A stretch of 64,000 nt of DNA from a virus (taxonomy: Duplodnaviria > Caudoviricetes). The position numbers were made by a program, and so were the translations under genes. Where the stretch lies: positions 32,001 through 96,000 of the IMG/VR virus record IMGVR_UViG_3300029288_000067, one strand, 5' to 3'. Below, piece after piece: positions 1-64,000 of this stretch. The notes under the pieces were generated by a model. That model searched no databases and had not been told where the DNA came from. It saw only the letters and a list, made by a program, of their open reading frames with translations. Position 1 is the first letter of the stretch, and the number at the start of each line of letters is the position of its first letter.

Positions 1-283
1 ACTTACAAAGCTGAAGAATTTACACATATTGTTTATCTCCTGTATCTTCAAAACTGCATATTCTGCAGTTTCTTGAGTTGTTTCTCCACGGATTTGATTT
101 TTGCAATTCGCATCTTTTCCGCTTGTGCAACAGCTTCTTCCCGGGTTGTGTGCCAGAAGGGTTTGTGGAAAGCTTCCTGAAATCGAGAATTCTCCACGAC
201 TACCATTGTCGGGCAACTCTCAACCGCTCTCACCTCTTTTTCAAGAATCCCTTGTGTTAGAGCATACTTCGTGATGTAAGCCT

Positions 284-1003
284 TCATACGGTTTCTCCTT
301 TTGCTTCTTCTTTCTTAACTCTTTTGGCAATTACTTCAAGGCACTTCGGGCAGGTCACCTTGGACACATCTTCGGTGGAGTGGTTCATCTTCCTCATTCC
401 ACCCATGCAGCTTCCGGCGCAAGCAACATACATTGCCCGGGGGCCGGTGTAAAGGTGTTTCAGAGGAACCTTCTCTTCAAGAACACGTTCGGATAAGGTT
501 TTCGGGGTCCAGTCGGCAATACGTTTTACGAGGTAAACATTGAAGTTTTCCATGTTGCCGATTTCCTGATGGATCTTCAAACATACCCGAGTCTTCAGAT
601 ATGCAATTTTGTCTTCATTCGAGAGGCTTTTGAATCCGAAATCATGTTTGAGATGAGAGAAGGCTGTGATTGTGGCAAGATTTTCAAGAGAGATCTCAAT
701 AACTTTTTCCACCGGGCGATGATTTTCATACACGGTGTAGGAGGTATACGCAACGGCAGTCCCGTTCTTGATATCTTCGATACGTTTTTTGGAAGCTTCA
801 ATATTCTCGGAAATAGTCTGCATCATGAAGGGGATGAAATTTTTTGAAATTTCGTAGGGAAGTTTTCCGGATCCCTGACAGGTACCAACAAATCCCCACC
901 CATTCTTAACCGTGTATCCGTGCTTTACCAAATCTCCGTGGATATCAACAACCTGAACTGCTCCGCAGATCTGACAGGTTCCGATGTGTTTACCCTTAGC
1001 CAT
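284..1003 (-). CDS. hypothetical phage protein, Cys-rich (CxxC at both ends)
   Basis: 239-aa ORF with GTCQICG...HGY and VTCPKC; first gene after promoter 1038-1066. Confidence 0.7.
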   Translation of the reverse strand: MAKGKHIGTCQICGAVQVVDIHGDLVKHGYTVKNGWGFVGTCQGSGKLPYEISKNFIPFMMQTISENIEASKKRIEDIKNGTAVAYTSYTVYENHRPVEKVIEISLENLATITAFSHLKHDFGFKSLSNEDKIAYLKTRVCLKIHQEIGNMENFNVYLVKRIADWTPKTLSERVLEEKVPLKHLYTGPRAMYVACAGSCMGGMRKMNHSTEDVSKVTCPKCLEVIAKRVKKEEAKGETV

Positions 1004-1037
1004 GTTATTTACCCCCGCTGTATTTTCTTACAAGGAT

Positions 1038-1066
1038 ATATTACCCGAAGGGTGATAAAACTTCAA
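1038..1066 (-). promoter_or_regulatory. repeated sigma70-like (probably early) phage promoter TTGAAG-N17-TAATAT
   Basis: one of ~21 copies with exact 17-nt spacing, all oriented with the genes. Confidence 0.8.
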
Positions 1067-1536
1067 AGGGATATAATATTTAATTTCCTGAGTTTTCCGG
1101 TGTATACTCTCCGTAAAACATCTCCTGCGGAATCTCCACGGATAACTTCGGAAGTTCGGTAATCCACAACGGTTACAGGATCAAACTTACCCATCAAATT
1201 CTCGGATAGGAAGGTCTTTATTGCAGAATAAATTGTATCCTTGTATCGAGAGAGGTTGGAGGTTTCCATGTACAACCCATTTCCATCCCGCGCCCGGATC
1301 CACCCGAGATCCATTACCTTCTTCATTATCTCTTCCCGGGCTTTTCCTTCAAGTCCCAATCGTTCCCCGTGGGCTTTGTATGTCCCCTCGATGTATTCCC
1401 GGGTCAATCCAAACTTTTCTGGGTGTGCAATAATTTCCGAAATATGCGTGGAGGTATTAACGGTAACAATTTCGGATTCTGGGGAAATCCACCAACGATT
1501 GTAGAAAGCCATGTCATTTTTCCTTTTTGAAAACAA
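1063..1536 (-). CDS. hypothetical protein (W..P...H...LGWIR family)
   Basis: ORF; motif shared with 53698-54312; true start may be MAFYNRW. Confidence 0.65.
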   Translation of the reverse strand: MFSKRKNDMAFYNRWWISPESEIVTVNTSTHISEIIAHPEKFGLTREYIEGTYKAHGERLGLEGKAREEIMKKVMDLGWIRARDGNGLYMETSNLSRYKDTIYSAIKTFLSENLMGKFDPVTVVDYRTSEVIRGDSAGDVLRRVYTGKLRKLNIISL

Positions 1537-2098
1537 AGAACTCTGCCTGTCTTCGGTATCCCTTTGTTGGGACGATATTGGTTGGGGTTAATTCTGCAAG
1601 ATAAGAAAGCTGAATTCTCTTGTTTCTGGCATTTTGTTTTCCCTTCTTCAATTGAGAAAAAGCCCCCTCGAAATCTTTTTCACTTATCTGTGTATTTTTG
1701 GGGGTAAATAATTTCAACCACTCCCCTGGATCTGTTCGGGTACTTACTTCCCCGAAAACTCCATCTTCTTTTGCAAGAATTGAGAATTGCTTGTATTTTA
1801 TTCCCAACTCCACTGCTTCCTGAATCGGCATTTTCGGGATGCAAAGAGATTCTTCCTCTGAAAGAATTTCCTTTTCCTTGAACTTCGCCCTCAATTCAAA
1901 GAACCCATAACCCCTTGCTCGGATTTCTTTTTTCAGGATTTCTTGTTGCTGCTTATTTTCTTCAAGAGAGACCAACACCCCTGTGTCCGGGTCGGCATAG
2001 AGATATGCGGATAAAACCGAACAAGGATATTCGGAGTTCATCCAATACAAAACCCGAGAGACCGTTGAAGCAAGTTTCAGTTGCGAGATTTTCAACAT
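1514..2098 (-). CDS. DUF3293-like phage protein with Ala-ending leader
   Basis: SVLSA...EN......L...IR.RGYGF...E.S...LG.KY.Q.SIL pattern. Confidence 0.55.
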   Translation of the reverse strand: MLKISQLKLASTVSRVLYWMNSEYPCSVLSAYLYADPDTGVLVSLEENKQQQEILKKEIRARGYGFFELRAKFKEKEILSEEESLCIPKMPIQEAVELGIKYKQFSILAKEDGVFGEVSTRTDPGEWLKLFTPKNTQISEKDFEGAFSQLKKGKQNARNKRIQLSYLAELTPTNIVPTKGYRRQAEFFVFKKEK

Positions 2099-3031
2099 AT
2101 ATTACCTCTTTCCTAAGAAAGAATGATTACAAAATTACGGTTGTTTTACGTGCAGGATTCCCTTTATGTTTTCGACCTCTACGAAATTTTCCGGACTGTT
2201 TTTATACTCGTCCTCAAAAGAGACCACCCAAATCCCTTCCTTGGTAGCTACTGCCGCGTGAGCCTCATTCCCCGTCTCACAGAACCATTTTGCAAAATAT
2301 GCGTAACTTGTTCCAATAAGTTCCGCTGCCCGGGCTTTTGTTGTTGCGGCAACAATTATTATTGATTGTCGATGCTTGCTATTCAACCCCCTTATCCCAC
2401 AGTGGGTTCCATAAAATATTTTCAATGTTTTCACCACCCACCTCCCCCGGAGTAATGCAAGAAAAACAATTTTAACACATTTTCATGCAAGGGTTTATCC
2501 TTTTCATCATGGGTATCCCCAATCATAACATTAAAATTGTCGCTATCTTCCAAATAATAATTTGCTTTGGGGTATATTTTTCGCAACTCCTCCATAGCCT
2601 TGTTAAGACCTGCAATATGCTTTTCAATTTGTCTTAGTATCTTTTTTTCTTTGTCCATGCTTATTCCTTTTTCCAACACTTACATTTTGTGACAATAAAA
2701 CCACACTTCTTGCAGGGCTCTATATCGAGGATCTGAAGAAAGAATTCAATGGCATGGGGGCAGTTTAATATTGCCGCAGCAAGTATTTCCATCTTCTCCT
2801 TATGGGTGAAATTATTCATTTTTTGGGGATAACCACGGTGTAAATCTTTTCAATCAGTTTCAGTTTTCCCTTCCCCATAGATGCACGGTTATCACAATAA
2901 CTCTTTAGCTCCTCCATTGCTGTTTTTTGTTCCACGGCAAGAAGAGTCAACAATTCGATGAACTTGCCCCGGAGTTCTTCTTCGCCCAAATTTTTATTAG
3001 TCATATATGCTCCTGTATTTCCTTCAACAGT

Positions 3032-3060
3032 ATATTACCGCAATAGATGCAAAACTTCAA
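3032..3060 (-). promoter_or_regulatory. repeated promoter TTGAAG-N17-TAATAT
   Basis: consensus match directly after a terminator. Confidence 0.8.
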
Positions 3061-3070
3061 GGAAAAAGCA

Positions 3071-3095
3071 GAAACCCCCGGAAATAGGGGGTTTC
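3071..3095 (-). terminator. intrinsic terminator after sigma-like gene
   Basis: GAAACCCCC/GGGGGTTTC stem followed by T-rich tract on minus strand. Confidence 0.7.
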
Positions 3096-3130
3096 TTATT
3101 CGAGACACTGCATGGGCAGCTATGTGGACA

Positions 3131-4516
3131 TTATACTTTTCTTTGTACCTTCAAAGCGATAAGTTTTCCACCATCTTCAATCAATTCATCGGAATTCAAT
3201 AAATCTTGAAAATATGTCTCCACATCTTTTGTTGCTTGCGCCGAAGATTTTTCAGGATCTTGCACAACTTGTTTTGTTAAATTTTCCAGATCTGGGAGAG
3301 GTTTTCTTTGAATCGTGATGGTTTCGCCTACGGGAACTCTTTCGGCCAATTTCATACTTTCTTCTTTTACACCTGTTTGTTTGGCATAGTCATTGAAAAC
3401 ATGATACAAACCATCTTTATCTTCTTTCTGTGCTGCTTTTTTTCCTCGATATTGTTTCAACAATGCCATCAACAAATCATTTTCACTTTCTGTTGCGTAT
3501 TCTTCCAACAGAGCATACATGCGGTTTAAGTAATTGGAGAAAGATGTAACAGTTAATCCAACTTGCGAGGCAATCTCTTTTTTGGAATATCCTTCAAGAA
3601 GACTATTGAGAATCTTGTTGTACAATTCCCCATTCTTCTGTGCTTCCAAGAAATCATGAATATCTTCCATCAAAATATTGTATTCCACAACATCGTGAAT
3701 TGGGGCATGTTCTTTGGATCGGCTTGTTTGCTCATTTAAATACTCTAATCGATCTTCTTCAGAAAATTCTGAATCTTTTGGTGGAACATCTTCTTTGTAC
3801 TTTTTGTTTTGGAATCGTTGCACTCTGCTGATTAGAAACCTTTGGAAGTTGTACGCGAGGTAACCGGCCAAATTTTCATTTCTGTTGAAATCAAACTTGG
3901 AAATAACTTCGGGGGTTAATGTTTCAACCAAGGCAGTATGGAACAAATCTTCTCGATCTTCCTCTGTAATTCTAATAGGTGACTTGCTGAAAACATTGAT
4001 TGCAATACCCTTGAACATTTTATCAATGTCTACATTCTGATAAACATCGAGCCATTTGTTGTAGAGTTTATTTTTCCGGAGGGCATCTTCCAGCATTTGG
4101 GATACTTCCCCTTTTAATGCTGTATGTGCAGTGGTTTCTTTTGAAGTAATTGCAAAATGCTCGTAAAGTTCTTGAGAAGAGATAGAAATATCAAATGGAT
4201 GGGGAGATACAGATCCTTCTTTTTTTGGACCCCAGTTCATTTCAGCTTCATCCCAAATCACAGGAGTTAAAGCCATTTTATAGGTTTCTTTTTTTTCGCC
4301 GCCGGTTAATGCCGTGCCTTTGTTAACAGAGTTTACTTGATAAAAATCAGAGCTGCCGTAGTTCAAAGTGTTGTTTTGATCTGTTTTTAATTGATTTAAA
4401 TCTTTACAAACAGGCAAAACCTGTCCTTTTTTGACAGGACACTTTGCCTGAGAAACCCGAAGTTTAAATAACGTAGGATTCATTTTTATTTTACCTGTGG
4501 AATAGACTATTTTCAA
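3131..4516 (-). CDS. sigma70-family RNA polymerase sigma factor-like protein with long N- and C-terminal extensions
   Basis: region 2-like REDLFHTAL...KFDFNRNENLAGYL and region 4 HTH EGYSKKEIASQVGLTVTSFSNYLNR; ATG start at 4483 plausible. Confidence 0.65.
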   Translation of the reverse strand: MKIVYSTGKIKMNPTLFKLRVSQAKCPVKKGQVLPVCKDLNQLKTDQNNTLNYGSSDFYQVNSVNKGTALTGGEKKETYKMALTPVIWDEAEMNWGPKKEGSVSPHPFDISISSQELYEHFAITSKETTAHTALKGEVSQMLEDALRKNKLYNKWLDVYQNVDIDKMFKGIAINVFSKSPIRITEEDREDLFHTALVETLTPEVISKFDFNRNENLAGYLAYNFQRFLISRVQRFQNKKYKEDVPPKDSEFSEEDRLEYLNEQTSRSKEHAPIHDVVEYNILMEDIHDFLEAQKNGELYNKILNSLLEGYSKKEIASQVGLTVTSFSNYLNRMYALLEEYATESENDLLMALLKQYRGKKAAQKEDKDGLYHVFNDYAKQTGVKEESMKLAERVPVGETITIQRKPLPDLENLTKQVVQDPEKSSAQATKDVETYFQDLLNSDELIEDGGKLIALKVQRKV

Positions 4517-5211
4517 TAAAGAGAGAAGTAATATCTTTCTATCACTTCTTCAAGATTGTCTCATTAAAATCCTTCGTTGCTTGTATTAATCCATCTTCAC
4601 ACTTTTTGCAGATATTCTTTCCTTTTTGTGCTTCAGTGTTGCAAAAATCACAGAGGTTTATTCCATTCTCAAGAGCCTCTTTTACGACAACACAAGCTTC
4701 CCGGATATCCTGTTCCATTTCTTCGGGGCCTTTAAATGGGTATGCTGTTCTGTGGAATAAAAGATACTCCATGAAATCTTCATTTGCATTCGGGAAATAT
4801 TCAAGGATAATTGAGCGAATATCAATCTCCAAAGGGAACCCCCTCTTTACGCATTTTTTCAGCAAAAGCATGTCGTTCATTGGTTGCCACATCCCACTTT
4901 GCTTTTAAAGTGCTGAGTTTTTTCCGAAGAGTTTCTATCATTTTCAGGGTTATCTTTTTGTGCTCAATATATGCCCCCCGGACGGTCACCCTTTTAAATT
5001 GGACATACCGAAGAATTTCCTGTTCTCCTTCTTGTACGTCTCGTAAGCGTCGGTCACATTTACGAGAAAGTTTTTGATAATGCTCCTGCATGTAATGGGG
5101 TTTGCAGAGAAAATCCTTGTATATGGACCCCCGGCAACATCGTGTATCCTCCCCGTAAGGGTGATAATCAATCCAGGTATGTTTACAGGTTTGTCCAAGC
5201 ATATAAATCTC

Positions 5212-6945
5212 CTATTGCATATTGATTCGCTTGTAAGGGACCCCATTGGAAACAAAAAATTCTTCCGGGAGTTTTTTCTGCAAGGATAAATATTTCCCGG
5301 GCTCTTTTTGCAATAAAACTTGGAAGAGTTTACCCTCTCCGGAGAAATTTGAAATCTCTTGCATTAATTGTTGTGTTACATCCCCCATCTCCAGCAAAAG
5401 GGCATTGTGCTGGGGTTCTTCCTCAATTTTCGGGACAATAACATTCTGCAGGTAAATTCTCGCCGAAGGGTATTTGATTTTTGCTGTAAAAGATCGAGTC
5501 TTATCGTACTCCACATCCATTTCAAGGGTAAAGTCAACTCCCAGCAATTTTACAATATCATGTATTTGCATAGTTTTGTACAATTCTGGGATAACATTGT
5601 CGAATTGGGCTGTCTTTATCAAAAAATCTTCTTCGTCGTGGATCGATAAAAGCATTGAACAAATAAAATCCCGGTAAGAGAAATTTGCGAACAACGGAAC
5701 CATGTTGGAGTAATACGGGCTCCAATTATGCTTTCGGATAAAGTCTGTTGCCCGGATCATCGATATTTTCAAGGCATCTGCTGCTGTAGATTGGATAGGG
5801 TGATTCAGGCCCGTTCGAATAGCATACCCCATGTCCTTTTTTCTTTTCCACAGTTCTTTTTCTATTGACTGAGACCATCTCCGAACATCTCGAATTCTTC
5901 CGAATAAATTTTTAACAATGCCGTAAGCTCTTACGGCTTGTTCTGTAAAAAGCATACTTTCTTGTGCTTTTTTCAATTTCGAGAAAAAGGCATTCAATGC
6001 TGCTTGTGCTTCTTGTTCGGAGCAATTCATATACTCGCACAATGTTCTTGCTGCTGCCCCATAAATTGCTGCCAACCCACATTGTTTTGCAATCTTCCGG
6101 TAGACATCAAAAATATCCCAGTCTGCTTTTTGGAATTCCTCTATTGGTTTTTTCGGCCAATCCGGTTTTGTTGAAAAGAAAGCTAAGGCATTCAATCCGT
6201 GAAAATCCCCGGGAATATTTTTCTTGAAATCTCGGACATCTTTGCAGGGATGTTTACACTTGGCACATTGATCAATAAATGTTACTTTATCCAACTCCCC
6301 CAATAAGACACAGAATTTTTTGCCTTTTATTGAAACTACGGAGTTATTCTCTCCACTTTGCGGGGGAATTACTTCTTTTACAATAACCTTTGGAACTCCC
6401 TCGTAAATCTTAATCCATTCGGGCTCTTGTGTTGCAATAGCAGAGAAACGAGGCTCAATTGCAGAATAATCGAAGGCAACAATATGATCCCCCGGGGTGT
6501 ATTCCTCACAAACTGTAAAATATTGTGAGTATTCCGAAGTATCAAATGTCTCTTTATTTCCGTAAAATCTAAATTGCCCCTTTATTACAACAAAAGGTTT
6601 TCGGAAATCGGATAGGATAAAATGAATATTTCTCTCATCGAGGGAGTTTTCATCCCGGGGGTGATTCCATAAATGTTGTGGAACGGAAAGAAAAGAAATT
6701 TCTGGCTTCAAAGAAAGAACAAGGAATGCACGTTCCTCAAAACCAACCCCTCTGCGGGAAGATGGAATAATCCCCGTAAAAGTTTCCTCGGGAGACATTT
6801 CACATTTTCCAGTATACGGGCAAGTGTCACAAGATGCGCGAAGACAATAATGTTTCCCTTGCTGTAAAAGAAATTGTCTTGGATTCCCAATAAGAAAAGC
6901 TTCCAAGTGTTCACATTTATCTTTCAAAGGAACTTTATCGATCAT
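5212..6945 (-). CDS. polA: DNA polymerase family A, C-terminal (palm/fingers) half
   Basis: motif A DYSAIEPR, DFH, motif B RKIAKQCGLAAIYG, NHPIQSTAAD, motif C SIHDE. Confidence 0.9.
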   Translation of the reverse strand: MIDKVPLKDKCEHLEAFLIGNPRQFLLQQGKHYCLRASCDTCPYTGKCEMSPEETFTGIIPSSRRGVGFEERAFLVLSLKPEISFLSVPQHLWNHPRDENSLDERNIHFILSDFRKPFVVIKGQFRFYGNKETFDTSEYSQYFTVCEEYTPGDHIVAFDYSAIEPRFSAIATQEPEWIKIYEGVPKVIVKEVIPPQSGENNSVVSIKGKKFCVLLGELDKVTFIDQCAKCKHPCKDVRDFKKNIPGDFHGLNALAFFSTKPDWPKKPIEEFQKADWDIFDVYRKIAKQCGLAAIYGAAARTLCEYMNCSEQEAQAALNAFFSKLKKAQESMLFTEQAVRAYGIVKNLFGRIRDVRRWSQSIEKELWKRKKDMGYAIRTGLNHPIQSTAADALKISMIRATDFIRKHNWSPYYSNMVPLFANFSYRDFICSMLLSIHDEEDFLIKTAQFDNVIPELYKTMQIHDIVKLLGVDFTLEMDVEYDKTRSFTAKIKYPSARIYLQNVIVPKIEEEPQHNALLLEMGDVTQQLMQEISNFSGEGKLFQVLLQKEPGKYLSLQKKLPEEFFVSNGVPYKRINMQ

Positions 6946-8591
6946 ATTTGTGCAACTCTCTCCACAAAGGATACTTCTACTTCTTTTCCATAGGGATCTT
7001 CGAAATTAAGCCCACATTCAACTGGAAGGCTTTTGATACAGTTCAATACTTTGTTCTTACCCTCATCTTTTGAAATTGCTTGTGTGTTTACCCCGGAGGA
7101 CCAATCTCCCTTGTCAAAATTGTAAGTGATATTGCCCGTAGCCGTTTCTTTTACAATAATTTGATCTCTTCCTCCGTTGGATGCCGAAGATAATCGCCCG
7201 GTTGGTGCTACCGTTGTTGCGTACTGCACCTGACTTCGGGCATACGGTAAAACAGAGTCAATATAACTGTTTGTAATGAATTTTGCAAGGATTGTTGAAA
7301 GAGCATGCTCCAATTGTCGATATTGTACAACGTAAGCAAGTAAAGGGTATTGAGGGTATTTCTCGTAAAGTGCATCGAGGAGATCTGCCGAAGTAGAGTA
7401 CAATCCCCCGGGGCTGTTCTTTTTTGGTTTTCCTCTTTCCATGCCTGGAAGAACGGGAACCTTGTATTCATCGAACAGTAGTTTTGAAATCTGTTGCGGG
7501 GAGGCAATATTTATTTTCCTTCCCACGAACTCATAGATCTTGTTTTCAAGATTAAGAATTCGATGAACAATGTCTTTGCAGGCATATAAAGAATACTCAA
7601 TATTTACCGGAAATCCCGTTCGATACATCACTCGCAAAGAGTCCAACAGCATATGATCTATTTTGATAGATACATGCTGTTGGATAAAAATATTGTCTTC
7701 TGCTGGGGTAGAAGAAAGATTGTAGAAAATGAAATAAGTATTCATAGCATCGGAGCAACCGTATACCGAGGCATTTGTTGCAGGAAGCCGATTGAACTGC
7801 ACAAATCCTTTTTGTTTCGACCCCATTTCAGAGAATAAATCTGAGATCTCTACCATCTTTCTGCCCAATTTTTCCGAAACAACTTTCAATTTATGCGTTT
7901 TTTCATTCACATCCTGCAAATAGTGCAGAACCATTGTATCGAGGTAATATGGAAATCCCCGAGGGCTTACCCCATTCAAAGAAAGAACTTCCTTGTCGTA
8001 TTGGGCATTGTGATATAAAACAAGGAAAGTATCTGTGAGCTTCTGCAAAAAAGCCACAATTACTGCATAATCCCAGTTGGGGATACCATCTTCCCCTGTG
8101 TGCATTACTGGGAGGTAATATCCAATGTTGTGAAATGTTGCAAGACAAATACCAACGATCTTTGTTTTCGGGTCAAGCTTCTTGTTCTTGTCGTATACAA
8201 CCCGGGTGTCCAATCCGGTCGTTTCCAAATCTACTGCGATAACAGGAGATTCCACATAATCTTTTTTGTATATTTCAGAAAAAGTAGAAGACATCTTTCC
8301 TGCGGAAGCCACAAGATTATTGAAGAACACCTCCAACTGGTATTGTTGAGCTTCAATTTCATGGGATTCTGGAACAACTAAATTGCAACAGACTTGCCCC
8401 AACCATTCCATCCCATTTCTTTGTGCCAATTGTTCTTGAGAGAAAATACTTGGATCCGGGGGAATATTCGGAAAAGATTGATGTGCCAAATATTTTCGGA
8501 TATCCGGGAGGAATCGGTCTATTTTTTGTTGTCGCATTTCTTCGGAATCTGCGGCAAACAGATTGGATGTTTCAATTTCACTCATCTTCAC
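6942..8591 (-). CDS. polA: DNA polymerase family A, N-terminal half (3'-5' exonuclease + thumb)
   Basis: ExoI DLETTG, ExoII HNAQYD, ExoIII YGCSDA, NIASPQQI, TGRLSS. Confidence 0.9.
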   Translation of the reverse strand: MKMSEIETSNLFAADSEEMRQQKIDRFLPDIRKYLAHQSFPNIPPDPSIFSQEQLAQRNGMEWLGQVCCNLVVPESHEIEAQQYQLEVFFNNLVASAGKMSSTFSEIYKKDYVESPVIAVDLETTGLDTRVVYDKNKKLDPKTKIVGICLATFHNIGYYLPVMHTGEDGIPNWDYAVIVAFLQKLTDTFLVLYHNAQYDKEVLSLNGVSPRGFPYYLDTMVLHYLQDVNEKTHKLKVVSEKLGRKMVEISDLFSEMGSKQKGFVQFNRLPATNASVYGCSDAMNTYFIFYNLSSTPAEDNIFIQQHVSIKIDHMLLDSLRVMYRTGFPVNIEYSLYACKDIVHRILNLENKIYEFVGRKINIASPQQISKLLFDEYKVPVLPGMERGKPKKNSPGGLYSTSADLLDALYEKYPQYPLLAYVVQYRQLEHALSTILAKFITNSYIDSVLPYARSQVQYATTVAPTGRLSSASNGGRDQIIVKETATGNITYNFDKGDWSSGVNTQAISKDEGKNKVLNCIKSLPVECGLNFEDPYGKEVEVSFVERVAQI

Positions 8592-9172
8592 CCCTCCACA
8601 ATCAATCTTTTCAACTCGGGGAGATATGAAGCATCCCCGCTCAATTTCAATTGCAACAATACTTCGGCTCTCAGGTATTTCTGTACTTTTTGGGCAACCT
8701 CTGTATTCTCCATCGTGTAATAAAGCAGAGGATCAAAAGAATACAGTATTTGTCGGGGAAAAGCAACCTTAAATACTTTGGAAATAAACAAAAAGATATC
8801 CCGAAATTTCAAGTTTCTCTGGGATTCTCTTGCGTACAAAAGCCAAAAGGGGGTAATTGTTCTTTGACATTTGAAACAAAACACCGCATGTCTTTTCTCT
8901 CCTGTGTTTCTATCCGAGGAATAAAAACGGGAAGATGGGTGACGGTCTGTTGTTCCATGGGAGGGCAATAGGCAGGGGATTTGTTGCTGATCTGCAGAAT
9001 CATCCAGGGAATGCCCATAAAGTTGATACACGAGCCCCATACGAATTCTGGAATCGTAGTAATTTGCAACATCGGGAGTAATTGCAATCAATACAGAAGA
9101 GGGTACAGATTTAATTACTTCTTCCTCGGAATAATTCTTGTAATCCGGGTGGGTATCCAGAAAGTTACTCAT
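8588..9172 (-). CDS. primase-type CHC2 zinc-finger protein (no TOPRIM domain)
   Basis: C-LLPS-H-G..D..PS...FCFKC resembles the DnaG Zn-binding domain; overlaps polA start. Confidence 0.6.
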   Translation of the reverse strand: MSNFLDTHPDYKNYSEEEVIKSVPSSVLIAITPDVANYYDSRIRMGLVYQLYGHSLDDSADQQQIPCLLPSHGTTDRHPSSRFYSSDRNTGEKRHAVFCFKCQRTITPFWLLYARESQRNLKFRDIFLFISKVFKVAFPRQILYSFDPLLYYTMENTEVAQKVQKYLRAEVLLQLKLSGDASYLPELKRLIVEG

Positions 9173-10052
9173 GTAAAGCCCCTTTCTGGTATTCTAAAAA
9201 CTTAAAATAAAAATCTTTGTAGTTCTGTCGTAAAAACAACTGGAAATTTAGATTTTGTTGCATGTGGGTCTTTGTCTCAACACAACTCACAAGGGTCTCA
9301 AGATACTTGTGGTACTTTTTGTAAAAGTTGTGCTCTGAAATCTGCTTTGGATTCTTTGGGTCAAACTTTTGCATCTTCTCGAACACCCTGTTTCGCACTC
9401 TCTTCGCCCACTCCAAAAAAGAACCTTGAGGTTTTGGTGCCTCTTTTTGCTCAAAGGATGCACAAAACTCCTGTGCTTTGTTTGTATCCTGCTTATCTTG
9501 TACAAATTTGAGAAATAGATGCTGAGAGTCTTTTGTTCGAGATTGATTATAACACTCCTTTTCCAAAAAAGGATACTTTGTGGCAATCAAACTCAGCACC
9601 CGGGCAAAGAGATATTTTTTAACAGACCATGGAGCCTCTTTATTGCAAAATTTCTCAAGAATTTTATCGTAACTACTTTGTTCATGTCGCAGGTAATTGA
9701 TGATGATGTGTAAAATACCAATAGGATCTAACGCTTTTTCTGGGCTTATTTTATGGGCAATATCTCTCAACTGTTCCGGAGTATATTGTCCATACAACTT
9801 CAAAGATTTTCGAATAAGCCCCAAACAATCCTGGTGCTGTTGCTTGTGTTCCCGAGTCTCGTAGAATTTTCCTTTTTTTATTGTCAGGAACAAGAGCCGA
9901 ACATCAGTATTCTTTTCAATATTTTCTACTTTTTTGGCTTCCCAACAAGGTCTTTCACCATCCATTATATCGGGCTCTTTTAAATACTGTGTAATCCAAT
10001 CCAACTTCCATCCCCGACGATACAACTGTTTATTGTTGTAATACCGTATCAT
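9165..10052 (-). CDS. hypothetical phage protein
   Basis: 295-aa ORF, RGW...I..YL.EPD and NYLRH...YD motifs. Confidence 0.6.
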   Translation of the reverse strand: MIRYYNNKQLYRRGWKLDWITQYLKEPDIMDGERPCWEAKKVENIEKNTDVRLLFLTIKKGKFYETREHKQQHQDCLGLIRKSLKLYGQYTPEQLRDIAHKISPEKALDPIGILHIIINYLRHEQSSYDKILEKFCNKEAPWSVKKYLFARVLSLIATKYPFLEKECYNQSRTKDSQHLFLKFVQDKQDTNKAQEFCASFEQKEAPKPQGSFLEWAKRVRNRVFEKMQKFDPKNPKQISEHNFYKKYHKYLETLVSCVETKTHMQQNLNFQLFLRQNYKDFYFKFLEYQKGALHE

Positions 10053-10923
10053 CTCCCCCTCCGTATCTTAAGTATTTTAGAAATGCTAACAAAACATTTC
10101 TATTTATAGATATAACAAAGCTTGCCGATTGCCTCATTAAGTTCTGGTTTTAGAGATTGGATGATCATAGTCTCTACGCCACAACTATTTGCAACTAAAA
10201 TTACAATATCATACTCGGAGTAATTAGAAAAGGAGGTTCTGTCCTGCAGGAAGTTGAAAACATCCCTTCGAAGTAATGCAAAAGTCTCCATGTTATAGAA
10301 CATGCAATTATACTTTTTAACAATCTCCAATAAGCCATAAGAAAGAGCATTTGGAGTTGTTGGGGGAATGGTGGCGGGCTCCCGGACAGTAACTTTAGGA
10401 GCTTGCGCCGGAGGAGGACTCTCTGGGCGAGGGTGTTTTGTTTGGAGGTCACAGTGTCTACGGTCAATATATGTGCAGATTGTTGGGAAAATCCAACCCT
10501 GTTTTTTATGGTGTTTGCAGATTCCCGGGTAGTTGAAATGTATACAATTTATATTGAGGTTCATTTTTTACAGTATCCTTTTTTCAAGGGATTCTTAACA
10601 CCCTTGGGAAATGTTGTGCCCTTCAATTTCTTTTCTGCAATTTTGAAGATCTCTCCGTTGGGATTAAAAATACTGCAATCGATATCATCAAATAACTTCC
10701 TATGCATTCTTCCTATCTTGTCTTCATGTTGTTTTAGGTTGTGTGCTGCCATTTTTTCTGCAAGAACAAATCGATCATACTCTTGGTCAAGAGCATCCAT
10801 GATCTCTGCATCAATACCTATTTTGTGCAAATCCACAAGCCAATCGGGGTGGTCTATTAAATATTTAATCCAATGTGTGTATCCATTGGGAGGTTGCGGC
10901 ATTTATATATCCTTTCAGCAGAT

Positions 10924-11032
10924 AAAACAAAGAGCCTGCAACGTCACGATTACCGTCTTCCAACGGGCATCAGATTCAACCTTTCGGTATCAGTCTACGT
11001 GATCCCAGAATAGCATGGCAGGCTCTTGTTTT
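10924..11032 (-). ncRNA. candidate structured ncRNA downstream of tRNA-Arg pair
   Basis: 10-bp closing stem AAGAGCCTGC/GCAGGCTCTT enclosing TCACG/CGTGA, CC-GAAA-GG and CCGT/ACGG helices. Confidence 0.45.
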
Positions 11033-11045
11033 TCAAATTGCAGAG

Positions 11046-11117
11046 TAGCGGTAAGAGGAATTGAACCCCTATAGCTGGTTTCGAAGACCAGTTCTCTATC
11101 CGTTGAGATATACCGCT
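11046..11117 (-). tRNA. tRNA-Arg(UCG)
   Basis: cloverleaf; anticodon arm CTGGT-CT-TCG-AA-ACCAG; no CCA. Confidence 0.9.
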
Positions 11118-11125
11118 ATATTCAT

Positions 11126-11197
11126 TGTGCCTAGCAGGAATTGAACCCACATCAGAGGATTAGAAGCCCTCTGCTCTATCCGTTGAGCTATAGGCAC
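11126..11197 (-). tRNA. tRNA-Arg(UCU)
   Basis: cloverleaf; GAGGG-CT-TCT-AA-TCCTC; no CCA. Confidence 0.9.
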
Positions 11198-11208
11198 ATA
11201 ACCTCTGT

Positions 11209-11237
11209 ATATTATCAGATACCCTTGACCATGTCAA
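11209..11237 (-). promoter_or_regulatory. promoter TTGACA-N17-TAATAT for tRNA-Arg pair
   Basis: perfect -35, 17-nt spacer, just upstream of tRNA. Confidence 0.8.
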
Positions 11238-11573
11238 CAAATTCGCATTTGTCTTTTGTAAGACAAATGGATAGTGAGATATATTCCAGTGGAATACTCG
11301 GTTTTATGTTGGCGGATATTAACATTCTCGTTAAATCTTCAAAATAAATGACGGCATGGTAGCAATCCACATATTCCCCAGCATCCATGTCATATTTCTC
11401 GGTCTCGATTTTAAAAGGAAAAACATCGTGATACCACTTGGGTGTTAAGTCAAATGTTTTGAAAATTCCCGGAAGAAATTGATGTAACTTTTGATATACT
11501 TTCGCCAATTTTCTCTTTTTAATATCCGGATACAAAACTCTCCACGAGGCTCTTTCACAAGATGAAATAAAAT

Positions 11574-12320
11574 TCATAAATTACCCTTCTCTTGTTCTAC
11601 TTGGGAGATCCATTTTACAGCACGTTCACATTTTTTGGGGTCAATTTCAATTCCGTAAAAATTTCGATTAAGATTTATTGCTGCAACTCCTGTGGATCCG
11701 CTTCCCATTGCAAAATCTAAGACAGAATCCCCTTCTTCGGTGTAAGTCTTTATCAAGTATTCCAACAAAGCAATTGGTTTTTGTGTTGAATGTTGGTTGT
11801 TTTTCTGTTTGTCCGTTTTAAAAGTAATAACACTACGAGGGTACCTTTCAGTAGAATTATAGGATGTTACCCCCTTCTGTGTCCCGTACAATTCGGAGGA
11901 GTTAATGCTTCGGTCATTCTTTGCCGTTTTTCTTGGGTGACCTTGTGTTTTCTGAGGGAAATATTTGGGCTGTTTCTTGTAAAAGACACAGATAACCTCA
12001 TGGGCAGAAAGGGGTCTCTTCTTAGCATTTAAATGCCCTTTTGCCTCGGTCTTTTCATAAATCCAATCATACCGGTAATCCCTCCAATTACTGAGACGAA
12101 GGGAACTGGCAAAGGGTTCCACCCCGAAAATACAACATGCACCGGAAGGTTTCAATATTCGATTCAATTCATCCCACATAGGCTTGAAGGGTATCACTTC
12201 ATCCCAAGGGGCATTTGTTATTCCGAAAGGCGGGTCACAAAGAATAAAATCGATGTGATTACTGGGGATACATGCCAAGATTTTTAAACAATCCCCGCAA
12301 GATAAAGAGGCTCTGCTCAT
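11574..12320 (-). CDS. orphan beta-class N6-adenine/N4-cytosine DNA methyltransferase
   Basis: DPPF near N-terminus, HSTQKP, DFAMGSGSTG near C-terminus. Confidence 0.9.
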   Translation of the reverse strand: MSRASLSCGDCLKILACIPSNHIDFILCDPPFGITNAPWDEVIPFKPMWDELNRILKPSGACCIFGVEPFASSLRLSNWRDYRYDWIYEKTEAKGHLNAKKRPLSAHEVICVFYKKQPKYFPQKTQGHPRKTAKNDRSINSSELYGTQKGVTSYNSTERYPRSVITFKTDKQKNNQHSTQKPIALLEYLIKTYTEEGDSVLDFAMGSGSTGVAAINLNRNFYGIEIDPKKCERAVKWISQVEQEKGNL

Positions 12321-12523
12321 TTTATTTCCAGTTTGTCCAAGGCTTCTTTAAGAGCTTTCCCGGAAACAAAAGAGCATTTATTGCAAACGAAAAGGATATC
12401 CCCATTAGGTTGTTCCTCTTCCTTGATTATCCCCCCGCAGAAACAAATTTCATCGTCTTCATCATATACAACTGAAATCTCGATTCCATATCTTTCCATA
12501 TTATTCCTTTCCGGTATAGAAAA

Positions 12524-12596
12524 AGCTACCCGGGGGACTCGAACCCCCAACCTGTTGATTACAAATCAACTGCTCTACCAGTTGAGCTAGGGTAGC
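12524..12596 (-). tRNA. tRNA-Thr(UGU)
   Basis: GTTGA-TT-TGT-AA-TCAAC; T-loop TTCGAGT; no CCA. Confidence 0.92.
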
Positions 12597-12629
12597 ATTC
12601 TTCCATCCTACAACAAAGCTTGCATTATT

Positions 12630-12953
12630 TCAAGTAGTTTTTAAAAACTCTACCTTGTCTGCGACGACATAGGAGATTTTAAGAATTTGCCCACTTACTT
12701 CTTTTTCCCAGACCTGCAAATGTCCTTCCACAAGCACAGGGGATCCCTTCTTCAACATCTTTTTACAGACATCCCCTTGTGTTCCAAAAACAGATACTGG
12801 GAAAAAGGAAGCTCTGTTCGTATCCTGCCCTTTGTTCGGTCCCTTGTCCACAGCCAATTCGAGGGAAACAAAATTTGTTCCACCATTTGTACTTTTTGTC
12901 TCGGGATCTTTTGCAAGATTCCCCAACAGATATACTTTATTCAATGTTGCCAC
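12630..12953 (-). CDS. ssb: single-stranded DNA-binding protein (OB fold only, no acidic tail)
   Basis: LNKVYLLGNLAKDPE...LKKGSPVLVEGHL. Confidence 0.85.
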   Translation of the reverse strand: MATLNKVYLLGNLAKDPETKSTNGGTNFVSLELAVDKGPNKGQDTNRASFFPVSVFGTQGDVCKKMLKKGSPVLVEGHLQVWEKEVSGQILKISYVVADKVEFLKTT

Positions 12954-12954
12954 G

Positions 12955-14262
12955 TCACGACTCCTTTTTCAAAATAGGGTGCTTCTGGATTACTTTCGAG
13001 AGAGCCCATAGATCAGCAATCCCAAAGGAGGTCTGCAAATCTTTTACGAAGGCTTCAAAAATTAAATATTCCTCGGTGGTTGTTTTTCGAAGTTCTTCAC
13101 ACTCTTTTGTTTTTTGATTCAATACCTTTGACATATTGAGGAGGTCCACTTGAAATTGTCTATTTGCGCTCCGGAGTTGTTCATTTTCAACATTAAAACG
13201 ATTTCGGATTGAGGTATTTTCACACCTAAAATTATCTCGTTCACGGGTCATTTCTTGTAGGTTTTCATCCTGTTTGATGGCAGAAGCGAGAGCCTTATTG
13301 TAGTCTTTCTGTAATGCATTAATTTTTTTTCTCATCTCTGAAAGCTGCAATGCATGGTCCTTGTGTAGTTCCTGCACCTTTTCTTGGAGACGAGTTGCCT
13401 CTTGCATAGCATCCGCACTTGTCCTTGGGAGATTTACATCCTTCTGTGGAAGAATGGGCTGTACCGGTAGTTTCTCTGCCTGTGTTGGATTACTGCCAGG
13501 ATATTTACGAGCATCATGTTCCACAAGATATTTGTTCCACAATACAGACCATTTCATGCTCCCCGACAAAGGATAACCCCAGTTTGTGGCAACATAATGA
13601 ATAAAGCAACAAATCATTTCCGCAGATTTTTCATTTTGTGGGCGAATAAAGTTCTTAACATCCCGCTTTAATGTCTGTAAGACATGCCGATAGACCCCCA
13701 CATTAATTCCATGTTTCGTAAGAATATTGCAGAGATTTTCAACTCTTGTCCTTTTTTGCAGAGGCTTCAACATATCTGCTGTGATAGCAAGACTACTATC
13801 TTCTGCAATAAACTTCCTCCACAGACTCATAGAGTTTTTATCTTTTGCGGCAATTCCCGGAAATTTATGATTTCGCCAAACAATAAATCGTGCCAATCTT
13901 TCCCAGTCCTGTGGGGTTCTTGTTCGAGGAATTAAACGATCTGCCGTTTGTGCCAAAGTAGTTGGGAATAAATTGTATTGAGTCGCAATTCTCTTAATAA
14001 CGTTCATATTCGCCCCCGTATTTTTTTCGTATGCTTCAGCAACAATTGCCAGTTTGTTTGAGGGGAATAAGGCATTCGGGACTTCTTTTTGATATTGTTC
14101 AATAAGTTCCCGGGCACTCCTCCCCTTCATATTGGGGTCCTTGTCCAGAGTCCATTGAACAAATTGTTTAAAAAACCCAATGGTTTGCTTTGTGAGTTTG
14201 ACTCCCGGAAAAACAATTTTTTTCAAAGAATCATAACGACTTTTGAAACTTGTCTTATGCAT
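12955..14262 (-). CDS. hypothetical protein with C-terminal coiled coil
   Basis: 435-aa ORF. Confidence 0.6.
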   Translation of the reverse strand: MHKTSFKSRYDSLKKIVFPGVKLTKQTIGFFKQFVQWTLDKDPNMKGRSARELIEQYQKEVPNALFPSNKLAIVAEAYEKNTGANMNVIKRIATQYNLFPTTLAQTADRLIPRTRTPQDWERLARFIVWRNHKFPGIAAKDKNSMSLWRKFIAEDSSLAITADMLKPLQKRTRVENLCNILTKHGINVGVYRHVLQTLKRDVKNFIRPQNEKSAEMICCFIHYVATNWGYPLSGSMKWSVLWNKYLVEHDARKYPGSNPTQAEKLPVQPILPQKDVNLPRTSADAMQEATRLQEKVQELHKDHALQLSEMRKKINALQKDYNKALASAIKQDENLQEMTRERDNFRCENTSIRNRFNVENEQLRSANRQFQVDLLNMSKVLNQKTKECEELRKTTTEEYLIFEAFVKDLQTSFGIADLWALSKVIQKHPILKKES

Positions 14263-14293
14263 GTTTCCATCCTTCTATATGTGTTGTGGACAA

Positions 14294-14366
14294 TAGCGGG
14301 TATTGGATTTGAACCAATGATCTTTCGGGTATGAACCGACTGCTCTACCAACTGAGCTAACCCGCC
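14294..14366 (-). tRNA. tRNA-Met(CAU), probably elongator
   Basis: GGCGGGTTAGCTCAG...loop TT-CAT-AC; no CCA. Confidence 0.85.
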
Positions 14367-14775
14367 AGCGTTTACATAGAATATCAACTTTTTTGTTCTT
14401 TGTCAACACTTTCCTTGGCATTTAAGACCAATTTGAAGATATCTCGCTGTATTGTTATGTAAAGATCTCGCAGCGTTTTTTCTTTTTCCAGTCTTTCGGT
14501 GTGTTGTTTTCTGAATTCCTCTGCTTTTTCCGGAGGCATATCCTGTATTACGATCTCCAACAATTCTTTGGCTACTGTTACTTGTTGTTCATAGGTTTGT
14601 AGAAAATTTTCTTTTTCTTTTTCTGGGTTTGGGCTTCGTAAAAATTCCCGGACAAGCAAATAAGAAATTGCTTGTGTTTCAAAACTATCTCTAACCTTCT
14701 CAAAAAGGATGGTGTCCTTATCTTCTTTATCCAATTCAAACAAATCTTTCATTTCTATCTTCTCCTGTCTGTAAT

Positions 14776-15129
14776 TTACCACCAAAGGCCCAACCAATTA
14801 TCCCCCAACTTTTTGAGCCCCTTCTTCACTTTCTTTACTTTTTCTTCAACCATAACCTCATCGTTTGCAATCAACTCCAAAGCAACAATGATATCTTTTA
14901 CATCTTTGATATGTTCTTTATTTTCCCCTTGAAAAGTTACAATCCTAAGATACTCCTTTACCCGGGGTAAAGCAAACCGTGCAAGGGTTGTTCGTAAATC
15001 CCATGTCTCGGACTCATCAAACCCCCTCTCCAAGCGTTCCTTCTTGAACCTATCTGCCCGGTCATCCTTCGGGTTGAAGATTGAAAAATTAACATTGGGG
15101 ATACCATAAGGATCAATTCTTTTTTTCAT
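14776..15129 (-). CDS. hypothetical protein, RGF..ETW.L...LWW family
   Basis: apparent paralog of 32613-33080. Confidence 0.6.
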   Translation of the reverse strand: MKKRIDPYGIPNVNFSIFNPKDDRADRFKKERLERGFDESETWDLRTTLARFALPRVKEYLRIVTFQGENKEHIKDVKDIIVALELIANDEVMVEEKVKKVKKGLKKLGDNWLGLWW

Positions 15130-16217
15130 CTATCTTCTCCGCTTGATTTTCCAACCACAATTCATTTTGTAGTAATTTTGACAACAGATTAATTTCTATC
15201 CCGGATTCATTTATCTGACCCAACACAAATGCAGCGGTCATGTAATCCTTCTGATCAATTCTTCGGGCAATCTCATCAATGTTGGTTTTCATCTGAAGGG
15301 TTAAGGTAGAAAGACTTGTAATATGACCCATTATTCTATTCATAATCTATTCCCCAAACTTTTTCTTCAATCTTTGGTATGTTTTCTTTTCAAGTGCAAG
15401 ATTGTAATCCTTCTTCTTTTTCTCGGAGATTTCCATTTCTTTAACTTTTTTTGCAATGCTTTTATCGAGTTCTTTTTTCCATTCATGTTCGGGCATCCCC
15501 AACAACTTTGACGGAAAAGAGATATCAAGCATTAACTCACCATCAGATTTGTCTTCAAAAAAAACACTAACATGGTCTTCCGTGAAAGAATACAATAAAT
15601 TATTGTCGATGTAACTTCTTGAGTGATAAAGATAAGATAATTGTGCTTTTTCTCCTTCTTTCAGATAATACAAAACAATTGATTCTGCAATTGCTTTCAA
15701 TTCATTTTCAATCTTCTGTGCTTCTTGTAGTTTTTGGAGATACTCCACAATTTTTTGCATATTCGTCAATTTCCTCCTGTGTTATTTCAGCATAACTGTC
15801 TTGTCTTTTGAAATATTGAAGGTCGAAGCATTTCTTTGCACAACTACCCTCGTATTGAACTGGGTTACTGCATAGGGTATAAACCGAGATTCTTCCCCCG
15901 CAAAGAGGGCATCTAAGATTGAAGTGATTCAAGGGTAAACCTGCACAATTTTCAAATCCCCGGAATCCAAGAGTTGTTGAATGATTTGAGAAATATCTGC
16001 GGATGATAAATATTCTCGCTCTTTCCCCCGGCAGTATTGGAGTTCAAAAATAGAGGAAATATGATGGTGTAGTGCAGTTCTTGCATGTCCGGCCTTATTC
16101 CACTTCGATTTGCCTGAATAAAGCTTTAAAACATGCCCTTTCCTATCCTGTAACACCCAGATCTCAATTGGCTTAATTACCGGGAAACAAACCTGCAAAG
16201 AGTTCAGTACATCAGCT

Positions 16218-16808
16218 TTATTCATTCAAAAAAGGCTCCACTTTGCTGAAAAATTGTTTGAGTAGCATCAACTTCCCTGGAGTACTATCAAGAATAGTCT
16301 CTTTCTCGCTCACACGGAATGTATCCTGCAAATCAATTATTTGTGCTATTTTTTCCTCGGGGATATTTCGGAACTCTTTCAGCCGTTGCATTCTTACTTC
16401 CCGGGTGCAGAATACATAAATGATATTGTCACAGACTTCATCCAGCCCAAGAGTGTAGAGGAGGGGACATTCAATAAAGACAACATTTTCATTCTTCCCC
16501 AATTTCTTTGCTGCTTCAAGAACCCGGAGAGATCGGGAGACAAGCAGTGGGTTAATAAGCTTCATCAATTGGGATAGTTTCTCGGGGGATGCAAAAATAA
16601 TATCACTGACAGCCCTCCGGTCCACTTGCCCATTTTTCAAGGGAAGATGCCCGAGAACCTGTTGAAGGATCTCTCGCCCTCTTGGGGTGTTTATTACTCT
16701 GTGGTTTACCTTATCAACATCCATAACCACAAAGCCCATTTCTCGAATCATTTTTCCGAGAAAAGATTTCCCGGAAGCAATTTTACCGGCAATCCCAATT
16801 ATTTTCAT
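16218..16808 (-). CDS. coaE: dephospho-CoA kinase-like P-loop kinase
   Basis: IIGIAGKIASGKS, DVD, VDRR...IIF, ECPLL. Confidence 0.8.
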   Translation of the reverse strand: MKIIGIAGKIASGKSFLGKMIREMGFVVMDVDKVNHRVINTPRGREILQQVLGHLPLKNGQVDRRAVSDIIFASPEKLSQLMKLINPLLVSRSLRVLEAAKKLGKNENVVFIECPLLYTLGLDEVCDNIIYVFCTREVRMQRLKEFRNIPEEKIAQIIDLQDTFRVSEKETILDSTPGKLMLLKQFFSKVEPFLNE

Positions 16809-17803
16809 ACTGTTCCTATTTTATGGGTGCAGTTTAAAAAAGGACTCTGTGAGGTTATGTACAAGATCTTTCATTACATCGGCGGTAAAACAATTGTACC
16901 CAAGAGTGCTTTCAATTGTGTCTTGTATTTCTTTTGCAATAACCCCTCTTCGATCTCTTGTTGAGATAAATACCTGCAAGGCATTCGAGATTACATGGGC
17001 ATATGCATAATCTTCTCTTTTGAGAGCATCTTGAATTTGTTCACAAAGAATAATGGGATATGCCTTACTCTCATTACTCTCTTTTGGGGGTTTGACTTTT
17101 GGCATGGGGATATTAAGGATATTGGGGGAGACTCCAGGTAAACTTTTGGTATCCATTATTTACTTTCCTTCAAATTCTCTTTCAGCAATGCCCACCATGT
17201 ATTGGTTTCTGCACAAATCTCTTCTTGCCTTTTAAGCTCTGCAATTGCTTTTGAAAGTTCTTCTCGAACAGTGTCTTGTTTTTTTCCGATGAGCCGAATA
17301 ACAACGTCAAGGCATACTTTTTTCCACGGGGTTAATTTTGCAGGAACTTCCCAAGGGAGACTATTCCACTTCAACCCAATCTGGAGTTGATTCAATGCAA
17401 ACTCTTTCAGATTCGTATATTTATTGAAGCACCTCCAAGCTTTTACCTTTTGGATCATCTTCTCATATTTTTCTTTTGTCTTTTTGGTCTCTCTGTTATG
17501 CCGAATAACCGCCGCATATTGTTCTTCCCGCTCTTTTGCAAATTCCTCATAAAGAACTTTGATAGGTGTTGTTGTCAATCGTTTGAGTTCTTTTTGAAGA
17601 TCCAACACTTTTTTCTTAAAGTGTGTATCAACAAAAGCTTTCTTTAAATGGGCATTGTCCATACTCCGAGAACGAGGGTCAAAGGCAGTTGCCATTTCCA
17701 ACATCATCGTTTTGAAATCAAACTTCAAATTTTCGGGATCTACGAACATATTGTTCTTCTCCTGTATGTGGATATCTTGGAGGGATTTTACAAAAGTAAT
17801 GTA

Positions 17804-18205
17804 TCACTCCCCAGTCTTTTTGTCAAATTTATCTATCCGGGATATTAATTCTCGGGCTTCCTGTGAAGTCAACCCAAGAAATTCTTCTGTGTCTTTCGGG
17901 GGATTATCACAAGGATGGTCACAACAAAAGAGGGCATTTGTTGTGGGGTTTAAATACAATTTTTCTGCATGTTGTTGAAGACAGGCAAAAGCAACTGCGG
18001 CAACTTGTAAAACCTCGTGTATACCGGAGTCTCTTCCAATTTTATTTTTAAGCCAACCCAATTTGGCTTCCTTTATTTCTTCCTCCAAAACCAACAAAAA
18101 TCCTTCAAAGGGTTGATCTTTGTCTTCTAATGTCCCATATTTCTTTGTTTGATATTCTCGCTCTTGTTGAATTAATTCAATTACCTGTTGTTCGGAAAGC
18201 ATCAA
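17804..18205 (-). CDS. MazG-like all-alpha nucleotide pyrophosphohydrolase-like protein
   Basis: ER.YQ..KYG, EEEIKEA, EVLQVAAVA. Confidence 0.5.
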   Translation of the reverse strand: MMLSEQQVIELIQQEREYQTKKYGTLEDKDQPFEGFLLVLEEEIKEAKLGWLKNKIGRDSGIHEVLQVAAVAFACLQQHAEKLYLNPTTNALFCCDHPCDNPPKDTEEFLGLTSQEARELISRIDKFDKKTGE

Positions 18206-18953
18206 ATTCTCCTATTTACTTTGGGGAATACTCGGACATGCCAACACACTCTTTACATTTAAGGGTTAAAAAAATGTTCTGACTGAATGCACAATCCTCA
18301 CAACGTCTATATGTTCGAAATCCCACAGGTTCACATTTTATGGTCTCGTAGATTTGAGAACAAGTTGAGGGCTCATCGAAAGCAAGATGGGGTTCTCGAT
18401 GCTTGCACTTTTCACAAATACATCTTTTTGCCCGATTGCATACATACAAAATTCCAACAATTTCCTCGGGGGTTGGTAAAGGACTCATGATTTTTTCTCC
18501 AATCCTGGAATCAATTTGGAGGAAATCATACTGGAAACAGTTGTGTGTGTTGGGTTCTTTTCCGCGTATTCCTCGAAATATGTACTTGCTTTTTCGAGGG
18601 CACTTGTTGAATCTGTGGCCCACACCCAAATTTTTACGTATCGATATGCTTCATCAGAAAAAGCATAATCTTTTGCGGGGGGCATAGGGGATTCTCTTGT
18701 TACTGAAAGACCCTCCCTCACAAAGTCATAGTGAACACAGTAATATGTAAGTTTCGAATAGTCCTGTGTCACAGCATTTATTTTAACTTTCCACGTACGG
18801 GCTCGTGGGGTTATGTCTTGCAGTTGTTTGGCTTTTACAGGGTCATCAAGGATAACATCCACAAAATCAAGGTTGTTATCAGATTTGACATAAACAATGT
18901 AAGCATATTCAGGTTGTTTGTTTTTCATATATTCTCCTGTATTTATAAATAGG

Positions 18954-19065
18954 TGGGGGCGAGAGGGGTGACCTCTTTCTTTTCATATCCGTATATCAAG
19001 CAAGGGTCCGGAACACCTTACCATGAATCCGAAGATTATACGGACGGCAATTCTTTGCAACCCCC
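18954..19065 (-). ncRNA. candidate tRNA/tmRNA-like small RNA
   Basis: GGGGG/CCCCC-A-CC acceptor-like ends, AGAGG/CCTCT T-arm-like hairpin, internal TCCGTATA/TATACGGA helix. Confidence 0.45.
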
Positions 19066-19072
19066 GAAACAA

Positions 19073-19146
19073 AGCACCTGATGGGACTCGAACCCACAAA
19101 ATTCCACACTGGCAATGTGGTGATCTACCAATTGATCCACAGGTGC
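19073..19146 (-). tRNA. tRNA-Gly(GCC)
   Basis: CCACA-TT-GCC-AG-TGTGG; no CCA. Confidence 0.9.
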
Positions 19147-19201
19147 AAAAAGCAATGATTTATCGGCCCGAAACTCTTGTAAGAAATCACCGCTTTTTAA
19201 A

Positions 19202-19277
19202 TACACCCGAAAGGACTTGAACCTTCAACCTTTGCCTCCGCAGGGCAACGCTCTAAATCCAGTTGAGCTACGGGTGT
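19202..19277 (-). tRNA. tRNA-Arg(GCG)
   Basis: TTGCC-CT-GCG-GA-GGCAA; no CCA. Confidence 0.9.
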
Positions 19278-19292
19278 GTAACTTCTTTCTAT

Positions 19293-19321
19293 ATATTACC
19301 ATTACTCCTTTGTAATTTCAA
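19293..19321 (-). promoter_or_regulatory. promoter TTGAAA-N17-TAATAT upstream of tRNA-Arg(GCG)
   Basis: variant of the repeated promoter. Confidence 0.7.
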
Positions 19322-19327
19322 GCTAAA

Positions 19328-20122
19328 TTAAATTTCAGACCAATCTAAGTTAAAGTAGGGATCTTCTCGAAGCTCCTTGGGATCAAAATGATAATACATC
19401 ACCCATTTTCTCACAGCATTATCAGAAACCCCATACTGTTTTCCCATTTTCAAAAACACAAAATTGCAATTCTGGAAAGATTGAATTAGTTCGGGAATTT
19501 GAGGTCGCTTTTTGTCTTTAACGTGCATTTGATAACAGGGTAAACATAATTCATGTTTTGCGGCATTGCTTCTGGGCTCTCCACAGATGGAACAGGGTTT
19601 AATTTTGTTTTTTCCAACTCTCCTATAGATTTCGGAAAGTGGCAATGCTCCTTTATTGTGTTTTCCCGCAAAAGTTTCTAATTGAGAATTACAGTTGGGG
19701 CAAACAAAACGAAGATTTTCTATCCGATTGTCATTGGGAACACCATTGATGTGATCCAAAACAAGCACCAATTTTTTATCGTTATGTGAAGGCAGTTGAC
19801 CACATATGCTACATATTTCTGGAAGAAGATTCTTTTTTAAGATTCTGTTTTTTATCCCTTTTCGAGCATATGATGAATTTTCAACAAATACTTCAGAATC
19901 TGCTTTTAGAATCGCGCCCCCTCTTGGAAGGTTTTTACTTAATAGGATATGCTCAAACGAAATACCTTCTTTTTTTAACCTTGCTTGAAGGGTTTTATAG
20001 TTATTGCCTTTATTTTCCAATCCAAATTTAGCTAGGATCTCTTTGAAATACTTTGAGGTTTTCACCCAATCCTTCAACATTTCCGCAGGAACTTTCCAAA
20101 TTGTAGAAGTATATTTTCTCAT
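19328..20122 (-). CDS. free-standing HNH endonuclease
   Basis: CSICG...LDHINGVPNDNRIENLRFVCPNC; C-terminal HTH YGVSDNAVRKW. Confidence 0.9.
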   Translation of the reverse strand: MRKYTSTIWKVPAEMLKDWVKTSKYFKEILAKFGLENKGNNYKTLQARLKKEGISFEHILLSKNLPRGGAILKADSEVFVENSSYARKGIKNRILKKNLLPEICSICGQLPSHNDKKLVLVLDHINGVPNDNRIENLRFVCPNCNSQLETFAGKHNKGALPLSEIYRRVGKNKIKPCSICGEPRSNAAKHELCLPCYQMHVKDKKRPQIPELIQSFQNCNFVFLKMGKQYGVSDNAVRKWVMYYHFDPKELREDPYFNLDWSEI

Positions 20123-20179
20123 GTTGAACCTCCATTAGGGTTTAACATGAGAAATGTATTATCTTCTTAAAACAAGAAA

Positions 20180-20250
20180 TAGGCGCATTACGATTTGAAC
20201 GTAAATTCTGACATCCAAAGTGTCATGTCCTGCCGTTGAACGATGCGCCC
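20180..20250 (-). tRNA. tRNA-Gln(UUG)
   Basis: TGACA-CT-TTG-GA-TGTCA; no CCA. Confidence 0.85.
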
Positions 20251-20252
20251 AA

Positions 20253-20325
20253 AGCATCAAGCGGGGCTCGAACCCGCGACATCGACCTTGGAAGGGTCGC
20301 ACTCTACCAACTGAGCTATTGATGC
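20253..20325 (-). tRNA. tRNA-Gly(UCC)
   Basis: CGACC-CT-TCC-AA-GGTCG; no CCA. Confidence 0.92.
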
Positions 20326-20335
20326 TTAAAAACAG

Positions 20336-20408
20336 TCTGGGTAACAGGATTTGAACCTGTGGCCTTCTGGTCCCAAACCAGACGCTCCACCAACTGAGCT
20401 ATACCCAG
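20336..20408 (-). tRNA. tRNA-Pro(UGG)
   Basis: TCTGG-TT-TGG-GA-CCAGA; no CCA. Confidence 0.92.
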
Positions 20409-20413
20409 ATAAA

Positions 20414-20533
20414 AACTGTGACCCTGCTGTTTGCCCTTAAGTGGGCTGATTATACCGGCAGGGCTCGGGCTGGTTCCCCTATACCCGTGCGCCCATTTCT
20501 GGATTACGGGTGTTCCACCTTTGTCACCACAGC
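20414..20533 (-). ncRNA. candidate ~120-nt three-way-junction RNA just upstream of tRNA-Pro
   Basis: closing GCTGTG/CACAGT; arms ACCCGT/ACGGGT (inner CCA-GAAA-TGG) and CCCTGC/GCAGGG (inner GCCC/GGGC). Confidence 0.5.
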
Positions 20534-22080
20534 TTTTTTATTAATTAGACTTCCATTTCATTTAACCACACAGAGATTCGATTGTCAATACTATTTTCCA
20601 ACGATGTGATAATAATACCGAAAAAGATCTTCGATAGGGCCGGGAGGCATCATCCGAAATGCTCGGTCAATTCCCAAGTATACTTTTCCATCGGAAGGAA
20701 AATCCCAAACATTGCTTACGGCATTGGGGTCCGTGTGCAACAACATCGTTTCATAATCGTCTGCTTTTTTAAGCATTTGGCGGTTAGCATGGCGAAAGTT
20801 TCGGCTTGCCCGTTTCTTCGCCATATGATCCGAACCACGACGACCGTGACCCAACACAACAGTCTTTACAAAACTTCGTGACATCTCTAAGGCTCCTTGT
20901 TTAAGGTTTCTTAGAGAAAACTCTCCGGGTACTGTTGAATATTCATTTTTACTCTCCTGTGAGTAGATCAATATCTTCTTCGATACGTTTAAGCCCTTTA
21001 TTGGACTTTTCCAGAACATCCATTGCTTCCGAAATTTTTGAAGTACTGCTGCATTCCGATACAGCTAATCTAATAGAATGTATTTTTCTTTGTAAATTCT
21101 TCAATTGCCGGATTGACAACGATTCAGTTTCGGTATTTTTCATTTTTTACATCCCTGAAAGAGTTTTATATGTCAAAAGATTCTTTTCCAAGTCTGAAAT
21201 TGTCTGCCGAAGATACCCAATACAGAGCATTGTTGGTTTATTGTATTCCCGGGTATGCACCTCTGAGGACCCACAAACCCGGCAAGCTTCTGTTGCTTCT
21301 TTTTTTGCAGAATTGTGTCTTCGATCGTTTATGGTATATGCCATCTTGTCTTCATTTCCTTAAAAAATTTAAGAGTTTGATTACAAAAAATGTTATCAAA
21401 CTCCCGAGAAGAAAGTAATATTTTAATTCCTCCTCGTGCATTTCCTTCAAACAATCATTGTGATAATCTGTTCCATTTTCATCGTGACTCGAATAGTGAC
21501 ATTTCGGGCAGGTATCTCCATACATCAGTATTTCCCCTCTAAGTATATTTTTGGAGGCATGTTGAATCTTCGCTTAAAAGAGCAAGTTCCACACAAGACT
21601 GTTGCCGTTCTACCTATTGGGGTATCTGGAACTATCAACAAGATCCCACAATCAACACAAGGAATTTCTACGACTCCTACAGGCTTTTCCTTCGGATCTG
21701 TCATATTTTCGCTCATATTGGGAACTACCATCCTGCTGCCTCTTCCTGTCCAATCGCCAGCCCGATAGACTTTCCAAGAGAATATCCTTCGAGATAACTC
21801 ACAAAAGCCTTGTTTGTTTCCCCATTGGTATACCAGTGCCCCGCAGGAGCTTCTCCTCGTTTTTCCCGGGTTACTTGCATATGCTTGTGGGTTTTTTCAA
21901 AATTGTCCATCACTTCACTCAATTCTTTGGAATTCATGGGCATACTCCTTTTTATTTCATCGCTGATGAGGATGAGAAATACTATTCCCCTGTTGCAACC
22001 TACAACAGACTTCCTCACAACAAGAAGACACCTTGTTGTGAGGCAATTTATTTTGCCCTATAGACACAGGGCATGAGCAA

Positions 22081-22630
22081 TGCCGGGAGCGGGACTTGAA
22101 CCCGCACGAGATTTCTCCCTCCGGATTTTACCTACCACTTCGGCTTTCGCCGCCAAGACTTTAACTTTCTGTACCCGTGGGATACAGGGCTTTTCTTGTT
22201 CGTGGTCTGGATCATATCTTTGCACAGGTCTATGCCATCTCCAGCTTTGAAAGCCTTTATGACACGCTTTGCAAGCGAAGCCCGAGTTTCCTCTGACAAG
22301 GCAGTTGGCACATGATCTCTACGAGGGTATTCATTTCTTCCCACGTTAGGCGTTCTTCACGTCCCGTCAGGATTCATCATGAAAGAACCTTCTCTCGGAA
22401 TTGGGTTGTCCTGTCCCTCTTTCAAGTGCTCCGTATCCCAGTAACGAGATTCGGGAGAAGAGGGCTTCACCACGTATGGAGTTTATCCTTATTTGGTAGC
22501 TCTCACTATACTTTTTCAGCAAGCCGTTTTCCGATTTCGCCAACATCCCACAGGGAATTTCTTACCCTGTGGACCCATTTCACATTTGTGTTACTAGAGT
22601 CCGGTGTGTCTACCGTTTCACCATCCCGGC
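22081..22630 (-). tRNA. tRNA-Leu(UAA), intron-containing (exons 22630-22598 and 22130-22081)
   Basis: joined exons give CCGGA-CT|TAA-AA-TCCGG, long variable arm, GCCGGGA/TCCCGGC acceptor. Confidence 0.9.
22131..22597 (-). mobile_element. group I self-splicing intron (467 nt) without a homing endonuclease ORF
   Basis: P1 GGACU/GGUCC with U.G at the splice site, P3 GUUGGC/GCCAAC, P7 GAUCA/UGAUC in AGAGAUCAU and AAGAUAUGAUC contexts, ACCAC/GUGGU pairing near the 3' end, terminal G. Confidence 0.88.
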
Positions 22631-22656
22631 TATTTGTTTTTCAAAGAACTACAAGT

Positions 22657-22685
22657 ATATTACCGTAAGAGCAACAAAACTTCAA
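22657..22685 (-). promoter_or_regulatory. repeated promoter upstream of tRNA-Leu
   Basis: TTGAAG-N17-TAATAT. Confidence 0.8.
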
Positions 22686-23190
22686 GGTCTCTTTTGTACA
22701 ATCTGCAAAGAATCTTCGTCCTTTATCTCTTTTTCCTCAATTGTTGCAAGAGAAAGAAGAAACCGATTTCGGTCCATTTTAATTTCTTCTATTTCTTCGG
22801 GGAAGGGATACTTTGGATATTCCAACTCTTTGGCTTTCTGTGGAGGACACAGAAAGATAGTTTGTTGCGCCGAAGATTTATCCCTATTTTTCAATGTTGT
22901 AACGATTATTCTTTTTTGCATATTACCCCCTCCCCAGTTTCAACAATAAGTTGTTAAGAGTGTCTTTGTCACTTTCCGCCCCACCATTTTTCTCAAATAA
23001 CTCCACAATTTTGAGAATGAGTATATCCCTTTCCAACAATTTCATTTCTTCAGTAATACTTGATAATTCTGCTATTGCAAGAGTTAATTTACCGGTGTTT
23101 AAATACTCTTGCATTACTTTTGAACTTATTTCAAATTCTTTTGCAGTTCGAGCAATTCTGTTTTCATTCAATTTTTTGTAAGAAATCATA

Positions 23191-24216
23191 CTATTTCACC
23201 TTTTTGCAGAAAGTAAAGAGTTTCTCGGGATGGGCAAGGATTGCATTCCCACAGGTTATTCCACTTTCATCTTCTTCTTTCGAGGCAATAAATGTGATGA
23301 CATCAAAGCCTTCATTTCGGAGATCTTTTTCGATTTCTTTGTAAGGATAAAAAGTGGTGTAATTTCCCGGAGTTTTAATCCCTTTTTCCAGGGCTTCCGG
23401 GGTTTTATGCATAGGGGTCAATTTCACAACGTACCAATCTGGATTGAAATATTTCTTCAAATCCTTTCCCTTTATCTCATACTCTGCAACGGCAAAATTG
23501 AGGGTATATTTTCTTCCTTTCGGAGGAGAGTCAATCAATTTTGCAATTTCGGAAAGATCTAAGGAATTCCCATAAAACATATCTTCCCGGGCAGCGTCCG
23601 AAGTGGAATTGATAGAGAATTGTAACCCTGCTTCTCCTGCACAGGCAATATTTTTAAAATCAACCCACCGAGATACAAATCTTTGCAGAAATTGATTATT
23701 CTTCGGGAGCATTGTGGAAACCACAGGATGGAAATTACCCCCTCCTAATTCTGTGAATTGTTTTCCCGCGATAGCAACGGGAAGAACCTCTTTGTTAAAG
23801 GAGGGCTCCCCCATACGGGCAAAATGTAAATTCAATCGCTGGGTTTTCTTAATCTCTGGATGCAAAGAGAGAGCGGTTTGTATCTGTGTCAGCATATCCC
23901 TATAGGAACAATTCAACCCTTTACCTACTTTTGGAACAGAACAAAATTTACACCCCATAGAACATCCATACTGGGTTGAAATTGTGATGACCCATTTTTC
24001 AGAAAGGGGGAGCATTTCTTGATGTTTCACTTCCGAAATTTCCTGGGACAATCCCAAGAAATCTGCTTTAATATTTGCCTCTTTCCCATAATCCCCCAGA
24101 GAGACACACTCAAGCAACCCACCCTCACCTCTTACAACAAGGATATGCCCGGTGGGAACCTCATACAAATTTACAAGGTGGGGTTCTTTTAAAACATCCA
24201 AAGAATTGTAATCCAT
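23191..24216 (-). CDS. RlmN/Cfr-like radical SAM protein
   Basis: STQYGCSMGCKFC, MGEP, VST, C-terminal TCG. Confidence 0.8.
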   Translation of the reverse strand: MDYNSLDVLKEPHLVNLYEVPTGHILVVRGEGGLLECVSLGDYGKEANIKADFLGLSQEISEVKHQEMLPLSEKWVITISTQYGCSMGCKFCSVPKVGKGLNCSYRDMLTQIQTALSLHPEIKKTQRLNLHFARMGEPSFNKEVLPVAIAGKQFTELGGGNFHPVVSTMLPKNNQFLQRFVSRWVDFKNIACAGEAGLQFSINSTSDAAREDMFYGNSLDLSEIAKLIDSPPKGRKYTLNFAVAEYEIKGKDLKKYFNPDWYVVKLTPMHKTPEALEKGIKTPGNYTTFYPYKEIEKDLRNEGFDVITFIASKEEDESGITCGNAILAHPEKLFTFCKKVK

Positions 24217-25828
24217 GTTATTTCCCTTTCTGCAATTTTTCTCGAAACAAAACAGCTTGTTTGTGTGCTTCCTCGTGAGTATTCCATTTCATGTTACCCT
24301 CGGGATCCTTGACATCCAAATGATCGATTCGGGCATAGAAATGCTTTCCCTCCGGCCACCTTGTAATGTTGATTTTCATATTTGAATTGGGGAAAACAAA
24401 GTCATCTTTTGTAACCGTATCAAGAATAGTAATTTCCCCGTGAGGGTAGAAATAAGCTCCTGTGGGGGAGATATACAGGGTTTTGTAGGTTTCCAAGCAT
24501 TTCCACATATTTGCAACAACTTTACCGACAAAATCCGCTGCAATTTCCCAGATCTTTTTGTTTTCTCCTCGGAGAGCCGAAACCTCGCAGATTTGTCGGA
24601 TAACTCTGCCCATATCTGTGCGGGCATGAGAGTATTGTGATTCTGTTCTTCCCAACAAATAATCACATTCCTTGGAGAACATGAAATCCTCAACCCCACG
24701 ATTGATATTTTTGGCCTGAACATTTTCGTACCATACCATCAATTCCTGTTCGGATTGCACTTTCAACAGATAGTCATACTCCAAGGTATGTCCCCGGGAA
24801 GCTATTGTTATTTTTTCAAAAGTGGGCATGTTATTCCCCCCCATTCTACAAATTCTGCTTCCATCTTCAGAAGCTTTTCTTCGGCATCTTTCATTTCATT
24901 TTGCAATCTCTGGATTTGTTCCTTGGTTCTTTGAATCTCTTTCCAAGCTGCGTATTTTTTAACTTTTGGAAAGAATGTATCCCCGTATTGTTCTATGGCA
25001 GAAACCGCTACCCCATCCAGAAGTTCAATTATTTCGGCAAGGTATTCCCCACACTTTGGTCCAGCACCAATCAAAAGAGATGCCCTATTAATTGCCCTTT
25101 TTGTCTCCATATCCAACCCAATAGCAAATTGGACCATTCTATCCTTGAATTCTACAGCATGGTCTGTTTCAAGCTTAAGACCCATAAACTCCCCACAGAC
25201 ATGCAAACAAGTGATTCGTAATGGTCCCAAGGAAGTGATTACCTCAATTACGGGTTCTTTCATTGTTTATCTCCCATGAAGGTATTCCGAGTTTCCGAAA
25301 AGTACCAAGAAGTGTATTTGTGCCCGTATTTCCACCAATAATAGAAATTGAAACTGGAGCCGATTGTGAGGGCTTTGATTGCAACTAGGATGAAAAGATA
25401 TTGAAACATACTTATTTCCTCCTCGTTTGCGTTAATTTGGGTGTAGCTCCCTTTTTCCAAGCTGTGGCACATTTCTTCTGGTCCCCTAAAATCCCCCGTG
25501 CAAAGCCCGAAACAGAGGACAAATTGAACAATTCCAAGTCTTTGTCGGGGACATTTGGCAACAGGGTTTTTCGCAGACCTTCAACCCCAGCACATTTTAT
25601 GATTTTGGGTTGCCATTCGATCATATAAATACATGCCGACATGCTTCTTTCAAATGAAGCTTTGTGACATTCCCGGTAAGCCTCTTCAAAGTGCCAGAGA
25701 CCTTCTCGCTCGGAGTTGAACCCAATCACTTTTTCATCATCATCCAGAGCAATGTAATACTTCTCGTCACAAAAATACAGAATCACCCAAAAGTCTTTTG
25801 TCTTTTTCATATTTATCCCTCCGGAAAG

Positions 25829-25857
25829 ATATTACCGGGAGATGGGTAAAACTTCAA
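25829..25857 (-). promoter_or_regulatory. repeated promoter
   Basis: TTGAAG-N17-TAATAT. Confidence 0.8.
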
Positions 25858-26059
25858 AGGGAATTTTTATTATCGTTTGTGTCTTCCTCACAATACAGGG
25901 TTTTCCCATCCTTATTTGCTAAGAATTCGGCAATCGCAGTAGTAACCACCCGCGACAACTTGAAAAATGTGTGTTACTACGTACCCAAACCCGACCTTTT
26001 TCCACATATGCATAGGCTTCTTCTTTGGTTGCCTTTTGATATTTTTGCATATTCTCCTC

Positions 26060-26923
26060 CTATAAAATTGTGGCTCCCGGAGTATTCCAATCCAAAAACA
26101 CACGCCCAGAAGGATGGTAAATAAGATTCCTTACTGTATCATCTACAACACTTCGAGTGAGACACCTTGAAAGACAGATATTTAATCCTGATTTTGGGAA
26201 AACAAATACATCGGCCCCGTGAGGAAGTGTATATACATATTTTCCCCCAAGGGTATGCACAACATTCTGTGTTGTTAAATTCCAGTAATTTTCATCAATT
26301 CGGTGTTCTTCCACGAATTGTTTCTGTGGAGAATTTTCTCCTTCTGGGGCATTGATGGGTGTTACCGTGATTTGATCAACTTCATTATTTTCTGCAAAAT
26401 AAATAAATTGAGTCAGTTCCTCAGCGGTATCAATAAAACCTTTCATGGCGACAAGAGAAAGTCGGACAGTATATCCCATCTGTCTCAATTTAAAAATAGT
26501 TCGTGTAAGGAAAGGATATTCTTTGTTGTATATTTCTGCATTTCGAGCATTCTGATAATGCACAACAGACAGAGAAATTGTGGTTAATCCCAGAGAATAC
26601 CACGTTGGAAGGTAGGTGTCCCAAATCACTTGAGAAAACAAGCCATTGGTTTGCAATTCTTTCAGAGGAAAATCTTTGAGATATCCCAAGTAACCGGAAA
26701 TCTCGTTCGGGTGCAGGGTGGGCTCCCCTTTACTTGTAAGAATAAGAGTTGTTGCCCCTTTTTGCATTGCCAGCTTATATGCTGCGTCAAGATGATTTCG
26801 ATTGATGGAAAAATGCTTATCCCTTTTAATCTCTGGGGTCATTTTTGCAATACAAAAGGGACAAGAGGCATTACATCGAGAATCGCCCACTAAAACATTC
26901 ATTGCCGTAACATTAAAATTCAT
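26060..26923 (-). CDS. radical SAM protein of unknown function
   Basis: CNASCPFC, GEPTL, QTNG. Confidence 0.85.
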   Translation of the reverse strand: MNFNVTAMNVLVGDSRCNASCPFCIAKMTPEIKRDKHFSINRNHLDAAYKLAMQKGATTLILTSKGEPTLHPNEISGYLGYLKDFPLKELQTNGLFSQVIWDTYLPTWYSLGLTTISLSVVHYQNARNAEIYNKEYPFLTRTIFKLRQMGYTVRLSLVAMKGFIDTAEELTQFIYFAENNEVDQITVTPINAPEGENSPQKQFVEEHRIDENYWNLTTQNVVHTLGGKYVYTLPHGADVFVFPKSGLNICLSRCLTRSVVDDTVRNLIYHPSGRVFLDWNTPGATIL

Positions 26924-27313
26924 CTCTATATCCTTGTATTTTAGGAGTATGTTGCGAGGATTCTGAAAGATAGGTCATTGTATCGAACATATTTCAGAAG
27001 AATTCTCTCGAAAGAACTTTTCCAATTCAACAAATCATCGAAAGAGAAAGAAGTACTTCCGAGGTACAACTCCACAGCAATTTCATTGTCTTTCAAACAC
27101 AAATCACCACAAGTTGAGTATGGATCGAGTGGAGGTTTAAAAATTTGGAATTCTTTGCCATTAATCCCAAACATCCCCGGGCAATCTTCTACGGGAAAAT
27201 CTTTTTCTAACTTTTCGAGATCTTCCCAAACACTTATGCCGTCCAAAATAGCAATAAGATGCAGATTGTTGCTACGAGACATGTATTCACTCCTCTATGT
27301 ATGTCTTTTTCAG

Positions 27314-27385
27314 TAGACCCGGTGGGGATCGAACCCACGACTATTCGGTTATGAGCCGAAAGCTCTACCACTGAGCTACAGGTCT
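27314..27385 (-). tRNA. tRNA with CAU anticodon (Ile2 or Met)
   Basis: TTCGG-CT-CAT-AA-CCGAA; no CCA; isotype uncertain. Confidence 0.85.
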
Positions 27386-27389
27386 ATAA

Positions 27390-27636
27390 GTAATGCAGGT
27401 AAAGAACTACTAGGCTTACAGGGCATCTTTGTGGGCTCCGTCGTTTGTCTGACTCCTTAGAAACCAGCATCAGGCAATCTATCTGATTTCGGCATCAGTG
27501 GTTAGTTCCACTCGACTCCACAGTATCGACCCTTACAATTGCCATTGTATTACTATCCCGATGAACTCGATAGTTTTCGCCAGCCCCAGACGCATTTAAT
27601 AAGGCTTGTGTGTCACATACCACACCGCTGCATTAC
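27390..27636 (-). ncRNA. candidate 247-nt multi-helix ncRNA with possible pseudoknot
   Basis: 9-bp closing stem GTAATGCAG/CTGCATTAC; hairpins GTGTG/CACAC, ACTATC/GATAGT, TACAAT/ATTGTA, GTGG/CCAC, CTGAT/ATCAG; no ORF. Confidence 0.6.
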
Positions 27637-27660
27637 AGAACAACCCCGTAAAGGGCACCT

Positions 27661-27828
27661 GCATACCACATGTTGCCACAGTCTCCCCAAGGATTTAGGG
27701 ATATAACCCAGTTGTGTACTCATGCCTGTCATTCTATCCCAACAAGCACCCCTCCACAACCGTTTCGTTTTACCATTTGCAAATTCCTGATAGAGGGAAT
27801 ATTGCTACAGCGAACGAGGGCGGTATGC
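27661..27828 (-). ncRNA. candidate ~170-nt structured RNA
   Basis: closing GCATACC/GGTATGC; internal GCAA..TTCC/GGAA..TTGC helix; between two tRNAs. Confidence 0.45.
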
Positions 27829-27839
27829 GAACAAGACAA

Positions 27840-27915
27840 TTGCGGGAGTTGGATTTGAACCAACGATCTGTGGCTTATGAGACCACCGGGAACGACCATA
27901 CTTCCCCATCCCGCA
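27840..27915 (-). tRNA. initiator-like tRNA-fMet(CAU), atypical
   Basis: TGCGGGA...GTTGGTTCAAATCCAAC-TCCCGCAA resembles fMet; arm GTGGT-CT-CAT-AA-GCCAC. Confidence 0.8.
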
Positions 27916-27920
27916 TTAAG

Positions 27921-27949
27921 ATATTACCACAACACCTTCAAAACTTCAA
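27921..27949 (-). promoter_or_regulatory. repeated promoter 5 nt upstream of tRNA-fMet
   Basis: TTGAAG-N17-TAATAT. Confidence 0.8.
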
Positions 27950-29409
27950 GCTATTCTTTGACTTCCTCAAACCGGCATTCTTTCATAATTTTTGGAGGGT
28001 AACTGAAACCCTCAACATCTTGAATAGCAAAAAATTTATCCCGATCCAAGTCCTGCATAAAATCTCCAAGAGTTTCCGGAAACTCGAAAACAAAATTGAT
28101 TTTTGAGACCATATGTGTTGCCCGGATCTTCATTTTGTGGATACCTTTCGAGAAATCAATCGATCTTTTTCCCAATATTCCACAGTCACATCGGTTTCGG
28201 TTTCAATTGTTACTTTCTTTGAAACAACCTTACCAAAAGGATCAAATTGTTCCTCAGTAGTAATCTTGGGCTTCTTGTCGGATGTTTTCTTCTTCAACTT
28301 CTCCACCAATTCGTCTACATCTTTCACTTTCAAGAAATCGTCAAAATACCCATTGGCTTTATGCAAGAATTGTTCAACGTAGCTTGTGATAGGTTGAGGT
28401 TTATTAGGGCAGTTCATACAGGCAGCAGTACCGGCAAGAGAGCAACAACAAACAGCCATTTTATATTTCTCCAGTATCAATCGATTTGATTCACGAATTC
28501 CGAAACATCAATCACAGGGTACTTTACCACGATCTCCCGAAATTTTTCAAGGGTAAGATTCAAATAAATGAGGACATTCACAACATTTGTCCTCGGGGAG
28601 ACATACTTCACGAAAAGATTCCCGTTATCCTCCAAAGCCCACACAGGAATGTTGAGATGGTTGAAATCAGTTGGACCACAAATTTCAACCATCTCTGGTT
28701 TGATATTGTACGGGCTTTCAGCGGGAACTTTATTGAATCCTCTTGGGAATCCAAGATAGATCTTTGTAAGGCCCCCAATAAATGTCCCCGGATGATGTTT
28801 CGAACAAGTAAAACCACCCCAGTTCGAACTTTTTGAAACATTTTGGCATCTCTCTCCCCGATTACATGCTTGCATACATCCCGGGCAGAAATATTTTTCA
28901 ACAGCCTTCAAAACAGTTTCAGGAACGGTTGAATTGTTTTCGCTCTGCATGTTTAATCTCCTGTATGTAAGTATGTACTTTCTTTGCCTCATGAATCCAA
29001 TTTTCTTCCGGCAGTTCTGTAACAAGATCCACGGGGACATAATTCTTGTGCGACGGTAGTTTATCGGTGTAATGCCCGAGGAATGTAAACCCACTACCCG
29101 TAGGATCTTCCACAAGAGTTAATCCCATAGGGCGGATTTTCTTGTTTATCGTTGCAAGGCTGTATCGTTTTTCGCCCATATTATTTTTCCGAGATGGTGA
29201 TGGATAGACCTTGCAGGATCTGTGGTCCGTCACAATATCGGTCGGTTTCCTTATATCCCATCACTTCTTGGATGCATACCTTGGAATATGGGGGAATATC
29301 AATCCCCTTTGCTTTTGCATACATCCTCACCATCTCTTCCAGTTCCAGCGAGGACACCTTGTAAGAGGTCACAGTGCTTTGTCTTTCCATATTCGCTCCT
29401 TATGCAGGT

Positions 29410-29438
29410 ATATTACCGCGAGGACTCAATTTATTCAA
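29410..29438 (-). promoter_or_regulatory. repeated promoter
   Basis: TTGAAT-N17-TAATAT. Confidence 0.75.
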
Positions 29439-29809
29439 GATTATCTTACAATACCCATTTTCAGTAAAACCAAATGAGCAAAAGTTTCTTTCTTGAAAAA
29501 ATTGTAGTCCACTGTATGATTTGGGTAATTTTCTTTCAAAGTTTTAACAATGATATCAAAATAGTTGAACAATTGCTGTTCTGCAAGCTTAATCGCAAAA
29601 CTCTGTAATTCCTTTTGAAATAATTCTGTTCCTTTGTAGGAATTGAACAGATCCTCCCCAAGATGATCCTTGAATTGTTTCATCAAATCAATTGTAGAGA
29701 GTGGTTTGAGACCATCCTCTACACCACTCACTAATGTTTGTTCGGCCCCGGGGGGAAGCTTTGCAATTTCTTCTACAAAACGTGACAAATCTTCATTTGA
29801 TAACATACT

Positions 29810-30625
29810 TTACTCCTGTTCTGTAATTGGTCTGTGTCCTTTGAAAACAAAGGACACTCGATTCTTGATCTTGTGGAGCGGGGGGATAGAAACTTCCACA
29901 ATATCTTTCCGCTCAATTTGTAGATCTGGATTGGACCGGGCATCATGCTTCTCCGGTAATTTCTCCAACTCTTCTGTTGTGAATTTCCGGAAAGAAGAAA
30001 CCTTCTGCAGATAAATCCCTCGCTTGAAGAAATCCGGGAGATCGTTGAAATTTACCCCCTTTTGGAATAACATTTCCTGTTTCTGCTTCCCGTCTTTTCC
30101 CTCAAGCTCTTTGTGGTAGTAATACACCCGTGCAGCCATAGAGATAGCATTTTTTGTTGCATCTTGCTCTCTCCACAGCAAATAATTCACTGCTTCGATG
30201 CACGTTGGGACATTCCAAGCCCTGCAATCAAAAATAGCTGGTCGCGACATCAGCCTTTCCGGAAAGAACAATTTGCAACCCTCCTGGAAAAAATATGTTG
30301 CAAGGGATGCCAACACAGAGTTGATTTTGTAAATCTTCCCATCAAAAATCAATTGTGATTTCGGGTTTTCCTCGTAAAGAATGAGAGAAATCTCATCCGA
30401 CTGGGTATACCCAATAATGGCACTTGTTTCTTCCATCAACTTCCTTGTTACATACGAAAAGATTTTCCGCAGTCTTTCATCATAGGGACGATTCATGCCC
30501 TTCGTGTAACTGTGAAATGCCTTCCCATCAATGCGAATGCAGAGAGGGAGAAGAGGCATAGCAATGAGGGAGGTACCATTCCTCTCATATGCTTTCATGC
30601 GGTTGCCAAAAGAATCATTCTGCAT
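29810..30625 (-). CDS. thg1: Thg1-like tRNA(His) guanylyltransferase / 3'-5' polymerase
   Basis: RIDGKAFH, PYD, YTQSDEISL, FDCR, YLLWREQDA. Confidence 0.92.
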   Translation of the reverse strand: MQNDSFGNRMKAYERNGTSLIAMPLLPLCIRIDGKAFHSYTKGMNRPYDERLRKIFSYVTRKLMEETSAIIGYTQSDEISLILYEENPKSQLIFDGKIYKINSVLASLATYFFQEGCKLFFPERLMSRPAIFDCRAWNVPTCIEAVNYLLWREQDATKNAISMAARVYYYHKELEGKDGKQKQEMLFQKGVNFNDLPDFFKRGIYLQKVSSFRKFTTEELEKLPEKHDARSNPDLQIERKDIVEVSIPPLHKIKNRVSFVFKGHRPITEQE

Positions 30626-32053
30626 ATTTACTCCTTGCTGGGCAATGTTTTAAATTCTCGAAATGCCCGGGTATTCTTGAATAGTTTTTTCAATCTACTT
30701 TGATTCTCTACCAAGTAAGTCCAATTGTAGCTCTTATTTTCATGTTCCTTCACAGAGATCAAGAAAGGAGATTTAGCCGTATCCACAGCCACAACTTCAG
30801 CCAAACCCCCAATATCATCAGGAGTTCCCAAACTAGGAAAATAAGAGGAAGGAACATAGATATCTTCGCCCACCTCGGGAAGATTCACCATATTTGTGTA
30901 TAATTTGTTTTTCTTTTGTGGGTTTTCCAGAGACATCATATTGAGGTATTTTTTCAAAATGGCTCGAACATCTGAAATACCCTTGTCCTTTTTATCCCTG
31001 TTAATCAAATCTGATAAAAAGGGATATACATAGTCGAGTTCGCTGAAAGGTATCTTACAATTTCTCAAAGCAATTGAGAGTTTGTGTAAATCATCCGAAA
31101 AAAGAGCTTCTTCCTCGGTCAAAAGAATTCGCCCATCCAAAGACTTGTATGCAGTAATTTTTTCCATATTTTCCTTCTGAGTTAATCCAAAATAATTGAA
31201 AATTCATTTGCGAAATCTCGGGATATCTCCAAGCCCTCGAAACTAACGAGGAGACCCTTTTTATTCTTATTCTTTTCAAACAAGCCAAGAGCAACAACTT
31301 CCACGACAAGCATTCGGTAACAATGGCAACCCAGAGTTAACTGACTTGGTGTTTTTCCCGTGGATTGGATATACCAGTCAACAGAGTTATGGATTATATC
31401 ACAGATTTTCGTAGGATTTTCCATATGTTTCTCCCGGGTCACAACGTTTTCTTAACCAAGCCCTTCGTTTTTGCTTTCTGTGCTTCTACCTTTTTTACAT
31501 ACTTTGAAACAGCGGAAAAGAATTCATCAACCCTGTTAATGAAATCATCAATCTGTGTGGGGGTCATATCGTGAAGAATAATATCCGTCAACTCAATATG
31601 GAGTTCATTTCGAAAAACTAATCGGGCATCTGCTTCCCTACATTCTTTTTCGGTTTGATGATAAGACCCATCTTCGGACTGATATACAATTTTCATATTT
31701 TCCTCCTAGATATGTTTGTTTTCGAGGTGTCTTTTTGCTTCCGTATAAAGGACTTTTTCTACCCGGCGTTTATTTTTTTCCTTGAGAGACTCATACTTAA
31801 TAACCCGGATTTTTCCGAGAGAGGGATTCCGCAAAATATTGATGCCTGCAATTTCATAGTCTTCAATTGCGAGTCGGGGCATACCTCTCCGACCATCGTA
31901 ATCGGCCCCATAGTTGGACTCTTCATACAGGCTCAGAGTTACAACACCAGAAACAACAACAGCCTGACAGGAGTTTTCACAGAGAATATCTTCTACGGTC
32001 AAATCCACGTTCCGCATATTTGTATCTCCTGTATATTTGTTTCTTCAAGAGAT

Positions 32054-32082
32054 ATATTACCGCAAACAGCGTAAAACTTCAA
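32054..32082 (-). promoter_or_regulatory. repeated promoter
   Basis: TTGAAG-N17-TAATAT. Confidence 0.8.
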
Positions 32083-32265
32083 ATTCTTTCAAAAATAAAT
32101 TTTCCGGAACTATCAGTCACCCACTCCAAAACCTCTCCGGGGCAACAAAATGCTTGTGCTTGTTTTATTGCATTCTTGGGGGAAATGGCATGTAGTTTTA
32201 TTTTACGGGAATAGTCCTCGTGGGAATCTTTGATTTTTGCAAACCAAATCTGTATTTGTTCCATA

Positions 32266-32550
32266 TTACTTCTTCTTTTTTGGTTTTACAACATCTTCCT
32301 CTTCGGGGTCTTCATCCTCTCCCTCGGGCTCCATTTTAAACCCGATAGCTTCTGGAAGTTCTTCTTCTTCCCCCTGAGCTTGTTGCACTTGGGCATTGAA
32401 TGCTTCGATCCCTAATTCAATAAAGAAGCGGATTTGTTGGGAGACTGACCGCAATTCATTTTTTGCAGAACTTTTTAAGGCAAAATATAGTTCTTCGGGC
32501 AGAGTAATTTTAACACATTTGTTGTCGGATTTCTTTTTTCTACATGCCAT
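32266..32550 (-). CDS. Arc-like ribbon-helix-helix protein with acidic tail
   Basis: VKITLPEELYFALKSSAKNELRSVSQQI. Confidence 0.65.
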   Translation of the reverse strand: MACRKKKSDNKCVKITLPEELYFALKSSAKNELRSVSQQIRFFIELGIEAFNAQVQQAQGEEEELPEAIGFKMEPEGEDEDPEEEDVVKPKKKK

Positions 32551-32612
32551 AAAATATCCCGCCTTTCTATTTTTTCATCCTTGTTGAAAGTAACAGCAAG
32601 TTATCGTATACT

Positions 32613-33080
32613 GTGAAAATGAAAAAAAATCCTTGGAAAAATTTTCGAAGTCTGGTAGGAAGATTATTCCCTCAACTTTTGGATATTCAACGGGCTTGTA
32701 TTACTGCCTATCAAAGAGTTACCCGTGGGTGGGCAGATGAAGACGTGTGGAGCATCGATTATCATCTCTGTGAGGTTGTCCCAGAAATGTTGGAACAATT
32801 GAAAAAAGATAAAAATGGTGTTCCACAAAAATACATAATGAAAATTTACGAGGAAAGAGGATTGGATGTCCGAGATTCCTTTTGTGATATTCCCGAGGAG
32901 ATAATTGAAGAGGCAGATAAAAGATTCACGCAATCTATTGATAAAATGATTGCCGGGTTTAAAGCACACAAACAAATTTCAGACTGGGATTTTACGCCGG
33001 AAACTCACCTGGAATTAGATAGGATTTATCGAGAGGGTATGCAAAAATTTGTGGACGATTTCGAAAATCTTTGGTGGTGA
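32613..33080 (+). CDS. hypothetical protein, RGW..DVW...LWW family
   Basis: plus-strand ORF in a region with no minus-strand gene; apparent paralog of 14776-15129. Confidence 0.65.
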   Translation: MKMKKNPWKNFRSLVGRLFPQLLDIQRACITAYQRVTRGWADEDVWSIDYHLCEVVPEMLEQLKKDKNGVPQKYIMKIYEERGLDVRDSFCDIPEEIIEEADKRFTQSIDKMIAGFKAHKQISDWDFTPETHLELDRIYREGMQKFVDDFENLWW

Positions 33081-33418
33081 AAATGAAAAAATATATTGCA
33101 ATAATTGAATACGCACCCAATTGCTATCGGTGTGACCATACAGAATTTTTTACTTTGAAATTCTTCAACACATTAGAGGAAATGTTCACCTATATCCTCG
33201 CAGAAACAAACAATGGGTTCTTTATTAAAGAGTTGTGGGATGCAGAAGCAAATAAGCGAATTGAAAATATTTCTGTGAAGTATTTTCACTCTCATCATCA
33301 CATCGATCATATCATTGTTTTAGAAAACCACCCGGGGGAGCAGGTTAAATTATTTGAGTGTTTCCGGGATCCTTACAATCATTTAGTTTGGAAGATTTGT
33401 GGGAAACCGGAAGAATAG
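33071..33418 (+). CDS. hypothetical protein
   Basis: plus-strand ORF ending at bidirectional terminator; start probably MKKYIA. Confidence 0.55.
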   Translation: MVVKMKKYIAIIEYAPNCYRCDHTEFFTLKFFNTLEEMFTYILAETNNGFFIKELWDAEANKRIENISVKYFHSHHHIDHIIVLENHPGEQVKLFECFRDPYNHLVWKICGKPEE

Positions 33419-33443
33419 GGGAGGCTTTTACCCCTCCCCTATT
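33414..33443. terminator. terminator between convergent genes
   Basis: AATAGGGGAGG/CCTCCCCTATT inverted repeat. Confidence 0.7.
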
Positions 33444-33446
33444 GGA

Positions 33447-33905
33447 TTATTCTGCAATACCAATCTCTATGAAAACCTTTTCGGTCTTCAATGTCTTTTC
33501 CAACAAAGGGAAGACAATTTCATCAAAAGCCTTCTTGGATTCCCCCACAAAATCTGCACTTTTTGTCTTACCACAAATTAAACAACCAGAGGAATCCTTG
33601 TCTGTGTTTCCGGAATGGATCAAAATTCCATCATAAAAAGGGACATTCAACAGACGAGGCATTAACTTTCCATACTTCGGGGACTTATTAACAACTACTT
33701 CGTAAGTTCCATAAGGAATTGCAGTCTGCCCGTAGACCTTTGTTGCCTGTGTAAAGGGCTCCCCAAATTTTTGTCGGCATTTATCCTCAAGGATATAGCA
33801 CAATTCCTCATATTCAAAGTTATCTCCTCCAAGAGGAATTTCCTTGTACAACCGCCCAATGGTTGATTTTTCTGTGAATTCATAACGCTCTAAAAAAAGT
33901 TTCAT
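33447..33905 (-). CDS. DUF5675 family protein (possible cell-wall enzyme)
   Basis: STIGRL, LED, TAIPYGTY, P.L.NVP..DGILIHSGN..D..GCLICG. Confidence 0.85.
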   Translation of the reverse strand: MKLFLERYEFTEKSTIGRLYKEIPLGGDNFEYEELCYILEDKCRQKFGEPFTQATKVYGQTAIPYGTYEVVVNKSPKYGKLMPRLLNVPFYDGILIHSGNTDKDSSGCLICGKTKSADFVGESKKAFDEIVFPLLEKTLKTEKVFIEIGIAE

Positions 33906-33942
33906 CGTGAAACCCCCTTTATTACAGGGATTTCACGATGAA
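33901..33942 (-). promoter_or_regulatory. hairpin sequestering SD and ATG of DUF5675 gene
   Basis: 12-bp perfect stem TTCATCGTGAAA/TTTCACGATGAA extended by TCCC/GGGG. Confidence 0.65.
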
Positions 33943-36204
33943 GTTATTGGGATCTGTTAAAAAGGACCACACCTCTCCGAGGAAGTGTGTACAAATCCAC
34001 AGCCACAAGAGTATGGTCTTTCTTCCTGATCTTGTTTTTCCCAACTCTCAAAGAGGAGCAAACTTTTATCTCCAATTGTTCCAGATCTGGAAGAATCAAT
34101 AATTTTCATAAGAGCATAAACAATATCTTCCCGGGAATGACTACCATTTAAATTATCCACCAATCTTCTTACCCCGAGAACAATTTTTGAAGCATCCTTC
34201 AACATCTGCATTCCCTCAGAAACCGTGATTTGTTCCATTATTGTCCTCCCAGACTTTCAGACATAGTTGCAGCATTTTGCATCAACCAGTGAAATTCCAC
34301 TGTTCCGCTTGCATCTTTTACTGTCCATTTTGCAAGACCATCCCGGACAGCTTTAATTCGCATATTCTTTTCCACGTCCCGGACGATTTGCTGATATTGT
34401 GCATCTGTTTGATGACAACCAATAAGGGCACCCCCAAGAATACCCAAAAGGAACCCAATGATTAGCCCCGCAACAACGCCATCTTCCATATATTCTCCTA
34501 AATTTCTTCTTCGTTACTTCCAACAGATTCTTTCCAAACAAACGATGTTGGATGCCCATCAGAGGTTTGTGTGTAATCTTTTTTACGAGTATCAATCTCT
34601 CGGTCGCAATTGAGGCAAACAATAACCCCAGGATCATTTATCTTTTCAGCAAGTTCTCTGCTGTGGCACGATTTGCAAATCTTTACCTTCATCGGGAAAA
34701 AATGAAACATTATTTCTCTCCTACGTTTTCCAAGAGTTCTGCAACGGACCCAACTGGGGTAGAAACCCATGTAAAAGTAACTACAGAGCTTTTGGGGTTC
34801 TTCACAATATATTTTGCAAACCCTGCATCAATTGCAGATTGTTTCAAAGCTTGCAGGGAATTGTTGTAGTCTTGTTTCTGTTTTTCTAACCTACGCAATA
34901 GTTTATTCTCCCCGAGAAACAAACCAAAGATTAAACATAGGCCACATAAAGTGACACCAAGACAGACAAGCATAATTTTTTGTTTTACTTCCTCTTCTCG
35001 CCCTACATCATCCATTTTCATAATCCTTTCGCTTGCGTGTGTATTTCTTTTTGTCTTTCTTGGAATTCTTTTTATCGTAGATCTTATCCTCGTAAATACG
35101 ATCCTCGTGATAGCTCTTCGTTTCTTTCTTTTGCATATTGCCTCCGGTTAAGTCCACATGTATTTTCGAACATCCAGCAATGCCATCATATGTTTTTTGT
35201 CTTGATCATCAATGAATTTTTCTTGTCGGACAGAAAGGGCAACTAATTTTCTATCGCTTTTGGTGGTAAATGTCATAACCCTAAAATCAAAATTTTTAAC
35301 AGAGGCACTAACAGTTTTTTTGTAGTTCTTTACAAGAACAGGTCTTTCCTTTTTCCAATATGCGTATGCTTTTTTGAATGTGTCCGAGGCTTTTTTATGC
35401 CCTTCATCGGATTCCCAATTGATATAATTCCATGGCTTTTCTTTCTCCACAAAATCTACCAAAATCTGGAAGACGGAGTGCAGCATTACCTTGTAAGGGT
35501 TTTGGTAATCCGCTGAAAGAGATCGAAGTGTAAGAGTATATCGCTTACGATTTTTTCGGTAATTTTTTACCACAGTGTTCCCAGCATCCTTCTTCATTTT
35601 CTTCTCGATAGCCCCCGTTCCACAAACAGAAGCAGTCATTGCCCTTTTTCCAGGTCTCATCCCACCAACGACAATTTCCGCAACGTTTTTCCGGGGGTGG
35701 TTTCTTTTCCTCCGTGTGCCCATATCCGTAGTTGTCGTAAAAATCGGTCATATTTATCGAATTTTATCCAACATGCTTTCAAATTTCTGCAGTTCCACAA
35801 TTGCCTTGGAGATTTCATTTACCTTTGCTACAAGGTCCCCCTGTAGTTTCAAAAGATCCTTCTTGAATCCCGAAAAGGCAGTTTTGATTTCTTCTGCGGT
35901 AACCAACACCACGGTAGATTTTTCCTCGTGATACTGAATGACCTGCTGAGTACAAATCAATAGCCCCTTTTCCACCATTTTACGATTCACGAGATAATCC
36001 TTGAGATCCCGGGGGACTTCAATAACATCCACAAAAGGCTTTGCTTCCGGCAATCCCGAAATGCTCTTATATGTGTCAAACAGTGCCTTGAGGTTTGTTT
36101 CTCCCATAGGGGTATTTTTATCCCAATTTTCAGGAGTGATGAAAAGATAATTTCTGTAGTTCTTCATATTCTTATGTCCTTGTTTTTATTTACCGGCAAG
36201 ATAG

Positions 36205-36233
36205 ATATTACCCTAAGACCCTTACTTATTCAA
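36205..36233 (-). promoter_or_regulatory. repeated promoter
   Basis: TTGAAT-N17-TAATAT. Confidence 0.75.
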
Positions 36234-37223
36234 AAGAATGGAAAGAGGAACGTGATACATCTCTTTCACATAGAACTCCCGGGGGGATACAAAGTGCCCC
36301 ACAACAAGAGGAATGCAAATAGGGGAGTTGTTGGGGGTTGTGCCTTCAAAGTAATTGTAGAACAGGGAAGATACCACGAAGTACAACTCATCAGATCCAT
36401 TTTTAGCTGTGTGATAATTCACGCACAATGCTTTAAAGGTGTTTGTAAAAACTCTATCAAATTCCTGTGGTGTGAAGTAACAAAAAGTTGACTTCAAAGA
36501 AACCATGGGGTCCTTCAGTAGTTCTCGAATAGCATTATCATTTGCAAAACTTCCAAAGAATCCCCAGTAATCATGATTTTGATTTTTTACTTTTAAAATC
36601 CGTTCTCCCTCGGTCAGTTCCTTGTCGTCACTGTGAAGCAAAGTGGGCTTTTCTTCAAGGATTTCTTTTCTCTCTGGGATAACTACTTTTGGAGGCTCTT
36701 GTGTTTTTGGTGTTTCCCCAGCAGGGGGAGTTTTTGGGGCAGACATTTTTGTGCTCCCCAGATATTCCAACTCCTCCAAAGAATTGTCTACCTCCGAAAC
36801 AACTTCTACCATTTTTCGAACGGGGGGCTTAACGACAATATTTTGTGATGGGCTTGTGGATGTTTTTGTAAAAACCTCTTTTGATACTGGTTTTACTTCT
36901 ACCACAGGAGTTTTCGGGGGCGCGGGTGGGGATTGTACAACGGGGTTTTTCGGAAGATCCTCCATGAATTCTTCATCCATGTCCAGGTCCCCCAATTCCT
37001 CTGCTTCATCTGTTTCCCGTAGATCCCCCGGCTCTTTTTCTTTTGCTGCCATTTTCGGGAAACTCACCTTTGTGGAAAGGGGCATATTCACAACCTTCAT
37101 CGGCCCGCCCGTGGATTTTTTGTTCGAGGGCTCCGAGCGGCTTATCGGAGAAATTTGCTTGTTTGTGATAATTTTTGTAACAGGTTTAGAGTCCATATTT
37201 TCCTCAATTTTCAGTTTTTGCAA
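36222..37223 (-). CDS. hypothetical protein, Pro/Glu-rich low-complexity N-terminus
   Basis: 333-aa ORF; start probably MDSKPV. Confidence 0.6.
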   Translation of the reverse strand: MQKLKIEENMDSKPVTKIITNKQISPISRSEPSNKKSTGGPMKVVNMPLSTKVSFPKMAAKEKEPGDLRETDEAEELGDLDMDEEFMEDLPKNPVVQSPPAPPKTPVVEVKPVSKEVFTKTSTSPSQNIVVKPPVRKMVEVVSEVDNSLEELEYLGSTKMSAPKTPPAGETPKTQEPPKVVIPERKEILEEKPTLLHSDDKELTEGERILKVKNQNHDYWGFFGSFANDNAIRELLKDPMVSLKSTFCYFTPQEFDRVFTNTFKALCVNYHTAKNGSDELYFVVSSLFYNYFEGTTPNNSPICIPLVVGHFVSPREFYVKEMYHVPLSILLNK

Positions 37224-38259
37224 GGTACTCGGGACTTCGCTGCTTCAAGATGATTCGACCCAATTTTGTATCCCGAGGAAGTTCAATATACGGGCGAATA
37301 ACAATCCCTTCACGACGAAGGGCAGGATTCAACACAGATAATCCATTGCTTACTTCTGCAATGTTCCGACCTTTCAAATAATCTCGTAGTTTCCCAACAA
37401 ACAACACGGGAACTGTAAGAATACCGTATTCCTTCGTGATTTCTTCCTGCTTCGGATAATCAATGGGCTGTCCATTGAGCCAAACTTCAAAGGTATGAAT
37501 CTGTGCTTTCTTGAGTTTGTAATAATCCCCCTGTGCAGAAGAATGCCCAATCAATTCCCCACGGATCGTAGATGCTTCAACAGAGTAATCTGTAACAATC
37601 TTTTTGGCAATGACATCCAGCAATTGTTTCTTTGCGGTTTCATGGGTCACATTGAGGCAATTATTATCAATGAGAACAATTTCCCCGGAGCGTTGGCAAA
37701 AACGTGCTTCGGGCTCATCCTTCAAGTATGCAACAGATGAATTTCTGCCTTCCAACTTTTCTGTAACAACAACATCGAGATCCATCAAAATTGAAACAAT
37801 TTCGGGATTTCTCTCGCAACCTTCGATATCGTAGTAGGGAGAGACTTCTGGCAGTTTGTGCAAGTTATATCCCCCAGCATCAACAATCGGGGGATCGTAC
37901 TTTGTTACCCCGAGGAAAGCTGTGATTTCTTCCGTGGTGGGGTTTTCATTGTTGATCCCATCGAGGAGTGAAAGAGGAGCAACAATACCCTGAGAAATAA
38001 CCCCACGAAGACGAACAGTTTTTACCCTGTTTTTGTCGGAACCAGCAAGCTTGCCCACAAGATTCAATTTTTCCTGCAGAGGAAGGGGAAGCAAGGAATC
38101 AATGGGAATATACAAAACAGAATCCCCGGGCTGAAAAGTATCTTTCCCAATGACGAATGAGAAAGAGATACCTTCAAGAGAAGCCTTCACAATTTTATCG
38201 GCTTCCGGAATAGGATCCACGGTTCCAATCTTTTCTTTTGTTACACCAAAAAAAGCCAT
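37204..38259 (-). CDS. RNA ligase, DRB0094/Rnl5-like family
   Basis: N-terminal PIPEAD...YIPIDS...VRLRGVISQG, motif I TEKLEG, RGE, REGIV, LKQRSPEYL. Confidence 0.88.
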   Translation of the reverse strand: MAFFGVTKEKIGTVDPIPEADKIVKASLEGISFSFVIGKDTFQPGDSVLYIPIDSLLPLPLQEKLNLVGKLAGSDKNRVKTVRLRGVISQGIVAPLSLLDGINNENPTTEEITAFLGVTKYDPPIVDAGGYNLHKLPEVSPYYDIEGCERNPEIVSILMDLDVVVTEKLEGRNSSVAYLKDEPEARFCQRSGEIVLIDNNCLNVTHETAKKQLLDVIAKKIVTDYSVEASTIRGELIGHSSAQGDYYKLKKAQIHTFEVWLNGQPIDYPKQEEITKEYGILTVPVLFVGKLRDYLKGRNIAEVSNGLSVLNPALRREGIVIRPYIELPRDTKLGRIILKQRSPEYLAKTEN

Positions 38260-39319
38260 TTCGATATTCTCCTATATTTATTAGTAAGAACTAATATTTC
38301 CGCTTTGCAACTCAATGTACCAAGAGCCCCCGTCATGATCATGTTCGCTTATGTGCCTCTCAGCTTCACCATCGAACAACACCTTTATACGGTTTTCCAA
38401 ATAGTGAATAGATCCTCCAACATCATACCCCGAGGGGTTATCCCATGAATGTTGGTAAGCGAGATAATGAAATGGGATACCTACTCGAACAATTTCTTTT
38501 ACAGCGTTTTCGGATAAATCTTTTCTGTATTGAAGGACATTGTACAAACTTACCACAATGCTGTGTATTGTTTTTGAAAAGTCATTATCCCCGAAAACGA
38601 TTGCTATTGTTCGCATATTTAGCCCCATATTACAACATCTTTACCGTAAAAACAAGTCTTTTATTTCCGAAAAGGATTCGGGCGGCAGGCCAACAAACGT
38701 TTCTTTTCTTTTTTGTCCTCATTTGTGTTTGCAATATCGGTCAACTGTGCCAGATACTTCATGAGTCTTTTTCTTGCCTCGAAAATTTGATGTGCAGTGA
38801 ATCCCCTATATTTCTTGGCATACGCAACAAACGATGACATTGTTGAGATATCTGCATTATCGAATCCCTTTCCATCTGGGATAAGGCATCTACGTTCCTT
38901 CTTTTCTTCCTCTGTTTGTTGATTATACAACACAAGGATTGCCCGTTCAACCCAGTAATCGGACTTCAAGATATTTTCCCGGATTTCATCAATTGCCCAG
39001 ATTTTCATATCTGTTTCCTCAGAAGTAAAGAATAAAGACAGAAGACCAGAGCACAACAAAAGCAACAAATGCCTGCAGGAAATGAGTTGCAGTTGAATCC
39101 CCAATTTCCCCAATCAGATGGAGCATGGAATCTCTTACCTCGGTTGACATGTTCTCCCGGGCGCTTCGAATAGATAGTCCAAGGTAAGAGATCGTATTTA
39201 CAAGTATCTTCGCGAGAGGCAGGGGGAAGAAGATAACAGAAAGGAAAAGGGCAGTTTTTACAAGGTGTATTACTAGAGGTGTCATAGGTATTCTCCTGTA
39301 TTTTTATTTCATCCAAGAT

Positions 39320-39348
39320 ATATTACCGCAAGACCCTCAAAAATTCAA
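39320..39348 (-). promoter_or_regulatory. repeated promoter
   Basis: TTGAAT-N17-TAATAT. Confidence 0.75.
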
Positions 39349-39950
39349 ACAATTCCTTTATTTTTTGCATCCTGTAAAATCATTTTTGCCCGCCAACCGA
39401 TATCCGGATTGGACATAACATTCTCAAAGGTTGTCCAGATAGTATCCATGTTGGCTTCAAATAAATTTTCTGGATCTTTCTTCTCCGGGGGCATACGGTT
39501 GACATCAATCAAGAACCCATAGACTGTTTCATCTGTAGAAGTTCCCACTAAATATTCCCCCGTCTTTTTCAAACGATCTTTGTTTACTGTATATCCGGCC
39601 TCTTCTTTTACCTCTTCGATAACAATATCCTCTACGGACAATTCCGGCTTATCGAGGGACCCCGTGAAGGCATCAACAATAAATTTTTTGTAGGGAGAGG
39701 AATAAGATTTCAAGATCCCAAACTCATTGTTGTGGGAGGGATCATACAACACAAAAGCAACGGAGTTTTTTCCAAGTCTTTGTACATAATAAAACCACCC
39801 GTTTTCCTCGCTGCCATGCCGAAGAATTTCAAGGTATTTTTTCTTTTTCTTGAATGCCGGGGTTTTGTATATTGACTCTGTTTTGAAGGTCTGTATTAAT
39901 TTTTTGAATTCATCCGTTATTTTTGCCAGCTTGGAGTATCTTGAAATCAT
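39345..39950 (-). CDS. Nudix hydrolase with MISRYSKLA leader
   Basis: Nudix-box-like GSLDKPELSVEDIVIEEVKEEAGY. Confidence 0.8.
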   Translation of the reverse strand: MISRYSKLAKITDEFKKLIQTFKTESIYKTPAFKKKKKYLEILRHGSEENGWFYYVQRLGKNSVAFVLYDPSHNNEFGILKSYSSPYKKFIVDAFTGSLDKPELSVEDIVIEEVKEEAGYTVNKDRLKKTGEYLVGTSTDETVYGFLIDVNRMPPEKKDPENLFEANMDTIWTTFENVMSNPDIGWRAKMILQDAKNKGIV

Positions 39951-39959
39951 TGGAGATCC

Positions 39960-40250
39960 TTACAAAGGTGTTTCTTCAGGAGATTCTTGTTCGAAGTTTT
40001 CCTTGTGATAATTCAATTCCCCAATAGCATCTTCAATTGCAGATACAGCAGCATTCAGTTTATGTGCAACCTGTTTCAAATGCCAAGCATAGTGAGGAGC
40101 GGGTTTCTTTGCTCCCAATGTCAACAATTCATTTTGTAAGTCTTCTACCGGCTTCTTCAATGCTTCCAACTTTTGATTGTATGCAGCAAAAGCGGAATCC
40201 AATTGAGGGTCAACTCCCGCCAAATAACTGATTTGTTTCTTAATACTCAT
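39960..40250 (-). CDS. small coiled-coil protein with Ala-ending leader
   Basis: ORF with AGGAG SD. Confidence 0.6.
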   Translation of the reverse strand: MSIKKQISYLAGVDPQLDSAFAAYNQKLEALKKPVEDLQNELLTLGAKKPAPHYAWHLKQVAHKLNAAVSAIEDAIGELNYHKENFEQESPEETPL

Positions 40251-40268
40251 TTTAAAGCTCCTATGGAA

Positions 40269-40304
40269 AAGAGGTGATATACTTTGAAAAATATATCACC
40301 TCTT
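40269..40304 (-). terminator. 13-bp hairpin, probable terminator
   Basis: AAGAGGTGATATA/TATATCACCTCTT. Confidence 0.6.
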
Positions 40305-40741
40305 AAAAAGAATTTCATTTGTTAATTTTTTCCATTCCATACCCGGGTATACTCTGCCCTCAATCGTTCAAGATTTTCATGGGCATCTCGAAACATTTCC
40401 TCTTTCTCTTCCTGGGGGATATCAATGCCGGAAACTACAAAATCTTTCAATTTCTCCTCAGAAAATTTTCCGCATTGAACGAGTCGCAGAACTCCAATTA
40501 CTTTTTCAATAGATTCCCCACAAATATCTTTGTAAAGAATCCAAATGTTGGAGCCATAAAGTTCCATTGAATCCAGATGCAGAATAGCCCCCAGACCTAT
40601 GAAAGCACACATGGGATCAATCCGAGGCTCATCCCGAAACAACAGCATTAACACTGTAATAGCCCCAGGATTTCCTTCAGCCATCTTTGATAGCAATGTT
40701 ATAAGGTTATCTTTCATTTCCAGTTTTGGCATATCCTCTCC

Positions 40742-41656
40742 TTAAAATTCCACACCGGTTCCAACATCGATAACAACCAGACCGCTATCCCGCCACATTC
40801 GCACAACACTAGGTCGATCATCCACAACAAACACAATCCTCTTCGGATCGAGATATTTGTCGAGAATTTCTTTCTTCACAAAATGGTCGGGCCGGAAATC
40901 TCCGGAACCTCGCATCAAAAGCTCAAAATTTTCAAACCCTTGTTGTTTCAACCAATGTTCTGTTTCAAACCTCTGATCTTCGGAACGAGCAGAAACAAAC
41001 ACTACCTTCAAGCCGGTTTTGAGATGACCTTTGAGAAGTTCTTTCACATCTTCTCTTACAGGATCATTTGGGATACCCAAGAAAAATTGTTTCCAATTTT
41101 TAGGCTTTTCTGCAACAAAATGCTGCCGATGTGTGCAATCCGCAATTGTCCCGTCCAAATCACAAAGAAAGTATCTTTCGAGAGAGATCCTGTGATTCTT
41201 TGTTGAAATGTAGTCTTCTCTGTTTTTGAATTCAATACCATATCGCTCTGCCATCTGTAGGATTACAACAGAACCTACCCGGGGATGCCGATAATAATCC
41301 CGAAGAAGACACTCTCCTACAGGAGTATCCACGGCTTGTATCCGGGCAAAGGTATTCATTTTACCGGCAAACTGTTTCCAATCCAAAACAGTCTGGGTTT
41401 TGAGATTGGTATCATCAACGATTACCGATTTACCCATCTTCAAGGCTTCCTCGGCAATCAAGAATTCCGCTTGTGTTACCAGCTTTTCCAAAGCACGATC
41501 AAAACGACCGGTTCCTTTCACATTCCCATAAATCATTTCCCGGAGAGAATCCCGAGAAACAATAATGGAATTTTCATCGAGGAGCTTTTTTGCTTCGAAA
41601 GATTTCCCGCTCCCCGGCAATCCCTGCATCAAAACAATCGAAGGAAATTTATTCAT
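40742..41656 (-). CDS. pseT: polynucleotide 5'-kinase/3'-phosphatase (T4 PseT-like)
   Basis: GLPGSGKS, SRD.LR, DDTN; HAD DLDGT, SAR, DDR. Confidence 0.92.
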   Translation of the reverse strand: MNKFPSIVLMQGLPGSGKSFEAKKLLDENSIIVSRDSLREMIYGNVKGTGRFDRALEKLVTQAEFLIAEEALKMGKSVIVDDTNLKTQTVLDWKQFAGKMNTFARIQAVDTPVGECLLRDYYRHPRVGSVVILQMAERYGIEFKNREDYISTKNHRISLERYFLCDLDGTIADCTHRQHFVAEKPKNWKQFFLGIPNDPVREDVKELLKGHLKTGLKVVFVSARSEDQRFETEHWLKQQGFENFELLMRGSGDFRPDHFVKKEILDKYLDPKRIVFVVDDRPSVVRMWRDSGLVVIDVGTGVEF

Positions 41657-42137
41657 TTGCTTTCCCTTTCGGACATCCAGAATGAAAGAAGTTTCTCCGC
41701 GTCTTTCCGTTCAATTCCGAGACCATTAAGGGCAATTAAAGTTGCCAGCGGTGTTTCTTTTCCGGCCTGAAAAGCCATTCCAACTCTTGAAACCCCGGGG
41801 ATATTTTCAACTTTCAGAACAAGCTCTTTTGCAAGCCGATCCTTTTTTTCCTTAGCAGTTTCAAGACGAGAACTCCCAATAAAATTCTTAACCATCACCG
41901 GTTGATCCTTTTTCAATTTTGCAAGACTCTTTTCACCCCAGTACGTGGGGGGATTCCCATTACAAGAAGCCATTGCCCCCCGACGTTCCGGGAGAAGCTC
42001 AACAATTTTTACCGCATACACAATCACAGTTTTTACAAGGGTATTGCCCATACGGGTTTTAAAAGTCTGATACAGAACCATCCCATTTTGCAATTTTTCG
42101 TATTTCATATTTCCTCCGGTTTTTTCTCGATAGTGGT

Positions 42138-42166
42138 ATATTACCCGGAGCCCCCTATTTATTCAA
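42138..42166 (-). promoter_or_regulatory. repeated promoter
   Basis: TTGAAT-N17-TAATAT. Confidence 0.75.
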
Positions 42167-43122
42167 GCCATTATCGATGTTTTTCAATCAGTCTTTCACG
42201 AAACCTTTGATAAAGTCTCGGAGGAGATTCCCAAACATCATTTTGTATCACCATAGGGCTCTTTGTATTCTCTACAACCCAATTTTGAAAACTCCCCGGG
42301 GTGTGATCGTTCATAATCTGCCGGATTAACCCAACAAAAGCTTTCAAGCCTTTCTCGGTATCAATATGGTATAGAGAAACCCCCATAGGGTTTGTTACAT
42401 TCTGCCCTCCGGCAAACCCATCTACCCTTACCTCAGATCCCCAAACACTGTTGAAGTCTTTTGCATACTGATAAGGAATTCCCCCATTCGTCGTGGATGC
42501 TACCCAATAGTACCAATTTCGGGTAAAAGACCAAAATTGTAATGCCCCTTGAATGCAATAGGGTACTTCCCCTTCATCAACAAAGGGGAACTGGAAGGGG
42601 ACAACCCCAGCGTCCCGCAATTCCTGCAAAATGGTAGCATTTACCTCTGTAAATTCTTCCGGGTGTTGTATCATCGTGGTATGGTGTTTTGCTAAATTTT
42701 TCATATATTTCCTTTATTCTGGTAATCTTTCACATCTCCAACATTCCACAAAGGACCCATCCATCAAAACAAAACACAATCGATCTTTACCTCCCAGGTT
42801 TTGTTTCTGTATCGACACAGGAAATTCAATTTTTTCCTTCGATTTGAAAGGCTTCCCACTCTTCTTGATAATGGGCTGATTCAGAAATGATACAAAATCT
42901 TGTTCAGTTTCTGTGCTTTTCCACATATACCTTTGCCCTTTCATTTCCCGAGAATTCCCACCCATGATACTCAACTCCTTCGAATAAAAATCTTATATTT
43001 ACGCCTCATCAGAAGAAAGAACAAGAGATTCACCCCAAAGACGTGATAAAATGGTTTCTTGTGGTTTTTGTATACAACTTGTTCTATGGGCATACTCAAC
43101 TCCTTTTTGTAGTCTCCCCAGT

Positions 43123-43151
43123 ATATTACCCGGAAACCGGCGAAACTTCAA
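43123..43151 (-). promoter_or_regulatory. repeated promoter
   Basis: TTGAAG-N17-TAATAT. Confidence 0.8.
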
Positions 43152-43153
43152 AA

Positions 43154-44248
43154 TCACTTAACCCAATCGTACAAACGGTCCAAGTTCATTTCCTGCAGAC
43201 CCTGCTTCACAGTTTTTACCAAACCTTTTCGAAGAGAGAAAAGAACACCGGAGAAAGGAAACTTCACTGCTTCCAGTGCAAAATCTTTCTGCCCGGAAAT
43301 ATCCTTGATCTTTTCATACTCTGCTTCAATCTTCTTTACAAGGGCAATGAAGCTTTGCGAGATTCTTTCAAATTCTGCACGGTATTCCGGGAAGTATGTC
43401 AAAAATTCAGTGCTTTCATTTGTTCGAATAATCTCTACCAATTTTTTAGCAGATATCCCCTCTTTGATGTGGTGAAGAGCTACGTACTGTGGATTCTTGA
43501 TCTTCACCCGCCCGAAACTTCCATTCCATTTCGTGAGATCCCGAACAACATACCCTTCCCCATTGTCGATTGCATTCAAATCCTTCGCCATTTCTGCAAC
43601 CTCTTCAAGAGATTGCATAGGATAAGATTTAACACAATCCCACTTGTTTTCTTTTGCAATACGTTCCGGTTCTTGCTCTTCCAATGTTTCCACATCCCGG
43701 GCAGAATGAAGAGCAATACGAGGTTTAGGATACACGCAAACAACTCGATTATACTGTGTAACCATTTCGAACCCATAGCAGAGTTTTTCATTTACCGGAA
43801 GAGAATACCCCAGTTGCTTCCACACGTCCCAGAACAGATCCGCGAAGGTTCCTGCATAGAATCCCCCGGAAATTTCTCCGGAAGCATCTGGTAACCCCGA
43901 GGAGGAAACCAACCACTCTCCATTGTAGAAAAAAACCTGCATAAGGCTTCCGTCAAGCTTCTCATATGCTTTTGCAGTGGACAAGTCTATTTTGTCTGCA
44001 TGTCCCTCCCCGTGGTTGAAGAATTTACGCATCGTATAACAAACAACAGCCCAATTGTTTGTCGAGTCGAGAATAATCCCCCGGGCTTCTTGCACAATTC
44101 TTTCCCCCATAGGAGAATCAATTTGATTGTACTTGAACAGTAGCAGGTTGGGGTATTTCCCGTGGGGTTTTACGGCAATAGCATACTTTTCGGTAAGCTC
44201 TGCGGGGGTTCCACCATTCCGAAGATATTTTTGAATTTCAAGTTCCAT
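43154..44248 (-). CDS. T4 Rnl1-like RNA ligase
   Basis: EARGIIL, KFFN, EKLDGS, FE, EGYVV, RVKIKNPQY. Confidence 0.92.
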   Translation of the reverse strand: MELEIQKYLRNGGTPAELTEKYAIAVKPHGKYPNLLLFKYNQIDSPMGERIVQEARGIILDSTNNWAVVCYTMRKFFNHGEGHADKIDLSTAKAYEKLDGSLMQVFFYNGEWLVSSSGLPDASGEISGGFYAGTFADLFWDVWKQLGYSLPVNEKLCYGFEMVTQYNRVVCVYPKPRIALHSARDVETLEEQEPERIAKENKWDCVKSYPMQSLEEVAEMAKDLNAIDNGEGYVVRDLTKWNGSFGRVKIKNPQYVALHHIKEGISAKKLVEIIRTNESTEFLTYFPEYRAEFERISQSFIALVKKIEAEYEKIKDISGQKDFALEAVKFPFSGVLFSLRKGLVKTVKQGLQEMNLDRLYDWVK

Positions 44249-44582
44249 ATGCTTCCTTTATCTTTGTGTTTTTACTCAGTATCCAGCACAGGAGACAAGC
44301 ACGGTAATCTCTCTCCCAAAATAATCAATTACAACATCCTGCACCATAAAGGCATGTTTTGCATACTCCACTGCGTCTTTTTCCATTTGATGGTAGGGTC
44401 TTGCGCGAAGGTAAATAAGCTGCCCTTTTTGGGGCAAGGGAACTCCTCTTTCTTCATCTTCCCCGGGGAAATCCGCAAATTCACAACTAACTGCTGAAGA
44501 ACGGTGGGACACAAATTGAACATCAAATCCAAAATGTTTCATTTGCTTACTCCTAGAAACTATATTTGTATTCCTCGAAAAT

Positions 44583-44611
44583 ATATTACCCGAGCCCCAA
44601 CAAAACTTCAA
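44583..44611 (-). promoter_or_regulatory. repeated promoter
   Basis: TTGAAG-N17-TAATAT. Confidence 0.8.
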
Positions 44612-44825
44612 ATTATTGCCCAACTTTTCCCACATTTTTGTATTTTACAGAATAGGCTCCGGCAGTATTTTGCAATCCTACAATATTTTCCGGCGGGGTA
44701 TTGGTATACACAATAATTGATTCATTGGTAGTTCCGATACCAACAAACCAATTCATGCCAGAGTATTTCTTTACCAAAATTTCAATTTCCTTATCCATTG
44801 ATTTTTGTAGAGTCATAATGACCTC

Positions 44826-45530
44826 CTACCAATAATGGAGAATCTTTCGAACAGCCCGCAATAGGACTGCCTGCAACCAACCACCCCAGCCTTCTTTTTC
44901 GAGTATTTGGACTTCTTTTCGAAATTCATTTCTTTTTTGCCGGGAGGGGGATTCCTTTTTCTTCTTGCACAGAATCTCTGGGGGAACATCTTCCGTTATT
45001 TTATTCTGCTTCTCTTCTGGATCTCCCGCGATTTTTACAGTGTAAGCAAATATGTCTTCCAGGATAATCTTTGGTTTTGTTGTATATACAGGGGTATATC
45101 CATCCACCCCACACCAAATGTGCGTTATTACCGGGGCAAGATCATAATGTTTCATTATTTCAATTAAATCGTGCATTATGCAAGACATTTTCTCTGTCCC
45201 ACCCGAGGTATTGACAAGAATTTCTTCAATAGTATTCCCGGATTTAGCACACTTTTTGAGAATAATCCGGACCTGTTTGAACAATTTTCGAAGAGTTGAA
45301 AGATAATCATCTGTGCCGTGAAAGGGGTTAGATATTGTGACAAGACTTGTATTGGGCTTCAATTGCAATGAAATTTCGTCTACAATATTTTCCCCACAAA
45401 ATACAATTGCTTCCTTGAAGCAGAATGTTTCTTCAGCATGTTGAAGAAAATTATGTCTTTTCGATGCTGTAATGCCCGTAGAAACAATGTAAAGTATTTC
45501 GGTTTGCATACTTTTCCTTTCTTTACTCAT
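44826..45530 (-). CDS. possible CARF-like Rossmann-fold protein
   Basis: N-terminal strand ILYIVSTG and ILVNTSGGTEKMS. Confidence 0.4.
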   Translation of the reverse strand: MSKERKSMQTEILYIVSTGITASKRHNFLQHAEETFCFKEAIVFCGENIVDEISLQLKPNTSLVTISNPFHGTDDYLSTLRKLFKQVRIILKKCAKSGNTIEEILVNTSGGTEKMSCIMHDLIEIMKHYDLAPVITHIWCGVDGYTPVYTTKPKIILEDIFAYTVKIAGDPEEKQNKITEDVPPEILCKKKKESPSRQKRNEFRKEVQILEKEGWGGWLQAVLLRAVRKILHYW

Positions 45531-45872
45531 GGAGTCCTGAGAAAAGATTCACTGGGGCTTAAGTTTTTTGAGATAGGCTTCCAGCTTTGCCCGGAATTTT
45601 TTGAGGGCGGCATATGTTGGTAGACTCACTTCAACATATGGGTTGGGTTGGGGTCCACGGTGAAACATTGTCTCAGTGTTTACTCCCCCTTTTTTCAAAA
45701 TCCAGTCTTCTATAATATTACAATCTTCATACTCAACCCCACCATCTACCATATGCTTTCTAACATACATAAATTGAGGGTCAAGGACCCATGAGGGGAG
45801 AAACAACTTCATTGTCATCCCTGCGTTTTGTGTCAACATTTTTGTATTTGCCCTTTATGTCTGTATGTTGGT

Positions 45873-45901
45873 ATATTACCACAACGGCAATAAAACTTCA
45901 A
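45873..45901 (-). promoter_or_regulatory. repeated promoter
   Basis: TTGAAG-N17-TAATAT. Confidence 0.8.
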
Positions 45902-45906
45902 AAAAG

Positions 45907-45932
45907 AACCCCGGGAAAGGAGACCCGGGGTT
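45907..45932 (-). terminator. intrinsic terminator
   Basis: AACCCCGGG/CCCGGGGTT followed by CTTTTTT on minus strand. Confidence 0.75.
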
Positions 45933-46861
45933 AAAGGAGTGATTGTTTATGAGAGATTCGAGAGAACCAAAAGGAAGTTACTTCAATACAATATACACCT
46001 TCTGCACGTCGGAATGCAAGAGGGGAAGTGAATGCAAAATATTAATTACCGTGTAGGCATCTTTTTCTCCAACAAGAATCTGTTCTCCAATTTTTGGAAG
46101 AAAGGCCAGATGGTTCTTATATGGGGTCATCTCTTTTACAGATGCAATCTTGGTTTTATTCACAGACAAAGGTTTGAAAGTCTCATCCACAAAATAAATT
46201 TTGGAAATTTTTTGCATTGCTTGAAAGGATTCCTTTGTGGAATTGGAATAATCTGGGAATGATTTCAGGGGCTCCATAGGTCTAATTTCTTTTTTCATTC
46301 AATTATCCCCAATAAGAATAATTTGTATTCCATAAAACCATTTACTTCCACTTTACCTAAATCAGATGACGCTGTAAGGATTGCATTCTCGTGCTCGATA
46401 AAGCCTAATTCATCTACGTCCTTGGATTCTTTTCCGAGGGCAAGATAAAACACCATATCGTAACTGTCCGGAACAAGCCCCTCTTTTTGTGCTTCTTTTT
46501 TTATTTCGGAAGTCAAAGAAGGGAGGGAGGATTTTATCAAATCTTTGGGGGTTTCGAAATCCCCCGTTTTTTCATCCTCGGCAATATTGTACACCACAAG
46601 AGATTTGGTTTCTTTTAAAACCTCAAAATCTGGGGATTCCAGTTTTATTACTACAGCCATATTTATTCCTTTGGATTTTTCAATTCCCCAATTTTCTTAG
46701 AAAGAGTTGTGAATTCCTGTTCAATTTCTGTTTCTTGTGGAAATAATTCCATGAAAGATTCCCGGCAATTTTTCAAATCCTTCACAAACTTCTCAAGCAT
46801 GGATTCCCGGAAAGATTTTACAATTGCTTTTTTGCAATGCAGATAGTGTTTGTCTTCCATA

Positions 46862-47239
46862 TTACTTCCCCGCGAGGTAATCAATATCTTCTTTTGTTTC
46901 AGAAGCTTTCTTGCTGAAATCATTCTTTTTCAAATCTTCCACATTTTTACTGGGTTCCGGGTTTTTCTTTTTTCCGCCCATCATAGGATCAAAGGTGGTA
47001 GCAAGGTAGGCTTCATCTTCTTTATCTTCAACTCCCTCGGGCATTTCAGAACCAATAGCAGGAATCTTTCCCATACCCGAACCAGAGGGGGTTGGAGATT
47101 TTACTTCAGAAGGATTCTTTGTATTGATATCTTTCACAAACTTATCAATTTCCTCCGGTTTATATCCTTCTTCTAACAATTGAATGTAATTGTCTTTAAG
47201 ATCCGCAGCCAATTTTGCGGCACGGTACGTTTTCAACAT
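46862..47239 (-). CDS. hypothetical protein with Ala-ending leader (MLKTYRAAKLA)
   Basis: ATG at 47239 with AAGGA SD. Confidence 0.6.
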   Translation of the reverse strand: MLKTYRAAKLAADLKDNYIQLLEEGYKPEEIDKFVKDINTKNPSEVKSPTPSGSGMGKIPAIGSEMPEGVEDKEDEAYLATTFDPMMGGKKKNPEPSKNVEDLKKNDFSKKASETKEDIDYLAGK

Positions 47240-47287
47240 ATAATATCCTTTCAGAGTAATTTCATTATTGCACAAATAATGCTGAGA

Positions 47288-47842
47288 TTATTTATACGGG
47301 TCAAGTAAATCTACAAGATCTGAGTGCTTATCCCGGATGTATCTGCGAAAATGAACGTCATAGACATGCTTTGAAATCCCGGCTGAGAGGGGGTAAAACA
47401 ATGGTCTTGCCGGTTGATTATGAGATGGGACACCCTTTTCCAACCATTTTACAATATCCTCGATAGGAGCCCCGGTTTCCGGGTGGATAATGCCGTGCTT
47501 AAATCCAATGGCATAATTATTGGTCTGAATTTTCCAAATCTCAATATGATTTTGGAGAAATCCGGTCATTTGCCAGAATCCATGTCTCCAACCTTTTCTC
47601 AACTTTCTTCGAGCATACGCAGGAGAGAGGGGGGCATATCTTACTGGGAATTTTTGCATTTTTATGGCGTTCAAAACAAGAGATTTCAAGAAATTCAGGA
47701 GGTACAAAGCAAACCCTTCTGTTACCTCTCGGACCCTATTAGAGTCCAATTCTCGCAGAAGGGTTTGTGCCCGAGAGTTTTTTGACAAAGGTTCCCACGT
47801 ATACAAATCCACAACCTCTATCAAAATAATTCCCGAGGGCAT
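47288..47842 (-). CDS. virion morphogenesis (neck/tail-completion-like) protein
   Basis: APLSPAY..RK...TG.L...I...LE.G....PARP. Confidence 0.65.
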   Translation of the reverse strand: MPSGIILIEVVDLYTWEPLSKNSRAQTLLRELDSNRVREVTEGFALYLLNFLKSLVLNAIKMQKFPVRYAPLSPAYARRKLRKGWRHGFWQMTGFLQNHIEIWKIQTNNYAIGFKHGIIHPETGAPIEDIVKWLEKGVPSHNQPARPLFYPLSAGISKHVYDVHFRRYIRDKHSDLVDLLDPYK

Positions 47843-47847
47843 TTATT

Positions 47848-48768
47848 TTACACCTTATTCTTAAATTCTTCTTCCAGATCCGAGTACATCATTGTGGCTA
47901 AATCCCCCTCTGATTCCAACTTGGAGTTTGGCCCAGGATGATAATCTGATGTGGACAGAATACTATACAACTCAGAGCTTTGTCCAGAGTGATAATCTGT
48001 AGCAAAATAATAAATAGCTACTTCCGCATCATCTTTCCAATCCCCAAATTTTTCATATTGGCTCTGCAAGAAAGACAACATTTGGTCCTTCAAAGAGGAT
48101 GATGGTTCTTCCTCTTCCACGGATTCATCCATTTCAGAATCATTTTCAGAAATCTCTTCAACCTTTACACATTTTACCATCTTATCTTGGGGGTGTTCAT
48201 CTGTATCCCCGAAGTTGAAAGATTGTCCCTCGAAATATTTCTTTGCTTCTTCCAAAGTACCATTAAATCCTGTAGTAATGGTGTTTCCATCTTCATAGGT
48301 ACATTTTACCGTAATTCTATTTACTGCAATTTTCTGCAATGGCTTATCATTTGCCCAAACAGCATCATTTTCTGGATCGATCCCCAAAGCTTTCAATCCC
48401 TTTTTCTGCAAAATCTTACCCGTATTGGGCTCATCTCTCTTGCAGTCTTTTGCATCTTCCACGAATTCCCATCCGGAGTGAATTCTTGTATTGTCAGCAT
48501 TCAAAACATAAAACTTGTAATCGGGGTTGTTAATTTTTGAGAAAAAGGTTCTTCCCGCCAGATATGTTACCGCTTCCTTCAGATCTTTCCCAATCAACTT
48601 TGCAGAAGTTTTTGTGATATGATGCTGTTGTTCTGGGGTAAGTGCCTGAATCTCTGTGGGGACCGTGGTATAGGCTTCTTTGCTTTCTTTCGAAGGATCA
48701 AATTCCGGTTCAGGAACTGCAGGATTAAAATCCTTTTTGTTTTTATCGGCAATGACCAATCTTTTCAT
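47848..48768 (-). CDS. multi-segment hypothetical protein, probable virion component
   Basis: 306-aa ORF within structural-like cluster; MKRLVIA leader. Confidence 0.55.
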   Translation of the reverse strand: MKRLVIADKNKKDFNPAVPEPEFDPSKESKEAYTTVPTEIQALTPEQQHHITKTSAKLIGKDLKEAVTYLAGRTFFSKINNPDYKFYVLNADNTRIHSGWEFVEDAKDCKRDEPNTGKILQKKGLKALGIDPENDAVWANDKPLQKIAVNRITVKCTYEDGNTITTGFNGTLEEAKKYFEGQSFNFGDTDEHPQDKMVKCVKVEEISENDSEMDESVEEEEPSSSLKDQMLSFLQSQYEKFGDWKDDAEVAIYYFATDYHSGQSSELYSILSTSDYHPGPNSKLESEGDLATMMYSDLEEEFKNKV

Positions 48769-48790
48769 TTTTAGACCTCTTTTATGTGAT

Positions 48791-48820
48791 AAAGGGAGGA
48801 GGATTTCTCCCCCTCCCTTT
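48791..48820 (-). terminator. intrinsic terminator
   Basis: AAAGGGAGG/CCTCCCTTT inverted repeat. Confidence 0.7.
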
Positions 48821-48837
48821 TATTTAATGTTCAGAAC

Positions 48838-49089
48838 TTAAGAAGCAGAAATTGCACTTCCAATAGGACCAGCAACTAACCATGCAGATCCGGTAGAAAT
48901 TGCCAAACAAGGAATTCCTCCGGCCCCATTACTTACATAAATCAAAGCCCCGGGCATAGAAGCTGCCGCAGGAACTGTTGCAACAGTGTAAGAGGGGAGA
49001 GTTACGGCCCCGGCCAAAGGCCCCACAAAAGCCTTAGAAGAGACTTTCTTTACCTTCAAATTACCTTTTGCATCCAAAAATACTGCCAT
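48838..49089 (-). CDS. small Ala/Gly-rich virion decoration/fibre-like protein
   Basis: YTVATVPAA...GALIYVSNG...A.S.G..W; followed by terminator. Confidence 0.55.
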   Translation of the reverse strand: MAVFLDAKGNLKVKKVSSKAFVGPLAGAVTLPSYTVATVPAAASMPGALIYVSNGAGGIPCLAISTGSAWLVAGPIGSAISAS

Positions 49090-49229
49090 ACTGTTTTCCT
49101 TTCGTCTTTCGACTGGGAGATTCCACCAAAAATACTTTTGGCTATCCTATCGAAAGATATGAAAAGAATAACACTTTTAAACAGGTAGTAATTTCTTCCT
49201 GTTTGGAATTAACTTTTACGAGGGAAAAA

Positions 49230-49769
49230 ATGAAATATCTTTCTACGCTATATTGTGCAGACAACCCTGTGCCACCCAAAAAGCCAGATGTAAAAGACCC
49301 TACTAAAAATGAGGATAAGCCTTTACAAGAGGCATTAAATAGACACATGATTGAGCCCTTGAAATTAATTGGGGCTTTTCAAAAGAGATTTGTTACTTTC
49401 TTGTCAGGATTGTACTCTACCGGGATCCCTCAAGAAATAACGAATAAAATTCATACATCCGCTCTCAGTATAAATGACCAATTAAATTCGGTTATTACTG
49501 CAATGAAAGAATACAACCCCCAAAAAACTTCCAAGGTGTTGAATAATTTGTTTCGTAAAATAAAACAATCAAAACATATTGCTGCTGTTTCCCCAGAGCA
49601 TATTCAGGAAGTTAAATCTTGGCGAGATGCCCTTGTAACTATTTGGACCAAAACACTCTCTGCACGACAATATATCCCTCCTGAAAGATATGACCGGTTG
49701 AAAGCCAGTTTAACAAGATTGTTTGAGTTGACTGATAACTTGGGGATTCTTTTGCAATCGGTGAAATAA
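49230..49769 (+). CDS. hypothetical helical protein (MKYLSTLYCA leader)
   Basis: ATG at 49230 with GAGG SD; divergent from structural cluster. Confidence 0.6.
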   Translation: MKYLSTLYCADNPVPPKKPDVKDPTKNEDKPLQEALNRHMIEPLKLIGAFQKRFVTFLSGLYSTGIPQEITNKIHTSALSINDQLNSVITAMKEYNPQKTSKVLNNLFRKIKQSKHIAAVSPEHIQEVKSWRDALVTIWTKTLSARQYIPPERYDRLKASLTRLFELTDNLGILLQSVK

Positions 49770-50183
49770 CTTATAGGACATCACGAAGCAACACTTCCCC
49801 GGCATTGTAGACCAATTCATATTTCGCAAAACTCTTGAAAGCAAAATACTTTTCTTTCAAACTCTCCCCAATCCGGAGTATCTTCTCTTGTGTATCTTTG
49901 TCCAGTTTTGCGAAGGGGAGAATCTCATCCGGTTGAAATTCATAGGTGGGCATATTGATAAACAGATCCCACTCCTGTTGTGACTCCATCTGCCAGATTT
50001 GTTTCTGGAGCATATTTTCTGGGGGGGCTTCCAGATCTTCCCCCCGATTGTACATGTCCCAAGCCCTCTTCAAAATTTCGACACCATAAGGGGAGTCAAT
50101 GATATTCTTGAAAGATTCTCGGAGATTCATCCGGGGCACTTTTACAATGTAATCATTTTTCATGTTTATCACCTCTTACTTAT

Positions 50184-50212
50184 ATATTACCCCGAGAGTG
50201 ACAAAACTTCAA
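50184..50212 (-). promoter_or_regulatory. repeated promoter
   Basis: TTGAAG-N17-TAATAT. Confidence 0.8.
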
Positions 50213-51320
50213 ACTGTTAGGGCTCCCCAGTAAAAGTCCTACTACCCGGGGAAACCTTAAGCTCTTTTGCGTAAATGATTTGTGTGTCATTGAACCTTTT
50301 CACCAATTCTGCAATCTTTACACTCTGCAAAGCATTTTCCGCCCGGATCTCTTTCAACTCTGTTTTGATAATTTGCAGATCTTTGTAGGAGTCCTGGGTG
50401 GTTTGAATAGAAAAGGATATTGTCAATAACAGAGCGATGAAACAGCACATGGTCCAAATTTTATAGAAAGTATTCATATTATTCTGTCTCCTTTTTGATT
50501 GCCTCATCCATCATACACCAACCTGTAATATACCCCGTCTCAAATTCATTGTCAAATTTCAAATTCTTCTCTGGATAAAATTTCCGATCTTCAACTCCCA
50601 AGGCCCATCCATGCATGAAGTGGGGTGTTAACCAAGACGCTTCCCGAAGTATGTTTCGGGAAGAGAGATGCAAGTCATATTCATCCATCCCAGATTTTGA
50701 TTGAAAGAAGGATGGCATAGCATTCCTTTCTATTTCAGCCCATCGATCTACAATATTTTTTGCGGTATTCATTGTATCACCCCGGAAAAGCATCATAATC
50801 TTTTACAAAGGACTCTCCAAGACATTTTGGGCAGGAAAAAGATTGACTCCTACGCATTGTTGTAGATGGTTTAAAAACTTCATCACAATGGGGACAAGTA
50901 ATAGCCCACACATTTGTCCGTTGATCCCAAGATAACCCGATCCATTTTACCTGAGTAGCTTCTTTAGGATCGAGATGCGAATTCAATTGTCTTTTTGTCA
51001 TATGTTTCCCCATTATTCAACATATATTATTCCATTTGATCGATTTGTGCAGAGGTGAATCGGGAGGTCAAAGGCAAAGTCCGAACAATTTTATTTTCGG
51101 TGTAAGAATGAGATATACTGGATTGATTGTCCCCGGTATAAAAGCAAACAAACCACTCCCCCTCAACATTCTGCCCTCTTCCATAGATTTCAATAATATC
51201 TTCCCACACCCCATATGGGTTGAGTGCTTTGTCCCCAACCTTCAAATTTTGGATTTGTTCCGCAGTAGGTTTAAAAATTTCAAGGTTCATTGTCGCCCCC
51301 GGTATTTAAATTTCAAAGAT

Positions 51321-51349
51321 ATATTACCGGGAGACAAACAAAACTTCAA
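51321..51349 (-). promoter_or_regulatory. repeated promoter
   Basis: TTGAAG-N17-TAATAT. Confidence 0.8.
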
Positions 51350-51352
51350 GAA

Positions 51353-52465
51353 TTAAATTTGTACACCCACTTGCCGAAGTGTAGTATTTACCTCTTCGGT
51401 AAAATTCCCTTGTGTCATCTCATTGAACAAATCCTTCAAGGATTCATCGGGAGACACGGCTTCTTCTACGTATTGGAGCATAGACCCTGATTGGTGAGAT
51501 GTATTGATTGCAACATTTACTGCCGCAAAAATATCCCCAAGGGATTCTGCAGCAATCAATCCATTGTAAGCATTTTGTACATTTTCTCGGGTTTGCTCAA
51601 TACCCCTCGGCCTCCAATATCCGAACCACAGAGGAAATACAACAGTAGCCCCAATGGATACTAAGAGGGACTGCTTTGCATCTTCGTCATATGTATTTTC
51701 AAAGAAACTCATCAACTCTTCGTATTTCATATTTTCTGCATAATCTCTCCAAAAATTAGGGGTATCAAACTTTTCTTGGAGCATCCGTTCAATTTCTACA
51801 TCAATTTCTTCTTCTGATAACTCTGGTTGAAGGCTGTTTTCTTCTTCAAAACTTTCCGGGTTGGACTTCCAATCACTTTTCAGCATTTCCCTGTCCACTT
51901 CTTTCAAGGAATCAATATCTTCCCCCATGACATCCTTGAAAGCATTTATTGCCCGGGGGTCTTCAAATAATCTTTGAAGAAAATCATTTTGCCAGTTTCG
52001 GCGCATTTGTTGAACATTATATGCTGTGGGGTAAATTCCATTATTCTTGTAACGAACAAACTCATCAAAGAACCCATTCACAACATTTTCAAAAGACCCA
52101 TCTGCAGCATATGCATCATAGATTCTTGCTTGTGCCCATTGTTGGGGATTCATAATAGCATGTCCTCGTAGCCATTTGGAAAAAACCCCTTCAAAAATTT
52201 CCTTCATCTCCAAAGAAACTTCTTGGAAAGTCTCTTGAACTCTTTCCAAAATAACATCTTTTCTTCGTTCCATTCCCGAAAATGGCTTATTTTTTAACAT
52301 CGAATAGGTATATTCCAACCGATAGAAATCTCCCACAAGCATTACAAAATCTCCGGAATACCCAATCCCATAATCCCCATCATGAATATTACCTTGTTCG
52401 GAATTCCGGGTCCAAAGAGTTTCATTGCCTGCGGCAAGAAAACTGTAAGCCATAATCATTCGCAT
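51353..52465 (-). CDS. acidic hypothetical protein
   Basis: long ORF; start at 52465 or 52453. Confidence 0.65.
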   Translation of the reverse strand: MRMIMAYSFLAAGNETLWTRNSEQGNIHDGDYGIGYSGDFVMLVGDFYRLEYTYSMLKNKPFSGMERRKDVILERVQETFQEVSLEMKEIFEGVFSKWLRGHAIMNPQQWAQARIYDAYAADGSFENVVNGFFDEFVRYKNNGIYPTAYNVQQMRRNWQNDFLQRLFEDPRAINAFKDVMGEDIDSLKEVDREMLKSDWKSNPESFEEENSLQPELSEEEIDVEIERMLQEKFDTPNFWRDYAENMKYEELMSFFENTYDEDAKQSLLVSIGATVVFPLWFGYWRPRGIEQTRENVQNAYNGLIAAESLGDIFAAVNVAINTSHQSGSMLQYVEEAVSPDESLKDLFNEMTQGNFTEEVNTTLRQVGVQI

Positions 52466-52518
52466 ATGTGAAAAATCCTTTTTGGAATATACGAAGAAGA
52501 AAATTTTATCACATAAAT

Positions 52519-52556
52519 AAAAATCTCCCCAACACAAGAATGCTGGGGAGATTTTT
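52519..52556 (-). terminator. intrinsic terminator
   Basis: AAAAATCTCCCCA/TGGGGAGATTTTT. Confidence 0.75.
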
Positions 52557-52562
52557 TACTGT

Positions 52563-53159
52563 TTACAGATCTGCAATTTTTTCGGAAGTTTCCCGCATCA
52601 ACTGCAATGCTTTTTTCACATTGGCCTTGATATTGTGCTTTTCGAGAAAGTCACAAAGAACAACGGAGAAATCCTTGAAAATCTCCGAGGGTCGTAACCG
52701 TGTTGCCGCAATCTGGGGCTGTGCAATTGTTTCCGGGGGAAGAGTTTTTAAACGGGGGATGTTTCGGGAAGAATCCGATTTTACCACCCTCTGAATCACA
52801 ACCTTCTTCTCTTTCTTCGGGAAGTACTTTGTGCTGTAGCACTTTTTGCAAACATTCATGAAGCCATCCGAACTAGCGGATCTCCTGAAAAAATTAGCAC
52901 TTGTGAGAGCCTTTGTGTCTTCGCATTTCGGGCAGAATTTCAACGGGATTTCATGAAAATCCACCGAACCTACATCTTTGAAGTCTGTTTTACTGGGAAC
53001 ACAATCTCGTGTTGAGAGCCACAAATGTTCCATCTTCTTTCTTACTGCGGCAACAGTCCTCCGAAGATTTGTGGACAAAAGAGGGAGGGTCATTGTTGTG
53101 TAGTTTTTCTTCAGAAAAGAAATATCCCTTTCCGTCCACTTTTTACAATGCTTGGTCAT
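52563..53159 (-). CDS. putative DNA-binding protein (HTH + CxxC zinc ribbon)
   Basis: KWTERDISFLKKNY...RTVAAVR; CPKC...DG...CKKC. Confidence 0.55.
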   Translation of the reverse strand: MTKHCKKWTERDISFLKKNYTTMTLPLLSTNLRRTVAAVRKKMEHLWLSTRDCVPSKTDFKDVGSVDFHEIPLKFCPKCEDTKALTSANFFRRSASSDGFMNVCKKCYSTKYFPKKEKKVVIQRVVKSDSSRNIPRLKTLPPETIAQPQIAATRLRPSEIFKDFSVVLCDFLEKHNIKANVKKALQLMRETSEKIADL

Positions 53160-53222
53160 AAATTCTCCTGTATTTTAATTATTTTACGGGCAACAAATGA
53201 TATCACTTCTCAAACGAAATTG

Positions 53223-53672
53223 TCAAATCTGGTAGTGAAAATCCTCAAAATAAAATTCTACATGCCCTTCCGGTAAGTTGTATACCCCTTTTATTGCCTC
53301 CTGTACCTCCATATTTTTCTTCAATTTCTTCGGTAAATAAACCCGAAATATATTTTTGTTGGGATCAGCAAAGAAAACAATACGTCCTCGGGGAATTTCT
53401 TCATACTCGAAATGTTTCCACTTTGGGTTTTCTCTTTTTATTTCTTTCCATTCAGAATAATGGTCCCCGGAATAAATCTTATTTCCATCCCACGTTTCTG
53501 CCTTGTTGAGCGGAATACTCTTTCCCCAAATCTTTTTTGTAGGGTTATTCACATCCACCCAAAAAATACCCACCTCTGGGATAGATGCGGTTTTGCTCTT
53601 ATCCTGGAAAAAAGCACACATGTTTCTAATATGCACTTCTCTTGTTAAAGCAGAATACTTTTTCATACTCAT
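53223..53672 (-). CDS. hypothetical protein (P.VGIFW...PRGR...D.HY)
   Basis: ORF; likely start MKKYS at 53666. Confidence 0.6.
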   Translation of the reverse strand: MSMKKYSALTREVHIRNMCAFFQDKSKTASIPEVGIFWVDVNNPTKKIWGKSIPLNKAETWDGNKIYSGDHYSEWKEIKRENPKWKHFEYEEIPRGRIVFFADPNKNIFRVYLPKKLKKNMEVQEAIKGVYNLPEGHVEFYFEDFHYQI

Positions 53673-53701
53673 ATATTACCCTTTAGGGGGTAAAACTTCA
53701 A
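53673..53701 (-). promoter_or_regulatory. repeated promoter (possible leaderless transcript)
   Basis: TTGAAG-N17-TAATAT. Confidence 0.75.
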
Positions 53702-54312
53702 TATGCTTGTTCATATTCCCTTAAAGCCCCAGGATTCCCAGATTCAATTACACTGTAGGGGACTTCAGTATAATATTTTCCCGTAGAAGAAACTTCAATG
53801 TTAAATGTTTCGGTGTCTGCTTCCTCATTGTAAGCATCCCCCAAACCTCGGGCAATATCCCGCAACTGTTCCGGAGTAAGAGTCCAAGTTTGTACATACT
53901 CTTGTTTTACTCTTACCCACCCCAAATTCTTCAAGCCATACTCCCGTGCATCTACATTTCCAAGGACCAATTCAAACTTGTCTTTATCAAATCCAATTGT
54001 TTCAAGGATGAATTTGTGGATTTGTTCTCTCGTGGGATGCGGGGTCTCAGTATCATTTTTATCCACTTCGCTATCCAAATATTTTTCAATTTCAAACTCA
54101 ATCTTGGTAAAATCGGGATATTCCTCATTTATTCGAGAACCAATCTCCGCATTAACCTCTTCCACAAGCTCTTGCATTACTTGTTGTTGTACCATTGCCT
54201 CATGGTTCATATCCCCGATATCTCCATCGGCGAATACAGCCTGCCCACCCATCAACCAAAACTCCCCTTGCAATTCCGCTTGTCTTTTTAAAGTAGAATA
54301 TCTTTTAATCAT
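53698..54312 (-). CDS. hypothetical protein (MIKRYSTL leader; LGWVR family)
   Basis: ORF overlapping upstream gene by ATGA. Confidence 0.65.
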   Translation of the reverse strand: MIKRYSTLKRQAELQGEFWLMGGQAVFADGDIGDMNHEAMVQQQVMQELVEEVNAEIGSRINEEYPDFTKIEFEIEKYLDSEVDKNDTETPHPTREQIHKFILETIGFDKDKFELVLGNVDAREYGLKNLGWVRVKQEYVQTWTLTPEQLRDIARGLGDAYNEEADTETFNIEVSSTGKYYTEVPYSVIESGNPGALREYEQAY

Positions 54313-55337
54313 TTCATTAAAACCGTAGAATTAATTTTCTTTTTTGTGGGGTCGAATGTCTTGTTGAACACTGATTTTATTTGTGTGGAATAAAAGGGGA
54401 TCCATACCTCATGTCGGGTGGGGTTATATTTTCCACCCACATCTTTTATCCCATCATACCCAAAAGATTTTAAAACATCTGTAACCCAGTCTGGGATACG
54501 TGTCCAGACATAGTTGGTACCATTCTTAATATCTTCTTCCAAAGTTTGGAGCCAATCTTTCCCACTTATTGTATTCTTATCCCAAAAGTCTGGGTTTCCA
54601 CCTTTGGGTGGTTTAGAACGTTGTTTCATCCCCTTTTTATGTAAAGCTTCTAAGATTATTTTTGGTATATTTGATGTATCCAAAGGATTTTGAATGCTTA
54701 GATAAACAGAGTAAACTGCCGGATAATTTGCATTGGGGTCATCATATCTTACCTTTGACATGTTTATACCCGTTGCTTTTAAAACATCTAAAAAAGTTCT
54801 CTCATCATTAAAAAGAGCCCCGGAAGACAACCAAATCTCCACAAGGGCATGAAGAGCATTTCCCCCACTTTCTTGTAGATGATGATCAATAGAATCTTTT
54901 CCAAAAATACTTGTTGAATTTGGGATAATATTTCCGGAGCCTTCCTCCGGATTTTCATATCCAACCGTATATAAAAGATTTACAACAGAGTTTTTTTCTT
55001 GTGGGGACAAAAAATACCATGCTCTATCTATAGGAACTTCTGAACGTCCTACTATATATTTAAACCATCCGGCATATCCCTCGGGATGATCCAAACTTGT
55101 ATCTTTTTTACCTTGTGCATATCCACTAGCAATTTCAGGATTATCAGTAAAAAAAGCCATCGGACCAGAAGTAGCTCTATTTGGATTAAAATAATCCTTA
55201 ATTCTATCCGGACGACCTGCGCCATGGTAAACCACTTTAGGTCTCCCTTGTGCATCCACCACTTTAGAGTTACCAAACCAAGCATTAAAAGAAGGGTTAT
55301 TAAAAATATTGGCTAACTCAGAGTATCTCTTGATCAT
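54309..55337 (-). CDS. ADP-ribosyltransferase-like protein (polyvalent-protein ART type)
   Basis: F.AWFGNSKVVD..G.P.VVYHG, FFT...A..YA, VYL.I.NP, GYDGI, QIKS..N.TFD. Confidence 0.75.
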   Translation of the reverse strand: MIKRYSELANIFNNPSFNAWFGNSKVVDAQGRPKVVYHGAGRPDRIKDYFNPNRATSGPMAFFTDNPEIASGYAQGKKDTSLDHPEGYAGWFKYIVGRSEVPIDRAWYFLSPQEKNSVVNLLYTVGYENPEEGSGNIIPNSTSIFGKDSIDHHLQESGGNALHALVEIWLSSGALFNDERTFLDVLKATGINMSKVRYDDPNANYPAVYSVYLSIQNPLDTSNIPKIILEALHKKGMKQRSKPPKGGNPDFWDKNTISGKDWLQTLEEDIKNGTNYVWTRIPDWVTDVLKSFGYDGIKDVGGKYNPTRHEVWIPFYSTQIKSVFNKTFDPTKKKINSTVLMK

Positions 55338-57283
55338 TTCATCTTGATCCTTTTAATTCTGGATTGGCGATTTTCGTAAGCATCCTTTGCAGCATCTATC
55401 AACATCTCATCGGTAAGTTGTTCCCGAGGCTTCGGCTTGTCCGTATGCCAATCTCCCTCGTTGTGTAAAAAGTAATAAATATGATCTGCGAAAACCTTGG
55501 AGGAATGCCAAAGTTCACTTTCATCTGGCGGGATCTTTCCATTATTTTGTCTTTGATACTCTTCTATCGCTCGTGAATCTTCATATTGAAGTTCTTCACC
55601 CGCCCCTACCGGATGCGCCCACCTTCTCCACATTTCAGCAAGTTCCCCTTCGAGGGAATAAAAAGCCCCGGAGTCATCAACATCCATAGGACTATGGAAT
55701 AAATCTTTCACACCGTAGGTATCTTCGGCATCGTCCACCTCGGTCTCCAACTCTTCTTCTCGGGTGTCTGTTTTTTCAAGAATTTGTTCAAGTAGTGCGT
55801 CTAACCGTTCTGCCTCGGTATAATTTTTCCGTTTGTATTCCAGATCAATTTTCCGCATCAAAGCATCGATCTTTGTTTTTTCCTCGGGAGAAATCTTTGC
55901 CTTTTTGCTTGCCATCCGAATATTGTTGATGGAGATGAATTCCCGCATAATATCTTCGGGCATCTCCAAATTGTGGATGTAAGATTTAAAAGCTTCTGCA
56001 TAATCTTCGGAAGGATTGTTTTTTCCGTATTCTGTTGTAGAGTGCGGTGGTTCAATCACCTTATTTTCCCAATTTCTAATAATCCGTTCTTCAAACTCTG
56101 AAACTGTTTCAAAAGATTCCTGATATCTGTCTACTGCAACCTCTTTTCGTCTTTCGGAAATAGAAGGATCATCTTTTAATTCTACGGGGATTCTTAAATT
56201 CTTTGCTGCCCAAGACAAGCCCCCAAAAGAATCTTTTTCAAGCAGATAATCGTTCACAAAGGCTTTCCCAACCTCCTCCATAGTAACAAGATCTAATTTC
56301 ATCAGATCTACCCAGTATCGAGCCATGAATTCAAGGGTTTTGTAACGATTTGATTCAGAGTGATAAACTCGATAATCAAATTTTTTGTAATCAAACAAAT
56401 CCCAAGCAACAAATTTGTTTCCATTCATGTCTATCTTTTCCGGGGCGCAAGAAGCCATCAAATCCAACAAACCTGAGATTTCCTTCCGAGTTAAAAATTT
56501 TCCCCGGTCTTTGAAATGAGATTGCCACCGCTGCCTTTGTGAAATAGACAGGATTTTGTAGTAATGCCGATGTGCCAATTCATGGGTAAGGATTTTAAAG
56601 TTGCGTAAATTCTCTGCGGTAATAACTACCCGGTCATTCTGAATATCAAAGTGTGCCGCAGCTTCCACATTTTTGTATTGATCCTGCCGCATATCCAAAA
56701 CGGTCCCAGACATTTTTGAACCAACCATTACGAGAGGCCCGTACAAAACACTCCCAAATCCCATTTTTCGGATTTTATCCATAACAGGATTTAATCTTTT
56801 CAAAAGGTCTTGTAGGATCTCTTCATCCACTCCGGCATTTACAATTGAAAATCCATTCCATTCAAAAGTTTCTCTCTTTATGCCTCGTCCTTCCCCAGGG
56901 GTTTCAACCAATCCATGTTTTCTCAACAATTCCAATGCTTCCGGAGATTTTTGTGCAAGATCCCAGAATTTTTCCCCAGGAGTATTAAAAGGATATTTGA
57001 AAACAATGTCTTGCAGGCCGCGTTTGCTGATGTTCTTGAAAATCCAGTCCAATTTGGAAAATTTATGAGTTCCCACATTTAAAAGCACATTCAACAAAGG
57101 GGGATCTGTTTCGAGGAGGTTTACAAGCTTAACTTCAATCCCATGGGTGAACTTTGTCATCTCTTTGATGAATGTGGAAATGTTGCACCGAATAAGAAAG
57201 TCCATCCTATTTTGATAGGAGTTTACCGAGGAATAATCAACTTCTGCAATTTTTTTAATATTTGAAAATTTAAGAATGGACAT
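55334..57283 (-). CDS. large protein with zincin-like metallopeptidase domain
   Basis: HELAH and TEYGKNNPSEDYAEAF. Confidence 0.7.
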   Translation of the reverse strand: MSILKFSNIKKIAEVDYSSVNSYQNRMDFLIRCNISTFIKEMTKFTHGIEVKLVNLLETDPPLLNVLLNVGTHKFSKLDWIFKNISKRGLQDIVFKYPFNTPGEKFWDLAQKSPEALELLRKHGLVETPGEGRGIKRETFEWNGFSIVNAGVDEEILQDLLKRLNPVMDKIRKMGFGSVLYGPLVMVGSKMSGTVLDMRQDQYKNVEAAAHFDIQNDRVVITAENLRNFKILTHELAHRHYYKILSISQRQRWQSHFKDRGKFLTRKEISGLLDLMASCAPEKIDMNGNKFVAWDLFDYKKFDYRVYHSESNRYKTLEFMARYWVDLMKLDLVTMEEVGKAFVNDYLLEKDSFGGLSWAAKNLRIPVELKDDPSISERRKEVAVDRYQESFETVSEFEERIIRNWENKVIEPPHSTTEYGKNNPSEDYAEAFKSYIHNLEMPEDIMREFISINNIRMASKKAKISPEEKTKIDALMRKIDLEYKRKNYTEAERLDALLEQILEKTDTREEELETEVDDAEDTYGVKDLFHSPMDVDDSGAFYSLEGELAEMWRRWAHPVGAGEELQYEDSRAIEEYQRQNNGKIPPDESELWHSSKVFADHIYYFLHNEGDWHTDKPKPREQLTDEMLIDAAKDAYENRQSRIKRIKMK

Positions 57284-57320
57284 AAGAATACTCCAGAGGG
57301 TTTCTCCTTATGCCCATTCT
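57273..57320 (-). promoter_or_regulatory. 16-bp hairpin burying the ATG of the 649-aa gene
   Basis: AGAATGGGCATAAGGA pairs with TTCTTATGTCCATTCT (two G.U pairs). Confidence 0.65.
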
Positions 57321-57332
57321 ATCATCAACTAA

Positions 57333-58718
57333 TTATTTACGCTGCAACCAATTCTGCTTTTCCACCCAATTAAAAGCTTCTTCGAGATTTCCGAATTCCC
57401 CGTCAAGTTGTGCCTGCATTGCCTTCTTGAGTAGCATCCCCATATCCTTCCCGGGAGTCATTTTGAATACTTCAATGAGATGCCGACCCATAAGGATTGG
57501 GGTTGGAGGCCCGGAAACAATTTGCATATCCTTGGACATCTCAACAATCTTCTTTGCGATATCTGGGAGCCCCCCGGGGAGTGGTGGTCTGCCGGAATGA
57601 TCTGCCTCCACAACACGAGCCCATTCCTGCACATTCGTAACATTTCCAAGCTTGGATGCAAACCGGCGAACAACCTTATCCGCAATATTGTCCTGCACAA
57701 AGACATGGAACATATGCGTTGTGACCAGCATTACAATCCGGTCAACAAACTTTTGAGGACACCCGATTCGAGCCAAAAAACTACGAGTAGGGGCTTCACC
57801 CTCAACATCATGCCCATACGTTGTAATTTTCCCATCCCGAACCTTTGTTGTTGTTGCCTTCCCAAAGTCGTGGCAAAGAGTAGCGAGAACCAGCACAAGA
57901 CGCTCTTCAGTATCAAGGTTATCCCGGTTGGCAATCGCAACAGCCGCATCAACACAATGCATCGTATGGAATAGGGCTTCCCCCTCGGGGTGGTGCCGAT
58001 GTTCTTGTTCCAGTCCTTGAAGAACACTCAGTTCCGGGAACAATTCCAGCCAACCACTTTCAATAAGTGCAATGATTCCCTTGGAAGGTCTCTCAGATTT
58101 TGTTGCCCACTTTTCCCATTCTACCCAAACTCTTTCCACAGGGAGGGTATGAAATTCATTCTTGAGGGTTTTACAAAATTCGGCGGTTTCTTTTGCAAGA
58201 ACCATATCGAAACGACCTGCAAATTGCATTGACCGGAGAACTCTAAGAGGATCTTCGGCAAAATGCACGGAGGTATGCCGAAGAATTCCGGCAATTGCAT
58301 CCTCTTTCCCCCCGAAGAAGTCAACAACTTCCCCCGTGAAGGGATTCATCAACATTGTATTGATTGTAAAATCCCGGCGAGAAGCAGCTTCTTCTGGGGT
58401 CATGTTTGCATCGGGTGTGACAATAAAACCCTTGTGCCCTTGCCCTTCTTTACTTTCCCGACGTGGAAGAGAGAAATCAATATCATCCCCACGATATCGG
58501 AGCTTAAGAACCCCGAAAGATTTTCCTACCTCCTCCACAGAACCAAAGGGAGAAAGGACTTCCTTCAATTCTTCCACGGGCATGTTGTAAACTTCAATAT
58601 CAAAATCTTTGCTATCTTTTCCAAGAAAAGAATCCCGAACAAAACCACCAACAACCCGGGGCATTCCCCCCTTATTGCAGATAGCAGATAGAATGTTTTG
58701 GATATCAAAAATTTTCAT
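57333..58718 (-). CDS. cca: class II CCA-adding tRNA nucleotidyltransferase with HD domain
   Basis: VGGFVRD...KDFDIE, RRDFTIN, EDPLRVLR, ER...E, HHPEG...HT, CHDFGK. Confidence 0.92.
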   Translation of the reverse strand: MKIFDIQNILSAICNKGGMPRVVGGFVRDSFLGKDSKDFDIEVYNMPVEELKEVLSPFGSVEEVGKSFGVLKLRYRGDDIDFSLPRRESKEGQGHKGFIVTPDANMTPEEAASRRDFTINTMLMNPFTGEVVDFFGGKEDAIAGILRHTSVHFAEDPLRVLRSMQFAGRFDMVLAKETAEFCKTLKNEFHTLPVERVWVEWEKWATKSERPSKGIIALIESGWLELFPELSVLQGLEQEHRHHPEGEALFHTMHCVDAAVAIANRDNLDTEERLVLVLATLCHDFGKATTTKVRDGKITTYGHDVEGEAPTRSFLARIGCPQKFVDRIVMLVTTHMFHVFVQDNIADKVVRRFASKLGNVTNVQEWARVVEADHSGRPPLPGGLPDIAKKIVEMSKDMQIVSGPPTPILMGRHLIEVFKMTPGKDMGMLLKKAMQAQLDGEFGNLEEAFNWVEKQNWLQRK

Positions 58719-59022
58719 ATTTCCTCCTATTTCCTCATTTCGGCCCGAATCTCATCGAGGGTGAGAACCGGGATATTGTTGAACAACTCAAAAGCTTTGG
58801 TGGCATCATAGGTGTATCCAAGGTACTGCCAAAGGGTGTAGAGGAGGAAAGCTTTCTTATCATTCCCACCCACCACAACCTTCATCTTAACACCCTGATC
58901 ATCAATAGACTGAGTAGCAAAAGTATCAACAACTTCCCGGGCAAACTGATGCTTCATACCATGGATCCGGAAAATCTTGGAAGTTTTCATATTTACCCCC
59001 GTTTTGTTTTTCTTACAAGGGT

Positions 59023-59051
59023 ATATTACCGCAAGGGGGGCAAAACTTCAA
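59023..59051 (-). promoter_or_regulatory. repeated promoter
   Basis: TTGAAG-N17-TAATAT. Confidence 0.8.
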
Positions 59052-59539
59052 ACAGAATACACATTATGTAAGTCTATTTTCAATTTTCCGGAGTTGCATA
59101 GGATTGTTTTCGTGGGCACAGTATCATCGATCAAAATAAAATGCCCCACCAAACGCTTATTTCGAGCGAACCATTCAAAAACTCTTTCTTTTGTTGCCAA
59201 CATGTTGAAATTAAATAGCTCCTCCGGGGTAACCTCCCCTAAAACACTCTTCAAAAATTCCAATCTTTGCTCCCGAACATCGAAGGCTTGTAATTTTAAT
59301 TCCCTCCCGAATCTTTTCTTGAACCAGTTTGCAATCATTGGAAATCTCTGTAAATCCCCCGGGGTCCAAAAAGCCCAACTGAAGGTAATAATATGATCTG
59401 GGTATTCACGTAGGATAAATTTCTCAATTCGTGCAACATTCTCCTCCAAAACAATTCCAGTTTCGATGTCATCAATGATCGTTCCTTCAAGATCCAAAAA
59501 CAACCATTTATCCCCAGTATTCATATTATCCTCCATCAA
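59048..59539 (-). CDS. HAD-superfamily-like protein
   Basis: FLDLEGTII, FSWA, K, ILIDD. Confidence 0.6.
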   Translation of the reverse strand: MMEDNMNTGDKWLFLDLEGTIIDDIETGIVLEENVARIEKFILREYPDHIITFSWAFWTPGDLQRFPMIANWFKKRFGRELKLQAFDVREQRLEFLKSVLGEVTPEELFNFNMLATKERVFEWFARNKRLVGHFILIDDTVPTKTILCNSGKLKIDLHNVYSV

Positions 59540-59919
59540 AGTTTTTCCGCACCCTCGTATATGTCAATCCCACACAAGTATTCCATACCGGAAGAACCCC
59601 CAATTGTATAATTGCACACAATTTGTTGGGAAACTGAATATTTGCCGAAAGCCCAAGAACCAACATCGATCCTATCGGATTTCCCATCATTTCTGTGAAA
59701 ATACACAAAATGGTAAGTGGTAGTGCTATAATGTGTGTATCCATCTTCATCCGTGGTTGTACTTGTTTCTACTTTCACAACCTTATCGGACACCACAGCA
59801 AGGATAAGTTTTGTGGTCCCCGTGCAGCGGTCGTATACGGTATAGACCACAAGACCAATAACAAGAATGACAAAAATCACAACAAGGATATTGGGTTCAT
59901 TACTTTTGTGATAATACAT
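59536..59919 (-). CDS. membrane-anchored hypothetical protein
   Basis: N-terminal hydrophobic helix ILVVIFVILVIGLVVY. Confidence 0.6.
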   Translation of the reverse strand: MYYHKSNEPNILVVIFVILVIGLVVYTVYDRCTGTTKLILAVVSDKVVKVETSTTTDEDGYTHYSTTTYHFVYFHRNDGKSDRIDVGSWAFGKYSVSQQIVCNYTIGGSSGMEYLCGIDIYEGAEKL

Positions 59920-59951
59920 ATTTGCCCTCCGATATTTATTTCCGCAAAGAT

Positions 59952-59980
59952 ATATTACCCGAAGATATTTAAAAATTCAA
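59952..59980 (-). promoter_or_regulatory. repeated promoter
   Basis: TTGAAT-N17-TAATAT. Confidence 0.75.
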
Positions 59981-60344
59981 GGGTGGCACATGAAATGCAA
60001 ACAAGGGAGTAATTAAAAAAGGATGTGCAAGAATGTCACAAAATAACTTAATTGTTCTGTGGTTTGTTCGAGATTGCTTGAAAAGTATTCAAAGCCTGTT
60101 TAAGATTTGAACCCCTTCTTTTGCAGGTATTTACTGAGGCACATCATGTTGCAGGTAAAAACACAGTCATATTTTTCAATATTCCCCGGGAACACTTCTA
60201 ATTTCCAAGATACGCGGGGAGCACCACAAATTTGACAGGAAATCTCTTTACTATCATGTGTTTCAAAGGCATAATCCCAAGGTTCTTCCATATTCCTTTC
60301 CCCTTTCTAAGAAGAGAGGAAAGGAATATTAAATTATTTCGAGA

Positions 60345-61103
60345 TTATACTTCCACCACCAATTGCTTGTTGAATTTCCCATTTACTTCTTTCCCAAAGT
60401 ACCCATAAGGATTACAAATCACATGGGTTTTTTCAACCGTGTAATCAAAAGAGGAATGGGTGTGCCCATGGATCCATAACTCCGGGGCATAGTCTGCAAT
60501 CATTTCTTCCAGATTGGACATATAGGCCCAATTATTCGGCTCCCCGACAAAAGTATAATTCAGGCTTCGAAAAGAAGGGGCATGGTGTGTTACGACGACT
60601 TGTTTTTTTCCGGAGGATTCTTTTGCAAACAAGTTTTTTTTCATCTCATAGACAGAGTGCTTAAACTCCATCTCAAGGATATTGGTATTTACGGTCATCC
60701 CCTCAAAACCAACCTCCTTGAAATCATGCAGAGTCATTTCCATCAACTCTCTATCAGGGCAATTGGAATAATCACTCCACAAAGTTGCCCCATGTACAAT
60801 TATTTCAGGCAATTCAACAAAGGTATCCTGCAGCAAATAGATCTGCTTCTCAGGACAATGCACAACATCTTTATAATCGATTTGTGCCTGATAAAGATCT
60901 TTGCCGTAGTATTCATGATTCCCGAGAATAACAATTATGGGGACCTTATTGAGGGTGTCCAGAAATTCACGAAGAAGTGGTGGAGTTACATGCGTATCCC
61001 CTGCAATCACAAGGATATCCCCACAGATATCTTCTCGTGAAAAAATATCTGTGGGGGATTTCGCCCACTCCAGGTGAAGGTCCGAAATAATTTGGAGTTT
61101 CAT
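60345..61103 (-). CDS. calcineurin-like metallophosphoesterase
   Basis: SDLHLE, AGD, GNHEYY, THHAP, HGHTH. Confidence 0.92.
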   Translation of the reverse strand: MKLQIISDLHLEWAKSPTDIFSREDICGDILVIAGDTHVTPPLLREFLDTLNKVPIIVILGNHEYYGKDLYQAQIDYKDVVHCPEKQIYLLQDTFVELPEIIVHGATLWSDYSNCPDRELMEMTLHDFKEVGFEGMTVNTNILEMEFKHSVYEMKKNLFAKESSGKKQVVVTHHAPSFRSLNYTFVGEPNNWAYMSNLEEMIADYAPELWIHGHTHSSFDYTVEKTHVICNPYGYFGKEVNGKFNKQLVVEV

Positions 61104-61109
61104 ACAAAT

Positions 61110-61138
61110 ATATTACTAGGAGGGTCCCAAAACTTCAA
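61110..61138 (-). promoter_or_regulatory. repeated promoter (possible leaderless transcript)
   Basis: TTGAAG-N17-TAATAT. Confidence 0.75.
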
Positions 61139-61533
61139 GGGTTATTTCTTCTTCCCCGGTTTAATAGAGTCATTGTATTCAAAAACGGCCAAAAGAAGAA
61201 AAAACATAGCAACTCCCAAATGTTGTTCTGGGGTTTTCATACCATGACCAAAAAAGCCCAAGGCAAAATTGGTAAAGCCCATAATCGCCATCCCAGTAGA
61301 AACAGAATAATTCATATTCCAATCCTTTCCTTAAAAATAATGCCGGGACATTTTTGCTGTTACCCTTTCGGAATAATCCTCTGCAATTTGCCGGGTATTG
61401 GGGGAACTCTTAAAATCCTCCAACAAGTTTTGTAAAAGATGTAAGTCCGAAGTGCTCAACTGCACCCCCTTATCAACCTTTTCCATCATACTCACAACCA
61501 AATGACCCTTGTGCATATTGATTTTTCGTTCCA

Positions 61534-62616
61534 TTATTTCCACCTCAATTGAAAATATTCTTCAAGAATTTGTAGGTATAACCGATCCACAAAAGCTTTC
61601 TCCACTTCCCGGGGGATTTTTGTTGTTTTATATAAATCTTCCAAACCAGCATCAAGCTCCTCGGAAAGTTTCATTACATCCTCATAAGTCCATTTCCCTT
61701 GTTTCACATCCATTGCAATCTTTCTCTGTTCCTCCGGCAACACAATAGGAACAAAACCCTCCTTCAAGATTGTATGCACAGAAAACAACAAGCGGATGGT
61801 GTGAGATGCATGTTTGCAGTCGTATCCCGTATTCGCTTCAAGAGCGGCTCGTTTCTCATTCCTGTTCTTTTTCCACTCCCAATATTGGCCCCACTTCTTC
61901 AATTTATCTTGATAAGATTCAAGATCAATAATAGCAGTTCCAACAAACTTCACAGCCCAATCATTCAACTTCTTCAATTCAATGTCCACATACGAGGGGT
62001 TCGTTTGATCTGCCCGAGTGAGCATCCCTTTCGGGAATCTGCCTTCATCATCATGCCACAATTTGTAGACATGCTCATTTACTTTCGTGGCAGTATATTG
62101 CTGAATTGTTTGTTTTACGAATTGTTTCTCTGCTTCTCCCGATTGTTCAATTCCATCCGCTGGGATAAATCGGATATAATCCCACAATGCTGGGGGTTCT
62201 TTTGGTTGAGGGTTGGTAATCCACTTCTGATGCCCCCGCAACCTCTTCATCTGAGACATTGCATATCCTGCATAGGAATGCCTTACTTTTGTGCTCAAAA
62301 GCTTTTCTCGGTTCTTCAATAGAAGATCCATAATGGGGTGTTTGTACAAAATACAATCAGGGGGCATCCAAAGCAATTCAATGATATTTGGGTTTTGTGC
62401 CTGCAACAAATTCAGATATTTCTGCAGCTCGTAAAACTGAATATCGTTTGTTTTGTCTTGTTCTTGCTCCAAATTTCGAAAGATAGACATGGTTAATTCC
62501 ATGGGGGCAATAAACAAGCCCCGGATATCTCGGTCACTTTCGGGAGTATTCAACCCATATGCATGTGATCCGGACAATACTTCAAAAATCTTATTTGTAT
62601 TCGTGTATTCGAACAT
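61534..62616 (-). CDS. Pol-beta superfamily nucleotidyltransferase (RlaP/PF10127-like)
   Basis: GSHAYGLNTPESDRDIRG, NPNIIELL, GYD.KHA.H.IRL; ATG at 62616 with SD. Confidence 0.85.
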   Translation of the reverse strand: MFEYTNTNKIFEVLSGSHAYGLNTPESDRDIRGLFIAPMELTMSIFRNLEQEQDKTNDIQFYELQKYLNLLQAQNPNIIELLWMPPDCILYKHPIMDLLLKNREKLLSTKVRHSYAGYAMSQMKRLRGHQKWITNPQPKEPPALWDYIRFIPADGIEQSGEAEKQFVKQTIQQYTATKVNEHVYKLWHDDEGRFPKGMLTRADQTNPSYVDIELKKLNDWAVKFVGTAIIDLESYQDKLKKWGQYWEWKKNRNEKRAALEANTGYDCKHASHTIRLLFSVHTILKEGFVPIVLPEEQRKIAMDVKQGKWTYEDVMKLSEELDAGLEDLYKTTKIPREVEKAFVDRLYLQILEEYFQLRWK

Positions 62617-63370
62617 TTTTCTTCCTTTCTTACCCAATGTAATCTGAATCCGAGAAAGTATAACACTTCGGCCATTGACTTTCAAGGTTTTCAACCCACC
62701 GGTCTATTGCTTTACTCCGGTTTACCTGTGTATCACATATTAAATCGGTCAAAGCCTTGTCCAAGACCTTCAATTTTTCTTTCATACCTTTTTTCAAAAA
62801 AGGAAATTTTTTGAAGATAACTTTTCGACAATGCGGGGCAACAACAACACACCCCAAATCACAAATATATCCATCCCGGGTAAGAAACCCCAGAAGATCC
62901 CGGACATCGAGCATATTTGTCAACAAACGTCCAGTAGTGACATTCAAAACTTGTGCAAGAGTGTATGTTTTTGTAGGCATATCAAGCCCCTTTCACGTAC
63001 TTTTTGTTTTTTCCCAAATCGTCCAAAATTCCCTCATAGCGTCAGCCGGGAGTTTTTCATTCACAAACTCCCGGACTTTATTAAAGGGAGCCTCCCATTC
63101 ACACTTCAAAACATCTGTTAATCGAAGAATTTCCCGACTCAAAATCTTAATTTGCTCCGATTCAACAAACTTTGCATATTCCTTGAAAATATCCCAAAAT
63201 TCCTTTGTTTCGAAGAAAAGACACCCTTCTCCATCCCCATCAATAAAATCTTTGTATGCATCCCGAAGTTTATTGATTGTGTGTTTATTTTCTTCGTATC
63301 GCAAACACTGCTCTTTGTTGCTGAAAGGAGTTCCGTCATTTGCAATATATGTTTGCACAATTTTCATATT

Positions 63371-64000
63371 CTATTCCTTTTCCTCCGTCTTATTTTCCAA
63401 TAGGGATACAATATTCTTTTTATCGGAAAGTGCCTGAAACCCAAGACGAGAAATAATCCCAGTCCAGAAGGAATCAATTGCACCCTTTGCCTCTGTAATT
63501 GCTTTATCGACACATTCTTTCGCCTGCGAGACAACAAAAGGCATGTTGTGAAAAACCTCGTTCTCCACCTTGCAGAAAGCAGATTTCACTCTTGCTTGAT
63601 CTGCCTTTGTCATTTTTATCTCAGAAAGAAGTTGTTTCAATTCCAAAACGGCTTCTTTTGCTTCAACCCCTTGTTCTTCAATCTCCCGTTTGTATGTGTC
63701 CATTTCGGACTCTACCGGAGGATCTTCCACCCGTTCCCGGTTGATATGTTCAATTGTCGCGGGAACCCCTACACCCGCATTCATAGATGTCAGCAATTCC
63801 GCGAACTGGTTGGGGGTCAACCGAAGCTCAATCAACTCCTCTTTGTTCAGGTATCGATTCTCGGACAATCTTCGATATTCATATGCCCGGGAGATTGTCA
63901 AACCAATGTAGGAGTCACATTTGATCTTTGACCCAAAGAAAGATTGCCCTCCTCCATGTCGATGTGACAATCTCACAACTGCATAGGAAGGGTGGTGTTT
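63371..64000 (-). CDS. hypothetical phage protein, 5' end outside window
   Basis: frame open to window edge (..HPSYAVVRLS..); QFAELLTSMN.G.GVPATI. Confidence 0.6.
   Translation of the reverse strand, partial: KHHPSYAVVRLSHRHGGGQSFFGSKIKCDSYIGLTISRAYEYRRLSENRYLNKEELIELRLTPNQFAELLTSMNAGVGVPATIEHINRERVEDPPVESEMDTYKREIEEQGVEAKEAVLELKQLLSEIKMTKADQARVKSAFCKVENEVFHNMPFVVSQAKECVDKAITEAKGAIDSFWTGIISRLGFQALSDKKNIVSLLENKTEEKE

Follow-up and report, generated by a model that had tools for sequence, protein, structure and literature searches.

The stretch of DNA analysed here (64,000 nucleotides, referred to as the window) is part of the genome of an uncultivated 224-kb phage. In this genome the octapeptide M-I-K-K-Y-S-x-L opens about 25 otherwise unrelated proteins. 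The strict form of this tag was defined as M-[IV]-x-[KR]-[YF]-S-x-[LIM], placed exactly at the start codon. With this pattern, 21 strict tags were found at residue 2, compared to 0.04 expected by chance (Poisson p ~1e-49), and eight internal matches occurred in 69,946 amino acids. A 197-kb relative, whose capsid protein is 90% identical to that of the 224-kb phage, carries 20 strict tags at residue 2 versus 4 internal matches. A reversed-pattern control of the tag search gave no match. The preliminary description had noticed near-identical leaders on unrelated proteins of the window; this observation is real and becomes stronger when the whole genome is considered. Variants of the tag that are one residue longer also occur (e.g. 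MSILKFS), as does a second flavour, M-[NK]-Y-L-[SG]-x-L. A six-frame scan of both genomes yielded only six matches to the second flavour, five at ORF starts and one at an internal ATG within a two-module ORF; one of the matches takes the place of the tag in the AGATQQQID family. A literature search found no papers containing the tag strings.

Eleven leaders had initially been listed in the window (Table 1). Six of these are supported, either as strict tags, by their score against the tag matrix or as a member of the second flavour. One is borderline and one is possible, while the remaining three are not above chance. The variant tag of the 55334-57283 product is also backed by homology, as paralogues of one family in the 197-kb relative bear MSILKFSNLNKVAGA in place of MIKKYSxLKxAGA. 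Neither the 53223-53672 product nor the 53698-54312 product has a match in Pfam, PHROGs, NCBIfam or the ESM Atlas; the latter is weakly similar to the product of a tagged gene at genome positions 137359-138057. The Nudix matches of the 39345-39950 product are weak (Pfam E 0.004, phrog_9999 E 8e-4, TIGR00052 E 1e-4). A GGTAATATATG motif ends at position 53672 and is likewise found at the start of the gene at 1514-2098.

Table 1. Leaders considered in the window, with their coordinates, strands, protein bodies and basis of assignment.
Position	Strand	Leader	Body	Basis
54309-55337	-	MIKRYSELA, then 5-residue linker	ART-PolyVal ADP-ribosyltransferase-like, 342 aa	Strict tag at ATG; Pfam PF18760 E 5.7e-16
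53698-54312	-	MIKRYSTLKRQA	204-aa body without assigned function	Strict tag at ATG, which overlaps upstream stop codon
53223-53672	-	(MS)MKKYSAL	~147-aa body	Matrix score 10.6 bits; start at 53672 or 53666
55334-57283	-	MSILKFSNIKKIA (variant tag)	649-aa body, HELAH zincin-type motif at residue 234	Matrix score 12.5 bits
39345-39950	-	MISRYSKLA	Nudix-like, 201 aa	Strict tag at ATG
49230-49769	+	MKYLSTLYCA (second flavour)	179 aa	Match to M-[NK]-Y-L-[SG]-x-L
1514-2098	-	MLKISQLKLA (borderline)	DUF3293 (E 7.6e-7)	6.4 bits, ~0.2 chance matches expected
39960-40250	-	MSIKKQISYLA (possible variant)	96 aa; directly upstream of tagged Nudix-like gene	One-residue gap needed; ungapped matrix score not above noise
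46862-47239	-	MLKTYRAAKLA (not supported)		Absent from matrix matches above noise
47848-48768	-	MKRLVIA (not supported; resembles phage G-type MKRL tag)		Not above noise in matrix
51353-52453	-	MAYSFLAA (not supported; start codon uncertain)		Not above noise in matrix

The leaders had been described as ending in Ala. No fixed position of this residue was observed, but small residues are enriched one to six positions past the tag: 83% of tagged proteins have Ala or Gly within positions 9-14, compared to 44% of untagged ones (p = 2e-6). Residues 9-20 are polar or charged and no scan gave a match to Pfam YSIRK_signal, so that the leader does not correspond to a YSIRK-G/S signal peptide. No T4-like L/I-x-E site is conserved past the tag, nor is there a fixed cleavage position. 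Internal K/R-x-A sites, thought to recur between protein segments, are not enriched in tagged proteins (5.2 per 1000 aa, compared to 6.7 in untagged proteins).

The 41 tagged proteins of both phages fall into about 28 BLAST clusters with differing Pfam domains. They are 96-649 aa long, mostly enzyme-sized and slightly acidic, and each contains at most one recognised domain. Those of the 224-kb phage include three ART-PolyVal ADP-ribosyltransferase-like proteins, a SprT-like protein, a HExxH zincin and a Nudix-like protein, as well as many proteins of no assigned function; a methyltransferase is also among the enzyme types. As only 9 of the 21 tagged proteins of the 224-kb phage have any match in the relative, the cargo is exchanged while the tag persists. 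The ART-PolyVal family (PF18760, gathering cut-off 31.2) is matched with 60 bits by the window gene at 54309-55337 and with 62 and 43 bits by the genes at genome positions 136207-136887 and 129519-130019, and all four ART-PolyVal genes of both phages are tagged. In the 54309-55337 protein, position 1 of the ART profile corresponds to residue 28. An AF2 model shows residues 1-8 as coil with a pLDDT below 50 and the fold starting near residue 11, in agreement with the earlier remark that the recognisable domain begins soon after the leader. Among the best 120 of 147 homologues of this protein, most do not carry the tag, and several of the tag-free ones begin a few residues from the conserved NPxFKxWF start. 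Since most of these homologues lack the tag and the model leaves it disordered, we rejected the possibility that it is part of the ART fold. A Foldseek search of the ART model against the PDB gave nothing significant, the best weak row being a cyanophage pre-ejectosome chain (E 0.26). Of the loci around ART homologues in other phages, 0 of 80 had three or more shared N-termini.

Synonymous usage of the tag codons for Ile, Lys and Tyr matches that of the genome. The DNA upstream of the tags is not conserved and no near DNA match was found in GenBank phages. With no DNA conservation in the codons or the upstream region, a DNA-level repeat, promoter or mobile cassette was rejected. Judged from these sequences, it is the tag peptide that is under selection and not the DNA. 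It could be argued that the tag has no sorting function at all and represents a relic left by serial duplication of genes or by recombination, or else that it helps to initiate translation in tightly coupled genes with A-rich codons 2-4. Most tagged genes indeed overlap the upstream stop codon (ATGA) without a strong Shine-Dalgarno sequence, yet A-richness cannot account for Y-S-x-L. The tag Ser is always encoded by TCN (AGY in 0 of 41 cases), which fits common descent, and some tagged proteins are paralogues. On the other hand, eight residues are under purifying selection on bodies without remaining similarity, while synonymous sites vary freely. The tag is also conserved between both phages despite a median protein identity of 44%, and a different but related tag behaves alike in phage G (see below). 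We consider an absence of any sorting function improbable. A portable, protein-level N-terminal signal on unrelated proteins, as had been suggested initially, is well supported by our data.

Tagged gene arrays border on the head genes. Eleven consecutive tagged genes (genome positions 129519-138057) run straight into the genes of the protease (128265-129032; phrog_18299, E 1e-9), a putative scaffold and the HK97-fold capsid protein (phrog_2522, E 3e-50, and NF042927 above its cut-off). The putative scaffold gene is acidic, encodes 365 aa and sits between the protease and capsid genes. Three further tagged genes come directly after the portal gene. It had been proposed to check whether the major capsid and scaffold proteins share the site; the M-I-K-K-Y-S tag is absent from the major capsid protein and the putative scaffold, and also from the protease. 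Tunturi_5 and L014, two relatives with the same capsid type, have no tags in their head modules. At its other end the large array borders on a baseplate-wedge gene (138477-140096, phrog_219), which places it between this gene and the protease, so that the tag might instead serve to dock interchangeable accessory proteins on the baseplate, tail or neck. However, the cargo consists of enzyme types that act in the cytoplasm (ART, SprT, Nudix, methyltransferase) and not of binding or fibre domains, and the tagged genes of relatives lie between portal and protease. Docking outside the head therefore seems very improbable to us.

A sister tag was found in Bacillus phage G, where M-K-R-L-[IVM]-[KR]-K-[AS] opens 29 proteins compared to about 0.5 expected. 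In phage G, position 8 of the tag is A, S or G. This phage G-type tag (M-K-R-L-I-K-K-A/S) is also carried by several uncultivated relatives, and its carriers include most small genes of the head module. In IMG/VR relatives almost all small genes that lie between portal and protease have it, and in phage G-type phages it is also found on an acidic protein encoded right after the protease. Homology of this acidic protein to the scaffold of the 224-kb phage is not supported (hhalign probability 1%), and for this reason the idea that cargo mimics the N-terminus of the scaffold is still a guess for the 224-kb phage. The capsid lineage of the 224-kb phage is that of phage G and not that of T4. The intermediate forms MKKFSRLQKKAAG and MSKKISRLKKTA link the M-I-K-K-Y-S-x-L and MKRL flavours; the latter form belongs to phage G gp20, which the possible variant at 39960-40250 resembles. 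In the 224-kb genome itself the MKRL type is not clearly enriched, with 6 loose N-termini versus about 1.4 expected. Carriers of the sister tag include the Nudix-containing gp334, comparable to the tagged Nudix-like protein at 39345-39950, and the ferritin-like gp346. The latter has been reported in particle proteomics of phage G (PMC12484599). This single detection is weak evidence, as the particle list of phage G comprises 104 proteins including replication enzymes.

The tag could also be read by a partner other than the prohead, such as a modifying enzyme, a chaperone or a protease, e.g. host ClpXP. Several tagged genes do lie in non-structural regions, among them five to six tagged genes of the window that are surrounded by RNA-repair genes and distant from the head genes. 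In the case of a modifying enzyme, modification could take place at the invariant Tyr/Phe-Ser, and the 224-kb genome encodes a radical-SAM protein (window positions 26060-26923). No other radical-SAM gene is present. Neither the tagged relative nor phage G has a homologue of it, so that it does not co-occur with the tags, and a radical-SAM reader of a RiPP-like leader was rejected. For ClpXP, an N-terminal degradation signal would determine when toxic effectors are removed. ClpP and ClpX are encoded by phage G (PMC12484599), but ClpP is absent from the 224-kb phage and the 197-kb relative. More generally, no non-structural gene that co-occurs with the tags was found, and the concentration of tagged arrays and of the sister tag in head modules argues against another common partner. 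We regard such a partner as rather unlikely.

Head targeting, plausible as originally proposed, is indirectly favoured by the tagged arrays next to the portal and the protease, scaffold and capsid genes, by the sister tag of phage G, by cargo of the polyvalent type (ART and SprT) and by the parallel to the capsid-targeting sequence (CTS) of phage T4. In our judgement, the chances are about even that the tag serves to load enzymes, already made, into the head so that they are delivered together with the DNA. The tag is joined through a short linker to the bodies of about 25 accessory proteins that are otherwise unrelated. Its reader would most likely be a component of the assembling prohead, i.e. 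the scaffold or core, the portal, the protease or the inner face of the capsid. We infer that tagged proteins bind to the prohead, are packaged and injected; the enzymes would thus travel inside the head and reach the next host along with the DNA. That the head protease cuts off the tag close to the Ala or Gly that tends to follow is speculative, as is the initially suggested specificity for Ala. More tentatively, and with some doubt on our side, the huge phages of the phage G capsid lineage might possess a family of short, lineage-specific tags of common origin that are read by one head-assembly component, the carriers being enclosed in the prohead and injected.

The T4 CTS is MKTYQEFIAE, which by eye is unlike the M-I-K-K-Y-S-x-L tag. 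In T4, a CTS is carried by the internal proteins IPI-III and by the head-packaged protein Alt (Mullaney & Black 1996; PMC3012670, PMC5694885). As in T4, where the N-terminal peptide of 10-20 residues is the only part common to diverse, fast-evolving accessory and anti-defence proteins, a short N-terminal peptide is common to otherwise unrelated proteins of the 224-kb phage. The tagged genes are partly scattered over the genome, a predicted prohead protease and a putative scaffold or core protein are encoded beside the capsid gene, and the ADP-ribosyltransferase-like cargo parallels Alt. However, the T4 peptide is cut at L/I-x-E, a site that the tag lacks, and the head is of another type, with a small capsid protein of the HK97 fold that belongs to the phage G clade. 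Moreover, about 25 candidate cargo proteins compare to some 4-5 named T4 proteins (IPI-III, Alt, plus gp24), and they are mostly enzyme-sized and slightly acidic instead of small. In phage P1, the large anti-restriction enzyme DarB enters the head by means of an N-terminal signal, of which 30 residues are sufficient and which is also able to carry a reporter (PMC9024508). The P1 Dar proteins have no consensus among them, whereas one consensus extends over about 25 proteins in the 224-kb phage. In the giant Salmonella phage SPN3US, the ejection-protein paralogues gp53 and gp54 share identical N-terminal 15 residues, and phiKZ-like head proteins carry long propeptides (PMC5694885). These head-internal proteins of giant phages, diverged elsewhere, also keep a conserved N-terminus that was interpreted as CTS-like. 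In contrast to the eight-residue tag on non-homologous bodies, they are paralogous, and their propeptides comprise 100 or more residues and are cut at A/S-x-E.

The same effector domain types (ART-PolyVal, SprT/zincin) occur in polyvalent proteins of phages and conjugative elements, reportedly described by Iyer et al. in 2017 and said to be the source of the Pfam ART-PolyVal family. Effector domains of polyvalent proteins are thought to enter the recipient cell with the DNA. Polyvalent proteins join these domains in a single giant polypeptide, while in the 224-kb phage they are encoded by separate tagged genes, none of which shows this multi-domain architecture. Cargo-loading peptides of encapsulins are likewise short, terminal and found on unrelated cargo, and they are read by an HK97-fold shell; the ferritin-like protein of the phage G set adds to this likeness. 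They are usually C-terminal, whereas our tag is N-terminal and its binding to the capsid is conjectural.

If the tag is a head-loading signal, the injected repertoire of 20-30 enzymes per phage with fast turnover could be read directly from sequence. Injected proteins, mostly enzymes of no assigned function, would be predicted for a whole lineage of giant phages, and as effectors they would probably act against host defences, forming a large and fast-evolving pool. The T4 capsid-targeting principle would be extended to a different head type with far larger cargo, and an eight-residue handle for packaging foreign proteins would be at hand. Phage G is cultivable and about 29 of its proteins bear the sister tag, which makes the idea testable with existing methods and partly with data that have already been collected.

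The occurrence of the shared leader was assessed in the 224,066-bp IMG/VR virus record (~90% complete by estimate) that contains the window at 32001-96000. This leader, a peptide of the M-I-K-K-Y-S-x-L type referred to here as the tag, was searched for in a six-frame scan of the whole genome as [IVLM]-x-[KR]-[YF]-S-x-[LIM] immediately following the initiator. The strict pattern matched 21 gene starts, 20 with ATG and one with GTG. Because internal matches number just 8 in 69,946 aa, only 0.04 N-terminal tags are expected (Poisson p ~1e-49). In a position matrix of the tag, the 21 N-termini score at least 16.8 bits and are set apart from all others. It is nearly certain that the tag is real and portable.

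Coordinates of tagged genes, head genes and other features of the phage and of phage G
Feature	Window	Genome	Strand	Remark
Radical-SAM protein	26060-26923		-	CxxxCxxC near N-terminus; PF04055 just above cut-off
Rnl2-like RNA ligase	37204-38259		-	RNA-repair set; PHA02142 OB domain
Tagged, Nudix-like	39345-39950	from 71345		MISRYSKLA
PNKP kinase-phosphatase	40742-41656		-	RNA-repair set
Rnl1-type RNA ligase	43154-44248		-	RNA-repair set
Second-flavour protein	49230-49769		+	MKYLSTLYCA
Tagged	53223-53672	from 85223		(MS)MKKYSAL
Tagged	53698-54312	from 85698		MIKRYSTLKRQA
Tagged, ART	54309-55337	from 86309		MIKRYSELA
Tagged	55334-57283	from 87334		MSILKFSNIKKIA
CCA-adding enzyme	57333-58718		-	RNA-repair set
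RlaP	61534-62694		-	RNA-repair set
Four tagged genes		107-110 kb
Major capsid protein		125445-126308		phrog_2522, E 3e-50; NCBIfam HK97-fold capsid NF042927
Putative scaffold				acidic, 365 aa; just upstream of capsid gene
Head maturation protease		128265-129032		phrog_18299; just upstream of capsid gene
Eleven consecutive tagged genes		129519-138057
Portal		170562-172730
Three tagged genes		172734-174194
Phage G gp346, tagged		NC_023719 255160-255879		ferritin-like protein

Twenty strict tags are present in a related 197-kb IMG/VR contig (capsid proteins of the two phages 90% identical), and a control with the pattern read backwards gave zero matches. Only 9 of the 21 tagged proteins of this phage have any homologue in this relative (26-63% identity), which indicates that the cargo turns over and the tag is kept. 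In a search of 2.9 million IMG/VR contigs other than the window's own genome (109 stretches matched), the 197-kb relative alone among the 80 loci listed had at least two tag-like ORF starts. As a control, N-termini were clustered for 80 loci that surround ART homologues in other phages, most of which are smaller, and no shared ones emerged; the same method found none in the head module of the related phage Tunturi_5 or in the IMG/VR relative L014. In two other relatives, L072 (3939-7876) and L093 (11371-13808), neighbouring genes have common N-termini (MIK[KN]FT.. and MNYR[YH][LF]IAYLGQ..); the neighbouring genes are similar in length, suggesting plain paralogues rather than tags.

Several leaders had been proposed for the window in the preliminary description. 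The four core ones, MIKRYSELA, MIKRYSTLKRQA, MISRYSKLA and (MS)MKKYSAL, lie exactly at an ATG. Below the strict set, the matrix gave 12.5 bits for MSILKFSNI, 10.6 for MSMKKYSAL and 6.4 for the proposed MLKISQLKLA, which is borderline only; MLKTYRAAKLA, MKRLVIA and MAYSFLAA score within noise and are not retained as tags. The leader MSILKFSNIKKIA was confirmed independently by a paralogue family with a common ..AGATQQQID.. start, whose members bear MIKKYSNLKIAGA, (V)ILKYSLLKTAGA, MSILKFSNLNKVAGA or MKYLSFLHKIAGA at one same place. From MKYLSFLHKIAGA a second flavour can be defined, M-[NK]-Y-L-[SG]-x-L. Across all six frames of both genomes this pattern matches just six times, at the starts of five ORFs and at an internal ATG in a two-module ORF. 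The proposed MKYLSTLYCA is among the six.

For the tag residues Ile, Lys and Tyr, synonymous codons are used as in the genome at large, and the 30 nt upstream of tagged genes have nothing in common except a weak GG at -12/-11, so it is the peptide that is under selection. The tag Ser codon is TCN in every case, consistent with a shared ancestry in which this Ser was always retained. When the first 15 residues of the 41 tagged proteins of the phage and its relative were removed, the bodies fell into ~28 BLAST clusters, mostly singletons. Recognizable domains are three ART-PolyVal, SprT-like, a weak Nudix and a HELAH zincin motif in this phage, and a methyltransferase, SprT and a weak PARP match in the relative. 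Among the best 120 of 147 homologues of the window ART protein, most lack the tag, several start a few residues from the conserved ..NPxFKxWF.. start, and only two, both Logan-derived (65% identity), have MIRKYSEL. In an AlphaFold2 model of the ART protein (mean pLDDT 79), residues 1-8 form a low-confidence coil and the fold begins at about residue 11. The tag is thus an addition to the protein body. Three long ORFs (genome 132777-133907 and 137359-138480, minus strand; relative 179924-181648, minus strand) carry a second, internal tag copy ~140-320 residues in, preceded in two of them by a conserved ..WTG[KN]... They resemble either fusions of tag-plus-domain cassettes or internal starts nested within an ORF.

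A sister tag was found in Bacillus phage G, whose capsid protein shares 39% identity with that of this phage. There, 29 proteins begin with M-K-R-L-[IVM]-[KR]-K-[AS] or close variants, where ~0.5 would be expected because internal matches number 11 in 145,769 aa. They include the head-module genes gp12, gp13, gp17 and gp20, the Nudix/deoxyribosyltransferase protein gp334, a weak PARP-like protein and the ferritin-like gp346. Proteins of the ferritin-like type are the classic cargo of HK97-fold encapsulins. In the IMG/VR relatives L075-L080 and L088, MKRLV[KR][KA] stands on nearly all small genes from portal to protease and also on the acidic protein whose gene comes next after that of the protease, with M1, R7, L8 and A12 invariant. 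The matrix of this phage, applied to the 698 N-termini of phage G, singled out MKKFSRLQKKAAG (p 9e-6) and MKKNSRLKRISV and placed gp20 (MSKKISRLKKTA) fourth; the flavours of this phage and of phage G thus seem to be the two extremes of a single family.

The leaders had been interpreted as a capsid-targeting signal. We regard loading of proteins into the head as an evenly balanced reading. In T4, all internal head proteins, Alt included, enter the core via a 10-20-residue CTS that is cut off by gp21 (PMC3012670, PMC5694885), and DarB of P1 has its packaging signal at the N-terminus (PMC9024508). Both precedents favour head targeting, the former together with the polyvalent-protein type of the cargo. 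Further support comes from gene order. The protease gene directly follows the 11-gene tagged array and three tagged genes come after the portal gene; since relatives with an unsplit module have the order portal, small genes, protease, scaffold-like gene, decoration protein, capsid protein, both arrays occupy the portal-to-protease slot. On the other hand, the 11-gene array also adjoins a baseplate gene, and several tagged genes are far from head genes, none of which lies within the window. The sister tag on head-module genes of phage G-type phages is likewise in favour, but this phage's own capsid protein, protease and scaffold all lack the tag, and homology of its scaffold to the gp20 family was not detectable. 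Finally, gp346 has been reported in the phage G particle proteome, which favours targeting, but with 104 proteins this proteome is not specific (PMC12484599).

Beside the head genes, an HNH/homing-endonuclease gene (genome 123584-125398, minus strand) directly follows the major capsid gene; large ORFs in the same slot of L014 (10785-12272) and the 197-kb relative (39116-40882) are putative counterparts by position. Just upstream of the portal gene (genome 170245-170565, plus strand), a pair of small neighbouring ORFs begin with the same 18 residues, MRQIYSKVSIMYYFSDNR, indicating a short tandem duplication.

The leader had also been described as ending in Ala, with cleavage there. A T4-like Glu site is absent. 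Of the tagged proteins, 83% have Ala or Gly within positions 9-14, versus 44% of the untagged ones (p 2e-6), and position 8 of the phage G tag is A, S or G. This pattern is compatible with cleavage at a small residue, or with nothing more than the end of a helix. Cleavage after Ala would be rather unlikely. The internal K/R-x-A sites proposed in addition are not enriched. A signal peptide is ruled out because the residues after the tag are polar. No ClpP gene was found in this phage. A radical-SAM enzyme was rejected as tag partner, as enzyme and tags do not co-occur: no homologue was found in the 197-kb relative or phage G.

A literature search for the tag strings found no paper containing them. 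This analysis newly contributes a comparison to the 197-kb relative, recognition of a second flavour, negative controls, a verdict on each window candidate, and the link to the cultivable phage G with forms intermediate between its flavour and that of this phage.

Almost every gene in the window is encoded on the minus strand. RNA-repair genes, a metallophosphoesterase among them, interleave with the tagged genes (36222-44248 and 57333-62694). At ~40255-40310, immediately upstream of gene 39960-40250, a perfect inverted repeat, AAGAGGTGATATA ... TATATCACCTCTT, is followed by a T-run. This structure resembles a terminator, and the small operon containing the tagged Nudix-like gene starts there. 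The motif GGTAATATATG ends in start codons or lies just before them, as at window 2098, 53672 and ~50172 (minus strand); it has 27 copies genome-wide and is found in 7 upstream regions, and possibly acts as promoter and ribosome-binding element in one.

Follow-up and report, generated by a model that had tools for sequence, protein, structure and literature searches.

[quoted passage not shown] A seed row of this catalogue, Eba21.Leu.2Ug, has the P1 helix GGACUC/GGGUCC and a GAAA-capped P2, and the same work points out that none of the 12 seeds of the Rfam family Intron_gpI (RF00028) is bacterial. According to the passage of PMC3984707 that cites Zaug et al. (1993), the Anabaena tRNA-Leu intron splices only if its exons pair in the anticodon stem. 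Our literature search for group I introns in phage tRNAs returned nothing specific, and the 33/34 site is catalogued for bacteria.

The window, i.e. the whole stretch of 64,000 nucleotides analysed here, corresponds to bases 32001-96000 of an IMG/VR virus record that is 224,066 bp long and has a G+C content of 39.4%. It carries an interrupted tRNA gene, which we mapped using, among other means, R1, a covariance model derived from eight short introns that occupy the same site in the tRNA:

22598-22630, minus strand: exon 1 of tRNA-Leu(UAA), nt 1-33 (sequence and ARAGORN -i)
22131-22597, minus strand: group I intron of 467 nt (sequence, ARAGORN -i, R1 model and hand mapping)
22081-22130, minus strand: exon 2 of tRNA-Leu(UAA) (sequence and ARAGORN -i)

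Exon 1 consists of the acceptor 5' strand, the D arm and the anticodon-stem 5' strand, with C32-U33 as its last bases. Exon 2 contributes U34-A35-A36, A37-A38, the anticodon-stem 3' strand, a long variable arm, the T arm, the acceptor 3' strand and the discriminator A; no CCA is encoded at the end of its sequence. When joined, the exons form a canonical 83-nt class II tRNA-Leu(taa) with an unblemished cloverleaf (ARAGORN), and the anticodon stem CCGGA/UCCGG is intact across them. The first base of the intron is a C, paired to G22576 in P1, and its last base is the terminal G22131, which lies directly before UAAAAUCCGG in the minus-strand sequence. With the intron search switched on, ARAGORN called the gene as tRNA-Leu(taa) i(34,467). 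In default mode it reported no gene here, and the best that the Rfam tRNA model produced was a partial match of 20 bits, below the threshold, an outcome that a preliminary description of this DNA had considered possible for standard tRNA finders. The coordinates and exon/intron boundaries given in that description were exact on the minus strand, and its claim of a phage tRNA-Leu(UAA) interrupted at U33/U34 by a group I intron agrees with the ARAGORN call, the R1 matches and the full core presented below. We consider it highly probable that the phage has here a functional tRNA-Leu(UAA) gene whose U33 and U34 are separated by a group I intron of the Leu.2Ug class, ORF-less and of IC3 type, which is likely to be competent for splicing.

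The phage possesses 31 other tRNAs, including those for Leu with the anticodons GAG, UAG and CAA, and the split gene is the only UAA isoacceptor in the whole genome. Of the Leu codons in ORFs with 200 or more codons, 14.6% are UUA and 35.6% are UUG, together 50%. The spliced tRNA would complete the Leu decoding set of the phage, an argument that splicing is under selection. Directly upstream on the minus strand, a search for sigma-70-like promoters was negative, and the split gene is probably co-transcribed as part of a longer transcript. Outside the window, ARAGORN found a tRNA with a four-base anticodon (ggaa; G000:C1:209314-209390, plus strand), flanked by tRNA-Leu(gag) and tRNA-Leu(tag) within the second tRNA cluster of the phage.

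The intron was resolved into the following elements:

22571-22602, minus strand: P1, GGACU/C (22602-22597) paired with the internal guide sequence (IGS) GGGUCC (22576-22571)
22549-22571, minus strand: P2 hairpin, CACAGGG/CCCUGUG with a loop containing GAAA, which the covariance model puts on its P2
22539-22544, minus strand: P3 5' strand GUUGGC, pairing with GCCAAC at 22309-22304 (mapping and covariance model)
22395-22534, minus strand: P4-P5 domain (motif mapping and covariance model register)
22323-22394, minus strand: P6, GAG (22394-22392) paired with CUC (22325-22323)
22304-22322, minus strand: J6/7, P7 5' strand, J7/3 and P3 3' strand (motif match to the family consensus)
22233-22303, minus strand: P8 domain with the putative closing helix UGCC/GGCA (22303-22300 with 22236-22233)
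22210-22232, minus strand: 12 extra nt, J8/7 and P7 3' strand (motif mapping)
22131-22206, minus strand: P9 domain (R1 match, BLAST and hand mapping)

The wobble pair of P1 is U22598(U33).G22575, and its enlarged loop of 20 nt contains a mini-hairpin; the IGS is GGGUC in all family members in which it is recognisable. Since C22571 is common to P1 and P2, one pair is lost from one of these two helices. P4 is formed by UCGGAA (22534-22529) and UUCCGA (22400-22395), and P5 by GG (22525-22524) and CC (22405-22404), the two helices being connected by J4/5 (AAC) and J5/4 (CAA) and P5 being extended by 118 nt (22523-22406). P6 continues into P6a (GG/CC) and an extension of 60 nt (22387-22328). It is followed by J6/7 GUAGA (22322-22318), the P7 5' strand GAUCA (22317-22313), J7/3 UGU and the P3 3' strand GCCAAC (22309-22304); the family consensus for J6/7-P7 is GUAGA-GACUA. 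The P8 insert of 63 nt is branched, and a hairpin within it is capped by GAAA. How exactly P8 closes is the least certain point of the map: with UGCC/GGCA the 12 extra bases (22232-22221) stay unpaired, and a 3-bp UGC/GCA would place the helix directly next to J8/7, the arrangement seen in the family. J8/7 AAGAUA (22220-22215) and the P7 3' strand UGAUC (22214-22210) complete this part of the core. P9 pairs ACCAC (22206-22202) with GUGGU (22138-22134) and encloses P9.1 (AAGA/UCUU, with a 35-nt insert) and P9a (CGGC-GAAA-GCCG, 22152-22141); the tail AGG ends in the terminal G 22131. All twelve core helices are fully complementary, and their positions are fixed by the J3/4, J4/5, J5/4, J6/7 and J8/7 motifs. 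Several proposals of the preliminary description were thereby borne out: pairing of the IGS GGGUCC (22576-22571) with exon GGACU, placing the U.G pair at U33; G22131 as the sole terminal G, followed by UAAAAUCC and giving canonical joined exons; and the positions of P3 (22544-22539/22309-22304) and P7 (22317-22313/22214-22210).

An alternative P4 drawn by eye, GGUG/CGCC or GGCG/CGCC, was ruled out, as the J5/4-P4'-P6 motif CCAAUUCCGAGAGAAG matches both the family consensus and the covariance model. By eye, no P10 pairing of the guide region with the 3' exon was evident. RNAalifold paired the guide GGGU with AUCC of the 3' exon (nt 38-41) in all eight short family members (A1 columns 18-21 with 244-247, corresponding to 22575-22572 with 22126-22123 in the window). 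We regard this pairing as a by-product of the resemblance between the guide and the anticodon-stem 5' strand, a likeness by which the guide could compete with that stem. Just before J8/7, the segment ACCUGUG (22229-22223) is a near-repeat of the P2 3' strand CCCUGUG (P2, 22571-22549). An alternative helix of this segment with CACAGG, the P2 5' strand, is conceivable, and the 6-bp match may be due to chance.

The Rfam model Intron_gpI (RF00028) did not match the window intron, even when E-values up to 10 were allowed on the region alone, and the intron lies below the gathering threshold of this family. The lack of any matching Rfam family would suit an insert other than a group I intron, for instance a protein-spliced element or some unrelated structured RNA between the tRNA halves. 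We regard this as scarcely credible, because R1 matches both halves of the insert, correctly ordered and in register, introns that score above the Intron_gpI threshold have the same junction motifs and 3' terminal domain, and the U.G pair and the terminal G stand exactly at the tRNA junction. The insert thus has a U.G-wobble P1 formed with an internal guide, a terminal G and a full core from P1 to P9. On the 64-kb window R1 gave a single match (22304-22131, 18 bits, E 0.0015), which ends exactly at the terminal G, and on the whole 224-kb genome it matched at the intron only. The alignment obtained with default filters covers only the 3' half of the intron and is wrong in its 5' part; switching the filters off recovered the 5' half. 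Under these settings the region 22050-22700 gave two matches, of 18.0 bits (3' half) and 17.7 bits (22576-22332), each with an E-value of about 2e-5 over 651 nt. The register of the 5'-half match runs through the guide, P2, the P3 5' strand, J3/4, P4, J4/5, P5, a local insertion of 115 nt, P5', J5/4 CAA, P4' and P6, and agrees with the hand map made from the junction motifs.

Compared with the family consensus, eight pairs are changed on both sides with pairing kept, two in each of four helices:

P4: family UCGGUG/CGCCGA, window UCGGAA/UUCCGA
P6: family GCC/GGU, window GAG/CUC
P7: family GACUA/UAGUC, window GAUCA/UGAUC
P8: family CACC/GGUG, window UGCC/GGCA

The core is the most divergent among the 25 distinct viral introns compared, and the absence of an Rfam match together with R1 scores of only about 18 bits per half likewise ranks the intron among the most divergent family members. 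Such divergence would fit a tRNA pseudogene with a decayed, splicing-dead intron whose ribozyme has been inactivated by the large insertions and the changes around J8/7, the host tRNA-Leu(UAA) being used instead; the missing Rfam match, the low family-model scores, the uncertain closing helix of P8 and the 12 extra nt next to the catalytic junction J8/7 point in the same direction. Nevertheless, we consider decay unlikely. The core helices are perfectly paired, and the eight two-sided changes that still pair indicate selection on structure. Moreover, the U.G pair, the terminal G, the invariant G-C pair of P7, J6/7 GUAGA and J8/7 AAGAUA are all intact, the exons form a flawless cloverleaf, and the tRNA is the sole UAA isoacceptor in an otherwise nearly complete phage set.

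The peripheral excess amounts to about 290 nt, distributed over P5 (118), P6 (60), P8 (63), P9.1 (35) and the stretch before J8/7 (12). BLAST similarity to relatives was limited to the last 22-24 nt of the intron (3' ends of L055, L056 and L045, with 91-100% identity), and in phage GenBank records the region had no BLAST match in distant mode. BLAST found no close relative sharing the peripheral domains, which are therefore without comparative support. When each domain was folded separately, the folding energies were not clearly better than those of shuffled sequences (z from -0.9 to -1.4), with P9.1 as the exception (z -3.0). It appears quite improbable that these ORF-less expansions, together with the P2-mimicking segment, make splicing conditional and thereby gate, in the course of infection, the supply of the sole tRNA-Leu(UAA) and the decoding of UUA/UUG, or that the excised intron itself acts as a stable RNA. 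Very improbable, too, is that the intron splices and its peripheral RNA has a function of its own, be it protein- or condition-dependent splicing by which the tRNA-Leu(UAA) supply is timed, or activity as a stable excised or circular RNA in the course of infection. Large expansions without coding potential in four different loops would be in line with such a function, as would the ability of the 22229-22223 segment to compete for the P2 5' strand, but no relative with the same domains was found by BLAST and the folding of the domains is hardly distinguishable from that of shuffles. In addition, variable ORF-less expansions (287-817 nt) are common in the family and differ from member to member, as neutral or structural padding would.

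The ORFs inside the intron had no Pfam match, and eight small flanking ORFs within about 1.5 kb had no endonuclease match in Pfam or PHROGs. Hence, neither inside nor adjacent to the intron was a homing endonuclease found in Pfam/PHROGs searches (Pfam only for the 341-aa ORF upstream), and we conclude that the intron is ORF-less and without an adjacent homing enzyme recognised by these databases. The 341-aa ORF (23191-24216, minus strand), located upstream of the tRNA, had a weak Pfam match to Radical_SAM (15.9 bits, below the cut-off), and its relatives with 44-58% identity occur in nine viral contigs. None of the nine loci reached through this neighbouring radical-SAM gene contained a homologous split tRNA-Leu.

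The variant P7 had been described as a compensatory form of GACUA/UAGUC, and indeed two pairs are swapped with pairing kept. Among the 25 distinct viral 33/34 introns, GAUCA/UGAUC is present in the window only. Scanning for the variant P7 3' strand yielded nine viral loci, five of which have the matching 5' strand: two near-identical contigs and one other with a tRNA-Leu split at 34/35, one with a tRNA-Leu split at 27/28, and one without a tRNA call by ARAGORN. Hence, no fewer than five further group I introns from phage contigs have this variant. In an alignment of 35 members, one row of which was not aligned at P7, the following forms were counted:

GACUA/UAGUC: 19 members
GACUU/AAGUC: 7 members
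GAUCA/UGAUC: 4 members
GGCCA/UGGUC: 2 members
GACUG/CAGUC: 1 member
GGCUA/UAGUC: 1 member

The first pair, G-C, is invariant (34/34 members) and is kept in the window as G22317-C22210; in group I structures this is the guanosine-binding pair. Since the swap concerns the third and fourth pairs of P7, we conclude that GAUCA/UGAUC is a genuine double compensatory swap, which is neutral and does not alter the active site. It provides natural covariation evidence for the helix.

To place the intron among its relatives, viral contigs were scanned with a degenerate pattern (G directly before UAAAAUCC, then the T arm). This gave 72 loci, 30 of which have a matching 5' exon ending in GGACU 195-817 nt upstream and represent 24 distinct introns (IMG/VR). 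An exact 16-mer across the 3' splice junction had only two matches in viral contigs, both by chance in coding DNA. Nearly all of the viral 33/34 introns begin with C or U and have the guide GGGUC within a few to about 20 bases, the exact GGGUC being absent in three long members. In most of them the P2 hairpin has a loop of the GAAA type, and the 3' end of most is made up of a hairpin capped by GAAA and then AGUGGUARG, the motif also seen at the 3' end of the window intron; the terminal G is present in every family member compared. Three short members passed the Rfam Intron_gpI threshold of 50 bits (63, 61.5 and 53.6 bits). RNAalifold recovered P2, P3, P4, P5, P6, P8 and P9 from eight short members, with compensatory changes in 32 of 49 pairs. 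In the 35-member alignment, to which P7 was added as a pseudoknot, 41 of 48 pairs showed compensatory two-sided changes, and 95.7% of the cells were paired; the alignment was fitted to R1 and so leans towards the structure, but controls with slid partners still reached far lower values (29-41%).

In bacteria (one genome per species), at least 120 stretches matched and 80 loci were fetched. A tRNA-Leu(UAA) split in this way, with a 5' exon ending in YU upstream, was found in 22 of these 80, one of which (L095) looks spurious. The 22 loci belong to Gammaproteobacteria, Myxococcota, Armatimonadota, Bacteroidota, Rhodothermales, Kuenenia and Elusimicrobia, and 15 of them had R1 scores of 62-152 bits.

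Phage tRNA arrays that include a tRNA-Leu split at 33/34 often contain a second group I intron. Examples are L072:2077-2423 and L082:1002-1585 (both minus strand), where ARAGORN -i called tRNA-Lys(ttt) with introns of 272 and 508 nt (R1 scores of 144 and 49 bits); further R1 matches in such arrays are L045:2432-2789 and L031:3409-3581. Another such array, a long one, adjoins a full-length tmRNA (L016:5687-6059, minus strand, Rfam 106.7 bits) in the 217-kb record IMGVR_UViG_3300021399_000099. A group I intron in IMGVR_UViG_3300043424_000638 (L091:4381-4571, minus strand, R1 154 bits) splits tRNA-Leu(UAA) between nt 27 and 28, i.e. inside the anticodon stem, so that the whole anticodon loop lies downstream in the 3' exon (CGGA-CUUAAAA-UCCG). 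Its P1, GCAU/GUGC, includes a U.G pair, the gene is wrongly labelled tRNA-Arg(gcg) by ARAGORN -i, and the 27/28 site is not among the eight loop positions that Williams (2020; 10.1101/2020.01.27.920355) tested.

The preliminary description had placed the Leu intron at 34/35 and the fMet intron at 33/34, which agrees with Leu.3Ug and fMet.2Ug of Williams (2020; 10.1101/2020.01.27.920355), and had spoken of an independent insertion with large peripheral domains. The domains are large, as stated above (about 290 nt), but the novelty implied for the insertion did not hold: Leu.2Ug with the same P1 is catalogued, and the arrangement is widespread, occurring in at least 30 viral loci and in 22 of the 80 bacterial loci fetched. 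Therefore, we conclude that the 33/34 insertion site in tRNA-Leu is not new and has already been catalogued as Leu.2Ug. The window gene has the characteristics of that class, since its canonical tRNA-Leu is split between anticodon-loop nt 2 and 3 (U33/U34), with U at -1 and an omega G.

Standard group I chemistry is a two-step transesterification initiated by guanosine. In the window intron, the guide GGGUCC would pair with exon GGACU and the first intron base as P1, presenting U33.G at the splice site. Free guanosine, bound at the P7 pair G22317-C22210, would then attack after U33. The terminal G22131 would subsequently take the same pocket, and the 3'-OH of U33 would attack after G22131. Throughout, the intact anticodon stem CCGGA/UCCGG is predicted to hold the exons, and their ligation would restore the anticodon loop CU-UAA-AA. 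End trimming would be followed by CCA addition, which would be needed because no CCA is encoded.

The practical consequence is that default tRNA finders and Rfam both miss the sole tRNA-Leu(UAA) of this phage. Where such introns are present and default tools overlook them, the tRNA inventories of large phages are undercounted.

Among the known systems, the Azoarcus tRNA-Ile intron (IC3) shares with the window intron the same junction motifs and the guanosine-binding G-C as the first pair of P7; it differs in its site (36/37, Ile2.5Ug) and in being compact, about 205 nt, without peripheral expansions. The fMet.2Ug introns of cyanobacterial tRNA-fMet occupy the same loop position, 33/34, and belong to the same subgroup, but they reside in a different tRNA and would have a different guide sequence. 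The classical Leu.3Ug introns of cyanobacteria and plastids have in common with the window the same tRNA, an IC3-type core, a GAAA-capped P9 hairpin and exons held by the anticodon stem, and the Leu.3Ug-class examples from phage contigs (L086, L089 and L092) even have the same P7, GAUCA/UGAUC. However, their site (34/35, CUU/...g/AAAA) is one nucleotide downstream, and the guide differs, being ..GAGU pairing with ACUU in L092 (one example) as opposed to GGGUC in the window; given these two guides, a shift by one nucleotide between 33/34 and 34/35 is conceivable. Assignment of the window intron itself to Leu.3Ug (U34/A35) was rejected, as the base before AAAAUCC is U and not G and the sole terminal G precedes UAAAAUCC.

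The closest system is bacterial Leu.2Ug, with the same gene, the same site (C32-U33/U34) and an identical P1. Eba21.Leu.2Ug and the window intron also share a GAAA-type P2 loop and the core motifs AAAU-UCGG, GUAGAGA... and AGUCCAGACCAC, and P6, P8 and P9 are expanded in Eba21.Leu.2Ug as well. In contrast, Leu.2Ug lies in a bacterial genome and the window copy in a 224-kb virus record, with peripheral insertions unrelated in sequence, and the window has GAUCA/UGAUC where Eba21.Leu.2Ug has GACUA/UAGUC in P7, its P4 (UCGGAA/UUCCGA) and P6 (GAG/CUC) being different too. The window copy leaves the understanding of group I introns unchanged; what it adds to a catalogued class is a divergent, heavily expanded member without an ORF.
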